Below are positions 1 to 64,000 of a stretch of DNA of 64,000 bases, in pieces. Origin of the DNA: Squalus acanthias. Taxonomy: Eukaryota. Numbering within the stretch: the stretch's first letter is position 1; every line of letters begins with the position of its first letter. Below the pieces are notes generated by a model. That model saw only the letters and a program-made list of their open reading frames with translations, had not been told where the DNA came from and searched no databases. The stretch covers positions 1,302,001 to 1,366,000 of the forward strand of contig CM059432.1 of NCBI GenBank assembly GCA_030390025.1. Reading direction: 5' to 3'. A program made the position numbers and the translations under genes.

Positions 1-46
1 TAGGTTGGGACCCACCTCTGGAGTAATAATCGCATTGTTATTGTCG

Positions 47-661
47 CCCTTGCCTCAGCTCATCTGCTGCTGAAACCCTCATCCATGCCTTTGTTACTTC
101 TAGACTTGACTCTTCCAATGCTCTCTAGGCTGGCCTCCTATCTTCCACCCTACATAAACTTGAGCTCATCCAAAACTCTGCTGCCTGTGTCCTAACTCGC
201 ATTATCTGTTCACCCATCATCCCTGTGCTCGCTGACCTACATTGGCTCCTGGTCCAGTAACGCCTCAATTTTTAAAATTCTCATCCTTATTTTCAAATCC
301 ATGGCCTCTCCCCTCCCTTTCTCTGTTAGCTCCTCTAGCCCTACAACCTGACATATCTGCATTCCTCCAATTCTGGCCACTTGTGCATCCCCAATTTTAA
401 TTGCGTTCCATCATTGGCAGCCGTGCCTTCAGCTGCCTGGGCCCTAAGCTCTGGAATTCCCTCCCTACACCGCTCCGCCTCTCTACCTCTCCTCCTTTAA
501 GACGCTCCTTAAAACCTACCTCTTTGACCAAGCTTTTGGTCATTTGTCCTAATATCTCCTTATGTGGCTCAGCGTCAAATTTTATTTGATAATCGCTCCT
601 GTGAAGTGTCTTGGGTCGTTATAGTACATAAAAGGCGCTATAAAAATGCAATTTGTTGTTG
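47..661 (+). mobile_element. L2-type LINE 3' fragment
   Basis: Decayed ORF2 C-terminus (GSRAFSCLGPKLWNSLP) followed by tail AAAGGCGCTATAAAAATGCAA-TTGTTG. Confidence 0.8.
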
Positions 662-909
662 CATTGTGGAAATTGTTGCATGACAATGCTAAAGTTCCAC
701 GATAAATGCATCCTAAGAGACGCTGCAGAAAACTGAATATAATAAATGAGGGATTTCAGTGACCCAGAAGTGAACTGTTGAGACCAAATGAGCTTAATAT
801 CTGTAGTGGGGCAAATGCATGATGAATGCTCATTTTAAGAGCACAAGGGGCTAAGAAATAGTCGGCATGGATTTAAGACAGTAGGATTTAAGGATGTCCC
901 GCCCAATCC

Positions 910-1510
910 TAGAATGAGACAGTACAGAAGGAGGCCATTCAGCCCATCGTGCCTGTGCTGGCTCTTTGAAAGAGTTATCCAATTAGTCCCCCTCTCCTGC
1001 TCATTCCTCATAGCCCTGAAAAATTATTTCCCCTTCAAATATATATCAAAATCCCTTTTGAAAATTACTATTGCTTCTGCTTCCACCACCCTTTCAGATC
1101 ATCATAACTCGCTGCGTTAAAAAAAACTGTCCTCATCTCCTCTCTGGTTCTTTTGCCAATTAACTCTGGTTACTGACTTTCCTGACAGTGGAAACAATTT
1201 CTCCTTATTTGCTCTATCAAAATAACTTCATAATTTTGAACACCTCTATTAAATCGCTCCTTAACCTTCTCTACTCTTCAGCTTCTCTAAGTCTCTCCAC
1301 ATAACTGAAGTCCCTCATCCCTGGAACCATTCTAGTAAATCTCTTTTGCACCCTCTCTAAGGCCTTGACATCCTTCCTAAAGTGTGGTGCCCAGAATTAG
1401 ACCCAATACTCCAGCTGAAGCCTAACCAATGATTTATAAAAGTTAAGCATAACTTCCTTGCTTTTGTACTCTTACGCCTCTATTTATAAAGCCAAGGATC
1501 TCGTATGCTC
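910..1510 (-). mobile_element. CR1 LINE 3' fragment
   Basis: Reverse-complement CR1 tail (GAAGGAGGCCATTCAGCCCATCG) and degenerate ORF2 C-terminus. Confidence 0.75.
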
Positions 1511-1894
1511 CAGCATGAACAGGTAAACCCAGGCCTTTGGAGTACTTGACTAGACTGTGGAGGGATTTTAACTGCCAGCGGGTTTCCAGCGGAAAACCGC
1601 GTGGTCCAGTCAGATTCTCGCCCGCCCGCGGCAGATTTAGGCTACACAATTTTACCCGTTGGGCCTCATTGACATGCCATTGGCCGAATGCCTGCACGGA
1701 ACAGGCGGGAAGTAGTGAGAAGCAGCTTCTTCAACTTGTGCAGTTGATCAACAAATGAGGTAAGCTGAAAGAAAAGGCTTACATGCAAGGAAAAGTGGAA
1801 ATCCAGCAGACAGACAGCTGTAAAAAACAACACAGAAAGCAATGAGAGATGCAAAAGAGGATTATGAAAAAACAGGTACGAGGGATCCTAAATA

Positions 1895-3431
1895 TAAGTC
1901 AAGGGGAGGAGAATTTAGTGGAGTAAAAAAAAAGGTAATGGAGAAAATAATGGGACTTCAGGTTTTCACCCCAGAGTATTGAATGAAATGAAGAAATTGA
2001 AGATACATTAGTCATAATTTTACAAAGCTCTTTTGATTCAGGAATTGTATGTTTGGATGGGAAAATTGCAAATGTCACTCCATTATTTAAAAAGGGAGGG
2101 AGAGAGAAACCAGGTAACTTCAAACATGTCAGTTTAACATCACTTGTGGGGAAGTTATCATCAGAGACAGAGTAACTGAGCACTTGGACAACTATGAGCT
2201 GATTAAAGAGAGTCAGCATCGATTTGGAAAGGGTAGGCCATGTATGACTAATTTCTGAGCCGGCCGCTTACATGGTGGCGAGGGGAGTGTCTATGGATGT
2301 TGTCTATAAGGACTTTCAGAAGTCATTCAATAAGGTTCCGCACAAGAGATCATTAGCAAAAATGAAAGTGCACATTACTGGAAGTAACCTTGTGACATGA
2401 GTTGGTAAATGGTTGGGAGGTGGGAGACAGAGTTGGGATAAAGGGAATGATCTCTGATTGGCAGGATGTGACAAGTGGTGTTCCCCAGGGATCTGAAATG
2501 GTGTCTCAGCTTTTCACCACATATAGTAATGACTTGGATGAATGAATAGAGAGTTGTATATCCAGTTTGCAGATGACTCTAAGTTAGGAGGTACAGTAAG
2601 TTGTGTAGATTGGAGCAGGAAGTTACGAAGGGACATAGACAGACTAAGTGAGTGGGAAAAGCGATGGCAGATGGAATTCAATGTGGGGAAACATGAGGTT
2701 ATCCAATATTGATCTGAGAAAGACAATTTGGAATTTCTTTTACAGGCGAGAGACTCGGAGCTTTGGTGGAGGAAAGGTATTTAAGTGTCCCATGTACACA
2801 AATCACTAAAACCTAGTGCACATGTACAAAAAGTAATCAATAAGGCTAATGGAATGTTAGCTTTTTTCACAAGGGGATTGGAATACAAAAGTGATGAAAT
2901 GATGCTTCAGTTGTACAGAGCTTTGGTCAGACTCCATCTGGAGTAACTGCGTTCAATTTTAGGCACTGCACCTCAGGAAAGATGTATTGGCCTTGGAGGG
3001 GGTGCAGCGCAAATTCACCAGCACGATACTAAGACTTGAAGGGTTAAATTATGAGGTTGCAAAAACTGGAGTTTAGAAGGATGAGGGGTGATCTGATTGA
3101 GGTGTTTAAAATGATAAAAGGATTTTGAAGGATACCCAAAAAATATTTCCTCGTGGGAAATCCAGAACAAGAGGGCATAATCTTAATATTAGAGCTAAGC
3201 CATTTAAGAGTGAAATCAGGAAGCCCTTTCTCACACGAAGGGTAGTGGAAATCTGGAACTCTCTTCCCCCAAAAGGCTGTGGACACTGTGGGGGTAATTT
3301 GCAATTTTCAAGAGTGAGATTGATAGATTTTTGTTTGGTAAAAATATCAAGGGTTATGGAGAAAATGTAGGTAAATGATGTTGAGGTACAGATCAGCCAT
3401 CATCTAATTGAATGGCGGAATAGGCTCAAGA
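1895..3431 (+). mobile_element. Old decayed CR1 (RT to 3' end); tail resumes at ~5558-5592
   Basis: Frameshifted RT motifs (DFQK, FADD, TRGH, RVVEIWNSLP); tail interrupted by a younger CR1. Confidence 0.8.
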
Positions 3432-5557
3432 GTTACTTAAAGGGTTGACGGTGAATAGGCAATGGCAAACATTTCAAGATCGCATGGATGAACTACAGAA
3501 TTTGTTCATCCCTGTTTGGCATAAAAATAAAACAAAAAAGGTGACTCAACCAAGGGAAATTAGGGATAGCATAAGATCCAAGGAGAGGACATATAAATTG
3601 GCCAGAAAAAGCAACAAACCTGAGGATTGGGAGCAGTTTAGGATTCAGCAAAGGAGGACAAAGGGATTAATTAAGAGGGGGAAAATATAGTATGAGAGTA
3701 AGCTTGCAGGGAACATAAAAACTGACTGTAAAAGCTTCTATAGATACGTGAAGAGAAAAATATTGGTGAAGTCAAGCGTAGGTCCCTTGCAGTCAGAATC
3801 AGGGGAATTTATAATGGGGAACAAAGAAATGGCAGGCCAATTAAATACATACTTTGGTTCTGTCTTCACAAAGGAGGACACACATAAACTCCCAGAGATG
3901 TCGGGGAACATAGGGTCTAATGAGAGGGAGGAACTGAATGAAATCAGTATTTGTAGGGAAATGGTGTTAGGAAAATTGACGGGATTGAAGGCCAATAAAT
4001 CCCCAGGGCCTGACATCCTAGGATACTTAAGGAAGTGGCCCTAGAAATAGTAGATGCATTGCTGGTCATCTTCTAAAATTCTATAGATTCTGGAACAGTT
4101 CCCATGGATTGGAGGGTAGCTAATGTAACCTCACTATTTAAAAAAGGTGGGAGAGAGAAAACGGGGAATTATAGACCGGTAAGCCTGACATCGGTAGTGG
4201 GGAAAATGCTAGAGTCCATTATAAAAGATGTAATAGCAGAGCACTTGGAAAACAGTGACAGGATCGGACAAAGTCAACATGGATTTACAAAAGGTAAATC
4301 ATGCTTGACTAATCTACTGGAATTTTTTGAGGATGTAACTGGTAGAATAGATAAGGGAGAGCCAGTGGATGTGGTGTATTTGGACTTTCAGAAGGCTTTC
4401 GATAAGGTCCCGCATAAGAGATTAGCGTGCAAAGTTAATGGATATGGGATTGGGGGTAAGGTACTGAATTGGATATAGAACTGGTTGGCAGACAGGAATC
4501 AAAGAGTTGGAATAAACGGGTCTTTTTCCGAGTGGCAGGCAGTGACTAGTGGGGTACCGCAGGGATCGGTGCTAGGACCCCAGTTATTCACAATATATAT
4601 TAATGATCTAGACGAGGGAACTAGATGTAATATCTCCAAGTTTGCAGACGACATAAGGCTGGGTGGGCGTGTGTGCTGTGAGGAGGATGCAGAGAAACTC
4701 CAGTATGATTTGGACAGGTTGGGTGATTGGGCAGATGCAGTGTAATGTGGATAAATTCGAGGTTATCCACTTTGGTGGCAAAAACAGGAAGGCAGATTAT
4801 TATCTGAACGGCAATAGATTGGGAAAAGGGGAAGTGCAACGAGACCTGGGTGTCCTTGTGCACCAGTCGCTGAAGGTAAGCATGCAGGTGCAGCAGGCAG
4901 TTAAGAAGGCAAATGGTATGTTGGCCTTCATAGCAAGAGAATTCGAGTACAGGAGCAAGGATGTCTTGCTGCAGTTGTACAGGGCCTTGGTGAGACCACA
5001 GCTTGAGTACTGTGTGCAGTTTTGGTCGCCTTATCTGAGGATGTTCTTGCCATGGAGGGAGTGCAGCGAAGATTCACCAGACTGATACCTGGGATGGCAG
5101 GAATGATGTATGAAGAGAGATTGGGTCGATTAGGCTTATATTCGTTAGAGTTTAGAAGAATGAGAGGGGATCTCATTGAAACTTATAAAATTCTAACAGG
5201 ACTAGACAGACTAGATGCAGGAAGGCTGTTCCCGATGGCGGGGGTGTCGAGAACCAGGTGTCACAGTCTAAGGATAAGGGGCAAACCATTTAGGACTGAG
5301 ATGAGGAGGAATTTCTTCACCCAGAGAGTGGTGAACCTGTGAAATTCTCTACCACAGAAGGCAGTTGAGGCCAATTCATTAAATATATTCAGGAAGGAGT
5401 TAGATATATTTCTTAAGGCTAAAGGGATCAAGGGATATGGGGAGAAAGCAGGGACAGGGTACTGAATTTGGATGATCAGCCATGATCTCATTAAATGGCG
5501 GAACAGGCTCGAGGGGCCGAATGGCCTACTCCTGCTCCAATCTTCTATGTTTCTATG
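3432..5557 (+). mobile_element. 5'-truncated CR1 ORF2, frameshifted
   Basis: NYRPVSLTS, YLDFQKAFDKVPH, GVPQGSVLGP, FADD; CTATGTTTCTATG tail; close relative of 50290-53275. Confidence 0.93.
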
Positions 5558-5771
5558 AGAGGCTGAATGGCCTCCTCCTGTTCTTATGTTCCCGTAATTC
5601 CCCTGATGACCACTTTGGTACAGGCGTGTGCTTAAATGTAGTGCTCCTCTGCTGCTGTTCGGGCAACTCTTAGGGTCGATATCCATGAGAGGAGAGGGGT
5701 ACATTTTGTCACCCACACGCCATTCGTTAACACGATTTTCTTCCTTGAAAGGTGTGGTAGTTTTTGTTTAC

Positions 5772-6232
5772 GGGTATGGTAGTGTGGTTATGTTACTAGA
5801 CTAGTAATCTGGAGACGTGGGTTCAAATCCCTCCCTGGCAGTTTGAGAGTTTGAATTCTGTTTAATAAAAAAGCTGGTACAAGTGAAAGTGACCATGAAG
5901 CTGTCGGACTGTGGTAAGAACCCAACTGGCTCACTAATGTACTTTAGGGAAGGAAACCTGCTGTCGTTACCCGGTCTGGCCTATATGTGACTCCAGTCCC
6001 ACACCAACGTAGTTAACTCTTCATTGCCGTCTGAAGTGGCCAGCAAGCCCACTCAATTGTATCTAACCACTGCGAAGAATACTCCTCTGTACCAGCATTA
6101 TGGAAGCACCTTGATCACGCGGACTGCTGCGGTGTAAGAAGAAGGCCCACGCCACCTTCCTTGGTCAGTTAGGGGTGGGCAGTAAATGCCGGCCTTGTCA
6201 GCGACGCCCACATCCTGAGAATCGATTAAAAA
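5772..6232 (+). mobile_element. tRNA-derived SINE sharing its 3' tail with LINE family B
   Basis: A-box-like TAGTGTGGTT, B-box GGTTCAAATCC; same body as 63528-63895; tail matches 17375-17477. Confidence 0.75.
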
Positions 6233-6347
6233 AGGAGCTCACAGAGGGATGAATTCCAAAAGCCGAAAGTAACTTGCAGCAAAACTTACATTGACGTGCA
6301 GGAATCTTGCACGTTGTCACACACAATCTGTACATTCTGGCAGTACA

Positions 6348-7630
6348 GATCACGGGATTGGGGGTAATATTCTGGCATGGATAGAGGATTGGCTATCTAA
6401 CAGAAAGCAAAGAGTTGGGATAAATGGTTCATTCTCAGACTGGCAATCAGTAACTAGTGGTGTTCCACAGGGGTCAGTGCTGGGTCCCCAACTCTTTACA
6501 ATCTATATTAACGATTTGGAGGAAGGGACCAAGTGTAACATATCAAAATTTGCAGATGATACAAAGATGGGAGGGAAAGTAGTGAGTGAGGAGGACATAA
6601 AAAACCTGCAAGGGGACATAGACAGGCTAAGTAAGTGGGCAGAGATTTGGCAGATGGAATACAACACTGGAAAGTGTGAGGTGATGCACTTTGGCAGGAA
6701 AAATCCTAGAGCAATTTATTATCTTAATGGCAAGAAACTGGAGAGTACTGAAGTGCAAAGGGATCTGGGGGTCCTGGTGCACGAAACTCAAAAGGTTAGT
6801 ATGCAGGTGCAGCAAGTGATTAAGAAGGCAAATGAAATGTTGGCTTTCATTGCTAGGGGGATAGAATATAAAAATAGGGAGGTATTGCTTCAGTTGTACA
6901 AGGTATTGGTGAGACCGCACCTGGAATACTGCATACAGTTTTGGTGTCCTTACTTAAGGAAAGACATCCTTGCTCTCGAGGCAGTGCAAAAAAGGTTCAC
7001 TCGGTTAATCCCGGGGATGAGGGGGTGGTCATATGAGGAGAGGTTGGGTAGATTGGGACTCTACTCATTGGAGTTCAGAAGAATGAGAGGCGATCTTATT
7101 GAAACATATAAGATTGTGAAGGGGTTGGATCGGGTGGATGCGGGGAGGATGTTCCCGATGACGGGTGAGACTAGAACTAGGGGACATAGTCTTAGAATAA
7201 GGGGCTGCTCTTTCAAAACTGAGATGAGGAGGAACTACTTCACTCAGAGGGTGGTAGGTCCATGGAATATGCTGCCACAAAAAGCTGTAGAAGCTACATC
7301 ATTAAATAAATTTAAAACAGAAATAGACAGTTTCCTAGAAGTAAAGGGCATTAAGGGTTACGGGGAGCGGGCAGGAATTTGGACATGAGTCTAGGTTCAG
7401 ATCGGTCATGGCCCTGTGGGTAGTGGAGCGGGCCCAGGGACCGTGTAGCCTGATTCTGCTCCTATTTCGTGTGTGCAATTCTGTTAGATGCAGGAGATGG
7501 TTCTGTGATAGATAGTAGATTGGCGGTTAGGATCAGATCAGCCATGATCTTATTGAATGGCGGAGCAGGCTCGAGGGGCCGATTGGCCTACTCCTGCTCC
7601 TATTTCTTATGTTCTTATGTTCTTATGTTC
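6348..7630 (+). mobile_element. 5'-truncated young CR1, near-identical to the intact element at 27904-32601
   Basis: Uninterrupted ORF2 C-terminus to stop at 7388; two visible amino-acid differences from 28137-31088; (TTCTTATG)n tail. Confidence 0.95.
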
Positions 7631-8129
7631 TCTTGAGGATGTTGAGGGGGATGACTGTAGGAGCTTCCAAAACATTTACTGCTCTCTTGATCTTGGGAAA
7701 GCCATAAACCCCATAAAACTGGATGGCCCTAACTTGATGCTCCTGTGCTTTTATGCCAATCTGGTCCTCATGCAGTAGCTGAAAGCTCCCCTGGTGCCTT
7801 TTTGGTGAAATGCATTTTTCTAATAGTCATCTCCGCACTAAAGGTCCAAATAGAGTTGCCTGAATATTCTTCAGGGAGGGAGGTAATAGCTGGTGGGGCA
7901 CATCCTTAGACATGCTGCTTCACTCTCCATCCTCTCCTGTTTTTACTTGTCTCTCTCTTCCATGATAATGGCATACAATAGCTAATCCCAAGAACCTCTC
8001 ACTAGGGGTAGGGGGGAGGGTTAAAGTCTCATGGTGTTTTCAGCCCCACAGGCAGTCAGAAGCAAGTGCAAGGCTGTGCAGACTGAATGCGAAAAAAAGA
8101 TTGCATCAAAATTGTGTTCAAAATTGAAA

Positions 8130-8350
8130 GGCACCGACTCCATCCATCCCTCTCCCTGGCAACTGTCTGAGGCTGTACCAGACCTTCCGCAACCTTGGTG
8201 TCGTATTTGACACCGAGTTGAGCTTCCGACCACATATCTGCTGCTCCATCACCAAGACCGCCTACTTCCACCTCTGTAACATTGACTGACTCTGCCCCGC
8301 ATCTGCTGCTGAAACTATGTTAAAGGCGCTGTATAAATGCAAGTCGTTGT
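8130..8350 (+). mobile_element. L2 fragments
   Basis: Decayed RNLGVVFD motif and AAAGGCGCTGTATAAATGCAAG tail. Confidence 0.6.
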
Positions 8351-8574
8351 CACCATTGAGGGGCAAAAGACAATCTTTTCGATAACACGATTTAAACCAA
8401 TTCTGTCTACATTACTGTTTTGTCTTTGTTAGAAATAAAAGTAATGTAAAAACATATTCTTACAAGCTGCACCTTGTATTTTGTATTCTAACTTACCCCG
8501 CATTGCAAGCATAATACCAGGAAATTCAGGGCTACAGTGCCAACTGGTCCTATTCTAATGTACGTTAAATAGGT

Positions 8575-8672
8575 AATAAAAACAGAAAATGCTGGGAAGA
8601 CTCAGGAGGTCAGGCAGCATCTGTGGAGAGAGAAACAGAGTTAACGTTTCAGGTCGATGACCTTTCGTCAGA
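8575..8672 (-). mobile_element. Penelope-like terminal-repeat mini-insertion
   Basis: Matches 10045-10143 in reverse; flanked by direct repeat ACGTTAAATAGGT (8562-8574, 8673-8685). Confidence 0.8.
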
Positions 8673-8674
8673 AC
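8639..8674 (-). ncRNA. Minimal type I hammerhead ribozyme
   Basis: Minus strand GUU-CUGACGA-A-AGGUC-AUC-GACCU-GAAA-CG-UU-AAC: intact core, stem II, palindromic stem III. Confidence 0.7.
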
Positions 8675-8869
8675 GTTAAATAGGTGGCTGGGAACTCGGC
8701 AGGATGTTCACATGAAGCGTTAAAATTATCGGAAATATGGGGGGGTGGGGGACATTTTTGGGGAGGAATACCAATTCTGACGGGCAAAGTACTTGCTGTG
8801 GATTGTTGGGGGCCAGTGTATGGTGTATATCTTACACTTCCTAATGAAGTGCTCCTTCATAAGTGTTCG

Positions 8870-9245
8870 TAGCCTACTTCCGCTCTGTAATATCGCTAAT
8901 CTCCGCCCCTGCATCAGCTCATCTGCTGCTGACACCCTCATCCATGCCTTTGTTACCTCTCGACTGAACTATTCCAATGCTCTCCTGGCCGGCCTCCCAC
9001 CTAGCACCCTCCGTAAACTTGAGGTCATCCAAAGTTCTGCTGCCCATATCCTAACTTGCATCAAGTCCCGTTCACCCATCACCCCTGTGCTTGCTGACCT
9101 ACATTTGCTCCAGGTCTGGCAATGCCTTGATTTTAAAATTCTCATCTTTGTTATCAAATCCTCCATGGCCTCGCCCCCCCCCCCCATCTCTGTAACCTCC
9201 TCCAGCCCTACAACCCTCCGAGATCTCTGCGCTCCTCCAATTCTT
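8870..9245 (+). mobile_element. L2 ORF2 C-terminal fragment
   Basis: LIHAFVTSRLNYSNALLAGLP...SPITPVLADLH. Confidence 0.85.
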
Positions 9246-9656
9246 CTCCCGGGCCAATTAGGCTGCTCAATGGCTGGTACAAATCAATGACCCATACTTA
9301 CAATTTAAGCAGCCTTCGCCTGTTTCAGGTGGGCAGAACGCTTGCCTATTTACAGGCCTGCCTGAAAATTGCATCAGACAGGCCGTGGGCGTCACTGGGG
9401 CGACCAAGGTGCCCCCTCTTCCCCCACCCCCCTCCCGATTGCTGCCCATTTATTTATCCAGGCAAGGAATGGTCAGCCAGCAGTAATAAATCGCCCCTCA
9501 TATCACTGAAGTTTTCTCCTCATCTCCACCAGTCCTCTCCAGGCTCATCTCCTCCAAGAGGCCTATTTGCTGTTTTCTTGACCCCTTCCCTGGCCAACTC
9601 CTGAACAGTTAAGTACCTCTCCTTGCTACAGTGCTCACTGACATCATAAATGGCTC

Positions 9657-10143
9657 GAGGAACAGCACCTCATCTTTCGTTTAGGCATGCTACAGCCCTC
9701 TGGACTCAACATAGAGTTCAACAATTTCAGATCATAACCACGGCCCCTATCACATATATATATATATATATTATTTTTTCATCCACCCTTTTGTTTGGCC
9801 CCCTTTTTTTTCTTCCCTCCCTGAAGCTGGCAGCTGTCCTTCATTCCGCCAGCGCATTTCACACTTCATCTAGCCTCAACCTGTCACATTACCACCTCCT
9901 CTCGCCTTGAATATCTCTTAATGTCTCTTAATCTCTCCTGCCTTCTATACTACCACTGATCTTCCCCTTTGTTCTTTCATCCCCTCCCCCTTTTCCCAGC
10001 ATTATACTTGCTTTAAATCTATTTCATTTCCTGCTTTTTTCCAGTTCTGACAAAGGGTCTTCGACCTGAAACGTTAACTCTGTTTCTCTCTCCACGGATG
10101 CTGCCTAGCCTGCTGAGTTTTTCCAGCGTTTTCTGTTGTTATT
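9657..10143 (+). mobile_element. Penelope-like element 3' fragment
   Basis: Encodes EEQHLIFRLGMLQPSGLNIEFNNFRS* (GIY-YIG C-terminus), then pyrimidine-rich UTR and hammerhead-bearing terminal repeat; flanked by TCATAAATGGCTC direct repeat. Confidence 0.82.
10043..10079 (+). ncRNA. Minimal hammerhead ribozyme with core mutation
   Basis: AGTT-CTGACAA-AGGGTCTTCGACCT-GAAA-CGTT-AACT; CUGANGA core reads CUGACAA. Confidence 0.6.
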
Positions 10144-10836
10144 TCATAAATGGCTCTCTTTTGCTCAGGCACCATTCCACTCACCATCAGAGCTGTCTTT
10201 ATTATCTCTTTCCGTGGCTATCTATTCAGGTTGAACAGACAATGCATGACTTGAGTGTCCTGAGCTGTGCTTGAAACCCAATAATTTATCCATTACTAAA
10301 AGCACATACCTCTGTATACACAACACTTCTTGTCTCTACTCTTACTTCACTCACTCTGCTGCTGAAACTCTTATCCATGGTTTTGTTACGTGGACTTCCC
10401 AGTGTCCCCCTCATTAGTCAAGCTTAACCCAACACAAACTCCATTCATGCAAATCTCTGCCATCTGCATCCTATCCCAAACTAAGTCCTGCCTCGCCCCA
10501 TTGCTCATGTTTTAGCTGACCCCCAAACCATGGCCTTGCCATATCCTTCTCTGCAACCTACTGCAGCCCTATATCCCAGCCCCATCCATCTGTGCTCCAG
10601 CTGTGCATCCTCCTGTCCTAACGCTTCTCACATAGTGGCAAATCTACCATCTTGTCTCTGCATTTTTAGCTGTGCATTTGGGTCAATTCTCATCATTCTT
10701 CTGCTAGTGCTTGGTTCATCTGTCTCCTATTTGAAGCACTTAGAATGTTACATTGAAGTTACTGTACAAATATAAGTTATTGTTTTGTACCCATTTTAGA
10801 TTCCATTCATGTTGTAGTCTTTGTTTTCTAATGTAG

Positions 10837-11669
10837 GTGTTCAGGAGCCTGAAAAGACTGAAGATGGTGCTAGCTGCCCAGTGCTTTCCCCAAGTAAAGA
10901 GGACACCTCAGCAGCTTCCCCCACAGAGGAGAAGACACCAGAGCCAGCTTGCCCTGCGGACGATAGTTCTTCAAAAACAGCAGAGGCTGCAGAGGCTGAT
11001 TCCGCAGAAGAGGAGAAGACAACAGAGGCAGGTGCTAGTTGCCCGATGGAAGAAAGTTCTTCAAAGACTGAAGAGTCTTCAAAGACTGAAGAGGCTGCAA
11101 AGTCTGATGCCACAGAAGAGGAGAAGGCAGCAGAGTCAGGTGCAGCTTGCCCTATGGAAGAAAGTTCTTCAAAATCAGAAGACACTGCAACGACTCCAAA
11201 ATCCAGCAAAACCGACGTGAAAGATAAAACCAGTGACCAGCAGTTGCCTTCCATTGTTGATAAGGGATTTAAAAAGGTAAATGGCAGAATTGATGAATTG
11301 GGAACCAAGATGGATGGTCTGTTAGACAGCATTAAATCTCTTGCTGATGTTATGACCAAGGAGCAAGGAGAGGATGAGAAGCGAGAAGCAAAGCCTGCTA
11401 AAGAAGAACCAAAAGCAGCGACACCAAAAGCAGCAACACCAAAAGCAGCAACACCAAAAGCAGCGACACCAGAAGCAAAGACACCAGAAGCAACGACACC
11501 TGAAGCAAAGACACCAGAAGCAAAGACACCAGGGGAAAAATCACCAGAAGCAAAAACACCAGGGGAAAAATCACCTGAAGCACCGACACCAGGAGCAACA
11601 ACACCAGAACCAAAATCACCAGAACCAGAACCACAAACGGAAGCAGAAGCAGAAACCAAAGCAGAATAA
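10837..11669 (+). CDS. Terminal coding exon of an acidic E/K/A/T/P-rich repeat protein (possible CABYR-like C-terminus)
   Basis: Acceptor TTTGTTTTCTAATGTAG, phase 1; ~277 open codons; no transposon motifs; stop at 11669; AATAAA at 11826. Confidence 0.8.
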
Positions 11670-11825
11670 ATGACAGAACCAGGACTTTTCTACCCTCTTC
11701 TGACCTGTGTGGAAAGACAGTGTAGGGTATGTCTTCTTAAGTAAAACACTCTAAGAAAAAGCTGAAGACAGTAGTTATGTTAGTGAACCCTGGTACTTTA
11801 AAAAAAAACTTGTAAGAATGTGTGC

Positions 11826-11870
11826 AATAAAGATCTTATTGCCAATTAGTTCTGCCTTCTGGTTCTTGTT
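11826..11870 (+). terminator. Polyadenylation signal with downstream U/GU-rich element
   Basis: AATAAA 11826-11831 followed by TTCTGCCTTCTGGTTCTTGTT. Confidence 0.65.
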
Positions 11871-12049
11871 CATTAATCTATTTGGAAATGTCCTAGTTAC
11901 TGCTTCCCACTAATTGCAAGGTAATACATTTAATCCCTGCTTAAATCCTTGCAAAGATTGTGCATATTTTGATGTTTCTTCCCCTGCTCCCGTTTGTAAA
12001 AATTGACTTGTTGGTCCTATTTTCCGAACTTATTAAGCCACATATTATG

Positions 12050-12215
12050 AGCATTTAAAGGGAAGCTAGATATGCACATGAGGGAGAAAGGAATAGAGGA
12101 TATGTTGATAGGGCGAGATGAAGTAGGGTGGGAGGAGGCTCGTGTGGAGCATAAACGCCGGCATGGACTGGATGGGCCGAGAGTGGCCTGTTTCTGTGCT
12201 GTAAATTCTATGTAA
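12050..12215 (+). mobile_element. CR1 3' tail fragment
   Basis: FKGKLDMHM end of ORF2; GGGCCGA..TGGCCTGTTTCTGTGCTG tail. Confidence 0.7.
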
Positions 12216-12579
12216 ACCAGGAAAGCAAATTGGCAACCTCATCCCACACCTATGCCTTTGCCACTCTTCAGCTGACTGTTAGAAAGTGAACAAGAGATGC
12301 TTATAAGGGCGGTATCAGTGGTCCTGTGCCAAAGGAGTAATTTGGCAAAGGAAGTGCAGAATTGGGAGAGCAGGACCTGGATTTTCCCTCCTATTAGTGG
12401 CAAAGTAGGAGTCCCACCAATGTGAATCCGCCACTAACCCACTGCAATTTCCTCTCAGGACCTTAGTTTGCTATGCAGGGCAAGTTTAGAGCGGAAATGC
12501 CACTCCCTAGATTTACTGCTACTGGAAGGGAGAGAAATACAGTCCTGGTGCATAAGGGCTGCAGCCAGTTAAATGAATC

Positions 12580-12932
12580 AACAACAGCCACTTGCATTTA
12601 TATGGTGCCTTTAACGTAGTAAAAAAATCCCAATTCGCTTCACAGGAGTGGTAACAAAATTTAACACCGAGCTGCATGAGATATGAGGAGAGGTGACTAA
12701 AAACTTACTCAGAGGGGTGATGGGTGAACGGGACTTGGTGCGAGTTAGGATACAGGCAGCAGAATTTTCGATGAGCTCAAGTTTACGGAGGTGGAAGGTG
12801 GGAGGCATTGGAAAAGTCTAGTCTAGAGGTAACAAAGGCGTGGATGAGGGTTTTGGCAGCAGATGAGCTGAAGCAGGGGGCGGAGACGGGCGATGTTACG
12901 GAGGTGGAAGTAGGCGGTCTTGGTGATGGAGT
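12580..12932 (-). mobile_element. L2 fragments
   Basis: LRKLELIENSAACILTRTKSRSPITP plus reverse L2 tail. Confidence 0.75.
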
Positions 12933-13024
12933 ATCACTTATCTGAAAAAATAGCTAAAGCACCACCGGTCTCGGGAATGTCAGTCACTGGAAGGGCACAT
13001 AGATTATCAGACGCATCCCCATAA

Positions 13025-14514
13025 GTCCTTTTTGCCAGAGGTCAGGCATGATGGCCTTTATTGCTAGAGAGTTGGAGTACAACAGTAAGGAAGTCTTGCT
13101 ACAATTGTACAGGGCTCTGGTGGGACCACACCTGGAGTACTGTGCACAGTTTTGGTCTTTTTTAAGGAAGGATATACTTGCCTTCGAGGCGGTGCAACGA
13201 AGGTTCACTAGATTGATCCCTGGGATGAGAGGGTTGACCTATGAGGAGAGATTGAGTAGATTGGGCCTATACTCATTGGAGTTTGGAAGAATGAGAGGTG
13301 ATCTCTTTGAAACATATAAGATTCTGAGGGGGATTGACAGGGTAGATGCCGAGAGGCTGTTTCCCCTGGCTGGAGTCTAGAACTAGGGGGCATAGTCTCA
13401 GGATAAGGGGCCGGCCTTTTAAGACTGAGATGAGGAGGAATTTTTTCACTCAGAGGGTTGTGAATCTTTGGAATTCTCTGCCCAAAAATGCTGTGGATGC
13501 TCAGTCGTTGAGTATATTCAAGGCTGAGATATAGGGCTGGATTTTGTCAGCCCCGAGGAGGCGGGTATGGAGGCGGGACTGCCAGTAAAGTTGCAGAATG
13601 TGGGGGCAGCTGGCAAACCCGCCCCCATGCCCTTTTGCCAGGAGGCGGGAAGCCCTCCTGTCCCGGGTCCCGTCTCCTCGAGGCGGGAAAGGGATTAAAT
13701 CCTTTTAACTGCCTGTTAACAGTTAGTTAACAGGCAGAAAAAAGGATTAGTCCCATTTTACCTTTTCAAGTGCAGGCTTCCCAACCTCGGAGAACCCCGC
13801 TGGGGTGGAGGAGACGTGAAGGAGGTCTGCGGGGGTCGGAGGGGTCTGAAAGTGAGATGTAGAGGTGAGTGATGGGTGCAAGTGTGGAGTGGTAAGTATG
13901 TAAGGTGAGTGCTAAGTGTTATAAAAATGTTCACTTACCTTTGTTTCTGCCTACAGCCTTCAGCCGCGGTGGATCCGGAGTCCCGACATCTTCATTGTAG
14001 ATTTCACAGACTGGCTGTTGGATCCTCCAAACCAACAGCCAGGTGATTTCTGCACAGTTGAAAGGTTTGATGAGTCCCAAACACAAGGACTCATCAAACT
14101 ACACAGAATGTCAGTGTTTGACAGCTTCACAGAGCTGTCAAACGCTGACATTTCTTCTTTCAAGAAATCTTGACAGATGGCACGTCAGACACTGATGTGC
14201 TCTGTCAGTGACTTCCCCCTAATTGGCCAGCTGAGCCCGTTGGGCGGGCTTAACAAGGTCAATCGGGAAAATCCCGCAGGTTGGCCAGAGGCTGATGGAG
14301 GCGGGACATAGACCCGGCAAGCAGCAGTCCCACCTCCATCACGTCTCCATTGAGAAAATCCAGCCCATAGATTTTTGGACTCCAGAGGAATTAAGGGGTG
14401 GGATAGGGCAGGAAAGTGGAGTTGAGGTCGAAGATCAGCCATGATCTTATTGAATGGGGGAGCAGGCTCGATGGGGCCACATGGCCTACTACGGCTCCTA
14501 ATTCTTATGTTCTT
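13025..14514 (+). mobile_element. CR1 3' fragment split by a Harbinger MITE
   Basis: LYRALVGPHLEYC...TRGHS; continues GATTTTTGG after 14369 into the CR1 tail. Confidence 0.88.
13534..14366. mobile_element. Non-autonomous PIF/Harbinger-type MITE
   Basis: TIR GGGCTGGATTTT...AAAATCCAGCCC; 3-bp TSD ATA; interrupts a CR1. Confidence 0.85.
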
Positions 14515-15009
14515 AAAAGAGCAAGATTGTTTGGCACTGAAAGGGGGGTGGGGGGGGGTAAGCGCCATCAGAGGAATGGGGAGAGACGTGACAGAGTGAG
14601 TGCTGCAGGAGGATCAATACTTCACAAGAGTAGCTTGCCAATACCAATCAGACAGCCTTCAATCACCTCTTGTACCTCTCGTACTCTTTCACTCTCAGCA
14701 TTAGGGACTTCACTTCTCCAGAGGGAAACCTCTGCAAAAAAGCACCTTCCTTACTCAAAACCACTTTGCCAACTCACACAGACTGCCGCAAGGGCTGCAG
14801 CCAGTCTTCAAGGCCATTTCATTTAAAGGGACAATGTGCTCTACATCTCCTCATCATCACTGTAAAAGAAAAGCTGCCAGAACCTGGTCCATCTGCTACC
14901 CTGAGATGAGAGTCAACTCTTAAGACTACAAGGGGACCAATCCAGACCCCCATCTCTCAAACTGGTCTTACCGAGGAAGCACCTTGAAGCAGTAGATTAG
15001 CATTAGTAA

Positions 15010-15402
15010 GTTCATAGAATCATAGAATGATACAGCATAGGAGGCGGCCATTTGGCCCATCATGCCTGTGCTGGCTCTTTAAAAGAGCTATCCAATTAGT
15101 CCCATTCCCCTGCCCTTTCCTCATAGCTCTGCAAATTTCTCCCCTTAAAGTATTCGATTCCTTATTTCTCTTTATTTACTTCATCAAAACCCTTCATAAT
15201 TTTGATCACCGCTATTAAATCTCCCCTTAACCTTCTCTGCTCTAAGGAGAACAAGCCCAGCTTCTCCAGTCTCTCCACATAACTTAAGTTTCTCATCCCT
15301 GTTATTCGAGTAAATCGCCTCTGCACCCTCTTGAAGGTCTTGACATCCTTCCTAAAGCGTGGTGTCTACATGTGGACACAATACTCCAGCTGAGGCCTAA
15401 CC
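15010..15402 (-). mobile_element. CR1 3' fragment
   Basis: (CATAGAAT)n tail and reverse ORF2 end. Confidence 0.78.
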
Positions 15403-15482
15403 GCAAGAGAAAAAACGATTGTTTATTATATTAGTGGTGCCGTACTTGCCATCCTGATTTTGTTTCTGTTTGGTGACACTTA

Positions 15483-16470
15483 GGGGGCGATTTTCTCACT
15501 GGAGGCGGGTTTCGGTTTGGGTGGATTCGAAACCCGCCTCCACTGATAGGTTTGAAAAAATTGCGATTTTCCCCTGATTGGCCAGTTGATTTCAGAGGTG
15601 TGGGTTGCCCTTGGTCAATTAGTGTTTTGGGACTGAAACTCGCCTCTACTGACATCACTTTTCCAGCCTGATTTAAGGGCTGCTTTCTGCCTTGGATCAT
15701 TCCGCTGGATTTCTGCCAATGCTGCATCACCTGCAACATATTTTGAGAAACCACTATGTCCAATTCCAAGGCAAGGGCCTCCCCGAGGTTCTCGGATGAA
15801 GCGCTGCAAATGTTGGTTGAGGGGGTGAGAGCTAGCAGGGAGGTGCTCTTCCACTCATCTCGGAGGAAGAGGCCTCCCAAAGAAACCAAGGCTGTGTGGG
15901 TCCAACTGGCAAGGGATATAAACTCCAGATCTGTGTGCAGATTGGGTGAATGTTTATGTGTATTGATGAAATGCCATCCCTGTTGGAAACCATTAAAATG
16001 ATTTGATGGCAAAATGTTGGCGTCATGGCATCTGTTCTTTCGCCTTAGGCAGCTCCACATTGCGGGCTACGCGACACTTGCGTTGTCAGGTTGGTGGCCA
16101 GAGTGAAAGGAGGCCAGAGAGTCATGTTCATTGTCTATGATGTCTTAAGATGGAGCCAAGGACATGTGCCAACTTGGGCAACCTATGCAAATCTGGCCAG
16201 GATAAGTTCATCCCTTGCATCACGGGCAGCCATGTGCTCGCGTGCTGCCACTGCTGCTGGTCAATAGACCGACGCTCTGTCCTCCTCCTGCTCCTCCTTC
16301 ACCTCCCACTCCTCCTCCTCATCCTCATTCTCAACTGAGGAGGCCTGGAACTGAGCCACTTGCTCATCAGGAAGCTACAAGCCACGACGCTGTGCGATGT
16401 TGTGCAATGCACAGCAGACCACGACCATTCCGGAGACCCTGTATGGTGTATACTGCAGGGCTCCACATGA
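15483..16470. mobile_element. Internally deleted Harbinger transposon (Myb/SANT gene on +, transposase C-terminus on -)
   Basis: End GGGGGCGATTTT; 15756 ORF ASPRFSDEALQMLVEGV...WVQLARDINS; minus strand ~16465-16190 GALQYTP..VVCCALHNIA..acidic..ARDELILARF. Confidence 0.75.
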
Positions 16471-16879
16471 TCAGGAGTGGGTCAGCGAGCACAGCGGGGT
16501 GATGGTCGAATGGGACTTGGTGCGAGTTGGGATTCGGGGCAGCAGAGGCTGGGCCAGGAATGCATTGGACCTTGTTCATTTTAATTGGTTTCTGTTTCCC
16601 TTACTCGTGTAAAAATTATTTCAGATTTCTAGCATCCCCAGGATTTTGTTTATGCATTGGAACAGTCAAGTCTAGAGGTAACTATTTTTTGATTCATTCA
16701 TGGGATGTGGGCACCGCTGGAAAGGCCGGCATTTATTTCCCATCCAAGTCGCCTTCTTGAACCGCTGCAGTCCGTGTGACTTTGTTGTAGCGTTTTGGTG
16801 GGATTTGAACTCGCGTCTGCGGATTATTTAGTCCAGTCCTCTGGATTACTAGTCCAGTAACATAATACTGTGGCAACAA

Positions 16880-17477
16880 CAGCAGGACGGAGGATGGGTA
16901 TTCTGCGGCGAGTGTCTCACCTCCTGACTCCCTAAAGTCTTTCCACCATCTACAAGGCACAAGTCAGGAGTGTGATGGAATACTCTCCACTTGCCTGGAT
17001 GAGTGCAGCTCCAACAACACTCAAGAAGCTCGACACCATCCAGGACAAAACAGCCCGCTTGATTGGCAGCCCATCCACCACCTTAAACCTTCACTCCCTC
17101 CACCACCAGCGCACCGTGGCTGCAGTGGGTACCATCTACAAGATGAACTGCAGCAACTCGCCAAGGCTTCTTCGGCAGCACTTCCCAAACCCGCGACTTC
17201 TTCCACCTAGAAGGACAAGGGCAGCAGGCACATGGGAACACCTGCAAGTTCCCCTCCAAGTCACACACCAGCCTGGCTTGGAAATATATCAGCCATTCCT
17301 TCATTGTCGCTGGGTGAAAGTCCTGGAACTCGCTCCCTAACAGCACTGTGGGAGCACCTGCACCACACGGACTGCAGCGGTTCAAGAAGGCGGCTCACCA
17401 CCACCTTCTCGAGGGCAATTAGGGATGGGCAATAAATGCCGGCCTTGCCAGCGACGCCCACATCCCATGAACGAATG
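16880..17477 (+). mobile_element. LINE family B (CR1/L2-group lineage distinct from the main CR1) 3' end
   Basis: IYKAQVRSVMEYSPLAW...LDTIQDK; tail GGGCAATAAATGCCGGCCTTGCCAGCGACGCCCACATCCC. Confidence 0.8.
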
Positions 17478-17574
17478 CTACCGTATTCCCTCGGCATTGG
17501 AAGAGGTCAAGAGCAAGAGAGATTAGGTGGCAATTAAGGAGGATGCACCCCCCCCCCCCCCCCCTGTGTGGAAA

Positions 17575-18040
17575 GGGTGGGCGGGGCTTTGGGTTTGATT
17601 GACATCATCACGTGCCTGTCTGGGGCATGTGGATGACGTCAACAATCCCGGGACAAGAGGTGCGCGCGCAGCTCGCTGACCGTTTCAATTCAAAAGGCGG
17701 CGCGTGCGGGCGAGGGATCGGCCCGGGGAGGAAGGTCGCCGGCAAAGCCTACTCGAGCATCGAGGATCCATTTGGGGGCCTAGTCCCCGCCCCTCCTCAA
17801 TTTAAATGGTGAGGGGGGAGATGAGGCGTCGCAGACTGGGTGGGGATATGTAGATGGGTGTGTATACCGGCAGTAGTAGCCGCCGCCGCTGCTGCTGCAA
17901 TCTCCTTCAGTCCCGAGTTTTGGCGGGCCGGGGCGCCGGCGCCATCTGGAGAGTCGCCGCGCATGCGCGGTGGCGCCGGATTGGGCGGGAAGGGCCGCGT
18001 GCTGAGGGGGCGGTCACCCGGCGCGGCGGCTCAGCGACCC
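17575..18040. promoter_or_regulatory. CpG-rich promoter-like region
   Basis: GC boxes, E-box 17609, CRE TGACGTCA 17634, CHR-like TTCAAA 17689, YY1-like CGCCATCT 17940, NRF1 GCGCATGCGC 17959, ATTGG 17980; candidate donor TG|GTGAGG at 17809. Confidence 0.7.
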
Positions 18041-19945
18041 CCGGGTCCGCACACACACTGAGCCCCCCGGGTCCGCACACACACTGAGCCCCCCGGGTCC
18101 GCACACACACTGAGCCCCCCGGGTCCGCACACACACTGAGCCCCCCGGGCTCGGGCACCCTGGGCCCACACACACTGAGCCCCCCGGGTCCGCACACACC
18201 GGGCACCGAGTGCACCCCGGGCCCACACACACTGAGCACCCCGGGCTCGGGCACCCTGGGCCCACACACACTGAGCCCCCCGGGTCCGCACACACCCCGC
18301 GAGCCCCCCGGGTCCACACCTACCCCGCGAGCCCCCCGGGCCCGCACACACACCGGGCACCGAGTGCACCCTGGGCCCACACACACACTGAGCCCCCCGG
18401 GTCCGCACACACCCCGCGAGCCCCCCGGGCCCGCACACACACCGGGCACCGAGTGCACCCTGGGCCCACACACACACTGAGCCCCCCGGGTCCGCACACA
18501 CCCCGCGAGCCCCCCGGGTCCACACCTACCCCGCGAGCCCCCCGGGCCCGCACACACACCGGGCACCGAGTGCACCCTGGGCCCACACACACACTGAGCC
18601 CCCCGGGTCCGCACACACCCCGCGAGCCCCCCGGGCCCGCACACACACCGGGCACCGAGTGCACCCTGGGCCCACACACACACTGAGCCCCCCGGGTCCG
18701 CACACACCCCGCGAGCCCCCCGGGTCCACACCTACCCCGCGAGCCCCCCGGGCCCGCACACACACCGGGCACCGAGTGCACCCTGGGCCCACACACACAC
18801 TGAGCCCCCCGGGTCCGCACACACCCCGCGAGCCCCCCGGGTCCACACCTACCCCGCGAGCCCCCCGGGCCCGCACACACACCGGGCACCGAGTGCACCC
18901 TGGGCCCACACACACACTGAGCCCCCCGGGTCCGCACACACCCCGCGAGCCCCCCGGGTCCACACCTACCCCGCGAGCCCCCCGGGCCCGCACACACACC
19001 GGGCACCGAGTGCACCCTGGGCCCACACACACACTGAGCCCCCCGGGTCCGCACACACCCCGCGAGCCCCCCGGGTCCACACCTACCCCGCGAGCCCCCC
19101 GGGCCCGCACACACACCGGGCACCGAGTGCACCCTGGGCCCACACACACACTGAGCCCCCCGGGTCCGCACACACCCCGCGAGCCCCCCGGGTCCACACC
19201 TACCCCGCGAGCCCCCCGGGCCCGCACACACACCGGGCACCGAGTGCACCCTGGGCCCACACACACACTGAGCCCCCCGGGTCCGCACACACCCCGCGAG
19301 CCCCCCGGGTCCACACCTACCCCGCGAGCCCCCCGGGCCCGCACACACACCGGGCACCGAGTGCACCCTGGGCCCACACACACACTGAGCCCCCCGGGTC
19401 CGCACACACCCCGCGAGCCCCCCGGGTCCGCACACACCGGGCACCGAGTGCACCCCGGGCCCACACACACACTGAGCCCCCCGGGCCCACACACACCGGG
19501 CACCGAGTGCACCCCGGGCCCACACACACCGGGCACCGAGTGCACCCCGGGCCCAGACACACTGAGCACCCCGGGTCCGCACACACCCTGCGAGCCCCCC
19601 GGGCCCGCACACACCCCGCGAGCACACCGGGCACCGAGTGCACCCTGGGCCCACACACACACTGAGCACCCCGGGCCCGCACACACCGGGCACCGAGTGC
19701 ACCCTGGGCCCACACACACTGAGCACCCCGGGCCCGCACACACCGGGCACCGAGTGCACCCCGGGCCCACACACACTGAGCACCCCGGGCTCGGGCACCC
19801 TGGGCCCACACACACTGAGCCCCCCGGGCTCGCGCACACCGGGCACCCTGGGCCCACACACACTGAGCACCCCGGGCCCGCACACACCGGGCACCGAGTG
19901 CACCCTGGGCCCACACACACGGAGCACCCCGGGCTCGCGCACACC
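18039..19945. repeat. GC-rich minisatellite with higher-order units (26-bp monomers; 206- and 117-bp periods)
   Basis: CCCCCCGGGTCCGCACACACACTGAG variants; TCCACACCTACCCC marker recurs at 206, 206, then 117 bp x5. Confidence 0.95.
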
Positions 19946-19960
19946 ACTCACCCAGAGCAC

Positions 19961-20356
19961 ACTTGCATTTCTATAGTGCCTATCATTACCTCAGGATGTC
20001 CCAAACCACTTTACAGCCAATGAAGTGTAGTCTGTTGTAATGTAGGAAACGCAGCAGCCAATTTGCGCACAGCAAGCTCCCACAAACAGCAATATAATAA
20101 TCTGTTTTCATGATGTTGATTGAGGAATAAATTGGCTTGGACACCGTGTGGAGGGGGAAAGGGGGAGGGAATAGCGCCACTTTAATAGGAATTTTCAACG
20201 ACCTTCTGAGAGGGGAGACGGGGCTTTGGTTTAACGTCTCATCCGAAAGACGGCCCCTCTGACAGTGCAGCTCTCCCTCAGCACTGCACTGGATTGTTAG
20301 CCTAGATTTTTGTGCTCAAGTCCCTGGAGTGGGACTTGAACCTACAACCTTCTGAC
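19961..20356 (-). mobile_element. Deu-domain tRNA-derived SINE
   Basis: Reverse of GCTGTTTGTGGGAGCTTGCTGTGCGCAAATTGGCTGC; B-box GGTTCAAGTCC. Confidence 0.8.
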
Positions 20357-20889
20357 GGCTGACATGGAGTGCATTCCTCCTGAGCTATATACATCGTCCA
20401 GAGATGCCAAAGTACCTGTAAGGAGACTTAGCCCTGCTCTGTGTTTAACATATCCTGAAAGGAGGAATACGGGTAAAGCAGAGATGCAAGTACAGTTTTC
20501 AGCCTCGCCCCACCAGGAACCCATGCCTGGAAGTTGCTGAGCGCATGCAGCCCCATGAGTTACTCGCCTTCCTCCATTTGAATTATTTACCTCAATTTTT
20601 TTATGTTGAATTCATTAACTGGAGTTTCAATAATTTGACATAAATTTTCCAACATATCTATAGGTATGTTCATCAGTTTCATTGCAAAAAAAAGCCTGCG
20701 ATGGGAAACTGAATTTTCATTTCAGTAATGATTTGAAGGGTCATCTGACAGTATTTTTTTTCTCTACTGGCATGCAATATAACAATGCTACCAAGGGCAA
20801 GGAAGCAACAATCTGTATGCCCAAGTACACAATTCATCTCTGCATTCATTTAAAAGAATCCTTTAACCTCTACTACATGGCACTATCAA

Positions 20890-21692
20890 TTCATAGAATC
20901 ATACAGCTCAGAAGTAGGCCATTCGTCCTGTGCTGGCTCTTTGAAAGAGCTATACAATTAGTCCCACTCCCCTGCACTTTCTCAGTGGCCCTGGAAATGT
21001 TTTCTTTTCAAGTATTTATCCAATTCGCTTTTGAAAGTTACTGTTGAATCTGCTTCCACCGCCCTTTCGGGCAGTTCATTCCAGATCACAACAATTGTGG
21101 TTTAAAAAAAAATCTCATCTTGCATCTGGTTCTTTTGCCTATTATCTCAAATCTGTGTCCTCTGGTTACCAACCCTCCTGCCAGCAGAGAGGCATCAAGT
21201 CAGATTTTCTTAATTAACACGGTTCCCCCTTATTTTCCTGAACTCTTGCATAGCAATCTGTGGGGTCTAACAACAAAATATTCCAATTCTCAATCTGGGT
21301 ACCAGTGGGTGTGCCATTGTACATAAGAAATAGGAGCTGGAGTAGGCCATTTGGCCCTTCGAGCCTGTTGCACCATTCATCAAGATCATGGCTGATCTTC
21401 TACCTCAACTCCACCTTCCCGCACTATCCCCATATCCCTTGATTCCCTTAATATCCAAAAATCTATCAATCTCTGTCTTGAATATACTCAATGACTGAGC
21501 ATCCACAGCCCACTGGGGTAGAGAATTCCAAAGATTCACAACTCTTTGAGTGAAGAAATTGCTCCTCATCTCAGTTCTAAATGACCGATCCCTTATTCTG
21601 AGACTATGACCCCTAGTTCTCGATTCACCAGCCAGGGGAAACATCCTCCCAGCATCTACCCCGTCAAGCCCCTTAAGAATTTTATGTTTCAA
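20890..21692 (-). mobile_element. Two CR1 3' fragments (20890-21185, 21320-21692)
   Basis: CR1 tails and TRGHSLRIRDRSF motif. Confidence 0.8.
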
Positions 21693-21714
21693 TGGGATTG
21701 TTCTGCTTTCTCAT

Positions 21715-22018
21715 CGTTCTTTGCGTCTTTCTCTAATTTCTCACCTATCTCACCTCATGCTCTCTCCGAGCTTATCTTGTTCATGAGACCCACCTCTTAC
21801 TCTGTCGACCCTGTTCCCACTACTGAGCAGTCAACTTCCTTTCCTGGCTCCCAAGCTAGCTGATCTTGTAAACAATTCCCTCTCCTCAGGTACAGTACCC
21901 CCCCCCCCCCCCATTCAAATCTGCCGTCATCACCCTCCTGAAAAACTCTGTCTTTGCAAACTACCGCCCCATCTCCAACCTGCCTTTCATCTCCAAAGTC
22001 CTTGAACGCGTTGTTGCC
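21715..22018 (+). mobile_element. L2 RT N-terminal fragment
   Basis: ANYRPISNLPFISKVLERVV. Confidence 0.75.
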
Positions 22019-22147
22019 CCCCCCCCAAAGGAAACTTATTCGTCCTTACTGCATCCTTCACGCAGGTGTAATCTTTGGTGTGGAGGCCTTCATGTGAACA
22101 TCAGGGGCTTAAAGTCACCATTTTGCTCTTTATGTATTGTTGCAACA

Positions 22148-24090
22148 TCAACAGCAACTTGTATTTATATAGCACCTTTAACATAGTAAAACGCCCCAGG
22201 GTGCTGCACAGGAGTATTTTAAGACAAAAAATTTGACACCGAGCCACATAAGAATAAATTAGGGCAGGTGACCAAAAGCTTGGTCAAAGAGGTAGGTTTT
22301 AAGGAGCGTCTTAAAGGAGGAAAGAGAGGTAGCGAGGCGGAGAGGTTTAGGCAGGGAGTTCCAGAGCTTGGGGTCCAGGCAACAGAAGGCACGGCCACCA
22401 TAGGTTGAGTGATTATAATCAGGGATGCTCAAGAGGGCAGAATTAGAGCAGAGCAGATATCTCTGGGGTGGGGGGGGGTTGTGGGGCTGAAGGAGATTAC
22501 AGAGATAGGAAGGGGCGAGGCCATGGAGGGATTTGAAAACAAGGATGAGAATTTTGAAATCGAGGCGCTGCTTAACCAGGAGCCAATGTAGGTCAGCGAG
22601 CACAGGGGAGATGGGCGAACAGGACTTGGTGCGAGTTAGCACACGGGGCAGCCGAGTTTTGGATGACCTCAAGTTTAAGTAGGGTGGAATGTGGAAGGCC
22701 AGCCAGGAGTGCGTTGGAATAGTCAAGTCTAGAGGTAACAGGCATGGATGAGGGTTTCAGCAGCGGATGAGCTGAGGCAAGGGCGAAGACGGGTGATGTT
22801 ACGGAGGTGGAAGTAGGCGGTCTTAGTTATGCTGCGGATATGTGGTCGGAAGCTCATTTCAGGGTCAAATATGACACCAAGGTTGCGAACAGTGTGGTTC
22901 AGCCTCAGATGATGTTAGGGAGAGGGATGGAGTCAGTGGCTAGGGAACGGAGTTTGTAGCGGGGACCAAAAACAATGGCTTTGGTCGTCGCAATATTTAA
23001 TTGGAGAAAATTTTTGCTCATCCAGAACTGTATGTCGGACAAGCAGTCTGACAATTTAGAGACCGTGGAGGGGTTGAGAGAAGAGGTAGTGAGGTAGAGC
23101 TGGGTGTCATCAACTTACATGTGGAAACTGACGTTGTGTTTTCGGATGATGTCGCCAAGAGGCAACATGAAGATGAGAAATTGGAGGCGGTCAAGGATAG
23201 ATCCTTGGGGGACACCAGAGGTAACGAAGCGGGAGTGGGAAGAGAAGCTGTTGCAGGTGATTCTCTGGTTACGATTAGATAGATAAGAATGGAACCAGGC
23301 GAGTGCAGTCTCATCTAGCTGGACGACGGTGGAGAGGCGTTGGAGAAGGATGGAGTGGTCAACCGTGTCAAAGACTACAGACAAGTCAAGAAGGACGAGG
23401 AGGGATAGTTTATCTTTGTCACAGTCACAAAGGATGTAATTTGTGACTTTGATGAGAGCCGTTTCGGTATTGTGGCAAGGGCGGAAACCTGATTTTAGGG
23501 ATTCAAACGTGGAATTGCGGGAAAGATGGGCACGGATTTGGGAGGTGACAACACATTATGGACTTTGGACAGGAAAGGGAGGTTGGTGATGGGGCGGTAG
23601 TTTGCAAGGACGGAGGGGTCAAGGGTTGTTTTTTTGTGGAGAGGGGTGATGATGGCAGATTTCAGGGAGAGGGGGACAGTACCTGAGGAGAGAGAACCGT
23701 TAACAATATCAGCTAACATGGGAGCCAGAAAAGGAAGTTGGATGGTCAGCAGTTTGGTGGGAATAGGGTCGAGGGAGAAGGAGGTGGGTCTCATGGACAA
23801 GATGAGCACAGAGGCCATGAGGGGAGATCGGAGAGAAACTGGAGAAAGATGTGAGTTCAGGGCTAGGGCAGGGGGGAACCTTAGAGGAAGTTTGGCCCAG
23901 TGGGCTAGGGGAAGGAAGGGAAGTGGCAGAGGCAGCTGAACGGATGGTCTCAATCTTAGAGACAAAGAAGTCCATGAGCTCCTCACACTTGTTATTGGAG
24001 GTGAGTGTGGAGGAGACAGGGGAGAGGTGTTTAAGACTGTTAGCAGTAGAGAATAGGAGCCGGGGTTTATCTTTGCATTCCAGAATCATT
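22148..24090 (-). mobile_element. L2 LINE, ~1.9 kb decayed ORF2 plus 3' tail
   Basis: ANYRPITNLPFLSKV, FDTVDHSILLQRL, GVPQGSIL, YVDD, KTYLFDQAF. Confidence 0.9.
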
Positions 24091-24329
24091 CTGGAATTAG
24101 ATTCTATGCAGCAAAGAACAGTGGGAAAATATTGCAGTATTTGCTAATGGGAAGCATAAGAGAAACTAAAATACTTTAAAAAGTTTACTGCTCTGATTCT
24201 GACAAAAGCTATATGGTGAACATTTTTGAAAAGCATTTAACCTTCAATGGGTGTTAATCCACTCATAGTTGTTCAGCATACCTTTACAGAGATACTGAAA
24301 CTTGTTGAAGGATTAGAAGACATTAATCT

Positions 24330-24760
24330 GCCCGTTCACCCATCACCCCTGTGCTCGCTGATCTACATTAGCACCTGCTCCAGCAACGCCTCGACTTTAA
24401 AATTCTGATCCTTGTTTCAAATCCCTCCATGACCTTGCCCCTCCCTATCTCTGTAATCTCCTACAGCCTTCCGAGATCTCTGCGCTCCACCAATTCTGGC
24501 CTCTTGCGCATGCCCGATTTTAATCGCTCCACCATTGCCGACCGTGCCTTCAACTGCCTTGGCCCTAAGCTCTGGAATTCTCTCCTAGAATTCTCTCTAC
24601 CTCCTCCTTCTAGATGCTCCTTAAAATCTACCTTTTTTTGACCAAGCCTTTTGGTCATCTTTCCTGATATCTCGGTGTCAAATTTTGTTTGATAATTGCT
24701 CCTGTGAAGTGCCTTGGAACGTTTTACTATGTTAAAGGTGCTATTTAAATGGAAGTTGTT
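24330..24760 (+). mobile_element. L2 3' fragment
   Basis: RAFNCLGPKLWNSL and L2 tail. Confidence 0.78.
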
Positions 24761-24961
24761 ATACTGTGGATGTGCCTTCAGCTCAGTAAGGTATTTAGAA
24801 ATGTCTTGGAATCTGCTCACCCCCAAAAACATTACTCCCCTGGTCCTGAAGGTACCACCTCTCGCTGGTTGCATGGAGAAATATTTTTAAAACATTTATT
24901 TGTCTCCTTTTTACTTCTGACTCTTTTTAAAATGTTTTTATTGTTCATTAAGAATTTTTTT

Positions 24962-25270
24962 AATTTATTCATTCACGGGATGTGGTCGTCACTGGCAAGG
25001 CCAGCATTTATTGCCCATCCCTAATTGCCCTTGAGAAGGTGCTGGTGAGCCGCCGCCTTGACAACTGAGTGGCTTGCTTGGCCATTTCAAAAGGCAGTTA
25101 AGAGTCAACCACATTGCTGTGGGTCTAGAGTCACATGTAGGCCAGACCTGGTAAGGACGGCAGATTTCCTTCCCTAAATGACATTAGTGAACCAGATGGG
25201 TTTTTACAACAATCCGGTAGTTTCATGGTCACCATTACTGATACTCGCTTTTTATTCCAGATTTATTTAA
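24962..25270 (-). mobile_element. SINE with LINE-B tail, partial
   Basis: Reverse of the body and tail seen at 63650-63895. Confidence 0.75.
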
Positions 25271-25939
25271 TAGTAATACTGTTAGATCCTTGGAGAAATG
25301 TTCCAGCTCTTCGAGTATTTGTATAGCTCTAAACCAGTTTCCAGAATCTTAACTCAGATTTATTCAGCATTCTTAGGAAACTAGTTCTTTTAAGTCTACA
25401 TCTGGACCTACTAATTTATTTATTTTTTCCTTTTCATTACTTTCCAGCACTGCATGTCACTCCCTTGGTGTAAGATGGTGAGTCTATCAACTCATCCTCA
25501 TTAATGCAGTTCTTTAGTTAACAACTAAGAGGTGTGTGGGAAATGTTTCATCTTGGCTTGACACTTCCCACTGACAGCAAAAGTGAGGTGAATCGTGACT
25601 ACAAACCTGTATTTCACCACTTTATGGTGCTCAAACTGTACAAAATGTAAAAATGGGTGTTTCCCATCCAGAGCAGTTGCCTGCGTTGGATAATGGCATT
25701 CCAGATTTTTTTCTTCAGCTTAAATCTGACAAAACATCTCAAACAGATTTTTTGATTCTACTATTTTGGTTAAAAAATGTTTAAAAATGCCCTGCCATTA
25801 ATTTGGGCAGTCTCAATCCATGTCTTATGGTGCATTGACCCACAGAATGAAGTCCCTAATTCAGGATTAGCAAAAAAAATGGATAATCTTATTTAGGAGA
25901 GCTACAGATTGGCTGGTGTGAAGCGAGATAGATTTTTTA

Positions 25940-26818
25940 AAATATTCATTCTCTGAATGTGGGCATAGCTGCCAAGTCCGATGATAATTGCCCATCCCCA
26001 GTTGCACTGACAAGGCGGTGCTGGGCCACCCTCTTGATATGCTGCAGTCCATGTGGTGAAGGTGCTCCCACTAGATACGGAGTTCCAGGAGTTTGACCCA
26101 GTGATGATGAAGGAACAGCGATATTTGTCCAAGTCAGGATGGTGTGGAACCTGGAGGTGATGGTGCTCCAATGCACCTGATGCCCTTGTCCTTCTAGGAG
26201 GTGGAGGTTGTGGGTTTAGAATGTACTGCTGAAGTGCAGTACATCCTCTAAATAGTACACACTGCAGCCACGGTATATGGAGGGGGTGGACATTTAGGTT
26301 GGTTGATGAGGTTTCATTCAAATTGACTACTTTGTCTCGCATAGTGTCAAGCTTCTTGAGTGTTGTTTCAACCGCACTCATCCAAGCAACTGGAGGGTGC
26401 ACCATCACACTCCTGACTTGTACCTTGTAGATGGTGAAGAGGCATTGGGGAGTCAGGAGGTTAGCCACTCACCACACAATACCCAGCCTTTGATCCAGTT
26501 GAGTTTCTGGTCATTGATGACCCCCAGGATGTTGATGGTGGGAACTCGGTGATGGTAATGTCATTGAATGTCAGGGGGAGGTGGCTAAGCTTTCTTGTTG
26601 GAGCTAGTCAATGCCTGGCACTTGTGTGGCGTGTATGATACTTGCCACATATTAGGCCCAAGCCTGGATATGTCCAGGTCTTGCTGTGTGCGAGCATGGA
26701 CTGCTTCATTATCTGAAGAATTGCAAATGGAGCTGAATACTGTAACCATCAGCAGAAAGCTGCACTTCTGGTGGAGGGAAGATGATGGATGAAGCAGCTG
26801 AAGATGGTTGGGCCTAGA
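25940..26818 (-). mobile_element. LINE family B 3' part
   Basis: TIYKVQVRSVM...LKKLDTMRDK. Confidence 0.75.
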
Positions 26819-26824
26819 ATGATG

Positions 26825-27203
26825 ATTGGCCACTACCTCTCTCGACCCCTCCACTGTTTCTAAATTATCAGACTGCTTGTCCAACATCCAGTACTGGATG
26901 AGCAGAAATTTCTCCAACAAAATATTGGGAAGACCGAAGCCATTGTCTTAGGTCCCTGCCACAAACTCCGTTCCATAGCGACCAACTCCATTCCTCTCTC
27001 TGGCAACTGTCTGAGGCTGAACCAGACTGTTCGCAACCTTGGTGTCATATTTGACCCTGAGATAAGCATCCGATCACACACCTGCGCTATCACTAAGACC
27101 ACCAATTTCCACCTCTGTAACATTGCCGGACTCCGCCTTTGCTTCAGCTCATCTGTTGCTGAAACCCTCATCCATGCCTTTGTTACCTCTAGACTTGACT
27201 ATT
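26825..27203 (+). mobile_element. L2 fragment
   Basis: [23 protein letters not shown]. Confidence 0.78.
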
Positions 27204-28136
27204 GCAGGGCTACAGGGAAAGGGCAGGGGAGTGGGACTAGCTGAAGTGCTCTTGCAGAGAGCCGGCACGGGCTCGACAGGCCAAATGGCCTCCTTCTGTG
27301 CTGTAACCATTCTACAGTAATTCTATAATTCTTGGGATATGGGTGTCACTGACAAGGCCGGAATTTATTCCCCATCCCTAGTTGCTCTTGAGAAGGTGAA
27401 CTGCTGCAGTCCATGTGTGCAGTTCGTGGAGCCTCCTCCTCTCGTTAGTTTAATTGTTCTCCACCATTCACGACTGGATGTGGAAGGACTGCAGAGCTCT
27501 GACTTGATCTGTCGGTTGTGGGATCGTTTATCTCCATCTATAGCATGCTGTTTCCACTGCTTAGCATGCATGCAGTCTTGTGCTGCAGCTTCACCAGGTT
27601 GTCACCTCATTTTCAGGTATGCCTGGTGCTGCTCCTGGCATGCTCTTCTACACTCCTCATTGAACCAGGGTTGGTCATCTGGATTGATGGTGATGGAGGA
27701 GTGAGGGATATGCTGGGCCATGAAGTTACAGATTGTGGTGGTATACAATTCTGCTGCTACTGATGGCTCACAGCACCTTATGGATACCCAGTGTTGAGCT
27801 TCTAGATCTGTTTTTAATCGATCCCACTTAGCACGATGATAGTGCCATACGACACAATGGAGGGTGGCCTCAGTGTTCAGACAGGACTTGGTCTGCACGA
27901 GGAACATAAGAACATAAGAAATAGGAGCAGGAGTAGGCCAATCGGCCCCTCGAGCCTGCTCCGCCATTCAATAAGATCATGGCTGATCTGATCCTAACCG
28001 CCAATCTACTATCTATCACAGAACCATCTCCTGCATCTAACAGAATTGCACACACGAAATAGGAGCAGAATCAGGCTACACGGTCCCTGGGCCCGCTCCA
28101 CTACCCACAGGGCCATGACCGGATCCGAACCTAGAC

Positions 28137-31088
28137 TCATGTCCAAATTCCTGCCCGCTCCCCGTAACCCTTAATGCCCTTTACTTCTAGGAAACTGTCT
28201 ATTTCTGTTTTAAATTTATTTAATGATGTAGCTTCTACAGCTTTTTGTGGCAGCATATTCCATGGACCTACCACCCTCTGAGTGAAGTAGTTCCTCCTCA
28301 TCTCAGTTTTGAAAGAGCAGCCCCTTATTCTAAGACTATGTCCCCTAGTTCTAGTCTCACCCGTCATCGGGAACATCCTCCCCGCATCCACCCGATCCAA
28401 CCCCTTCACAATCTTATATGTTTCAATAAGATCGCCTCTCATTCTTCTGAACTCCAATGAGTAGAGTCCCAATCTACCCAACCTCTCCTCATATGACCAC
28501 TCCCTCATCCCCGGGATTAACCGAGTGAACCTTTTTTGCACTGCCTCGAGAGCAAGGATGTCTTTCCTTAAGTAAGGACACCAAAACTGTATGCAGTATT
28601 CCAGGTGCGGTCTCACCAATACCTTGTACAACTGAAGCAATACCTCCCTATTTTTATATTCTATCCCCCTAGCAATGAAAGCCAACATTCCATTTGCCTT
28701 CTTAATCACTTGCTGCACCTGCATACTAACCTTTTGAGTTTCGTGCACCAGGACCCCCAGATCCCTTTGCACTTCAGTACTCTCCAGTTTCTTGCCATTA
28801 AGATAATAAATTGCTCTAGGATTTTTCCTGCCAAAGTGCATCACCTCACACTTTCCAGTGTTGTATTCCATCTGCCAAATCTCTGCCCACTTACTTAGCC
28901 TGTCTATGTCCCCTTGCAGGTTTTTTATGTCCTCCTCACTCACTACTTTCCCTCCCATCTTTGTATCATCTGCAAATTTTGATATGTTACACTTGGTCCC
29001 TTCCTCCAAATCGTTAATATAGATTGTAAAGAGTTGGGGACCCAGCACTGACCCCTGTGGAACACCACTAGTTACTGATTGCCAGTCTGAGAATGAACCA
29101 TTTATCCCAACTCTTTGCTTTCTGTTAGATAGCCAATCCTCTATCCATGCCAGAATATTACCCCCAATCCCGTGATTTTTTACCTTAAGCAATAATCTTT
29201 TGTGTGGCACCTTGTCAAATGCCTTTTGGAAGTCTAAATACACTACGTCCACTGGTTCCCCTTTATCCACTCTATATGTTACTTCCTCAAAGAACTCCAG
29301 CAAATTTGTCAAACATGACTTCCCCTTCGTAAAACCATGCTGACTTTGTCCTATTAAATTATGATTATCCAAATGTCCTGTTACTGTTTCCTTAATAATG
29401 GACTCCAAAATTTTACCTACCACAGATGTTAGGCTAACCGGTCTATAGTTACCAGCCTTCTGTCTACTGCCCTTTTTAAATAAGGGTGTTACATTAGCAG
29501 TTTTCCAGTCTGCCGGGACCTTAGCGGAATCCAGGGAGTTTTGAAAAATTATTACCAATGCATCTACAATCCCTACCGCCACTTCCTTCAAGACTCTAGG
29601 ATGTAAGCCATCAGGTCCAGGTGATTTATCCGCCTTGAGTCCCATTATTTTACCGAGTACCACTTCCTTAGTGATTTTGATTGTGTTTAGCTCCTCTCCC
29701 CCTATAGCCCCCTGTTTGTCCAGTGTTGGGATATTCTTAGTGTCCTCTACTGTAAAGACTGATACAAAATATTCATTCAGTGTTTTTGCCATCTCCATAT
29801 TTCCCACCATTAATTTCCCGGTCTCATCCTCTAAGGGACCAACATTTACTTTAGCCACCCTTTTTCTTTTTATATAACTATAAAAACTCTTACTATCTGT
29901 TTTTATATTTTTTGCTAATTTACTTTCATAATCTATCTTCCCTTTCTTAATCAATCTTTTTGTTATTTTTTGCTGCCTTTTAAATTTTTCCCAATCCTCT
30001 GTCCTCCCACTAGATTTCGCTACCTTATATGCCCTTGTTTTTAGTCGAATACTATCCTTAATTTCTTTACTTAGCCACGGATGACTGTCCTTTCTTTTAC
30101 ACCCTTTTCTTTTCAGTGGAATATATTTTTTTTGGAAGTTGTAAAATAACTCCTTGAATGTACACCACTGATCATGTGTCGTCTTACCCTTTAATCTATT
30201 TTCCCAATCCACTCTACTCAATTCCGCTCGCATACCTTCATAGTCTCCTTTATTCAAGCTTAGCACACTTGTTTGAGATCCAACCTTCTCACCCTCTAAT
30301 TGAATATGGAATTCAACCATGTTATGGTCACTCATTCCAAGGGGATCCTTTACTAGGACATTTTTAATTAATCCTGTCTCGTTACACAGGACCAGATCTA
30401 AGGTTGCTTGCCCCCTGGTCGGTTCAGTTACATACTGCTCAAGAAACCCATCCCTAATACACTCAATGAACTCATCCTCAAGGCAGCCCTGCCCCATTTG
30501 ATTTGTCCAATTAATATGATAGTTAAAATCCCCCATAATTATAGATGTTCCCTTATTACATGCCTCAACTATTTCCTGATTGATACTCCGTCCAACAGAG
30601 TTGCAACTGTTCGGAGGCCTATAGACTACGCCCACTAGTGTTTTTTTCCCCTTATTATTCCTTATCTCCACCCAAACTGTTTCATTATCATGATTTTTTG
30701 ACCCAATATCATTACTCTGTATTACAGTGATTCCTTCCTTTATTAACATAGCCACCCCACCTCCCCTTCCTTCCTGCCTGTCCTTCCTGATCGTTAAATA
30801 ACCTGGTATGTTTAATTCCCAGGCATTGTCACCCTGCAGCCATGTTTCTGTAATGGCCACAATATCATAACCATATGTAGTTATTTGTGCCATTAACTCG
30901 TCTATTTTGTTACGAATGCTACGTGCATTCAGATAGAGAACTTTCAAATATGCTTTGTGGCACTTAGTTCCTGCTTTTTCACTTTTTACCACTTTACCTT
31001 TTACTCCACACACTCTGTCCCTTCCTGCCACGCTCTGATTTGTGATTCCCCTACTGCTACCTATGTCTATGACCCTCTCTGTTGTCAT
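28137..31088 (-). CDS. CR1 ORF2: APE endonuclease plus reverse transcriptase, 983 aa
   Basis: LNARSI, ITETW, GDFN, SDH; YLDFQKAFD, GVPQGS, FADD; no stops. Confidence 0.96.
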   Translation of the reverse strand: MTTERVIDIGSSRGITNQSVAGRDRVCGVKGKVVKSEKAGTKCHKAYLKVLYLNARSIRNKIDELMAQITTYGYDIVAITETWLQGDNAWELNIPGYLTIRKDRQEGRGGGVAMLIKEGITVIQSNDIGSKNHDNETVWVEIRNNKGKKTLVGVVYRPPNSCNSVGRSINQEIVEACNKGTSIIMGDFNYHINWTNQMGQGCLEDEFIECIRDGFLEQYVTEPTRGQATLDLVLCNETGLIKNVLVKDPLGMSDHNMVEFHIQLEGEKVGSQTSVLSLNKGDYEGMRAELSRVDWENRLKGKTTHDQWCTFKELFYNFQKKYIPLKRKGCKRKDSHPWLSKEIKDSIRLKTRAYKVAKSSGRTEDWEKFKRQQKITKRLIKKGKIDYESKLAKNIKTDSKSFYSYIKRKRVAKVNVGPLEDETGKLMVGNMEMAKTLNEYFVSVFTVEDTKNIPTLDKQGAIGGEELNTIKITKEVVLGKIMGLKADKSPGPDGLHPRVLKEVAVGIVDALVIIFQNSLDSAKVPADWKTANVTPLFKKGSRQKAGNYRPVSLTSVVGKILESIIKETVTGHLDNHNLIGQSQHGFTKGKSCLTNLLEFFEEVTYRVDKGEPVDVVYLDFQKAFDKVPHKRLLLKVKNHGIGGNILAWIEDWLSNRKQRVGINGSFSDWQSVTSGVPQGSVLGPQLFTIYINDLEEGTKCNISKFADDTKMGGKVVSEEDIKNLQGDIDRLSKWAEIWQMEYNTGKCEVMHFGRKNPRAIYYLNGKKLESTEVQRDLGVLVHETQKVSMQVQQVIKKANGMLAFIARGIEYKNREVLLQLYKVLVRPHLEYCIQFWCPYLRKDILALEAVQKRFTRLIPGMREWSYEERLGRLGLYSLEFRRMRGDLIETYKIVKGLDRVDAGRMFPMTGETRTRGHSLRIRGCSFKTEMRRNYFTQRVVGPWNMLPQKAVEATSLNKFKTEIDSFLEVKGIKGYGERAGIWT

Positions 31089-31126
31089 TTTTATTTTTTG
31101 CTCTCTTGAAACCTCCCCCCCACTAA

Positions 31127-32083
31127 TTAGTTTAAAGCCCTCTCCACAGCCCTAGTTATTCGATTCGCCAGGACACTAGTCCCAGCACTGGCCAAGTGAA
31201 GTCCGTCCCAACGGAACAGCTCTCTCCTGCCCCAGTACTGGTGCCAGTGTCCCAAGAAGCAAAACCCATTTTTCCCACACCAGTCTTTGAGCCACGCATT
31301 CAACTCCCTGATTTTATTTACCCTAGCCAAATTTGCTCGTGGCTCAGGTAGTAATCCAGAGATTATTACCCTCGAGGTTCTGCTTTTTAATTTGGCCCCT
31401 AGCTGCTCAAACTCCCTCAGCAGAACCTCTTTCCTTGTCCTATCTATGTCATTGGTACCAACATGGACCACGACAACTGGATCCGCCCCCTCCCACTCCA
31501 AGTTTCTCTCCAGCCCAGAGGAGATGTCCTTAACCCTGGCACCGGGCAGGCAACACAGCCTTCGGGACTCTCGCTCTTGGCTGCAAAGAACCCTATCTAT
31601 CCCCCTAATGATACTATCCCCTACCACTACAACATTTCTTTTTACTCCCCCCACTTGAATGGCCCCCCTTACCACGGTGCTGTGGCCAGGTTGCTCATCC
31701 TCCCTGCAGTCCCCGCTCCTATCCACACAGGGAGTAAGAGCCTCGAACCTGTTGGACAAGAGCAAGGGCTGCGGCTCCTCCAACACTACCTCCTGGATCC
31801 CTGTACTTGCCTCACTCGTAGTCACACCTTCCTGTCCCTGACCACGGGCTACTTCTGAATTAGTTACTCTAATTGGTGTGACTACCTCCTGAAACACGGA
31901 GTCCAGGTAACTCTCCCCCTCCCTGATGTGTCGCAGTGTTTGAAGCTCGGACTCCAGCTCATCAACACGGAGCCGGAGTTCCTCGAGCAGCCAACACTTA
32001 CTGCAAATGTGTTCACCGTGAACATCAATGGTGTCCACCAGCTCCCACATATTGCAGCAGTAACACATCACCTGCTCTCCCAT
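31127..32083 (-). CDS. CR1 ORF1: Cys-rich N-terminus, coiled coil, SGNH esterase, 318 aa
   Basis: CYCC..CSKC, heptad leucines, GDS, GTND, DGLH motifs. Confidence 0.92.
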   Translation of the reverse strand: MGEQVMCYCCNMWELVDTIDVHGEHICSKCWLLEELRLRVDELESELQTLRHIREGESYLDSVFQEVVTPIRVTNSEVARGQGQEGVTTSEASTGIQEVVLEEPQPLLLSNRFEALTPCVDRSGDCREDEQPGHSTVVRGAIQVGGVKRNVVVVGDSIIRGIDRVLCSQERESRRLCCLPGARVKDISSGLERNLEWEGADPVVVVHVGTNDIDRTRKEVLLREFEQLGAKLKSRTSRVIISGLLPEPRANLARVNKIRELNAWLKDWCGKNGFCFLGHWHQYWGRRELFRWDGLHLASAGTSVLANRITRAVERALN

Positions 32084-32298
32084 TCTATGTAATTAATTAA
32101 AAATTTATTATTTACCCTTCAGTTAATTTATGCCAGCAGTCTCCGCTACACCACAGATACCCGAGAAACTATAAACTATGGAATTGAAGTTTTGTATAAA
32201 AAAAAGAGAAATACTCACCAACCAATCACTTACCTGCTTTCTGGTGACGTCACACTTCGATTATTTTTTACCTCTCTCCTGCTCTCGGCTTGGTGAAA

Positions 32299-32601
32299 GC
32301 CTACCTGGTCGCTGCCGCCTTTTACCGCCGCCGCCTCGCCGCTGTTGCTCCACCCAGGTCCGCCGCCTCTATGGGCCTACCTGGTCGCTGCCGCCTTTTA
32401 CCGCCGCCGCCTCGCCGCTGTTGCTCCACCTAGGTCCGCCGCCTCTGTGGGCCTACCTGGTCGCTGCCGCCTTTTACCGCCGCCGCCTCGCCGCTGTTGC
32501 TCCACCCAGGTCCGCCGCCTCTGTGGGCCTACCTGGTCGCTGCCGCCTTTTACCGCCGCCGCCTCGCCGCTGTTGCTCCACCCAGGTCCGCCGCCTCTGT
32601 G
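32299..32601. repeat. 76-bp x4 tandem repeat at CR1 5' end
   Basis: Units start at 32300, 32376, 32452, 32528. Confidence 0.93.
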
Positions 32602-32925
32602 CAGTGGTCACTTCTACCAATGCTGTCATGGACAGATGCAGCTGCAACAGATAGATTTGTGAGGACGAAATCAAGTAGGTTTTTCCCCTCGTGTTGGTTT
32701 TCTCCCCACCAGCCCAGTCTGGCAGCTATGTCCTTCAGGACTTGGCCAGCTCAGTCACTGGTGTTACTACCGAGCCACACTTGGTGATGGATATTGAAGT
32801 CCCCTACCCAGAGTACATTCTGTGTCCTTGCTACCCTCAGTGCTTCCAAGTGGTCAACATGGAGGAGGACTGATTCATCAGCTGAGGGTGAGCGGTAAGT
32901 GGTAATCAGCTGGAGGTTTGCTTGT

Positions 32926-35505
32926 CATAGAATCATAGAAAGTTACAGCACGGAAGGAGGCCATTTCGGCCCATTGTGTCCGCGCCGGCCAACAAAGAGC
33001 TATCCAGCCTAATCCCACTTCCTAGCTCTTGGTCCGTAGCCCTGCAGGTTAGAGCATCCCAAGTGCACATCCAAGTACTTTTTAAATGTGGTTAAGGTTC
33101 CTGCCTCTACCACCCTTTCAGGCAGTGAGTTCCAGACCCCCACAACCCTCTGGGTGAAGAAATTTCCTCTCAAATCCCCTCTAAACCTTCCCCCAATTAC
33201 TTTAAATCTGAGCCCCCTGGTTTTTGACCCCTCTGCTAAGAGAAATAGGTCTTTTCTATCCACTTTTTCTATGTCCCTCATAATTTTATACACCTCAATA
33301 AGGTCTCCCCTCAACCTCCTCTGTTCCAAGGAAAACAGACCCAGCCTATCCAGTCTTTCCTCATAGCTAAGATTCTCTACTCCCGGCAACATCCTTGTAA
33401 ATCTCCTCTGTACCCTCTCTAGTGCAATTACATCTTTCCTGTAATGTGGTGACCAGAACTACACGCAGCACTCTAGCTGAGGCCTAACTAGTGTTTTATA
33501 CAGTTGAAGCATAACCCCCCCCTGCTCTTGTATTCTATGCCACGGCTAATAAAGGCAAGCATTCCGTATGACTTCTTAATCACCTTATCTACCTGGCCTG
33601 CTACCTTCAGGGATCTGTGGACATGCACTCCAAGGTCCCTTTGTTCCTCTACACTACTCAAGTGTCCTACCATTTAACGTGTATTCCCTTTCCTTGTTAG
33701 CCCTCCCCAAATGCATTACCTCACACTTCTCCGGATTGAATTCCATTTGCCACTGTTCTGCCCACATGACCAATTTATTGATATCTTCCTGCAGTCTACA
33801 GCTTCCTTCTGCAGTATCAACCACACAGCCGATTTTAGTATCATCTGCAAACTTCTTAATCATACCCACTATATTCAAGTCTAGATCATTGATATATACC
33901 ACAAAAAGCAAGGGACCTAGTACTGAGCCCTGCGGAACCCCACTGGAAACAGCCTTCCAGTCACAAAAACACCCATCAACCATTACCCTCTGCTTCCTGT
34001 CTCCGAGCCAGTTTTCAATCCAACTTGACACTTTGCTGTGGATCCCATGGGCTTTTAACTTCGTGACCAGTCTGCCATGTGGAACCTTATCAAAAGCCTT
34101 GCTAAAGTCCATATACACTGCATCAAACGCACTACCCTCATCTACCCTCCTTGTTACCTGCTCAAAAAATTCAATCAAGTTTGTCAGACACGACCTTCCC
34201 TTAACAAATCCGTGCTGACTATCCTTGATTAATCCGTGTCTTTCTAAATGAAGATTTATCCTGTCCTTCAGAATTCTTTCCAATAATTTTCCCACCACCG
34301 AGGTTAGGCTGACTGGCCTGTAATTACTCGGTCTATCCTTTTCTCCCTTTTTAAACAAGGGTACCACATTACCAGTCCTCAGGCTTCACACCTGAAGCCA
34401 GAGAGGATTGAAAAATGATGGTCAGGGCCTCTGCTATTTCCTCTTTTGCTTCGCTTAACAGCCTGGGATACATTTCATCCGGGCCTGGGGATTTATCCAG
34501 TTTTAAAGCTGCTAAACCCCTTAATACTTCCTCTCTCACTATGTTTACTTCATCTAATATTTCATACTCCTCCTCCCCGATAGCAATGTCTGCTTCGCCC
34601 CTCTCCTTTGTGAAAACAGATGCAAAGTATTCATTAAGAACCCTACCGACGTCTCCCGCCTCCACACACAGATTACCCTCATGATCTCTAATAGGCCCTA
34701 CCCTTTCTTTAGTTATCCTCTTACTCTTAATATATTTATAAAACATCTTTGGGTTTTCCTTGATTTTACTTGCCAAGAATTTTTCATGCTCTTTGCTTTC
34801 CTAATATCATTTTAATTGCACCCCTGCACTTTCTGTACTCCTCTAAAGACTCTGGAGTATTTAGCCCTCGGTATCTGTCATACGCCTCCCTTTTTTTCTT
34901 TATCCTACCCTGTATGTCTCTAGACATCCAGGTGGCTCGAGATTTGTTAGTCTCACCTTTTTCTTTAAGGGCACATGTTTGGTCTGAACCCTCCGGTTCT
35001 CCTCCTTGAATGCCTCCCACTGCTCTGACACTGATTTACCTTCAAGTAGCTGTTTCCAGTCCATTATGGCTAAATCCCCTCTGAGTTTAGCAAAATTTGC
35101 TTTTCCCCAATTTAAAATTTTTATTCCTGGTCTATCCTTGTCCTTTTCTATAACTACCTTAAATCTAACAGAATTATGGTCACTAGCACCAAAATGCTCC
35201 CCCACTGATACGCCTTCTACCTGCCCAGCTTCATTCCCTAAAACTAAGTCCAGAACCGCCCCCTCCCTTGTTGGGCTTGCTACATACTGGCTAAAAAAGT
35301 TCTCATTGATGCATTTTAGGAATTCCACACCCTTCACACTAATTTTATCCCAGTTAATATTGGGGTAGTTGAAATCCCCTACTATTACTGCCCTATAGTT
35401 TTTGCATTTCTCAGAAATTTGTCTACATATTTGTTCTTCTATCTCCCTCTCACTGTTTGGGAGTCTGTAGTACACTCCCAGCAGTGTGATCGCCCCTTTT
35501 TTGTC
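32926..35505 (-). mobile_element. CR1 ORF2, 5'-truncated and frameshifted (second subfamily)
   Basis: GDFNYPNINW, YMDFSKAFDKVPH, FADD; (CATAGAAT)n tail. Confidence 0.92.
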
Positions 35506-35799
35506 CATTTTTGACCTGATGCAATAAGACTTCATGGGGTTTAGAGTCAATGTTGAGGACTCCCAGGGCCACTCCCACCTGACTGTATATCACTGGGCCC
35601 CCACCTTTTGTGGCATAGGACATACCCAGGGATGGTGATGAAGAAGTCTGGGACATTGGCTGATTGGTATGCTTCTGCGAGTATGGCTTTGTCAGGCTGT
35701 TGTTTAACTAATCTTTAAGACAGCTCTCCCAATTTTGGCACAAGTCCCCAATTGTTAGTGAGGAGGACTTTGTAGGGTCGACTGGGCTGGGTGTGCCTT

Positions 35800-38592
35800 C
35801 ATCCGAGAGGTTGAGAAGGAGGTCCCACAGACACTGGTCCTGTCCAACAGGTACGATGTACACTCTACCTGTGAGGACAAGGAGAAAGACTGCAGGGAGG
35901 ACAGCCACACGTCACCGTGACTCAGAAGGCTGTCCAAGGGGGGGGGGGGGGGGGGGAGAGCAGAATAGAAATGTGGTAGTAATAGGGGACTCTATAATTA
36001 GGGGGATAGATAGCGTCCTCTGCAGTCAAGATCGAGAATCCCAAAGGGTATATTGCCTACCCGGTGCTAGGATAAGGGATATCTCACGGTGGCTGGAGAG
36101 GAACTTGGGAAGGGAGGGGATAAATCCAGTTGTCGTGGTCCATGTTGGAACAAATGACATGGGTAGGAACAGGGAGGAGGTCCTGCTGAAAGAGCTTCAG
36201 GAGTTAGGCTCTAAATTAAAAAGCAGGACCTCGAGGGTAATAATCTCTGGATTATTGCCCCAGCCACGCGCAAACTGGCATAGAAGCAGACAGATCAGGA
36301 GAATTAACACGTGGCTAAAGGGCTGGTGTGGGAAAGAGGGGTTCCTTTTCATGGGACAGGGAGGAGCTGTACCGATGGGACGGGCTCCACCTGAACCGGG
36401 ATGGAACCCGTGTCCTCGCGGAAAGGGTAAATAGGGAGGTGACAAAGGCTTTAAACTAGTAAGATGGGGGGGAGGGATCTACAAGAAACGTAAGCAGCCT
36501 AAATATAAACAAAACAGAAAAAATGAGCATAGGAAAGAATATAGTAAGGGAGGACATTGACGGCAAGGGAGCAAATAGAGTTATAGAACAGGAATATTAA
36601 ATCATTATTTTGCTTCGGTATTTACCAGGGAGATAGAACAGGTGAAGATGATATTGGATGATGAGATGAGTAATGAGATAAGTGCATTTAAAATTTAAAA
36701 AAAGGGGGATATATTAAATAAACTAATCAAACTCAAAGAGGATAAAACCCCTGGTCCGGATGGATTGATTCCCCGCATTTTAAAAGAATCTAGGGAAGAG
36801 ATAGCAGAGGCATTACGACACATATTTAATAATTCGTTAGAAAAAGGTGTAGTGCCAGAGGACTGGAAGATAGCTAACGTAATACCTATATTTAAGAAGG
36901 GGGAAGAACATGTCCAGGGCATTATAGACCAGTCAGCTTAACATCTGTGGTAGGAAAAATAATGGAATCCCTACTAAAGTAGAAAATAGAAGAACATCTA
37001 GAAACGAAAAGTATAATAATGAATAGTCAGCATGGATTTCAAAAGGGAAAATCTTGGTTGACCAACCTTATTGAATTTTTTGAAGAGGTAACAGAGAGAG
37101 TAGACAATGGTAATACAGTAGATGTAATTTATCTAGATTTTCAAAAGGCCTTCGATAAGGTACCCCATAATAGACTAACAAATACGGTCAGTGAATGCGG
37201 AGTCGGGACAAGTAGCAGAATGGATTGCTAGCTGGCTTCAAGACAGAAAGCATAGAGTGGGAGTAAAGGGTAGCTATTCAGAGTGGCAGGTGGGTAGTGG
37301 TGTTCCACAAGGATCAGTGCTGGGACCACTGCTGTTCACAATTTACATTATGTGTGGGTTAGGTTGATTTGGCTATGATAAATTGACCCTTAGTGTTAGG
37401 GAGGATTAAATATGTGGGGTTATGGGGATAGGATGGGATATGTTAGGGGGAATTAAATACATGGGGTTACGGGGGTAGTGTGGGATATGTGTACTGTGGG
37501 GATTGGAGCAGGGACAGGGTAATGGATTTGGATGATCAGCCATGATCGTATTGAATGGCGGAGCAGGCTCGACGGGCCGAATGGCCTACTCCTGCTCCTA
37601 GATTCTATGTTTCTATGTTAACGATTTAGACTTTGGAATCAAAAGCACAATTTCTAAATTTGCGGATGATACCAAATGGGGGGGGAGGGGGTTGGTCAAT
37701 ACTGAGGAGAACTGCAACAAATTACAGGAGGACATTAATAAACTTGTATAATTGGCAAATGAAATTCAACACAGATGAATGTGAGGTATTACATTTTGGT
37801 AGGAAAAATAGGGAGATCACATCACTTGGAGGGTGTGAGTCTAGATGGGGTAGAGGAACAAAGGGATCTCGGAGTACAAATACACAAATCACTAAAAGTT
37901 GCGACACAGGTTAGCAAGGCCATAAAAAAAGCAAACCAAGCACTAGGGTTTATTTCTAGAGGGATAGAATTGAAAAGTAGGGAAGTTATGCTAAACCTGT
38001 ATCGAACCTTGGTTAGACCATACTTAAGAGTACTGCGTACAGTTCTGGTCGCCATATTCTGAAAAGGATATAGAGGCACTGGGTACAGAGAAGATTTACA
38101 AGGATGATACCAGAAATGCGAGGGTATACATATCAGGAAAGGATGAACAGGCTGGGACTCTTTTCTCTTGGGGGGGGGGGAAAAAGAAGGCTGAGGGTTG
38201 ACCTAATAGAGGTCTTTAAAATTATGAAAGGTTTTGATAGAGTGGATACAGAGAGAACATTTCCACTTGTGGGGAAGAGCAAAACTAGAGGCCATCAATA
38301 TAAGATAGTCACCAAGAAATCAAATAGGCAATTCAGAAGAAACTTCTTTACCCAGAGAGTGGTGAGAATGTGGAACTCGCTACCACAGGGAGTGGTTGAG
38401 GCGAATAGTATAGATGCATTTAAGGGGAAGCTGGACATACATATGAGGGAGAAGGGAATAGAGGGTTACGCTGATAGAGTTAGATGAGGAAAGACGGGAG
38501 AAGGCTCGAGTGGAACATAAATGCCGGCATGGACTGTTTGGGCCGAATGGTCTGTTTCTGTGCCGTATATCCTGTGTAATCCTATATAATCC
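35800..38592 (+). mobile_element. Decayed CR1: ORF1 esterase remnant (35900-36460) and ORF2 RT region (36595-38487)
   Basis: VIGDSIIRG, HVGTND; YLDFQKAFDKVPH; CR1 tail. Confidence 0.85.
37352..37617 (+). mobile_element. 5'-truncated V/HE1-like SINE with CR1 tail, inserted in CR1 RT
   Basis: GGTTAGGTTGATTTGGCTATGATAAATTGACCCTTAGTGT then CR1 tail; host reads TTTACATT|AACGATTTAGAC. Confidence 0.6.
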
Positions 38593-38659
38593 TGTCCTGA
38601 TCCAGTGCCTAAACAGCAGCCAAGTGATCTATCGGTTTTATTCTTGTTAGTGGTTTGAT

Positions 38660-38932
38660 ACTGCAGAGTGGCTTGCTAGACCAGTCCAGAGCCAGTTAAG
38701 TCAACCACGTTGCTGTGGGCCAGACCAGGTAAGGATGGCAGGTTTCCTTCCCTAAAGGGACATTAGTGAACCCAGTTGTTTTTTTTCGATAGCTTCATGG
38801 TTATTTATTCACTGATGACAGCTTTTTCTTTCCAAATATTTTTATCTGAATTCATATTCTCTTACTGCTATGAGATTTGAGCTCGTGTTCTCTGGAGTAT
38901 TAGTCCAGTAACATAACCACTAGTCTAGCATA
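38660..38932 (-). mobile_element. tRNA-derived SINE (63528-type), decayed
   Basis: Reverse head CCAGTAACATAACCACTA and body TTCCTTCCCTAAAGGGACATTAGTGAACC. Confidence 0.7.
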
Positions 38933-39094
38933 CCCGATAGTAAGACATGCTTGTCTGAAGTTTGTGCTGAGGATTAGTATCTGACTGTTATATTTGATGT
39001 GGCAGTTCTTAATGCTGATTCTGGTTCCTGATTCATAATGTTTCATTCCCCAGCACTGATGCACAAAAAAAAATCTTCTTGTGACAGTGTGACA

Positions 39095-39498
39095 ATAAGA
39101 ACATAAGAATCAGGAGTAGGCCATACGGCCCCTTGAGCCTGCTCCTCCATTCAATAAGATCATGGCTGATCTTCAACCTCAACTCCACTTTCCTGCCCGA
39201 TCCCCATATTCCTTGATTCCCCTAGAGTTGAAAATCTGTTGAATATACACAACAATTCAGCATCCACAGCCCTTTGGGTAGAGAATTCCACAGATTCACA
39301 ACCCTCTGAGTGAAGAAATTCCTCCTCATCTCAGTCTTAAATGGCCGACCCCTTATCCTGAGACTGACCCCTAGTTCGAGACTCTCCAGCCAGGGGAAAC
39401 AACCTCTCAGCATCTACCCTGTCAATCCCCCTCAGAATCATATATGTTTCAATGAGATCACCTCTCATTCTTCTAAACTCCAGAGAGTATAGGCCCAA
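39095..39498 (-). mobile_element. CR1 3' fragment
   Basis: LGLYSLEFRRMRGDLIE and tail. Confidence 0.85.
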
Positions 39499-42277
39499 AG
39501 AACTGGGATTACTCCTGCACTCCCAACACACAAAGTAATAGACAAGTGCAATAGATTGTCATCTAAAGTAGCAAAATATTATATGCTAAATAACTCTTTG
39601 AAAAAGGAGATGGATGAATATCTGTTTGAATGCACAGATCATGATGGATCCAATCCTGTTGGTACACTAGAAGAAAGCACGTACATACAAATTAAACATG
39701 GTACACAGTTAAGTTTCTCATAAATATGTATGTTTATGGATTATAATTCTAAATATATCAGGAATTTAGAAGTGAGCACCTGATGGATTGCAACGTCCTC
39801 AGCTGAGTGTAATTTATGCATGTTATTAGAGTAAAATCCATTAAGGTTTGGGGTGAAGGGAAACCACAGTGAATGACAATGTGAACATGATACCTTTTTC
39901 TGTGATCCTACTTTGTAGATTATCTGGTAAAATTGTTCTGCAAAACTCTCTATCTGATGGTGGGAGCAGCAGCTGATGTGCCACAGGTAGGTTGGCTTTG
40001 AACAAGAGGGATTACTGGTGTCAACTTTTACAAATACGCTTTGAAATTCAATTTCTGTCTTGTTTACTTTAGTATTTTTTTTTTGTGTAAAGTTCCTCTG
40101 TGTTCTGACCAGTTGCCTTGATTCACAAAACAAAAATCTGCTCATTTCCATGAATTTGCACGCTCGCTATCTGTGTCCTTCTGAGAAAGAAACCAAAATT
40201 CCTCTGAATTTTTGTCACTGCTCTGATCTTGAGCTTTGCCATTGTGAATAGAAAAGGTAAAATTCCAGTTGATCTCCCCATAACACTGCATGTGAAGGAA
40301 AGATATAATATCAGGGGTGCTTTTGTTCAAATCTTTCAATATTATTATTTTTCTTATTTTGACTTTAATATTTTGACCGTTTCTGATTTTTATTTTTTGT
40401 TCAAAAAAAGTTATTTTTATAAAAGAAAATTGATTACTAGCTTTCAAATTATTTTTATATGGCATTTCAATTTTTTTCCTACTTTATCTTCATTATTTTC
40501 AAAATTTGTCAGTTTGATTTTTCTGGCGCGTTCCCAGTACAAGCCATATCGGAGAAAGTACTTTCAGGGAAAATGCTTTTGGGCTTATAAGAACATAAGA
40601 AATAAGAGCAGGAGTAGGCCATTCGGCCCTTCAAGCATGCTCCGCCATTCAATGAGATCATGGCTGATCTTCTGCCTCAACTACATTCACCGGCCCTATC
40701 GCCATATCCCTTGATGCCCTTACTAGTCAGAAATCTATCGACTTCTGTTTTGAATATACCCAATGACTGAGCCTCCACAGCCCTCTGGGGTAGAGAATTC
40801 CAAAGATTCACCACCCTCTGTGTGAAGAAATTTCTTTTCATCTCAGTCCTGAATGGCCTACCCTTTATCCTGAGGCTGTGGCCCCTGGTTCTAGACTCCT
40901 CAGCCAAGGGAAACATTCTCCCAGCATCCATCCTATCAAGCCCTGTAATAATTTTGTATGCTTCAATGAGATCCCCTCTCATTCTTCTGAATTCAAGAGA
41001 ATACAGGCCTAGTTTACTCAATCTCTTCTCATACGACAGTCTCGCCATCCCAAGAATCAACCTCGTGAACCTTCGTTGCACTCCCTCTATGGCAAGTATA
41101 TCCTTCCTTGGGTAAGGAGACCAAAATCGTACACAGTACTCCAGGTGTGGTCTCACCAAGGCCCTATATAATTGGAGTAAGACTTCTTTACTCCTGTACT
41201 CAAATCCTCTTGTAATGAAGGCCAGCATACCATTTGCCTTCCCAATGGCTTGCTGCACATTCACTTTCAGTGACTCATGTACAAGGACACCCAGGTCCCT
41301 TTGAGCATCTGCATTTCCCAATCTTTCACCATTTAGGAAATACTCTGCCTTTCTGTTTTTTCTACCAAAGTGGATAACTTCACATTTATCCACATTATAT
41401 TCCATCTGCCATGTTCTCGCCCACTCACTGTCAAGATCCCCTTGAAGCCTCTTCACATCCTCTTCACAACTGACACTGCCACCTAGCTTTGTATCATCAG
41501 CAAATTTGGAAATGTTACATTTAGTCCCCTCATCCAAATCATTGATATAGATTGTGAATAGCTGGGGCCCAAGCACCGATCCTTGCGGTACCCCACAGCC
41601 TGCCATCCTGAAAAAGACCCGTTTATCCCTACTCTTTGTTTTCTGTCTGTTAACCAATTCTCAATCCATGCTAGTATATTAACCCCAATTCCATGTGCCC
41701 TAATTTTGTTCACCAACCTCTTGTGTGGGACCTTATCGAAGGCCTTCTGAAAATCCAGATACACCACATCTACTGGTTCCCCTTTGTCTACTCCACTAGT
41801 TACATCCTCAAAGAACTCCAATAGGTTTGTCAAACAGGATTTCCCTTTCATAAATCCATGTTGACTCTGCCCAATCTTACTATTAGTTTCTGAGTGCCCA
41901 GTTATTGCATCCTTTATAATAGATTCCAGCATTTTCCCAACTACTTAGGTGAGGCTAACAGGTCTGTAGTTCCCCATTTTCTCTCTCCCTCCTTTCTTAA
42001 ATAGCGGGTTATATTTGCTATCCTCCAATCTGCAGGAACCGTTCCAGAATCTATAGAATTTTGGAAGATGACAACCAATGCCACTGGCCACCTCTTTCAA
42101 AACCCTAGGATGTAGGTCATCCGGTCCTTGGGATTTATCGACTTTTAGTCCCATTAATTTTGCTAGTACTGTTTTTTTACTAATAATTTCTTTAAGTTCC
42201 TCATTCTCGTCACACCCTTGGTTTTCTCATATTTCTGGGAGGTTTTTTGTGTCTTCCTCCGTGAAGACAGAAACAAA

Positions 42278-44120
42278 GGGCTGGATTTTGTCTTGGGGTC
42301 GTGTAATCCGAATTTCGTGTTTCCCTACGACTCCAGATTAATGTGGACGCCTGATGTAATTTTCACTTATTTGGGCAATTGAGTTGCAGCATGTGGGAAC
42401 CCATGAACTAATTAGTGGTTTCGGTCTGAAACCCGCCTCTGATGATGTCATCATTGCTGCCTGCCTGCTCTCATAAATTGTCTGGCTACTAATGAGAGAA
42501 ACCATAGACATAGACATAGAAAATAGGTGCAGGAGTAGACCATTCGGTCCTTCGAGCCTGCACCGCCATTTAATGCGTTCATGGCTGAACATGCTACCTC
42601 AGTACCCCATTCCTGCTTTCTCGCCATACCCCTTGATCCCCCTAGTTGTGAGTATTATATCTAACTCCCTTTTGAATATATTTAGCGAACTGGCCTCAAC
42701 AACCTTCTGTGGTAGAGAATTCCACAGATTCACCACTCTCTGGGTGAAGAAGTTCCTCCTCATCTCAGTCTTAAATGGCTTCCGCTTTATCCTTAGACTG
42801 TGACCCCTGGTTTTAGTTTTCCCTAACATTGGAAACATTCTGCCCGCATCTAATTTGTCTAAACCAGTCAGGATTTTAAATGTCTCTATAAGATCCCCCC
42901 TCATTCTTCTGAACTCCAGAGGATACAAGTTCAGTTGATCCAGTCTTTCTTGATATGTCAGTCTGGCCATCCCAGGAATCAATCTAGTGAACCTTCGTTG
43001 CACTCCCTCAATAGCAAGAATGTCCTTCCTCAAGTTAGGAGACCAAAACTGCACACAATACTCCAGGTGTGGCCTCACCAAGGCCCTGTACAACTGTAGC
43101 ATCACCTCCCTACTCCTGTACTCAAATCCCCTTGCTATGAAGGCCATCATGCCATTTGCTTTCTTGACTGCCTGCTGCACTTGCCTTCCCACCTTCAGTG
43201 ACTGATGTACCATGACGCCCAGGTCTCGTTGCACCTCCCCTTTCCCTAATCTGCCACCATTCAGGTAATAGTCTGCCTCCCTATTTTTACCACCAAAGTG
43301 GATAACCTCACATTTATCCACATTGTACTTCATCTGCCATACATTTGCCCATTCACCCAACCTGTCCAAGTCACTCTGTAGCCTCCTAGCATCCTCCTCA
43401 TTGTTCACACTGCCTCCCAATTTAGTGTCATCCGCAAATTTGGAGATATTACAATTAATCCCTTCGTCCAAATCATTAATATATAATGTAAACAGCTGGG
43501 GCCCCAGCACCGAACCCTGCGGTACCCCGCTAGTCACTGCCTGCCATTCTGAACAGTACCCATTTACTCCTACTCTTTGTTTCCTGTGTGCCAACCAGGA
43601 CCTGTCTGCATTGCTTCTGATGTGAGTGTACCTGGATGCAAATGACAGAGAGAGAGAGAGAATTTTTTGCATCCAAGTCCTCTTACACCAAATGCCATGA
43701 CATTGAATGTAGCAGTATCAGAGGCGACTTTCACACCTAATACTACTACTACTACTACCTTCATCACATCACATCTCCGTTGTAATAGTGGACCTGCAGC
43801 TGATAGTCAGCTATCCACTTGTGCTCCCGCCAGGTTTCACTGGAGTGTTTCACACCAGGCGTGCTTCACGTCAGAAAAGGGTTAAACGAGCTACAACGTT
43901 TCAAAATGGCATTACAGACCCAATTTAGGGCTTGTTAAGGGCTTTAATGGCCTCTCCCGCCTCCAAGAGGCGGGACGGAGTCGGGAACCCCGCGACTGAT
44001 TTTGTCAAAATTGCGTGGAGGCGGGATGGAGTCGGGATGGGGTCGGAAACCCCGACCCCGCAAATTTAACCCCCCACACGCCTCCAAACCCGACTCCATG
44101 GGTCATTCAAAATCCAGCCC
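42278..44120. mobile_element. Harbinger-type MITE carrying a nested CR1
   Basis: TIR GGGCTGGATTTTG...CAAAATCCAGCCC; TSD AAA; related to 47748-48431. Confidence 0.88.
42505..43597 (-). mobile_element. Young 5'-truncated CR1 inside the MITE
   Basis: Open ORF2 C-terminus to stop at 42599; (TCTATG)n tail. Confidence 0.92.
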
Positions 44121-45824
44121 AAAGTATTTATTTAATTTCTCTGCCATTTCCTCATTCCCCATTATAAATTCTCCCGTCTCTGACTGTAAAGGACCTACAT
44201 TTACCTTCGCCAGTCTTTTCCTTTTCACATACCTACAGAAGATTTTACAATCCGTTTTTATATTTTTCGCTAGTTTGTGCTGATATTCCATTTTCCCTTT
44301 CTTTATCAATTTCTTGGTCCCCCTTTGCTGATTTCTAAAAAGATCCCAATCCTCAGGCTGACTGCTTTTTCTGGCAACTTTATAAGCTTCCTCCTTTGAC
44401 TTAATACTAGCTTTAATTTCTTTTGTTAGCCATGGTTGGATCACTTTTCCTTTTGGGTTTTTATGCCCTAGAGGAATATATGTTTGTTGCAAATTATGCA
44501 TTATTTCCTTGAATGTTAGCCATTGTATGTCCACCTTCATACCTTTTAGTGTAGTCTCCCAATCTACCATGGCCAACTTGTCCCTCATACCCTTGTAGTT
44601 TCCTCTGTTTAGATTGAAGACCTTAGTTTCAGATTGGACTACATCACTCTCAAACTTAATGTAAAATTCAATCATATTATGGTCACTTGTCCCTAAAGGC
44701 CCCTTTACCACAAGATTATTGATTAGCCCTTTCTCATTACACAGTGCCAGATCCAGAATAGCCTGTTCCCTGGTTGGTTCCTCCACATACTGATCCAGGA
44801 AACCATCTCGCATGCATTCCAAGAATTCGTCTTCCACACCATTAGTGGTAATTTGATTTGCCCAGTTAATATGTAGATTAAAGTCCCCCATGATTACCGT
44901 ATTGCCCTTGTTACATGCACTTCTAAGCTCTTGATTGATACTGTGCCCTACATTACCATTACTGTTTGGTGGCCTATACACAACTCCCACCAATGTTTTC
45001 TGCCCTTTGCTGTTTCTTAGCTCCACCCAAACTGATTCCAGTTCTACATCACGATCTGCCAAGCCAGGCAACATACCATCCTGGAGTCACGTCTGCGGCC
45101 ACAGAAACATCTGTCTGTTCCACTTACGATAGAAACCCCTATCACTATTGCTCTCCCACTCTTTTTCCTCCCCTCCTGTGTAGCTGAGCCACTCGTAGTG
45201 CTGTGGACTTGGCTCTTGCTGCATTCCCCTGAGAAACCATCTCCCCCAGCAGTATCCAAACGGAAAAACTGTTGGAGAGGGAGATGGACCCAGGGGACTC
45301 CTGCACTACCTTCCTAGTTCTTTTACTCTGTCTGGTGGTCACCCATTCCCTGTCTGCCTGTGCACTGTTTAGCTGCGGTGTGACCACCTCGTTAAACGTG
45401 CTATCCACGAAGATCTCAGCCTCGTGGATGCTCCACAGTGACTCCAGCCGCAGCTGCAGGTCGCAAACGCAGATTTCGAGTAGCTGCAGCTGGAGACACT
45501 TCATGCACACTTGTTCACCCTGGACACCGAAAGTGTCCCTGACTTCCCACATAGCACAGGAGGAGCACTCCACGCTGCCGAGCTGCCCTGCCATGACCTA
45601 CCCTTAATTTACTCCCTTTACTTCCTTTAAATTAAAGAATATTAAATACACTAGGGACCTTACTTCACTTTAAACACTACTTACTCTAAATTAGAGACCT
45701 TTTACTTTAACCACTGGACTGTAGAAATACTCACCAGCTCCTACTTACCAATCAGCTCCTTCCCTTGTGCCGACGTCACTTTTAATCTCTGACGTCACTT
45801 TCGAATGTTGCCTGTTGAGGTCCA

Positions 45825-46500
45825 CTCTCGCTGCTGCTCCCAATAGCTCGGTCTGGGCCTCGAGCCTCAGGCTTTATTTCCTCGCTCCTCCTTCGCCTGT
45901 TCCCTCACAGGTCGGTCCGCTCTCGCTGCTGCTCCCAATAGCTCGGTCTGGGCCTCGAGCCTCAGGCTTTATTTCCTCGCTCCTCCTTCGCCTGTTCCCT
46001 CACAGGTCGGTCCGCTCTCGCTGCTGCTCCCAATAGCTCGGTCTGGGCCTCGAGCCTCAGGCTTTATTTCCTCGCTCCTCCTTCGCCTGTTCCCTCACAG
46101 GTCGGTCCGCTCTCGCTGCTGCTCCCAATAGCTCGGTCTGGGCCTCGAGCCTCAGGCTTTATTTCCTCGCTCCTCCTTTGCCTGTTCCCTCACAGGTCGG
46201 TCCGCTCTCGCTGCTGCTCCCAATAGCTCGGTCTGGGCCTCGAGCCTCAGGCTTTATTTCCTCGCTCCTCCTTGGCCTGTTCCCTCACAGGTCGGTCCGC
46301 TCTCGCTGCTGCTCCCAATAGCTCGGTCTGGGCCTCGAGCCTCAGGCTTTATTTCCTCGCTCCTCCTTGGCCTGTTCCCTCACAGGTCGGTCCGCTCTCG
46401 CTGCTGCTCCCAATAGCTCAGTCTGGGCCTCGAGCCTCGGGCTTTATTTCCTCGCTCCTCCTTGGCCTGTTCCCTCACAGGCTGGTCCGCTCTTGCTGCT
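45825..46500. repeat. 95-bp x7 tandem repeat at CR1 5' end
   Basis: Units at 45825, 45920, 46015 ... 46395. Confidence 0.93.
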
Positions 46501-47747
46501 GCTTCTTTGAGCTGTTTAAACGCAGTCACCACTTGACCATTCTGTGGAGTCAGAAGGAATGCAGCACGAAGCGTGGAACATGAAGGGCACTTCAGTCACT
46601 CGTGCAATGAGGCCTGGAAGTTGCGGAAGCATAGAAAATTGGAAAATATGGCAGGCAAAGCCCCCTGCAGCAGAAGGCAAGCTCGAGGCTCCTGAGAGGA
46701 GAGGCCCATTTGGGGGAAAAGCTGCAAGATTTATAAAGTGGGATAGGTAAGTTTAGTGTGGAGTTTTTTCCCCCCCCCTTCTGAGTTGTTTAATTTTTAA
46801 GCTATACATTTTATTTGTAAGTGGAGCTGGAAGGAAGTAAGATGGCTGCTCATTTTTTTTCAGGGATTTGATTGCTTTTGTGATTGTTGACTAATTGCTT
46901 TTAAGTAAATTGACTTTCTTTTTGCTGATTCTGGTTCCGGATGAGGTTTCAGCCAAACAGCAAGTTTCGAGCACTTTCCCACACCCTGCAGATGCATGTA
47001 AAATATTTACGTATGTATGTACATTGATAGATTTGGCCATTAAAATTTTAATGAAACTGAACACTCAGGCAAAATGATTGGTGTAGAGCTCTCAATGGGT
47101 TCCAAATTGTCAACGTTTGGCCCAGCAGTTTTAATTTTACTCCATTTTTTTGATATCATTATTAAATAAGGAATCCGTATAAATGTACTGGTGACTGAAT
47201 CAGGCGCAGCCTGTTGCAGAACCAATGTTAATGTTAATTACAAAATAACAGACGTGTCCCAACTGTTTTGAGTTTTCAGCAATTCAGCATTATTTGCTTC
47301 ATGGTTGACTAAGTCCAAAACTGAGCTACTTTTGTCAATTCTACAAGAAACACTAAAGATTACTCATTGCAGTTTTTTTTTCTCTTGATGTTAACTCAGC
47401 AAGTATTTTTAAAGACAAGGAAACAAAATAGCGAGAACCGAAAGCAGCATTCATAATGGCTTTGAAAAGGGAAGTGTCAGAAGTACATTTAAAGCAATTT
47501 AAAGTTGGGACCCTTTTACGATTTTGAATGCCCCAGTGCTCGACTTGCCACGTGCTGAACTTGCCCAGCAACTTGTGGTGCTGACTGTCAGGAAGCATCC
47601 CTCAGCACCATGCAGTACTTGCAGATTTGTCATTTCAGGCTATTGGTTAACTTCACGGTGATTTTTGGTTTATAAAAAGTTCTGAAACTGCTGCAAAGAA
47701 TATTTAGCTGGTATAGCACTCTTGTTGGCTGTCTTTATAAATGGTCT

Positions 47748-48431
47748 GGGCTGGATTTTGTCTTGGGGTCGGGTTGGGGTCGTGTCATCCGCATTTCATG
47801 TTGCCCCCCCTGACTCCAGATTAATGTGGATGAATGATGCAATTTTCACTTAATTGGGCAATTGAGTTCCAGCATGTGGGAACCCATGAACCAGTTAGTG
47901 GTTTGAGTCTGAAAGTCGCCTCTGATGATGTCATCATTGCAGGTCAGAGACTGCCTGCCTGGTCTCAGAGACTGCCTGGCCTTTGCTGTGAGTGGACCTG
48001 TAAATGAAGAGAGAGAGAGAGGCAGGCAGTCAGTCAGTCAGTCTCTGAAGACATTCAATGCAGCAGCATCATCAGAGGCGACTTTAAGACCTAATACTAC
48101 TACTACCTTCATCACATCTCCGTTGTAATAGTGGACCTGCAGCTGATAGTCAGCTATCCACTTGTGCTCCCGCCAGGTTTCACTGGCGTGTTTCACATCA
48201 GGCGTACTTCACGTCCGAAAAGGGTTAAACTAGCTAAGACGTTTCAAAATGGCATTACAGAGCCAATTTAGGGCTTGTTAAGGGCTTTAATGGCCTCTCC
48301 CGCCTCTTGGAGGCGGGATGGAGTCGGGAACCCCACGACTGATTTTGTCAAAATTGCGTGGAGGCGGGATGGGGTCGGGACCCCCCACACGCCTCCAAAC
48401 CCGACTCCACGGGTCATTGAAAATCCAGCCC
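47748..48431. mobile_element. Harbinger-type MITE, uninterrupted
   Basis: TIR GGGCTGGATTTT/AAAATCCAGCCC; flanks TCT/TTT; body alignable to 42278-44120. Confidence 0.85.
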
Positions 48432-48559
48432 TTTGCCTCCGCTTATGAGTGGTCTGGTAAGGTTACCTTCGGGCTGGACTGGGGTCGAGGGGGAGCAGCA
48501 AGGAAGACAGTAGAGAGCAGGAGCAGCTGCGACAAGAGGGAAGAGAAAGTTGGCTCCGT

Positions 48560-49135
48560 GCAGGAGTCATATCCACAGTGGGTATTCAAGGACCACTTCG
48601 ACCTCAACTTCACTGAGGAACAATGTATGAGGTGCCTTTTGCTTCACAAAGGAGACTTTCACCGAGCTATGTATCCTGTTGCAGCCACAACTATAGCCTC
48701 GCACCTGGTCATGGACAGCACTGCCTGAGGCTGTTATGGTTACTGTGGCCCTTAGCTTTATGCCACAGGCTTTTTCCATGCTGCAGCAGGTGATATCAGC
48801 GACATCCCAGTTCGCAGTCCACCGCTGTATTGGGGAGGTCACCGAGGTTCTTTACACCAGGAGGAACACCTACATCTCCTTCCACTAGGACTAAGCGAAG
48901 CAAGACGAGAGAGCACAAGGCTGACAGGCTTCCCCAGAGTGCAAGGTGCCATAGACTGCACCCACATTGCTTTGCATGCTCCCCATCACCAGCCTGGCAG
49001 CTTTATCAATCGTAAGGGATTCAGATCCCTCGGCATCTAGCTGGTTTGTGACCACAGACAGCGCATCATGCAGGTCTGTGCCCGGTATCCTGGCAGCAGT
49101 CATGCGCCAGTCCTCTGTGCCACCTTTATTCCATT
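48560..49135 (+). pseudogene. Decayed Harbinger (HARBI1-like) DDE transposase
   Basis: GFPRVQGAIDCTHIAL, FINRKGFRSL, VCARYPGSSH. Confidence 0.85.
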
Positions 49136-49267
49136 GATCTCTCGTCTTGCTTTGCTTGGTCCATGTGGAAGGTGATGTAGGTGTTCCTCCTGGTGTAAAG
49201 AGCCTCGGTGACCTCCCCAATATAGCGGAGGACTGCGAACTGGGATGTCGCTGATATCACCTGCTGC

Positions 49268-49777
49268 AATGATCTCATTGTAAAGGATCCTCTAGGGAAG
49301 AGTGATCATAGCATGATTGAATTTCAAATTCAGTTTGAGGGTGAGAAACTTGTGTCTGAAACTAGTGTCCTAAACTTAAATAAAGGCAATTACAAAGGTG
49401 TGAAGATAGAGTTGGCTAAAGTGGACTGGGAAAATAGATTAAAGGGTAAGACGGTAGATAAGCAGACATTTAAGGAGATATTTCACAATCTAGAACTAGA
49501 GGGCATAGTTTCAGAATAAGGGGTCGCCCACTTAAAACGGAGATGAGGAGGAATTTCTTCTCAGAGGGTTGTGAATCTTTGGAATTCTCTACCCCAGAGA
49601 GCTGTGGAGGCTGAGTCATTGAATATATTCAAGGCGGAGATAGAGAGATTTTTGTAAAACACGGGAATCAAGGGTTTTGGGGAGCGGGCAGGAAAGTGGA
49701 GTTGAGGCCAAGATCAGATCAGCCATGATCTTATTGAATGACCTACTCCTGCTCCTATTTCTTATGTTCTTATGTTT
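49268..49777 (+). mobile_element. CR1 fragments (endonuclease end joined to 3' end)
   Basis: DPLGKSDHSMIEF then TRGHS and tail. Confidence 0.8.
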
Positions 49778-49984
49778 AAGAGAATGTGTCTAGCATGATA
49801 AAATAGCTGGTATGCAGGTGTGTCAGATGTGAGTTGTGGGGAAGTGTGTGAGTGGAATGAGATGTAGGTGAAGTGAAAGTGTGGTGCAGTGATTGTAGGA
49901 GCATGAAGAGAAGTGGGAAGGGGAGTATTGAGAGTAATGTGGCTGGAGGTGGCGGAAATGTGAGTAGGGACTAAGAGTAGTAGT

Positions 49985-50085
49985 CTTACCTTGACAACTC
50001 TGGTGAGATCGTTGAACTTTTTCCGTCATTTCTGCCATGCCCTTGGAGCAATGACATCCTCGGTGACCTCTTCCCACTAGTGACA
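49985..50085 (-). pseudogene. Harbinger Myb/SANT gene exon remnant
   Basis: RAWQK*RKKFNDLTRVVK followed by GTAAG donor. Confidence 0.6.
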
Positions 50086-50289
50086 GAGTTGTTGCTCGGA
50101 AATGGCGAGTTTTTGCCCAGAAGAGCAGCCAGAGATTTCCCGCTGTGGACAGGGACTGTTTTATTTTTTTTTCCTTTATTTGTGAAGTACTTTGGGATGC
50201 TTTTACATTAATGATGTGAAATCAATGTAAGCTGTTGCTGCTCTGTTTCTGTATTATTCACATTTGCTTGGAATTTCTGCAGGGGTTCT

Positions 50290-53275
50290 CTGGCGGGATA
50301 TCGGGGAGGTGGGACCAGTACAAACTGGATGGTTTGCACCTCGGCGGGACGGGGACCGATGTCCTAGGGGGAGTGTTTGCTAGTGCTGTTGGGGAGGGTT
50401 TAAACTAAAATGGCAGGGGGTTGGGAACCTGTGCAGGGAGACAGAGGAAAGGGAAGCAAGGATAGAAAAAAAAGACAGGAAGGAGAAAAGCAAAAGTGGA
50501 AGGCAGAGAAATCAAACAGGGCTACAGTAAATAATAATTCTAAAAGGACGAAGAGTTTTAAAAAAACAAGCCTGAAGGCTTTGTGTCTTAATGCAAGGAG
50601 CATTCGTAATAAGGTGGATGAATTAGCTGCGCAAATAGATGTAAACGGATATGATATAATTGGGATTACGGAGACATGGCTCTAGGGCGACCAAGGCTGG
50701 GAATTCAACATCCAGGGGTATTCAATATTCAGGAAGGACAGGCAAAAAGGAAAAGGAGGTGGGGTAGCATTGCTGGTTAAAGAGGAGATTAACACAATAG
50801 TAAGGAAGGATATTAGCTCTGATGATGTGGAATCTGTATGGGTAGAGCTGAGAAATACCAAGGGGCAGAAAATGTTAGTGGGAGTTGTATACAGACCCCC
50901 AAACAGTAATGCTGAGGTTGGGGATGGCATTAAACGGGAAATTAGAGATGCGTGCAATAAGGGCACAGCAGTTATCATGGGTGATTTTAATCTACATATA
51001 GATTGGGCTAACCAAATTAGTAACAATACTGTGGAGGAGGAATTCCTAGAGTGTATACGGGATGGTTTCCTGGACCAATATGTCGAGGAACCAACTAGAG
51101 ATCAGGCCATCTTAGACTGGGTATTATGTAATGAGAAAGGATTAATTAGCAATCTTGTTGTGTTAGGCCCCTTGGGAGGAGCGATCATAATATGATAGAA
51201 TTCTTCATTAAGATGGAGAGTGAAGTAGTTGACTCAGAGACTAGGGTCCTGAATTTAAAGAAAGGAAACTACGATGGTATGAGGCGCGAGTTGGCTAGGA
51301 TGGATTGGGGAGCGTTACTTAAAGGGTTGACGGTGAATAGGCAATGGCAAACATTTAAAGATCACATGGATGAACTACAGAATTTGTTCATCCCTGTTTG
51401 GCATAAAAATAAAACAAAAAAGGCGACTCAACCGTGGCTAACAAGGGAAATTAGGGATAGCATAAGATCCAAGGAGAGGTCATGTAAATTGGCCAGAAAA
51501 AGCAGCAAACCTGAGGATTGGGAGCAGTTTAGGATTCAGCAAAGGAGGACAAAGGGATTAATTAAGAGAGGGAAAATAGAATGAGAATAAGCTTGCAGGG
51601 AACATAAAAACTGACTGTAAAAGCTTCTATAGATATGTGAAGAGAAAAAGATTGGTGAAGTCAAGCGTAGGTCCCTTGCAGTCAGAATCAGGGGAATTTA
51701 TAATGGGGAACAAAGAAATGGCAGACCAATTAAATACATACTTTGGTTCTGTCTTCACAAAGGAGGACACAAATAACGTCCCAGAGATGTCGGGGAACAT
51801 AGGGTCTAATGAGAGGGAGGAACTGAATGAAATCAGTATTTGTAGGGAAATGGTGTTAGGGAAATTGACGGGATTGAAGGCCGATAAATCCCCAGGGTCT
51901 GATAATCTACTTCCTAGGGTACTTAAGGAAGTGGCCCTAGAAATAGTAGATGCATTGCTGGTCATCTTCCAAAATTCTATAGACTCTGGAACAGTTCCCA
52001 TGGATTGGAGGGTAGCTAATGTAACCCCACTATTTAAAAAAGGTGGTAGAGAGAAAACGGGGAATTATAGACCGGTAAGCCTGTGGATGTGGTGTATTTG
52101 GACTTTCAGAAGGCTTTCGATAAGGTCCCGCATAAGAGATTAGCGTGCAAAGTTAAAGCACATGGGATTGGGGGTAAGGTACTGACTTGGATAGAGAACT
52201 GGTTGGCAGACAGGAAGCAAAGATTTGGAATAAACGGGTCTTTTTCCGAGTGGCAGGCAGTGACTAGTGGGGTACCGCAGGGATCGGTCCTTGGACCCCA
52301 GCTATTCACAATATATATATATTAATGATCTAGACGAGGGAACTAGATGTAATATCTCCAAGTTTGCAGACGACACAAAGCTGGGTGGGCGTGTGTGCTG
52401 TGAGGAGGATGCAGAGAAACTCCAGTATGATTTGGACAGGTTGGGTGATTGGGCAGATGCATGGCAGATGCAGTATAATGTGGATAAATGCGAGGTTATC
52501 CACTTTGGTGGCAAAAACAGGATGACAGAATCTGAACGGCAATAGATTGGGAAAAGGGGAAGTGCAATGAGACCTGGGTGTCCTTGTGCACCAGTCGCTG
52601 AAGGTAAGCATGCAGGTGCAGCAGGCGGTTAAGAAGGCAAATGGTATGTTGGCCTTCATAGCGAGAGGATTCAAGTACAGGAGCAAGGATGTCTTGCTGC
52701 AGTTGTACAGGGCCTTGGTGAGACCACAGCTTGAGTATTGTGTGCAGTTTTGGTCGCCTTATCTGAGGAAGGATGTTCTTGCCATGGAGGGCGTGCAGCG
52801 AAGATTCACCAGACTGATACCTGGGATGGCAGGGATGACGTATGAAGAGAGATTGGGTCGATTAGGCTTATATTCGCTGGAGTTTAGAAGAATGAGAGGG
52901 GATCTCATCGAAACTTATAAAATTCTAACAGGACTAGACAGACTAGATGCAGGAAGGATGTTCCCGATGGCGGGGGAGTCCAGAACCAGGGGTCACAGTC
53001 TAAGGATAAGGGGTAAGCCATTTAGGACTGAGATGAGGAGGAATTTCTTCACCCAGAGAGTGGTGAACCTGTGGAATTCTCTACCACAGAAGGCAGTTGA
53101 GGCCAATTCATTAAATATATTCAAGAAGGAGTTAGATATATTTCTTAAGGCTAAGGGGATCAAGAGATATGGGGAGAAAGCAGGGACAGGGTACTGAATT
53201 TGGATGATCTCATTGAATGGCGGAGCAGGCTCGAGGGGCCGAATGGCCTACTCCTGCTCTTATCGTCTATGTTTC
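50290..53275 (+). mobile_element. CR1 from ORF1 end through ORF2 to tail, frameshifted
   Basis: DGLHL, LNARSI, GDFN, FADD; internal deletion at ~52083. Confidence 0.93.
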
Positions 53276-53475
53276 AATGAAACAGCATAAATGGCTAAAA
53301 CGTCCTGATATGCTGTTTCTCTAGGGCTTCTGTCAACGTTACGCCGAGAGATTGAGAGAATGCTATGGAAATTCACCCAGCACAAGTTCAATTTATGGGA
53401 GCTATATTGTCTTGAGAATGTGCTATATCCTGAGTTATTGCTGTACTTTTTATTCAGCATTAGAGGAAAAGCAAC

Positions 53476-54296
53476 AATAGGAACAGGAGGAGGCCATTCA
53501 AGCCCGTTCCGCCATTGAATTAGCTCACAGCTGATCTGTACCTCAGCTCCATTTACCCGCCTTTTGTTCCATATCCTTGATACCCTTATCTAACAAAAAT
53601 CTATTCGCCTCAGTCTTGAAGATTTCAATTGCCTCATCATCTACAGGGAATGAAAGTTTTTGGGGAAGAGAGTTCCAAATTTTCACTACCCTTTGTGTAA
53701 AAATAAAAGTGTTTCCTGATTTAACTCCTAAATGGCCCAGCTCTAATTTTAAGATTATGCCTCCTTATTCTGAATTTCCCCACCAGAGGAAATAGTTTTG
53801 CTGTGGCTCAGTTGGTAGCACACTCGCCTCTGAGTCAGAAAGTTGTGGGTTCAAGTCCCACTCCAGGGATTTGAGCACATAAAACTAGGCTGACACTCCA
53901 GTGCAGTGCTGAGGGACACTATTTCAAAGAAGAGATGGGGAGTTATCCCCAGTGTCCTGGCCAATATTTATCCCTCAACCAACACAAAAAACCAAACAGA
54001 TGATCTGGTCATTATCACAATGCTGTTTGTGGGAGCTTGCTGTGCGCAAATTGGCTGCCGCATTTCCCACATTACAACAGTGACTACACTTCAAAAGTAC
54101 TTCATTGGCTGTATAGCACTTTGAGACGTCCGGTGGTCGTGAAAGGCGCTATATAAATGCAAGTCTTTTTCTTTTATCTACCCTATCGAATTCCGTTATC
54201 ATTTTAAATGTCTCGATTAGATTACCCATCAACGTAAACTCAAGGGAGTACAACCCAAGTTTATGTAACCTGTCCTCATAATTTAACCCTTTAAGC
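53476..54296 (-). mobile_element. Old CR1 3' fragment split by a SINE
   Basis: GGAAATAGTTT|...|ATCTACCCTATCGAAT is collinear. Confidence 0.7.
53800..54172 (+). mobile_element. Deu-domain tRNA-derived SINE (SacSINE1/AmnSINE-like)
   Basis: A box TGGCTCAGTTGG, B box GGTTCAAGTCC, Deu core, tail AAAGGCGCTATATAAATGCAAG. Confidence 0.85.
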
Positions 54297-54712
54297 CTTC
54301 CTGACTTAAATAGCTTAACGTTCTTTCAGCATTCCTGAGCTAAAATCGCCGAGTTACCTACCTAACGCCGTTGTTTAAGCACCACCATAACATGGACAGC
54401 AACAGTTCAAGCAGAACACTTAGCGCCTTTTCAGGACAGCTCGGGATGGGCTAAAAATGCAGCCTTGTCAGCATCTCCCAAATCCCAAAAATATTTTTTC
54501 TAAATACATAATATACAGGAAAAGAGTATTGTGTACTTGGGGACTATGTTAGTAACAAAAACTGATATTCAAAAAAGGGGATTAATATGTGTAAAAATGT
54601 AACCAGCTGGGGCTAATGGAGGATAAACTTTTAGAAACGCGATTGTTTTTACTTTGCAAGTACATAATGTTGTTTTCCCTTAATTCAGAAGTACAGAACA
54701 GATCCCACCAAG

Positions 54713-54854
54713 ATGGCTTGCAGTAAATCTATGATTCCCTACGGCTTCAAGACTCTTGTCGAAACACTAGGCAAAACCGTTCTGTTTGAACAGCCTGCGG
54801 ATATACACCAGTTTGCCTCAATCTATTTCAAGGAATTACTGGCGTTTAGAGCTG
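54713..54854 (+). CDS. cabyr: CABYR-like RIIa dimerisation/docking domain, first coding exon
   Basis: MACSKSMIPYGFKTLVETLGKTVLFEQPADIHQFASIYFKELLAFRA resembles the CABYR N-terminus; acceptor TTTTCCCTTAATTCAG at 54689; Kozak AAGATGG; phase-1 donor GTTTGT. Confidence 0.82.
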
Positions 54855-54991
54855 GTTTGTATTCAGTTCCTTGTTTATTTCTTTGTAATAAGATCAGTAT
54901 TTCAAAATTATTCTTTTGTGTCCAAATAATTGAATTTACCTTTACTTATACTTTCATGATTCCTAATAATGTGTTTCCCTCTGTCTTGCAG

Positions 54992-55045
54992 TTAATCCAA
55001 ATCTTGATATAAAAGAACTGGTGAATTTATTCTATATAAACAAAG
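54992..55045 (+). CDS. cabyr: CABYR-like second coding exon (54 nt)
   Basis: Acceptor TTTCCCTCTGTCTTGCAG, donor AAAG|GTAAG; in-frame VNPNLDIKELVNLFYINK resembles CABYR DIKDLVKQF. Confidence 0.82.
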
Positions 55046-56149
55046 GTAAGAAAGCTAAATTTTGCACTATCCTAGTAAACTATCTTGATTTATCTTTTTA
55101 GAGTCTAACATTTTTTAGCTTTATTCATTTTTTTTGAAAAACGGCACTCCTGATAACCCCTGCTTGGCTGATAGCTTTCTAGAGGACCCCTGATCCGAGA
55201 ATCCTGATTAGCTGCCATCTCCAAACTGAAAGCCTTACAACTGTTTCATTCTATGGTAAGAGGAAAAGGAAAACATGACAAACAAGATCATCATCCCTAC
55301 ATTTTTCACCTTGGTAACTGAAATAGCACAAGTAGTCAAGATCAGCAAATGAAAAACCTCCGATCTCTTGTTGCAATGAGTTTGATCATGAAAGAATGCA
55401 AAGATTTTTTTTAATCAGTGGGGTAAATAAAATGTGGACCACTAAAACATCAGTTGACGACGTGCTGACGACTGAGTAGGGAAAATCTTGTAGGTTCCAA
55501 ACCTTGACACCAGAATAATAATCTCCATTAACTCTAAAGGCACAGAGTGGCATTACCTATTGCTTTATGTACAAGAAACTCTTGTCTTAAATCCCTAGGT
55601 CAACTGATTTGGATAATCATGGATGGGCCAGGAGCACAGCTCCCATGTGCAGCTCCTGGTTTACACTGGGGAGCAAAGGGAAGTCTAGAGTTAACAAAGA
55701 CTGCAGCATTAAAAGGGCAGCTTCACTCATGGGCCAAGTCCTTAACTAAAAAGGCTCAGGAATACAGTAAGGGCTATAAGAGAGACACTGCAAATGGTAC
55801 TGGCAGGAACTAGGAGGTGCTTCTGAGCCAGGTGCAGGAAATGAGCTGTTTGCAGTGGATGGCACAATGTTCACAAGGAGCACACTACATAAAAGTGGAA
55901 TGACACACTAATCAGTGTGCTCTTCACATTTATTTTGAACAGGGAAGCAAGAATTTCCCTGGCTTGTGAAATGTGAATCATCTTCTGACTGCAGTTCCCA
56001 GGATTGAACGTATGATTATATCAAGCACCAATATACAAGACAGGAAAGGTGGGTTGGGGGGGGGGGGGGGGAGGTGGGGAAGAGGGAAGAGACTAGAGTA
56101 TTTTTTAAATCTTTAGGTTATTATTTTTTCCAGGGTCCAGGTGGAGCAA

Positions 56150-56908
56150 GTAATAACCTAAAAGAGGGGATAAGAGCAACGGTCAGAGTACAACAGGAGA
56201 TAAAGATAACATAAATACGCTGGGACAGGAAACAATTTAGGAAGTAACAATAACATAAAAGTGAAGTAGGAGCGATGGAAAAATAACTTTAAAATTGTCT
56301 CTATGGTAATGTGCAGAGCATCAACAATCAAAAAGTGTGGGAAATACACCATCAAGGCATATGGGTAGGGTGGGGACAATGACCTAAATAAAAGTTTATA
56401 TATTCAAATGCACGTAGTATAAGAAATGAAACAAATGAGTTAGAAGCACAGATCAGAGGGGAGTTGAGGAGAAATGTTTTCACGTGGGGTGGGGGTGCCT
56501 CGAACTCATTGCCTGAAAGGGTGGTAGAGGCAGAAACCTTAATCACATTTAAAAAGTACTTGGATATGCACCTGAAGTGCTGCAACCTACAAGGCTACAA
56601 ACCAAGACTTTTTATTTAAGTAATAAGTGGGAAGTATTCAAAAGTATTTGGTACAATACAAAACCAGCACATACCCCTAAAAGGCAAAAGCTTCACTTGT
56701 GCATTTTAGCAGCCATGGTCAGCAAACAAGGTAAGACACTATTAAGCTAAAAGAGGACAAAGCCTTGGTCAGACCCCATCTGGGGTACTGTGTTCAATTC
56801 TGGGCACTGCACCTCAGGAATATTGGCCTTAGACGGGGTGCAGCACAGATTCACCAAACTTGATAACCGGGGTTCAAAGTGATAAATTATGAGGATAGGT
56901 TTCATAAG
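56150..56908 (+). mobile_element. Jumble of short CR1 fragments
   Basis: LYSNARSIRN, LVRPHLGYCVQFW; last fragment continues at 59533-59916. Confidence 0.6.
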
Positions 56909-59532
56909 GGATTAGATCAGTGCAGTAATGAGAAATGATATTGGCCTAGAAGATCAAGTTGTAGAATCAGGTGGGGTGGAGATAAGAAATAATAAGGGTA
57001 AAATGTCACTGGTGGGAGTGGTCTTCAGGCCCCCAAACAGTAGCCACACTGTAGGACAGAGAATAAATCAAGAAATAATAGAGACTTGTAAGAAAGGTAC
57101 GGCTATAATCATGGGAGATTTTAATCTTCATATTGATTGGACAAAGCAAATTGGCAAAGGTAGACTTGAGGAAGAGTGTATACGGGATGGTTTCTTGGAA
57201 CAATATGTTGTGGAACCAACCAGGGGGAAGACTATTTTAGATCTGGTAATGTGTAACGAGGCTGGATTAATTAATGATCTCGAAGTGAAGGATCCTCTTG
57301 GGAAGAGTGATCATAGCATGGTAGAATTTCAAATTCAGTTTGAGGGTGAGAAAGCTAGGTCTCAAACTAGTGTCTTGAACTTAAACAAAGGTAATTACAA
57401 AGGTATGAAGGCAGACTTGGTTAAAGTGGACTGGGAAAATATATTACAGGGTAAGACTGTAGAAAAGCAGTGGCAAACATTTAAGGAGATATTTCATAAC
57501 TCTCAGCAAAGATATATTCCAGTGAGAAAGAAAGACTCGAAGAGAAGGATGAACCATCTGTGGCTAACTAAGGAAGTAAAGGATGGTATCAAATTGAAAA
57601 CAAAAGCATACAATTTTGCGAAGAATAGTGAAAGGCCAAAGGATTGGGAAATTTTTAAAAACCAGCAAAGGATGACTTAAAAAATGATAGAGAGAAGATA
57701 GCTTATGAGAGTAAGCTAGCAAGAAATATAAAAACAGACAGTAAGAGCTTCTACAGGTATATAAAAAGGAAGCAAGTAGCTAAAGTAAGTGTTTGTCCCC
57801 TAGAGGATGATTCTGGGGAATTAATAATGGAAAATGGCGGAGACTTTAAACAAATATTTTGTATCGGTCTTCACGGTAGAAGACACTAAAAGCATCCCAA
57901 TAATGGATAATCAAGGGGTTATTGGGGTGGGAGGGAACTTAAAACAATCACTATCACTAGAGAGAAAGTACTAGGCAAACTAATGGGACTAAAGGTGGAC
58001 AAGGCCCCTGGACCCGATGGCCTGCATCTTAGAGTCTTAAAAGAGGTGGCTGCAGAGATAGTGGATGCATTGTTTGTAATCTACCAAAATTCCCTGGATT
58101 CTGGAAAACCGCAAATGTAACACCCCTATTTAAGAAAGGAGGGAGACAGAAAGCAGGCAACTATCGACCAGTTAGCCTAACATCTGTCATTGGGAAAATG
58201 CTGGAGTCCATTATTAAGGAAGTGATAGCAGGACATTTAGAAAATCATAATATAGTCAAGCAGAGTCAGCATGGTTTTATGAAAGGAAAATCATGTTTGA
58301 CAAATTTGCTGGAGTTCTTTGAGGATGTAACGAGCAGGGTGGATAAAGGGGAACCAGGAGATGTCATGTATTTGGATTTCCAGAAGGCATTCGATAAGGT
58401 GCCACATAAAAGGTTACTACACAAGATAAGAGCTCACGGGGTTGGGAGTAATATATTAGCATGGATAGAGAATTGGCTAACTAACAGAAAACAGAGAGTC
58501 AGGATAAATGGGTCATTTTCAGGTTGGCAAACTGTAACTAGTGGGGTGCCGCAGGGATCAGTGCTGGGGCCTCAACTATTTACAATCTATATTAATGACT
58601 TGGATGAAGGGACCGAGTGTAATGTAGCCAAATTTGCTGATCATACAAAGATAGGTGGGAAAGCAAAGAATCTCCAAAGGGATATAGATAGGCTAAGTGA
58701 GTGGGCAAAAATCTGGCAGATGGAGTTTAATGTGGGAAAATGTGAGGTTATCTACTTTGGTAGGAAAAATAAAAAAGCAAATTATTATTTAAATGGGGAG
58801 AGATTACAAAATGCTGAGGTACAGAGGGATCTGGGGGTCCTTGTAAATGAATCACAAAAGGTTAGCATGCAGGTACAGCAAGTAATTAGGAAGGCAAATG
58901 GAGTGTTGGCCTTTATTGCAAAGGGAATGGAATATAAAAGTAGGGAAGTCCTGTTACAACTGTACAGAGCATTGGTGAGACCACACCTGGAGTACTGCGT
59001 ACAGTTTTGAAGGAAGGATATATTTGCATTGGAGGCAGTTCAGAGAAGGTTCATGAGGTTGATTCCGGAGATGAAGGGGTTGTCTTATGAAGAAAGGTTG
59101 AGCAGGTTGGGCCTATACTCATTGGAGTTTAGAAGAATGAGAGGGGATCTGATTGAAACATATAAGATTCTGAAGGGGCTTGAAAGGGTAGATGCAGAGA
59201 GGATGTTTCCCCTCGTGGGGGAATCTAGAACTAGGGGGCATAATTTTAGAATAAGGGGGCACCCATTTAAATCGGAAATGAGGAGGAATTTCTTCTGAGG
59301 GTCATGAATCTTTGGAATTCTCTTCCCCAGAGAGCTGTGGAGGCTGGGTCATTGAATATATTTAAGGTGGAGATAGACAAATTTTTGAAAGGTAAGGGAG
59401 TCAAGGGTTATGGGGAGCGGGCAGGGAAGTGGAGTTGAGGCCAAGATCAGATCAGCCATGATCTTATTGAATGGCGGAGCAGGCTTGAGGGGCCAAATGA
59501 CCTACTCCTGTTCCTACGTCTTATGTTCTTAT
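56909..59532 (+). mobile_element. CR1 ORF2, 5'-truncated, decayed, nested in an older CR1
   Basis: GDFNLHIDW, SDH, YLDFQKAFDKVPH, tail. Confidence 0.92.
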
Positions 59533-60019
59533 AAACATGGATTGTATTTCCTTGAGTTTAGAGGGTTGAGGGTTATCTAACTGAGGCGTTAAAATGATAA
59601 AGAATTGAATAGCTTAGATACAGAGAAGCTATTTCCTCTGGTGGGGAATCCAGAACAAGGCCATTCAGGAGTAAAATCTAGACGCACTTTTTCACACAAA
59701 GGATAGTGTAAACATGGAATTCTCTCCCCCCAAAAGGCTGTGGCTACTGGATCAATTGAAATTTTCAACACTGAGATCGACATTTTTATTAGGTAAGGGT
59801 ATCGAGCAATATGGATCAAAGGTGGGTAAATGGAGTTGAGGTACAGATCAACCATGATCTAATTAAATGGTGGAACAGGCTCGAGGGGCCGAATGACCTC
59901 CCCCTGTGCCTATGTTTAATTCGACGGTGTAAGAAGTTGCTTTGGATTGGATGAGCCCAAACTTCTCTGCTTGCAGTTGGCATCTGGTCTTCAGCTTCCT
60001 CTGCACAAGGACAATGCTG

Positions 60020-60840
60020 TAACCACGCTTGGTTCTTTATCTTGTTGCGGTATCTTCTTCTGCAGTCCCTTTTTTAGTGCAAAGCTGTGAAAAGCAGCAA
60101 GCTACTATAATCTGGGGTGCTGTTATGGGGTTCCCCCAGACCGTGTAGGCAATAGAATCTGTCCTTCAGCCTTATAGTGCTCTGCTCTATGACGATGTGG
60201 CTTGATGCACAGGCTGTTCCTCATTACAGTTCTTGGTAGCATGCATTGCTGTCAGGAGCCATGATAGCAGTGGGTAGTTCTTGTCTCGCAGATGTCAACA
60301 AGATATGCCCCTCTCTCGCTGAAATAAAGTCAGGACGCTGGATTGTTGCAGCACAAAATATTGGCATTCATGTGAGGGATATTGCTGTGCCAGTCCCTTA
60401 CGGGTTGAACTTTTTCCATAGCTTTTTCTATACAGATAATTGAAGGGATTAATAGATGGTATCCTGATTTGCCACACAAGTACCCATCTATTACCTTTTA
60501 GACTCTGGTGAAGCCAACTCCTCGGTAACCTGCTCACTGCCTTCTAATTCTGCTGACGGGAGATGTGTAGGTGTCGATGAACTGTGCAGCCTTACTAAAC
60601 GGTGCATCAGTGACCTGACAAATTCGGGTGTAGACAGAAAACTGACTTGTGTTGGCATGGTCCTCTATTGCACTCTGAAAGGAGCTGGTGGTGAGGAAAT
60701 TGATGGCGATGATGAGTTTGACAGGGACTGAAAGTATCATCCGAATGCATGAACTAGGTTGAAGGTTATGTAGCAAGTCACCTAGCTGCCGCAGTACTTC
60801 CCACATAAAGCACAGCCACCTGATGCATAGCTCGTATCAT
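60020..60840 (-). pseudogene. Highly decayed Harbinger transposase
   Basis: LSVPVKLIIAINFLTTSSFQ...ICQVTDA; RDKNYPLLSWLLT; VIEQS..LKDRFYCL. Confidence 0.7.
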
Positions 60841-60927
60841 GGAGAGAACGCCAGGGTATATGCATTCTTGTAGATGTGGGATGGTGTACTCCTCCTTCTT
60901 ATGATGTGTGGCGCGAATTAAACAATT

Positions 60928-61108
60928 TTAAACAAGTGCCAGGCAATGACCATCTCTAACAAGTGAGAGTCTAGCTACCTCCCCATGACATTCAACGGCA
61001 TTACCATCATCGAATCCCCTACCATCAACAACATGTGGGTCACCATTGACCAGAAATTTAACTGGACCAGCCACATAAATACTGTGGCTACAAGAGCAGG
61101 TCAGAGGC
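60928..61108 (+). mobile_element. LINE family B fragment
   Basis: KCQAMTISNK, IDQKFNWTSHINTVATRAGQR. Confidence 0.7.
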
Positions 61109-61422
61109 ACCTGTGTTAGTGCTACGTTTTAAAGCCCCTGGGTAGCTGCAAGAAGTTGTTTACAAATAAGAATCCAGCAGGCGTGACTGCTTTATACAGG
61201 TGTCTCTAACACTGGGTGCAAATCTATTGGAAATGACAGGGTTTAGGACAGCGACCTCACCCCACCATGATCCTGTTATTTCCATACACGCACTGTATTG
61301 GGTGCAGGCACTTCTTCCGCAGGGCCATAGTAGCTGGGGAATTTTGGACGGATGTAAAAAGGGGCGGAGATTTGGTAGAATAGAAAACCCCCCCCAAATT
61401 CCATCTCTTGCTAAAGCTCCTT

Positions 61423-62098
61423 GGGGGAAAAATTCGGTTGCTTTGCGCCTCCCATTAGCGCCCTAAGCAACTAGCTCCTGGGCGCGACGCTGCCAACGCC
61501 TCCCGCGAAATTTAGCGGGAGTTTAGCGGTGGCGGTAACCGTCATCGCCGTGCGCAGCGCCCCGGACGCGATCTTTGGTAGCGCACCCTGACTTACTGCC
61601 GGACGCTATGCCCGACGGGGTCAGGGGGGCCTACCTGCGGCCGGGGTGGTGCTATTTAAAGGCGAGGGGCCGGGCGGCCATTTTTGTTGCTGGCCGCCTG
61701 ACAGCACCTTCCTCCGCTGCCGTCCCCGGCCTCCTGCCCTGCCCGCCCCCCCCACTCCCCCCCCCCCCCCCCACAGAGTGCTGGCTGTGCTCCATGAGCC
61801 CGGCACTTCTCTTGTGTGCCAGACTCTTTTGCCGGCACTCCGATCCCTGGTGGCCCAGCTGGGCCCCGGGTCACGCTGCGCAAGGTCCCTCCCCTTTAAG
61901 AAGGGGAGGAAGGCCTACAATACCGCGGCACGTAGCGCCACGATATTCCCTCACAGCGCCCCAAGAGGGAGGCGGGGCGCTTCCAGTAGCGCCCCGCTTC
62001 CCTCTTGGGGTGCTACCACTCAATATCGACGCGGGGGCACTAATTTTTGCGCCCCGGCGAAGTTAGCACCACAAAGGGGGCGCGACTCAATTTCCCCT
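61423..62098. mobile_element. GC-rich MITE-like element
   Basis: Imperfect TIR GGGGGAAAAATT / AATTTCCCCT; sharply bounded CpG-rich body with recurrent TAGCGC motifs. Confidence 0.5.
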
Positions 62099-62111
62099 CC
62101 CTTGAGTGTCA

Positions 62112-62450
62112 TCTTTGCTCAGCGGTAGCACCCTTACCTCAACGTCAGAAGGTTCAAGGCCCATTCTGGTGAATTGAGCACATAATCTAAGCTGACACTT
62201 CGGTGTAGTACTGAGGAAGTGCTGCATAGTCTGATATGCCATCTTTCAGGTGAGGTAAAATCAAGGCCCTGTCCACCCAAATGTCACTCTGTTTGGGTGA
62301 CCATAAAGGTTCCCATAGCACTACTGATGTCCAGGCCAAGATCTTTTCCCTCAACACCACAAATAACAATGACTGCTCTTCAAATGCAATTTATTGGCTG
62401 TGAAACTCTTTGGATGCCTAGAAGACATGAAAGGCGCTATATAATTCTTT
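62112..62450 (+). mobile_element. Decayed Deu-type SINE
   Basis: GCTCAGCGGTAGCAC head; GAAAGGCGCTATATAA tail. Confidence 0.65.
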
Positions 62451-63527
62451 TTCGTTTTACCTGCCCAGATTGTACTAAAAATGCATCTCCACAGCAGAGG
62501 AACCTCAAGGCCAGAGGGGCGGGGGTGTATATAATTAGTCCTGATTATTTTTCCAATTATGGCAAGGTTGGGGCTGTGCTATTCCGTGGTATGGACCACC
62601 AATAGCAGGGATGGTTTTGCTAAATTTTTATAGGCAAGCCCCAATCCTTCATTAGAAACGACTCTTTGTGCTTGGAAAATGTATACAGGTTGATTGGCCA
62701 GAAGTTATAAATTGGTCAAACCAACAGCTCTTAAAGGACTTGGAGGAGAATTATCTGTTTTACTTGAGGGACAACAGATTTAGCATTGTGTGGGCGGAGG
62801 ATGGCTCAAAGCCTTCAGTAATGATTCCTTGGAATCGCTGATGCAAGAAGTGAAGGAGGGTGGTGTTGTTGGCCAGGTGCAAGCTGCATAGATGCAGGTC
62901 ACTCATGAGGTGAATGCAGTCTGCTGTACCTGGAAATAAATTAGGAACAGGTTTAGTGGCACCAGAAGAGCTAAGGTCTATGCACCACCTTGAATTACAC
63001 ATGCACTTTTTCTTCAGACTCGACACGGAATGTTGAACTGCTCGCACTTGGGTAGATAAGCTGTGAAGCATGCACAAAGCATTGGCTTTTTATTTTTTGC
63101 AGTCATCTTTCATACAATAGAAGCTGAACATTTGCTGTGTGGGAGGGGGGGGGGGAAATAATACTGCACACACAATCCTTCACTGTTCAGTTGTAAAAAT
63201 GCTATGTTAGAAAAGCACCATGCAGACTTGTGTAAAAAGACCCAGTTTCAGCGGGCTTCACAGGGCTTCTATTTTGTGTGCTCAGGCACTTGCTAACAGT
63301 TTCATTATTGTGCTGCTGCTTACACGCCAAGACTGTTCACATTGGGAAAGGACCATTGTGCCAGTTGTGCTGAAGCAGCTGTATGATTTTGAAGAGATAG
63401 CCCTTGTTCTTTCTGGATGCAAATATATACAGGGTATTGGCGAGAGAGAGTTTGGAGGTGTGGTGCCACCACTCGGCAATTTAGAATGTAGCTGTGGATC
63501 CCTTTAAATAACATTGCTACAGCTTGG

Positions 63528-63896
63528 GTACGGTAGCATAGTGGTTATGTTACTGGACTAGTAATCCAGAGGCCTGGACTAATGATCCGGAGACTGTGAG
63601 TTCAAATCCCATCACGGCAGCTGGGGAATTTAAATTCAAATAAATAAATCTGGAATAAAAAGCTAGTATCAGTAATGGTGACCATGAAACTACCGGATTG
63701 TCGTAAAAACCCATCTGGTTCACTAATGTCCTTTAGGGAAGGAAATCTGCCGCCCTTGCCCGGTCTGGCCGATATGTGACTCTTAACTAGCCTCTGAAAT
63801 GGCTTAGCAAGTCAGTTGTATTCAAGAAGGCGGCTCACCACCACCTTCTCAAGGGGCAATTGGGGATGGGCACATCCCGTGAATGAATTTAAAAAA
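63528..63896 (+). mobile_element. tRNA-derived SINE with LINE-B tail
   Basis: TAGCATAGTGG A box, GAGTTCAAATCC B box, tail TTCAAGAAGGCGGCTCACCACCACCTTCTC. Confidence 0.8.
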
Positions 63897-64000
63897 GCTT
63901 GCCTCCTGACTGTTGTCAACAAGAATTACTGGGCAGGTTTAAGAATCAGTGAATGGGGGAGCTCTCACAACTGAATTTAATAAGCCCCTCCACCACTATC

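What the first reader, a model, noticed from the sequence alone, without database searches (positions are those of the whole stretch)
10837..55045. Possible tandem array of CABYR-like genes
Seen: a phase-1 terminal exon with an acidic tail at 10837 and, 43 kb downstream on the same strand, CABYR-like D/D exons ending in a phase-1 donor at 55045. Known: CABYR joins an RIIa D/D domain to a large acidic low-complexity region. Inference: the 10837 exon ends an upstream paralog, implying a lineage-specific duplication of a sperm-flagellar AKAP-binding protein.
Basis: partly seen in the sequence, partly recalled or inferred. Interest (0 to 1): 0.7.

Follow-up and report, generated by a model that had tools for sequence, protein, structure and literature searches.

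The report
Ancient shark pair of CABYR-like genes
This shark DNA holds the last exon of one gene and the first exons of a second, both related to the mammalian sperm-tail protein CABYR; they form an old pair that skates also have, not a long array, and both carry a shared coiled-coil-like helix not seen in the bony-vertebrate relatives examined.

Summary
The window is shark DNA. It holds one RIIa docking/dimerisation (D/D) exon pair (gene B, 54713-55045) and, 43 kb upstream, a phase-1 terminal exon (10837). That exon's orthologues in Heptranchias and Amblyraja are joined directly to a D/D domain, so it ends a second CABYR-like gene (A), which RefSeq names neurofilament-like or proteoglycan-like. 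It is a pair, not an array: the window has one D/D pair and one helix, and searches gave only two elasmobranch types. The duplication is old. A and B D/D domains are 44-56% identical, a skate has both on a contig of one length, and trees reject a shark-only origin. New here: both paralogues carry a heptad-repeat helix near the C-terminus, bridged by Callorhinchus CABYR and missing from 34 other D/D proteins. Likely function (inferred): AKAP-docking structural proteins of the sperm tail. Not shown: the splice from A's D/D exons in this species, tissue, synteny, binding. One contig joins a 3'UTR donor back to the 10837 acceptor, suggesting a circular RNA.

The parts
10837..11669 (+). Coding part of the terminal exon of CABYR-like gene A (phase 1, 276 whole codons, stop)
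   Evidence: Frame and splice site. Aligns with P0006 from Gly111 to its end (E 3e-56); P0006 and P0007 carry RIIa just ahead of it. Contigs of X1 and X5 start at 10836 where the X10 contig runs on (weak hint).
10839..11213 (+). Acidic Ser/Glu/Ala-rich region with four Cys-Pro motifs and a 108-nt internal duplication; predicted disordered
   Evidence: Net -21 in 125 residues; CP at residues 13, 38, 68, 104; repeat 10968-11173; the matching part of P0006 (113-195) has pLDDT under 50.
11214..11369 (+). Conserved heptad-repeat helix (coiled-coil-like) shared with gene B orthologues and Callorhinchus CABYR; no Pfam family
   Evidence: Ten hydrophobic columns in 4-3 spacing across 9 rows; helix 196-246 in the P0006 model; P0012 scores 27.4 and 46.0 bits on A-only and B-only profiles, reached by 0 of 1000 plain and 0 of 1000 heptad-preserving shuffles each; Pfam none.
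11421..11624 (+). 15-nt tandem repeat coding 5-residue Thr/Ser-Pro repeats, the likely source of the 'neurofilament-like' name
   Evidence: 13.6 copies; 18 S/T-P sites and no Tyr in the exon; like repeats in P0006, P0007, P0014.
11670..11848 (+). 3'UTR of gene A with AATAAA at 11826-11831 and a likely cleavage site near 11848
   Evidence: AATAAA. One X1 contig of 1036 letters lies on 10836-11848 with no difference; its last 23 letters do not lie on the window and were not shown.
11724..11732 (+). Splice donor inside the 3'UTR (11726|11727), joined back to the 10837 acceptor in one contig: putative 890-nt single-exon circle
   Evidence: X5 record 24 is 11617-11725 followed directly by 10836-11005, no differences, depth 2.7. 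The site matches 7 of 9 donor-consensus positions, second best of 37 GT sites in the exon. No such joint is listed for X1 or X2.
54689..54854 (+). First coding exon of CABYR-like gene B (predicted acceptor 54688|54689, ATG 54713, phase-1 donor); core of the RIIa D/D domain
   Evidence: Pfam RIIa 33 bits; 85-91% identity to P0001-P0003. The acceptor is read from the sequence only.
54992..55045 (+). Second coding exon of gene B (54 nt, phase 1 to phase 1): the extension behind the D/D core that CABYR-like proteins share
   Evidence: 95% identity to P0001 residues 67-85; profile hit 17.9 bits. The rest of gene B has no hit in the window and should lie beyond 64000.

Best explanation
The window spans the gap between two head-to-tail CABYR-like paralogues that arose by one old tandem duplication, before sharks and skates split and probably before chimaeras branched off. 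Gene A's D/D exons lie upstream of the window and its terminal exon is the one at 10837. Gene B starts at 54713 and ends beyond 64000. Both are built as D/D domain, variable middle, then a terminal part with a heptad helix. Shown by sequence: the architecture, the two types, their age and the shared helix. Inferred from mammalian CABYR and SPA17 (about 55% likely): each protein dimerises through its D/D domain and docks on an AKAP helix in the accessory structures of the sperm tail; the heptad helix is a second self-association site, possibly between A and B; the acidic regions are disordered spacers that may bind Ca2+. The copies differ in regulatory surface. Short A forms have many Ser/Thr-Pro sites, Cys-Pro motifs and almost no Tyr; B has a long Tyr-containing middle and few Ser/Thr-Pro sites.
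For: P0006 and P0007, RefSeq models of a shark and a skate, join RIIa directly to the orthologue of the 10837 exon at the same point. D/D identity between A and B rows is 44-56%; the window's B domain is 75-92% identical to elasmobranch B rows. Amblyraja has A (XP_032875412.1) and B (XP_032875407.1), each on a contig of 121,814,736 nt, accessions five apart (adjacency inferred). Tree of 35 rows: B with Callorhinchus P0012 100/99, A+B 96/93; shark-only and elasmobranch-only duplications rejected. Helix homology through P0012; best score among 34 other D/D rows 1.3 bits. P0006 scores 56.6-70.0 bits with five proteins of the named-CABYR group (four named) against at most 33.2 with SPA17. P0009 shows an A-type D/D joined to a different next exon. 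S/T-P 19-25 and Tyr 2 in P0006/P0007; S/T-P 4 and Tyr 13-19 in P0004/P0155. Mouse CABYR binds AKAP3/4 through its RII domain and forms disulfide-linked oligomers (PMC3398308); elasmobranch sperm have two accessory longitudinal columns (PMC11856307).
Against: The junction from A's D/D exons to 10837 was not seen in this species: those exons are outside the window and the loose-end table was cut. The Hemiscyllium model P0014 has the same tail with no RIIa. Direct A-B helix similarity is weak: window against P0002/P0004 was reached by 45-87 of 2000 shuffles, against P0001 and P0003 by 1380-1989; hhalign probability 2% and 27% on the cut helix; the region was chosen after a first look. With four long-branch rows kept, A+B support was 89/75. 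In the helix P0012 follows A at 6 and B at 8 columns, which also fits a pre-duplication gene. No Callorhinchus A was among the ten proteins named. B's first exon alone does not separate CABYR (31.6-40.8 bits) from SPA17 (32.9). Trees rest on 67 columns. No tissue, binding or calcium data.
Confidence: 0.85

Rival explanations
1. The pair is older than the split of bony and cartilaginous fishes; bony vertebrates kept the A-like copy and lost B and the helix.
For: Holding A with the non-shark rows is not rejected (p-AU 0.316). A is closer to the six non-shark rows compared (55-69%) than B is (38-57%). The only outgroup at hand gave an implausible root.
Against: The best trees place A and B together at 96/93. 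The shared helix is absent from 34 of 34 other D/D rows, which needs an extra loss.
Confidence: 0.2
2. The duplication is confined to sharks and rays; Callorhinchus has a single pre-duplication CABYR.
For: P0012's helix lies between A and B (6 against 8 diagnostic columns), the start of its tail aligns with A's, and no holocephalan A was among the proteins named.
Against: The D/D tree puts P0012 with B at 100/99 and rejects A+B without it (p-AU 0.009; the group was named after a first tree had been seen).
Confidence: 0.12
3. There is a true array of three or more copies, or a recent extra copy of A's terminal exon; the X5 joint is then a linear splice between two copies.
For: One X5 contig joins 11726 to 10837 with no differences. 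Nothing outside the window could be searched.
Against: One D/D pair and one helix in 64 kb; no DNA similarity between the two gene neighbourhoods (best hit 13 nt); all elasmobranch D/D rows fall into two groups; single X1 and X2 contigs pass 11726 unbroken.
Confidence: 0.07
4. The 10837 exon ends an unrelated gene (neurofilament-like or proteoglycan-like, as RefSeq names it) and the D/D-bearing models are prediction fusions.
For: RefSeq names of P0006, P0007 and P0014; P0014 lacks RIIa; the junction was not seen in this species.
Against: Models of two species share the junction; Pfam finds only RIIa and no filament rod; the helix matches a protein named CABYR at 27.4 bits.
Confidence: 0.05
5. 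The structure is as described, but the proteins work outside sperm, as D/D adaptors in motile cilia or somatic cells, as SPA17 and ROPN1L do.
For: D/D proteins build motile cilia broadly (PMC8339350 passages). The tetrapod C-terminal region is missing and short A has almost no Tyr.
Against: CABYR is abundant in salamander testis and sperm (PMC8904931 passages) and is a fibrous-sheath protein in mouse; shark sperm have the matching columns.
Confidence: 0.2

Closest known systems
CABYR of tetrapods and ray-finned fishes (named rows: Ctenodactylus P0054, Discoglossus P0023, Mixophyes P0020, Acipenser P0160, Lepisosteus P0045/P0161)
   Same: N-terminal RIIa D/D domain with the same loop and YF pattern and the same extension; long acidic low-complexity body (net -35 in P0054; -18 to -26 in P0006, P0007, P0004, P0155); several isoforms of different length (mouse CR-A/CR-B variants, PMC3398308).
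   Different: Two tandem paralogues. A C-terminal heptad helix that none of 34 other D/D rows has. No hit to the region behind the D/D of P0054, P0072, P0020 or P0043. A ends in Ser/Thr-Pro repeats and its short forms have 2 Tyr.
Callorhinchus milii CABYR isoform X3 (XP_042202669.1, P0012)
   Same: B-type D/D (68% to the window's gene B; 100/99), the same helix, and a short form with D/D joined straight to the tail, like short A.
   Different: 185 aa, no Ser/Thr-Pro repeats; helix intermediate between A and B.
SPA17/Sp17 (PDB 7MY4, 8J07, 9FQR)
   Same: Nearest solved D/D structure. SPA17-ROPN1L heterodimers bind AKAP18 at 82 nM against 9.6 uM for SPA17 alone (PMC8339350), a model for A-B pairing.
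   Different: No IQ motif; lower scores than CABYR for A. A named mammalian CABYR also has SPA17 as its best PDB match at 30-35 bits, so this hit does not assign the family.
Neurofilament medium/heavy tail (RefSeq name of P0006)
   Same: Acidic tail with Ser/Thr-Pro repeats; the likeness to KSP repeats is recalled, not tested.
   Different: No intermediate-filament family in Pfam; RIIa instead.

Membership tests
CABYR | N-terminal RIIa docking/dimerisation domain | tested here: met
   Gene B exon 33 bits; A orthologues 36.9 and 29.6 bits, cut-off 22.4. A's own D/D exons are outside the window.
CABYR / R2D2 group | Gly at start of helix I, hydrophobic residue in place of the second loop Pro, YF motif in helix II (PMC8339350 section 5) | tested here: met
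   The same pattern in the window's B, P0006, P0007, P0012 and two named CABYRs, 6 of 6 rows examined.
CABYR | D/D region closer to named CABYR than to SPA17 | tested here: met
   P0006: 56.6-70.0 bits against at most 33.2. B groups with Callorhinchus CABYR at 100/99. B's first exon alone is inconclusive, and no named SPA17 row was in the trees.
CABYR | Large acidic low-complexity region behind the D/D | tested here: met
   Net -27 in the window's A exon; -24 and -26 in B orthologues; low pLDDT.
CABYR (tetrapod form) | Second coding region CR-B (PMC3398308) | tested here: not met
   The parts of P0072 and P0020 behind the D/D hit no A or B row among 164 proteins at E 0.05. That this region is CR-B is my inference; P0072 is unnamed.
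CABYR | Tyrosine phosphorylation and calcium binding | not testable with these tools
   No assay. The A exon has no Tyr and short A forms have 2; B orthologues have 13-19.
CABYR | Binding to AKAP3/AKAP4; place in the fibrous sheath; testis expression | not testable with these tools
   The runs carry no tissue label and are only guessed to be RNA.
CABYR | Synteny with TTC39C and OSBPL1A (human order recalled) | not testable with these tools
   No genome held; a paper search gave three listings that were not read.
SPA17 | C-terminal IQ calmodulin-binding motif | tested here: not met
   No IQ pattern in 6 of 6 A/B proteins; Pfam finds no IQ family in the 7 scanned.
Neurofilament | Intermediate-filament rod domain | tested here: not met
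   Pfam: none for the exon, RIIa only for P0006 and P0007.
Tandem gene array (three or more copies) | A third D/D exon pair or tail at the locus | tested here: inconclusive
   None in the window (1 pair and 1 helix among 2990 segments); flanks not available.

The most novel reading that the evidence does not exclude
Cartilaginous fishes have kept, since before sharks and chimaeras split, two CABYR paralogues that pair through both the D/D domain and a family-specific coiled coil. The heterodimer would be a building block of the helical longitudinal columns of shark and ray sperm, with A supplying a Ser/Thr-Pro, disulfide-linked spacer of switchable length and B a Tyr-rich arm. It would be the ancestral form of the fibrous-sheath scaffold, whose helix bony vertebrates replaced. 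A's output may be tuned by back-splicing of its terminal exon.
Probability: 0.15. Interest if true: 0.65.

Novelty: new variant of a known kind. Interest (0 to 1): 0.4.

Why it matters
A review places the first structures tied to axonemal doublets 3 and 8 in cartilaginous fishes (PMC11276731 passage), and the D/D survey lists CABYR as one gene of 'higher animals' (PMC8339350 section 5). An old, conserved pair with its own helix names candidate proteins for the columns of shark sperm and gives a simple test of D/D heterodimerisation between paralogues. It also corrects gene models named neurofilament-like, proteoglycan 4-like or uncharacterised. It remains a duplication of a known reproductive gene family, which is a common event, and no function is shown.

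Tried and rejected
Whole-genome search: no genome held. Whole tail as query: 0 of 8000 candidates; the helix alone worked. ESM Atlas: no usable feature hit for the tail or for P0006 45-240; the nearest structural clusters were CABYR and Sp17 at TM 0.33 and 0.27, under the bar. Sequencing runs: no RNA holder listed on record. X1, X2 and X5 have no cover at 10434-10788, which is not counted as evidence; the repeat beyond 12050 crowded out the loose-end and joint tables, so the exon upstream of 10837 was not seen. Depth arithmetic suggests further X1 contigs (depth about 11.5) that share only 10836-10865, that is more than one upstream partner; this rests on rounded figures. Search for N-terminal extensions of orthologues as an upstream exon of B: no convincing match. 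Scrambled single gene: rejected, as A and B have different D/D types and tails. Recent duplication: rejected. Foldseek of the P0006 model against the PDB: nothing at E 0.001; both models are low-confidence (mean pLDDT 52.4 and 32.3). Rooting on the unnamed two-domain protein P0130 gave an implausible root. Complex prediction of the A and B helices was not available, so pairing is untested. Rfam: nothing at gathering score. Earlier findings near the window, by sequence and in relatives: none.
Full report
Setting. The window is cartilaginous-fish DNA. About 61% of it matches other parts of itself; one element has a 1004-aa frame with endonuclease and reverse transcriptase domains and a 321-aa frame with a GDSL esterase domain ('CR1-type' is my recalled label). 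The best protein relatives are from sharks and rays. No genome was held, so evidence from outside the 64 kb comes from proteins of other species and from contigs of four public runs.

Observation. The upstream exon has an acceptor at 10836|10837, phase 1, 276 codons, a stop ending at 11669 and AATAAA at 11826. It has three parts: an acidic region (net -21 in 125 residues) with four Cys-Pro motifs, a 52-residue middle, and near-neutral Thr/Ser-Pro repeats. The downstream gene (B) has ATG 54713, exons ending at 54854 and 55045, both phase 1, and Pfam RIIa at 33 bits. Its relatives P0001-P0003 are 85-91% identical (3 of 8 candidates). Their long body has no significant hit in the window, so B continues beyond 64000.

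What the 10837 exon belongs to. The whole exon found nothing (0 of 8000 candidates). Its middle part found one protein among 56 candidates: P0006, Heptranchias perlo XP_067833839.1, named 'neurofilament medium polypeptide-like isoform X4', 74% identical and carrying RIIa. P0006 aligns with the exon from Gly111, at the acceptor, to its end. An exhaustive search with P0006 (628 hits at E 0.001, best 150 listed) gave P0007, Amblyraja radiata XP_032875412.1, with the same build, and P0014 from Hemiscyllium with the tail but no RIIa in its model. So the exon ends a D/D gene, here called A. A's D/D exons are not in the window: P0006 hits only B's exons, at 55-59% for the first, and a profile of 49 D/D rows finds one exon pair among 2990 six-frame segments. 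That is where A's front part should lie; I could not test the link. P0009, an unnamed A-type D/D joined to a different exon, shows that A has another middle.

Transcript hints. The runs are only guessed to be RNA and carry no tissue label. I laid 4 of the 12 listed. Contigs of X1 and X5, from two studies, start at 10836, where a contig of X10 runs on into the intron; this is a weak hint, as the loose-end table was cut. The X1 contig ends at 11848, 17 nt behind AATAAA, with 23 letters left over. One X5 contig (depth 2.7, no differences) reads 11617-11725 and then 10836-11005. As 11726 and 10836 are both G, this joins a donor at 11726|11727 (7 of 9 consensus positions, second of 37 GT sites) to the exon's own acceptor. 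The simplest reading is an 890-nt circular RNA; an exon copy outside the window is the alternative. It is one contig in one of three RNA-like runs, and single X1 and X2 contigs pass the site unbroken.

Pair, not array; old, not recent. D/D identity between A and B rows is 44-56%, and 75-92% between the window's B and other elasmobranch B rows. The two neighbourhoods share no DNA similarity. Amblyraja has both genes on a contig of the same length, with accessions five apart; adjacency is inferred from this. A tree of 38 rows (six fragments, duplicates or short matches dropped) gave A 97/90, B 97/99 and A+B 89/75. A second tree of 35 rows (18 dropped, among them four long branches and near-copies) gave A+B 96/93 and B with Callorhinchus CABYR P0012 100/99; it rejected a shark-only (p-AU 7.5e-05) and an elasmobranch-only (0.009) duplication (groups named after the first tree). 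It could not be rooted well, and B branching before A plus the bony-vertebrate rows is not rejected (0.316). Most non-shark rows are unnamed; five clusters were named (two frogs, sturgeon, gar, a rodent). Firm: older than the shark-skate split. Likely: stem of cartilaginous fishes.

A shared helix. The middle of A's exon resembles the end of B's orthologues. Directly the match is weak: P0006 against P0002 and P0004 was reached by 0 of 2000 shuffles, the window's exon by 45-87 of 2000, and P0001 and P0003 gave nothing. P0012 bridges them. It scores 27.4 bits on a profile of A only and 46.0 on one of B only, reached by 0 of 1000 plain and 0 of 1000 heptad-preserving shuffles each. Ten hydrophobic columns fall in 4-3 spacing, and low-confidence AlphaFold models put a long helix there in both (196-246; 457-504). 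A joint profile scores at least 80 bits on 12 of 15 A/B rows (7 of them were in the profile) and at most 1.3 bits on 34 other D/D rows. Conversely, the regions behind the D/D of four bony-vertebrate-type proteins hit no A or B row. The shared helix suggests that the whole gene was duplicated, terminal exon included. P0012's helix is intermediate (6 A-like, 8 B-like columns), which leaves room for a single pre-duplication gene in chimaeras.

How it probably works. Shown: architecture and kinship. Inferred: D/D dimerisation and AKAP docking, since the R2D2 hallmarks of PMC8339350 are present and mouse CABYR needs this domain to bind AKAP3 and AKAP4 (PMC3398308). A site in the sperm tail is plausible, as elasmobranch flagella have two accessory columns (PMC11856307) and CABYR is abundant in salamander testis (PMC8904931). 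The helix would be a second association site. A's cysteines could form the disulfide links seen in mouse CABYR oligomers. Short A forms have 19-25 S/T-P sites and 2 Tyr; B orthologues have 4 and 13-19, which suggests divided regulation.

Family. Both genes work like CABYR and fall in its sequence group. They lack the tetrapod C-terminal region, so they are best called CABYR co-orthologues of a chondrichthyan type. They are not SPA17 (no IQ motif) or neurofilaments. SPA17 is the top PDB hit, but it is also the top hit for a named mammalian CABYR.

Literature. Searches: CABYR+shark 6 papers; CABYR+duplication+cartilaginous fish 0; CABYR+chondrichthyan 0; CABYR+Callorhinchus 1; CABYR+elasmobranch 2; CABYR+zebrafish+ortholog+synteny 1. 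In what I read, none describes the pair; the library lacks most subscription papers. Seen: PMC8339350 passages and section 5, with a supplement of which only 2,827 characters were held as text, so its alignments and Figure 2 may bear on shark CABYR; PMC11276731 passages and sections 8, 14, 16; PMC3398308 passages and section 27; passages of PMC5568229, PMC8904931 and PMC11856307. All other papers were seen as listings only.

Verdict. A real, old tandem pair of CABYR-like genes with an undescribed shared helix, one of them misnamed in the databases. Confidence 0.85 for the pair, about 0.55 for the sperm-tail mechanism. New variant of a known kind; interest 0.4.

Noticed in passing
window 17477-18037: CpG island (GC 0.64, CpG o/e 0.90) between the two paralogues, with NRF1-like and YY1-like motifs at 17959 and 17940 (motif names recalled). 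It looks like a promoter. It may belong to gene B or to a minus-strand gene running antisense over gene A. A short minus-strand frame there has no Pfam hit.
   Followed up: partly
window 18038-19942: About 2 kb of very GC-rich nested minisatellite directly beside the CpG island.
   Followed up: no
window 11726 joined to 10837 (run X5, record 24): Donor in gene A's 3'UTR, 57 nt behind the stop, used in a back-joint to the exon's own acceptor. A linear splice from it would lie just beyond the recalled 50-55-nt limit for nonsense-mediated decay.
   Followed up: partly
window 28137-32092, minus strand: LINE with two long open frames (1004 aa endonuclease plus reverse transcriptase; 321 aa GDSL esterase), possibly young. 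A near-identical partial copy lies at 6273-7388 on the plus strand.
   Followed up: partly
window 32299-32601 and 45819-46503: Near-perfect tandem repeats (76 nt x4.0, 95 nt x7.2, 98% matches) just 5' of minus-strand LINE frames; perhaps the elements' own repeated promoters.
   Followed up: no
window 15400-16480 and 48430-49130: Stretches that look by eye like decayed Harbinger-type DNA transposons (recalled resemblance, not tested).
   Followed up: no
P0001 (Pristiophorus): The model matches only the start of the conserved helix (15.4 bits) and then diverges: a frameshift or a different splice.
   Followed up: no
P0014 (Hemiscyllium XP_060680521.1): Gene A tail named 'retinitis pigmentosa 1-like 1 protein', with no RIIa in the model; probably an incomplete model.
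   Followed up: partly
P0062 (unnamed, 1792 aa): A CABYR-like D/D stretch deep inside a long protein (near residue 1150) with a second matched stretch; may be fused or tandem CABYR-like genes in another lineage.
   Followed up: no
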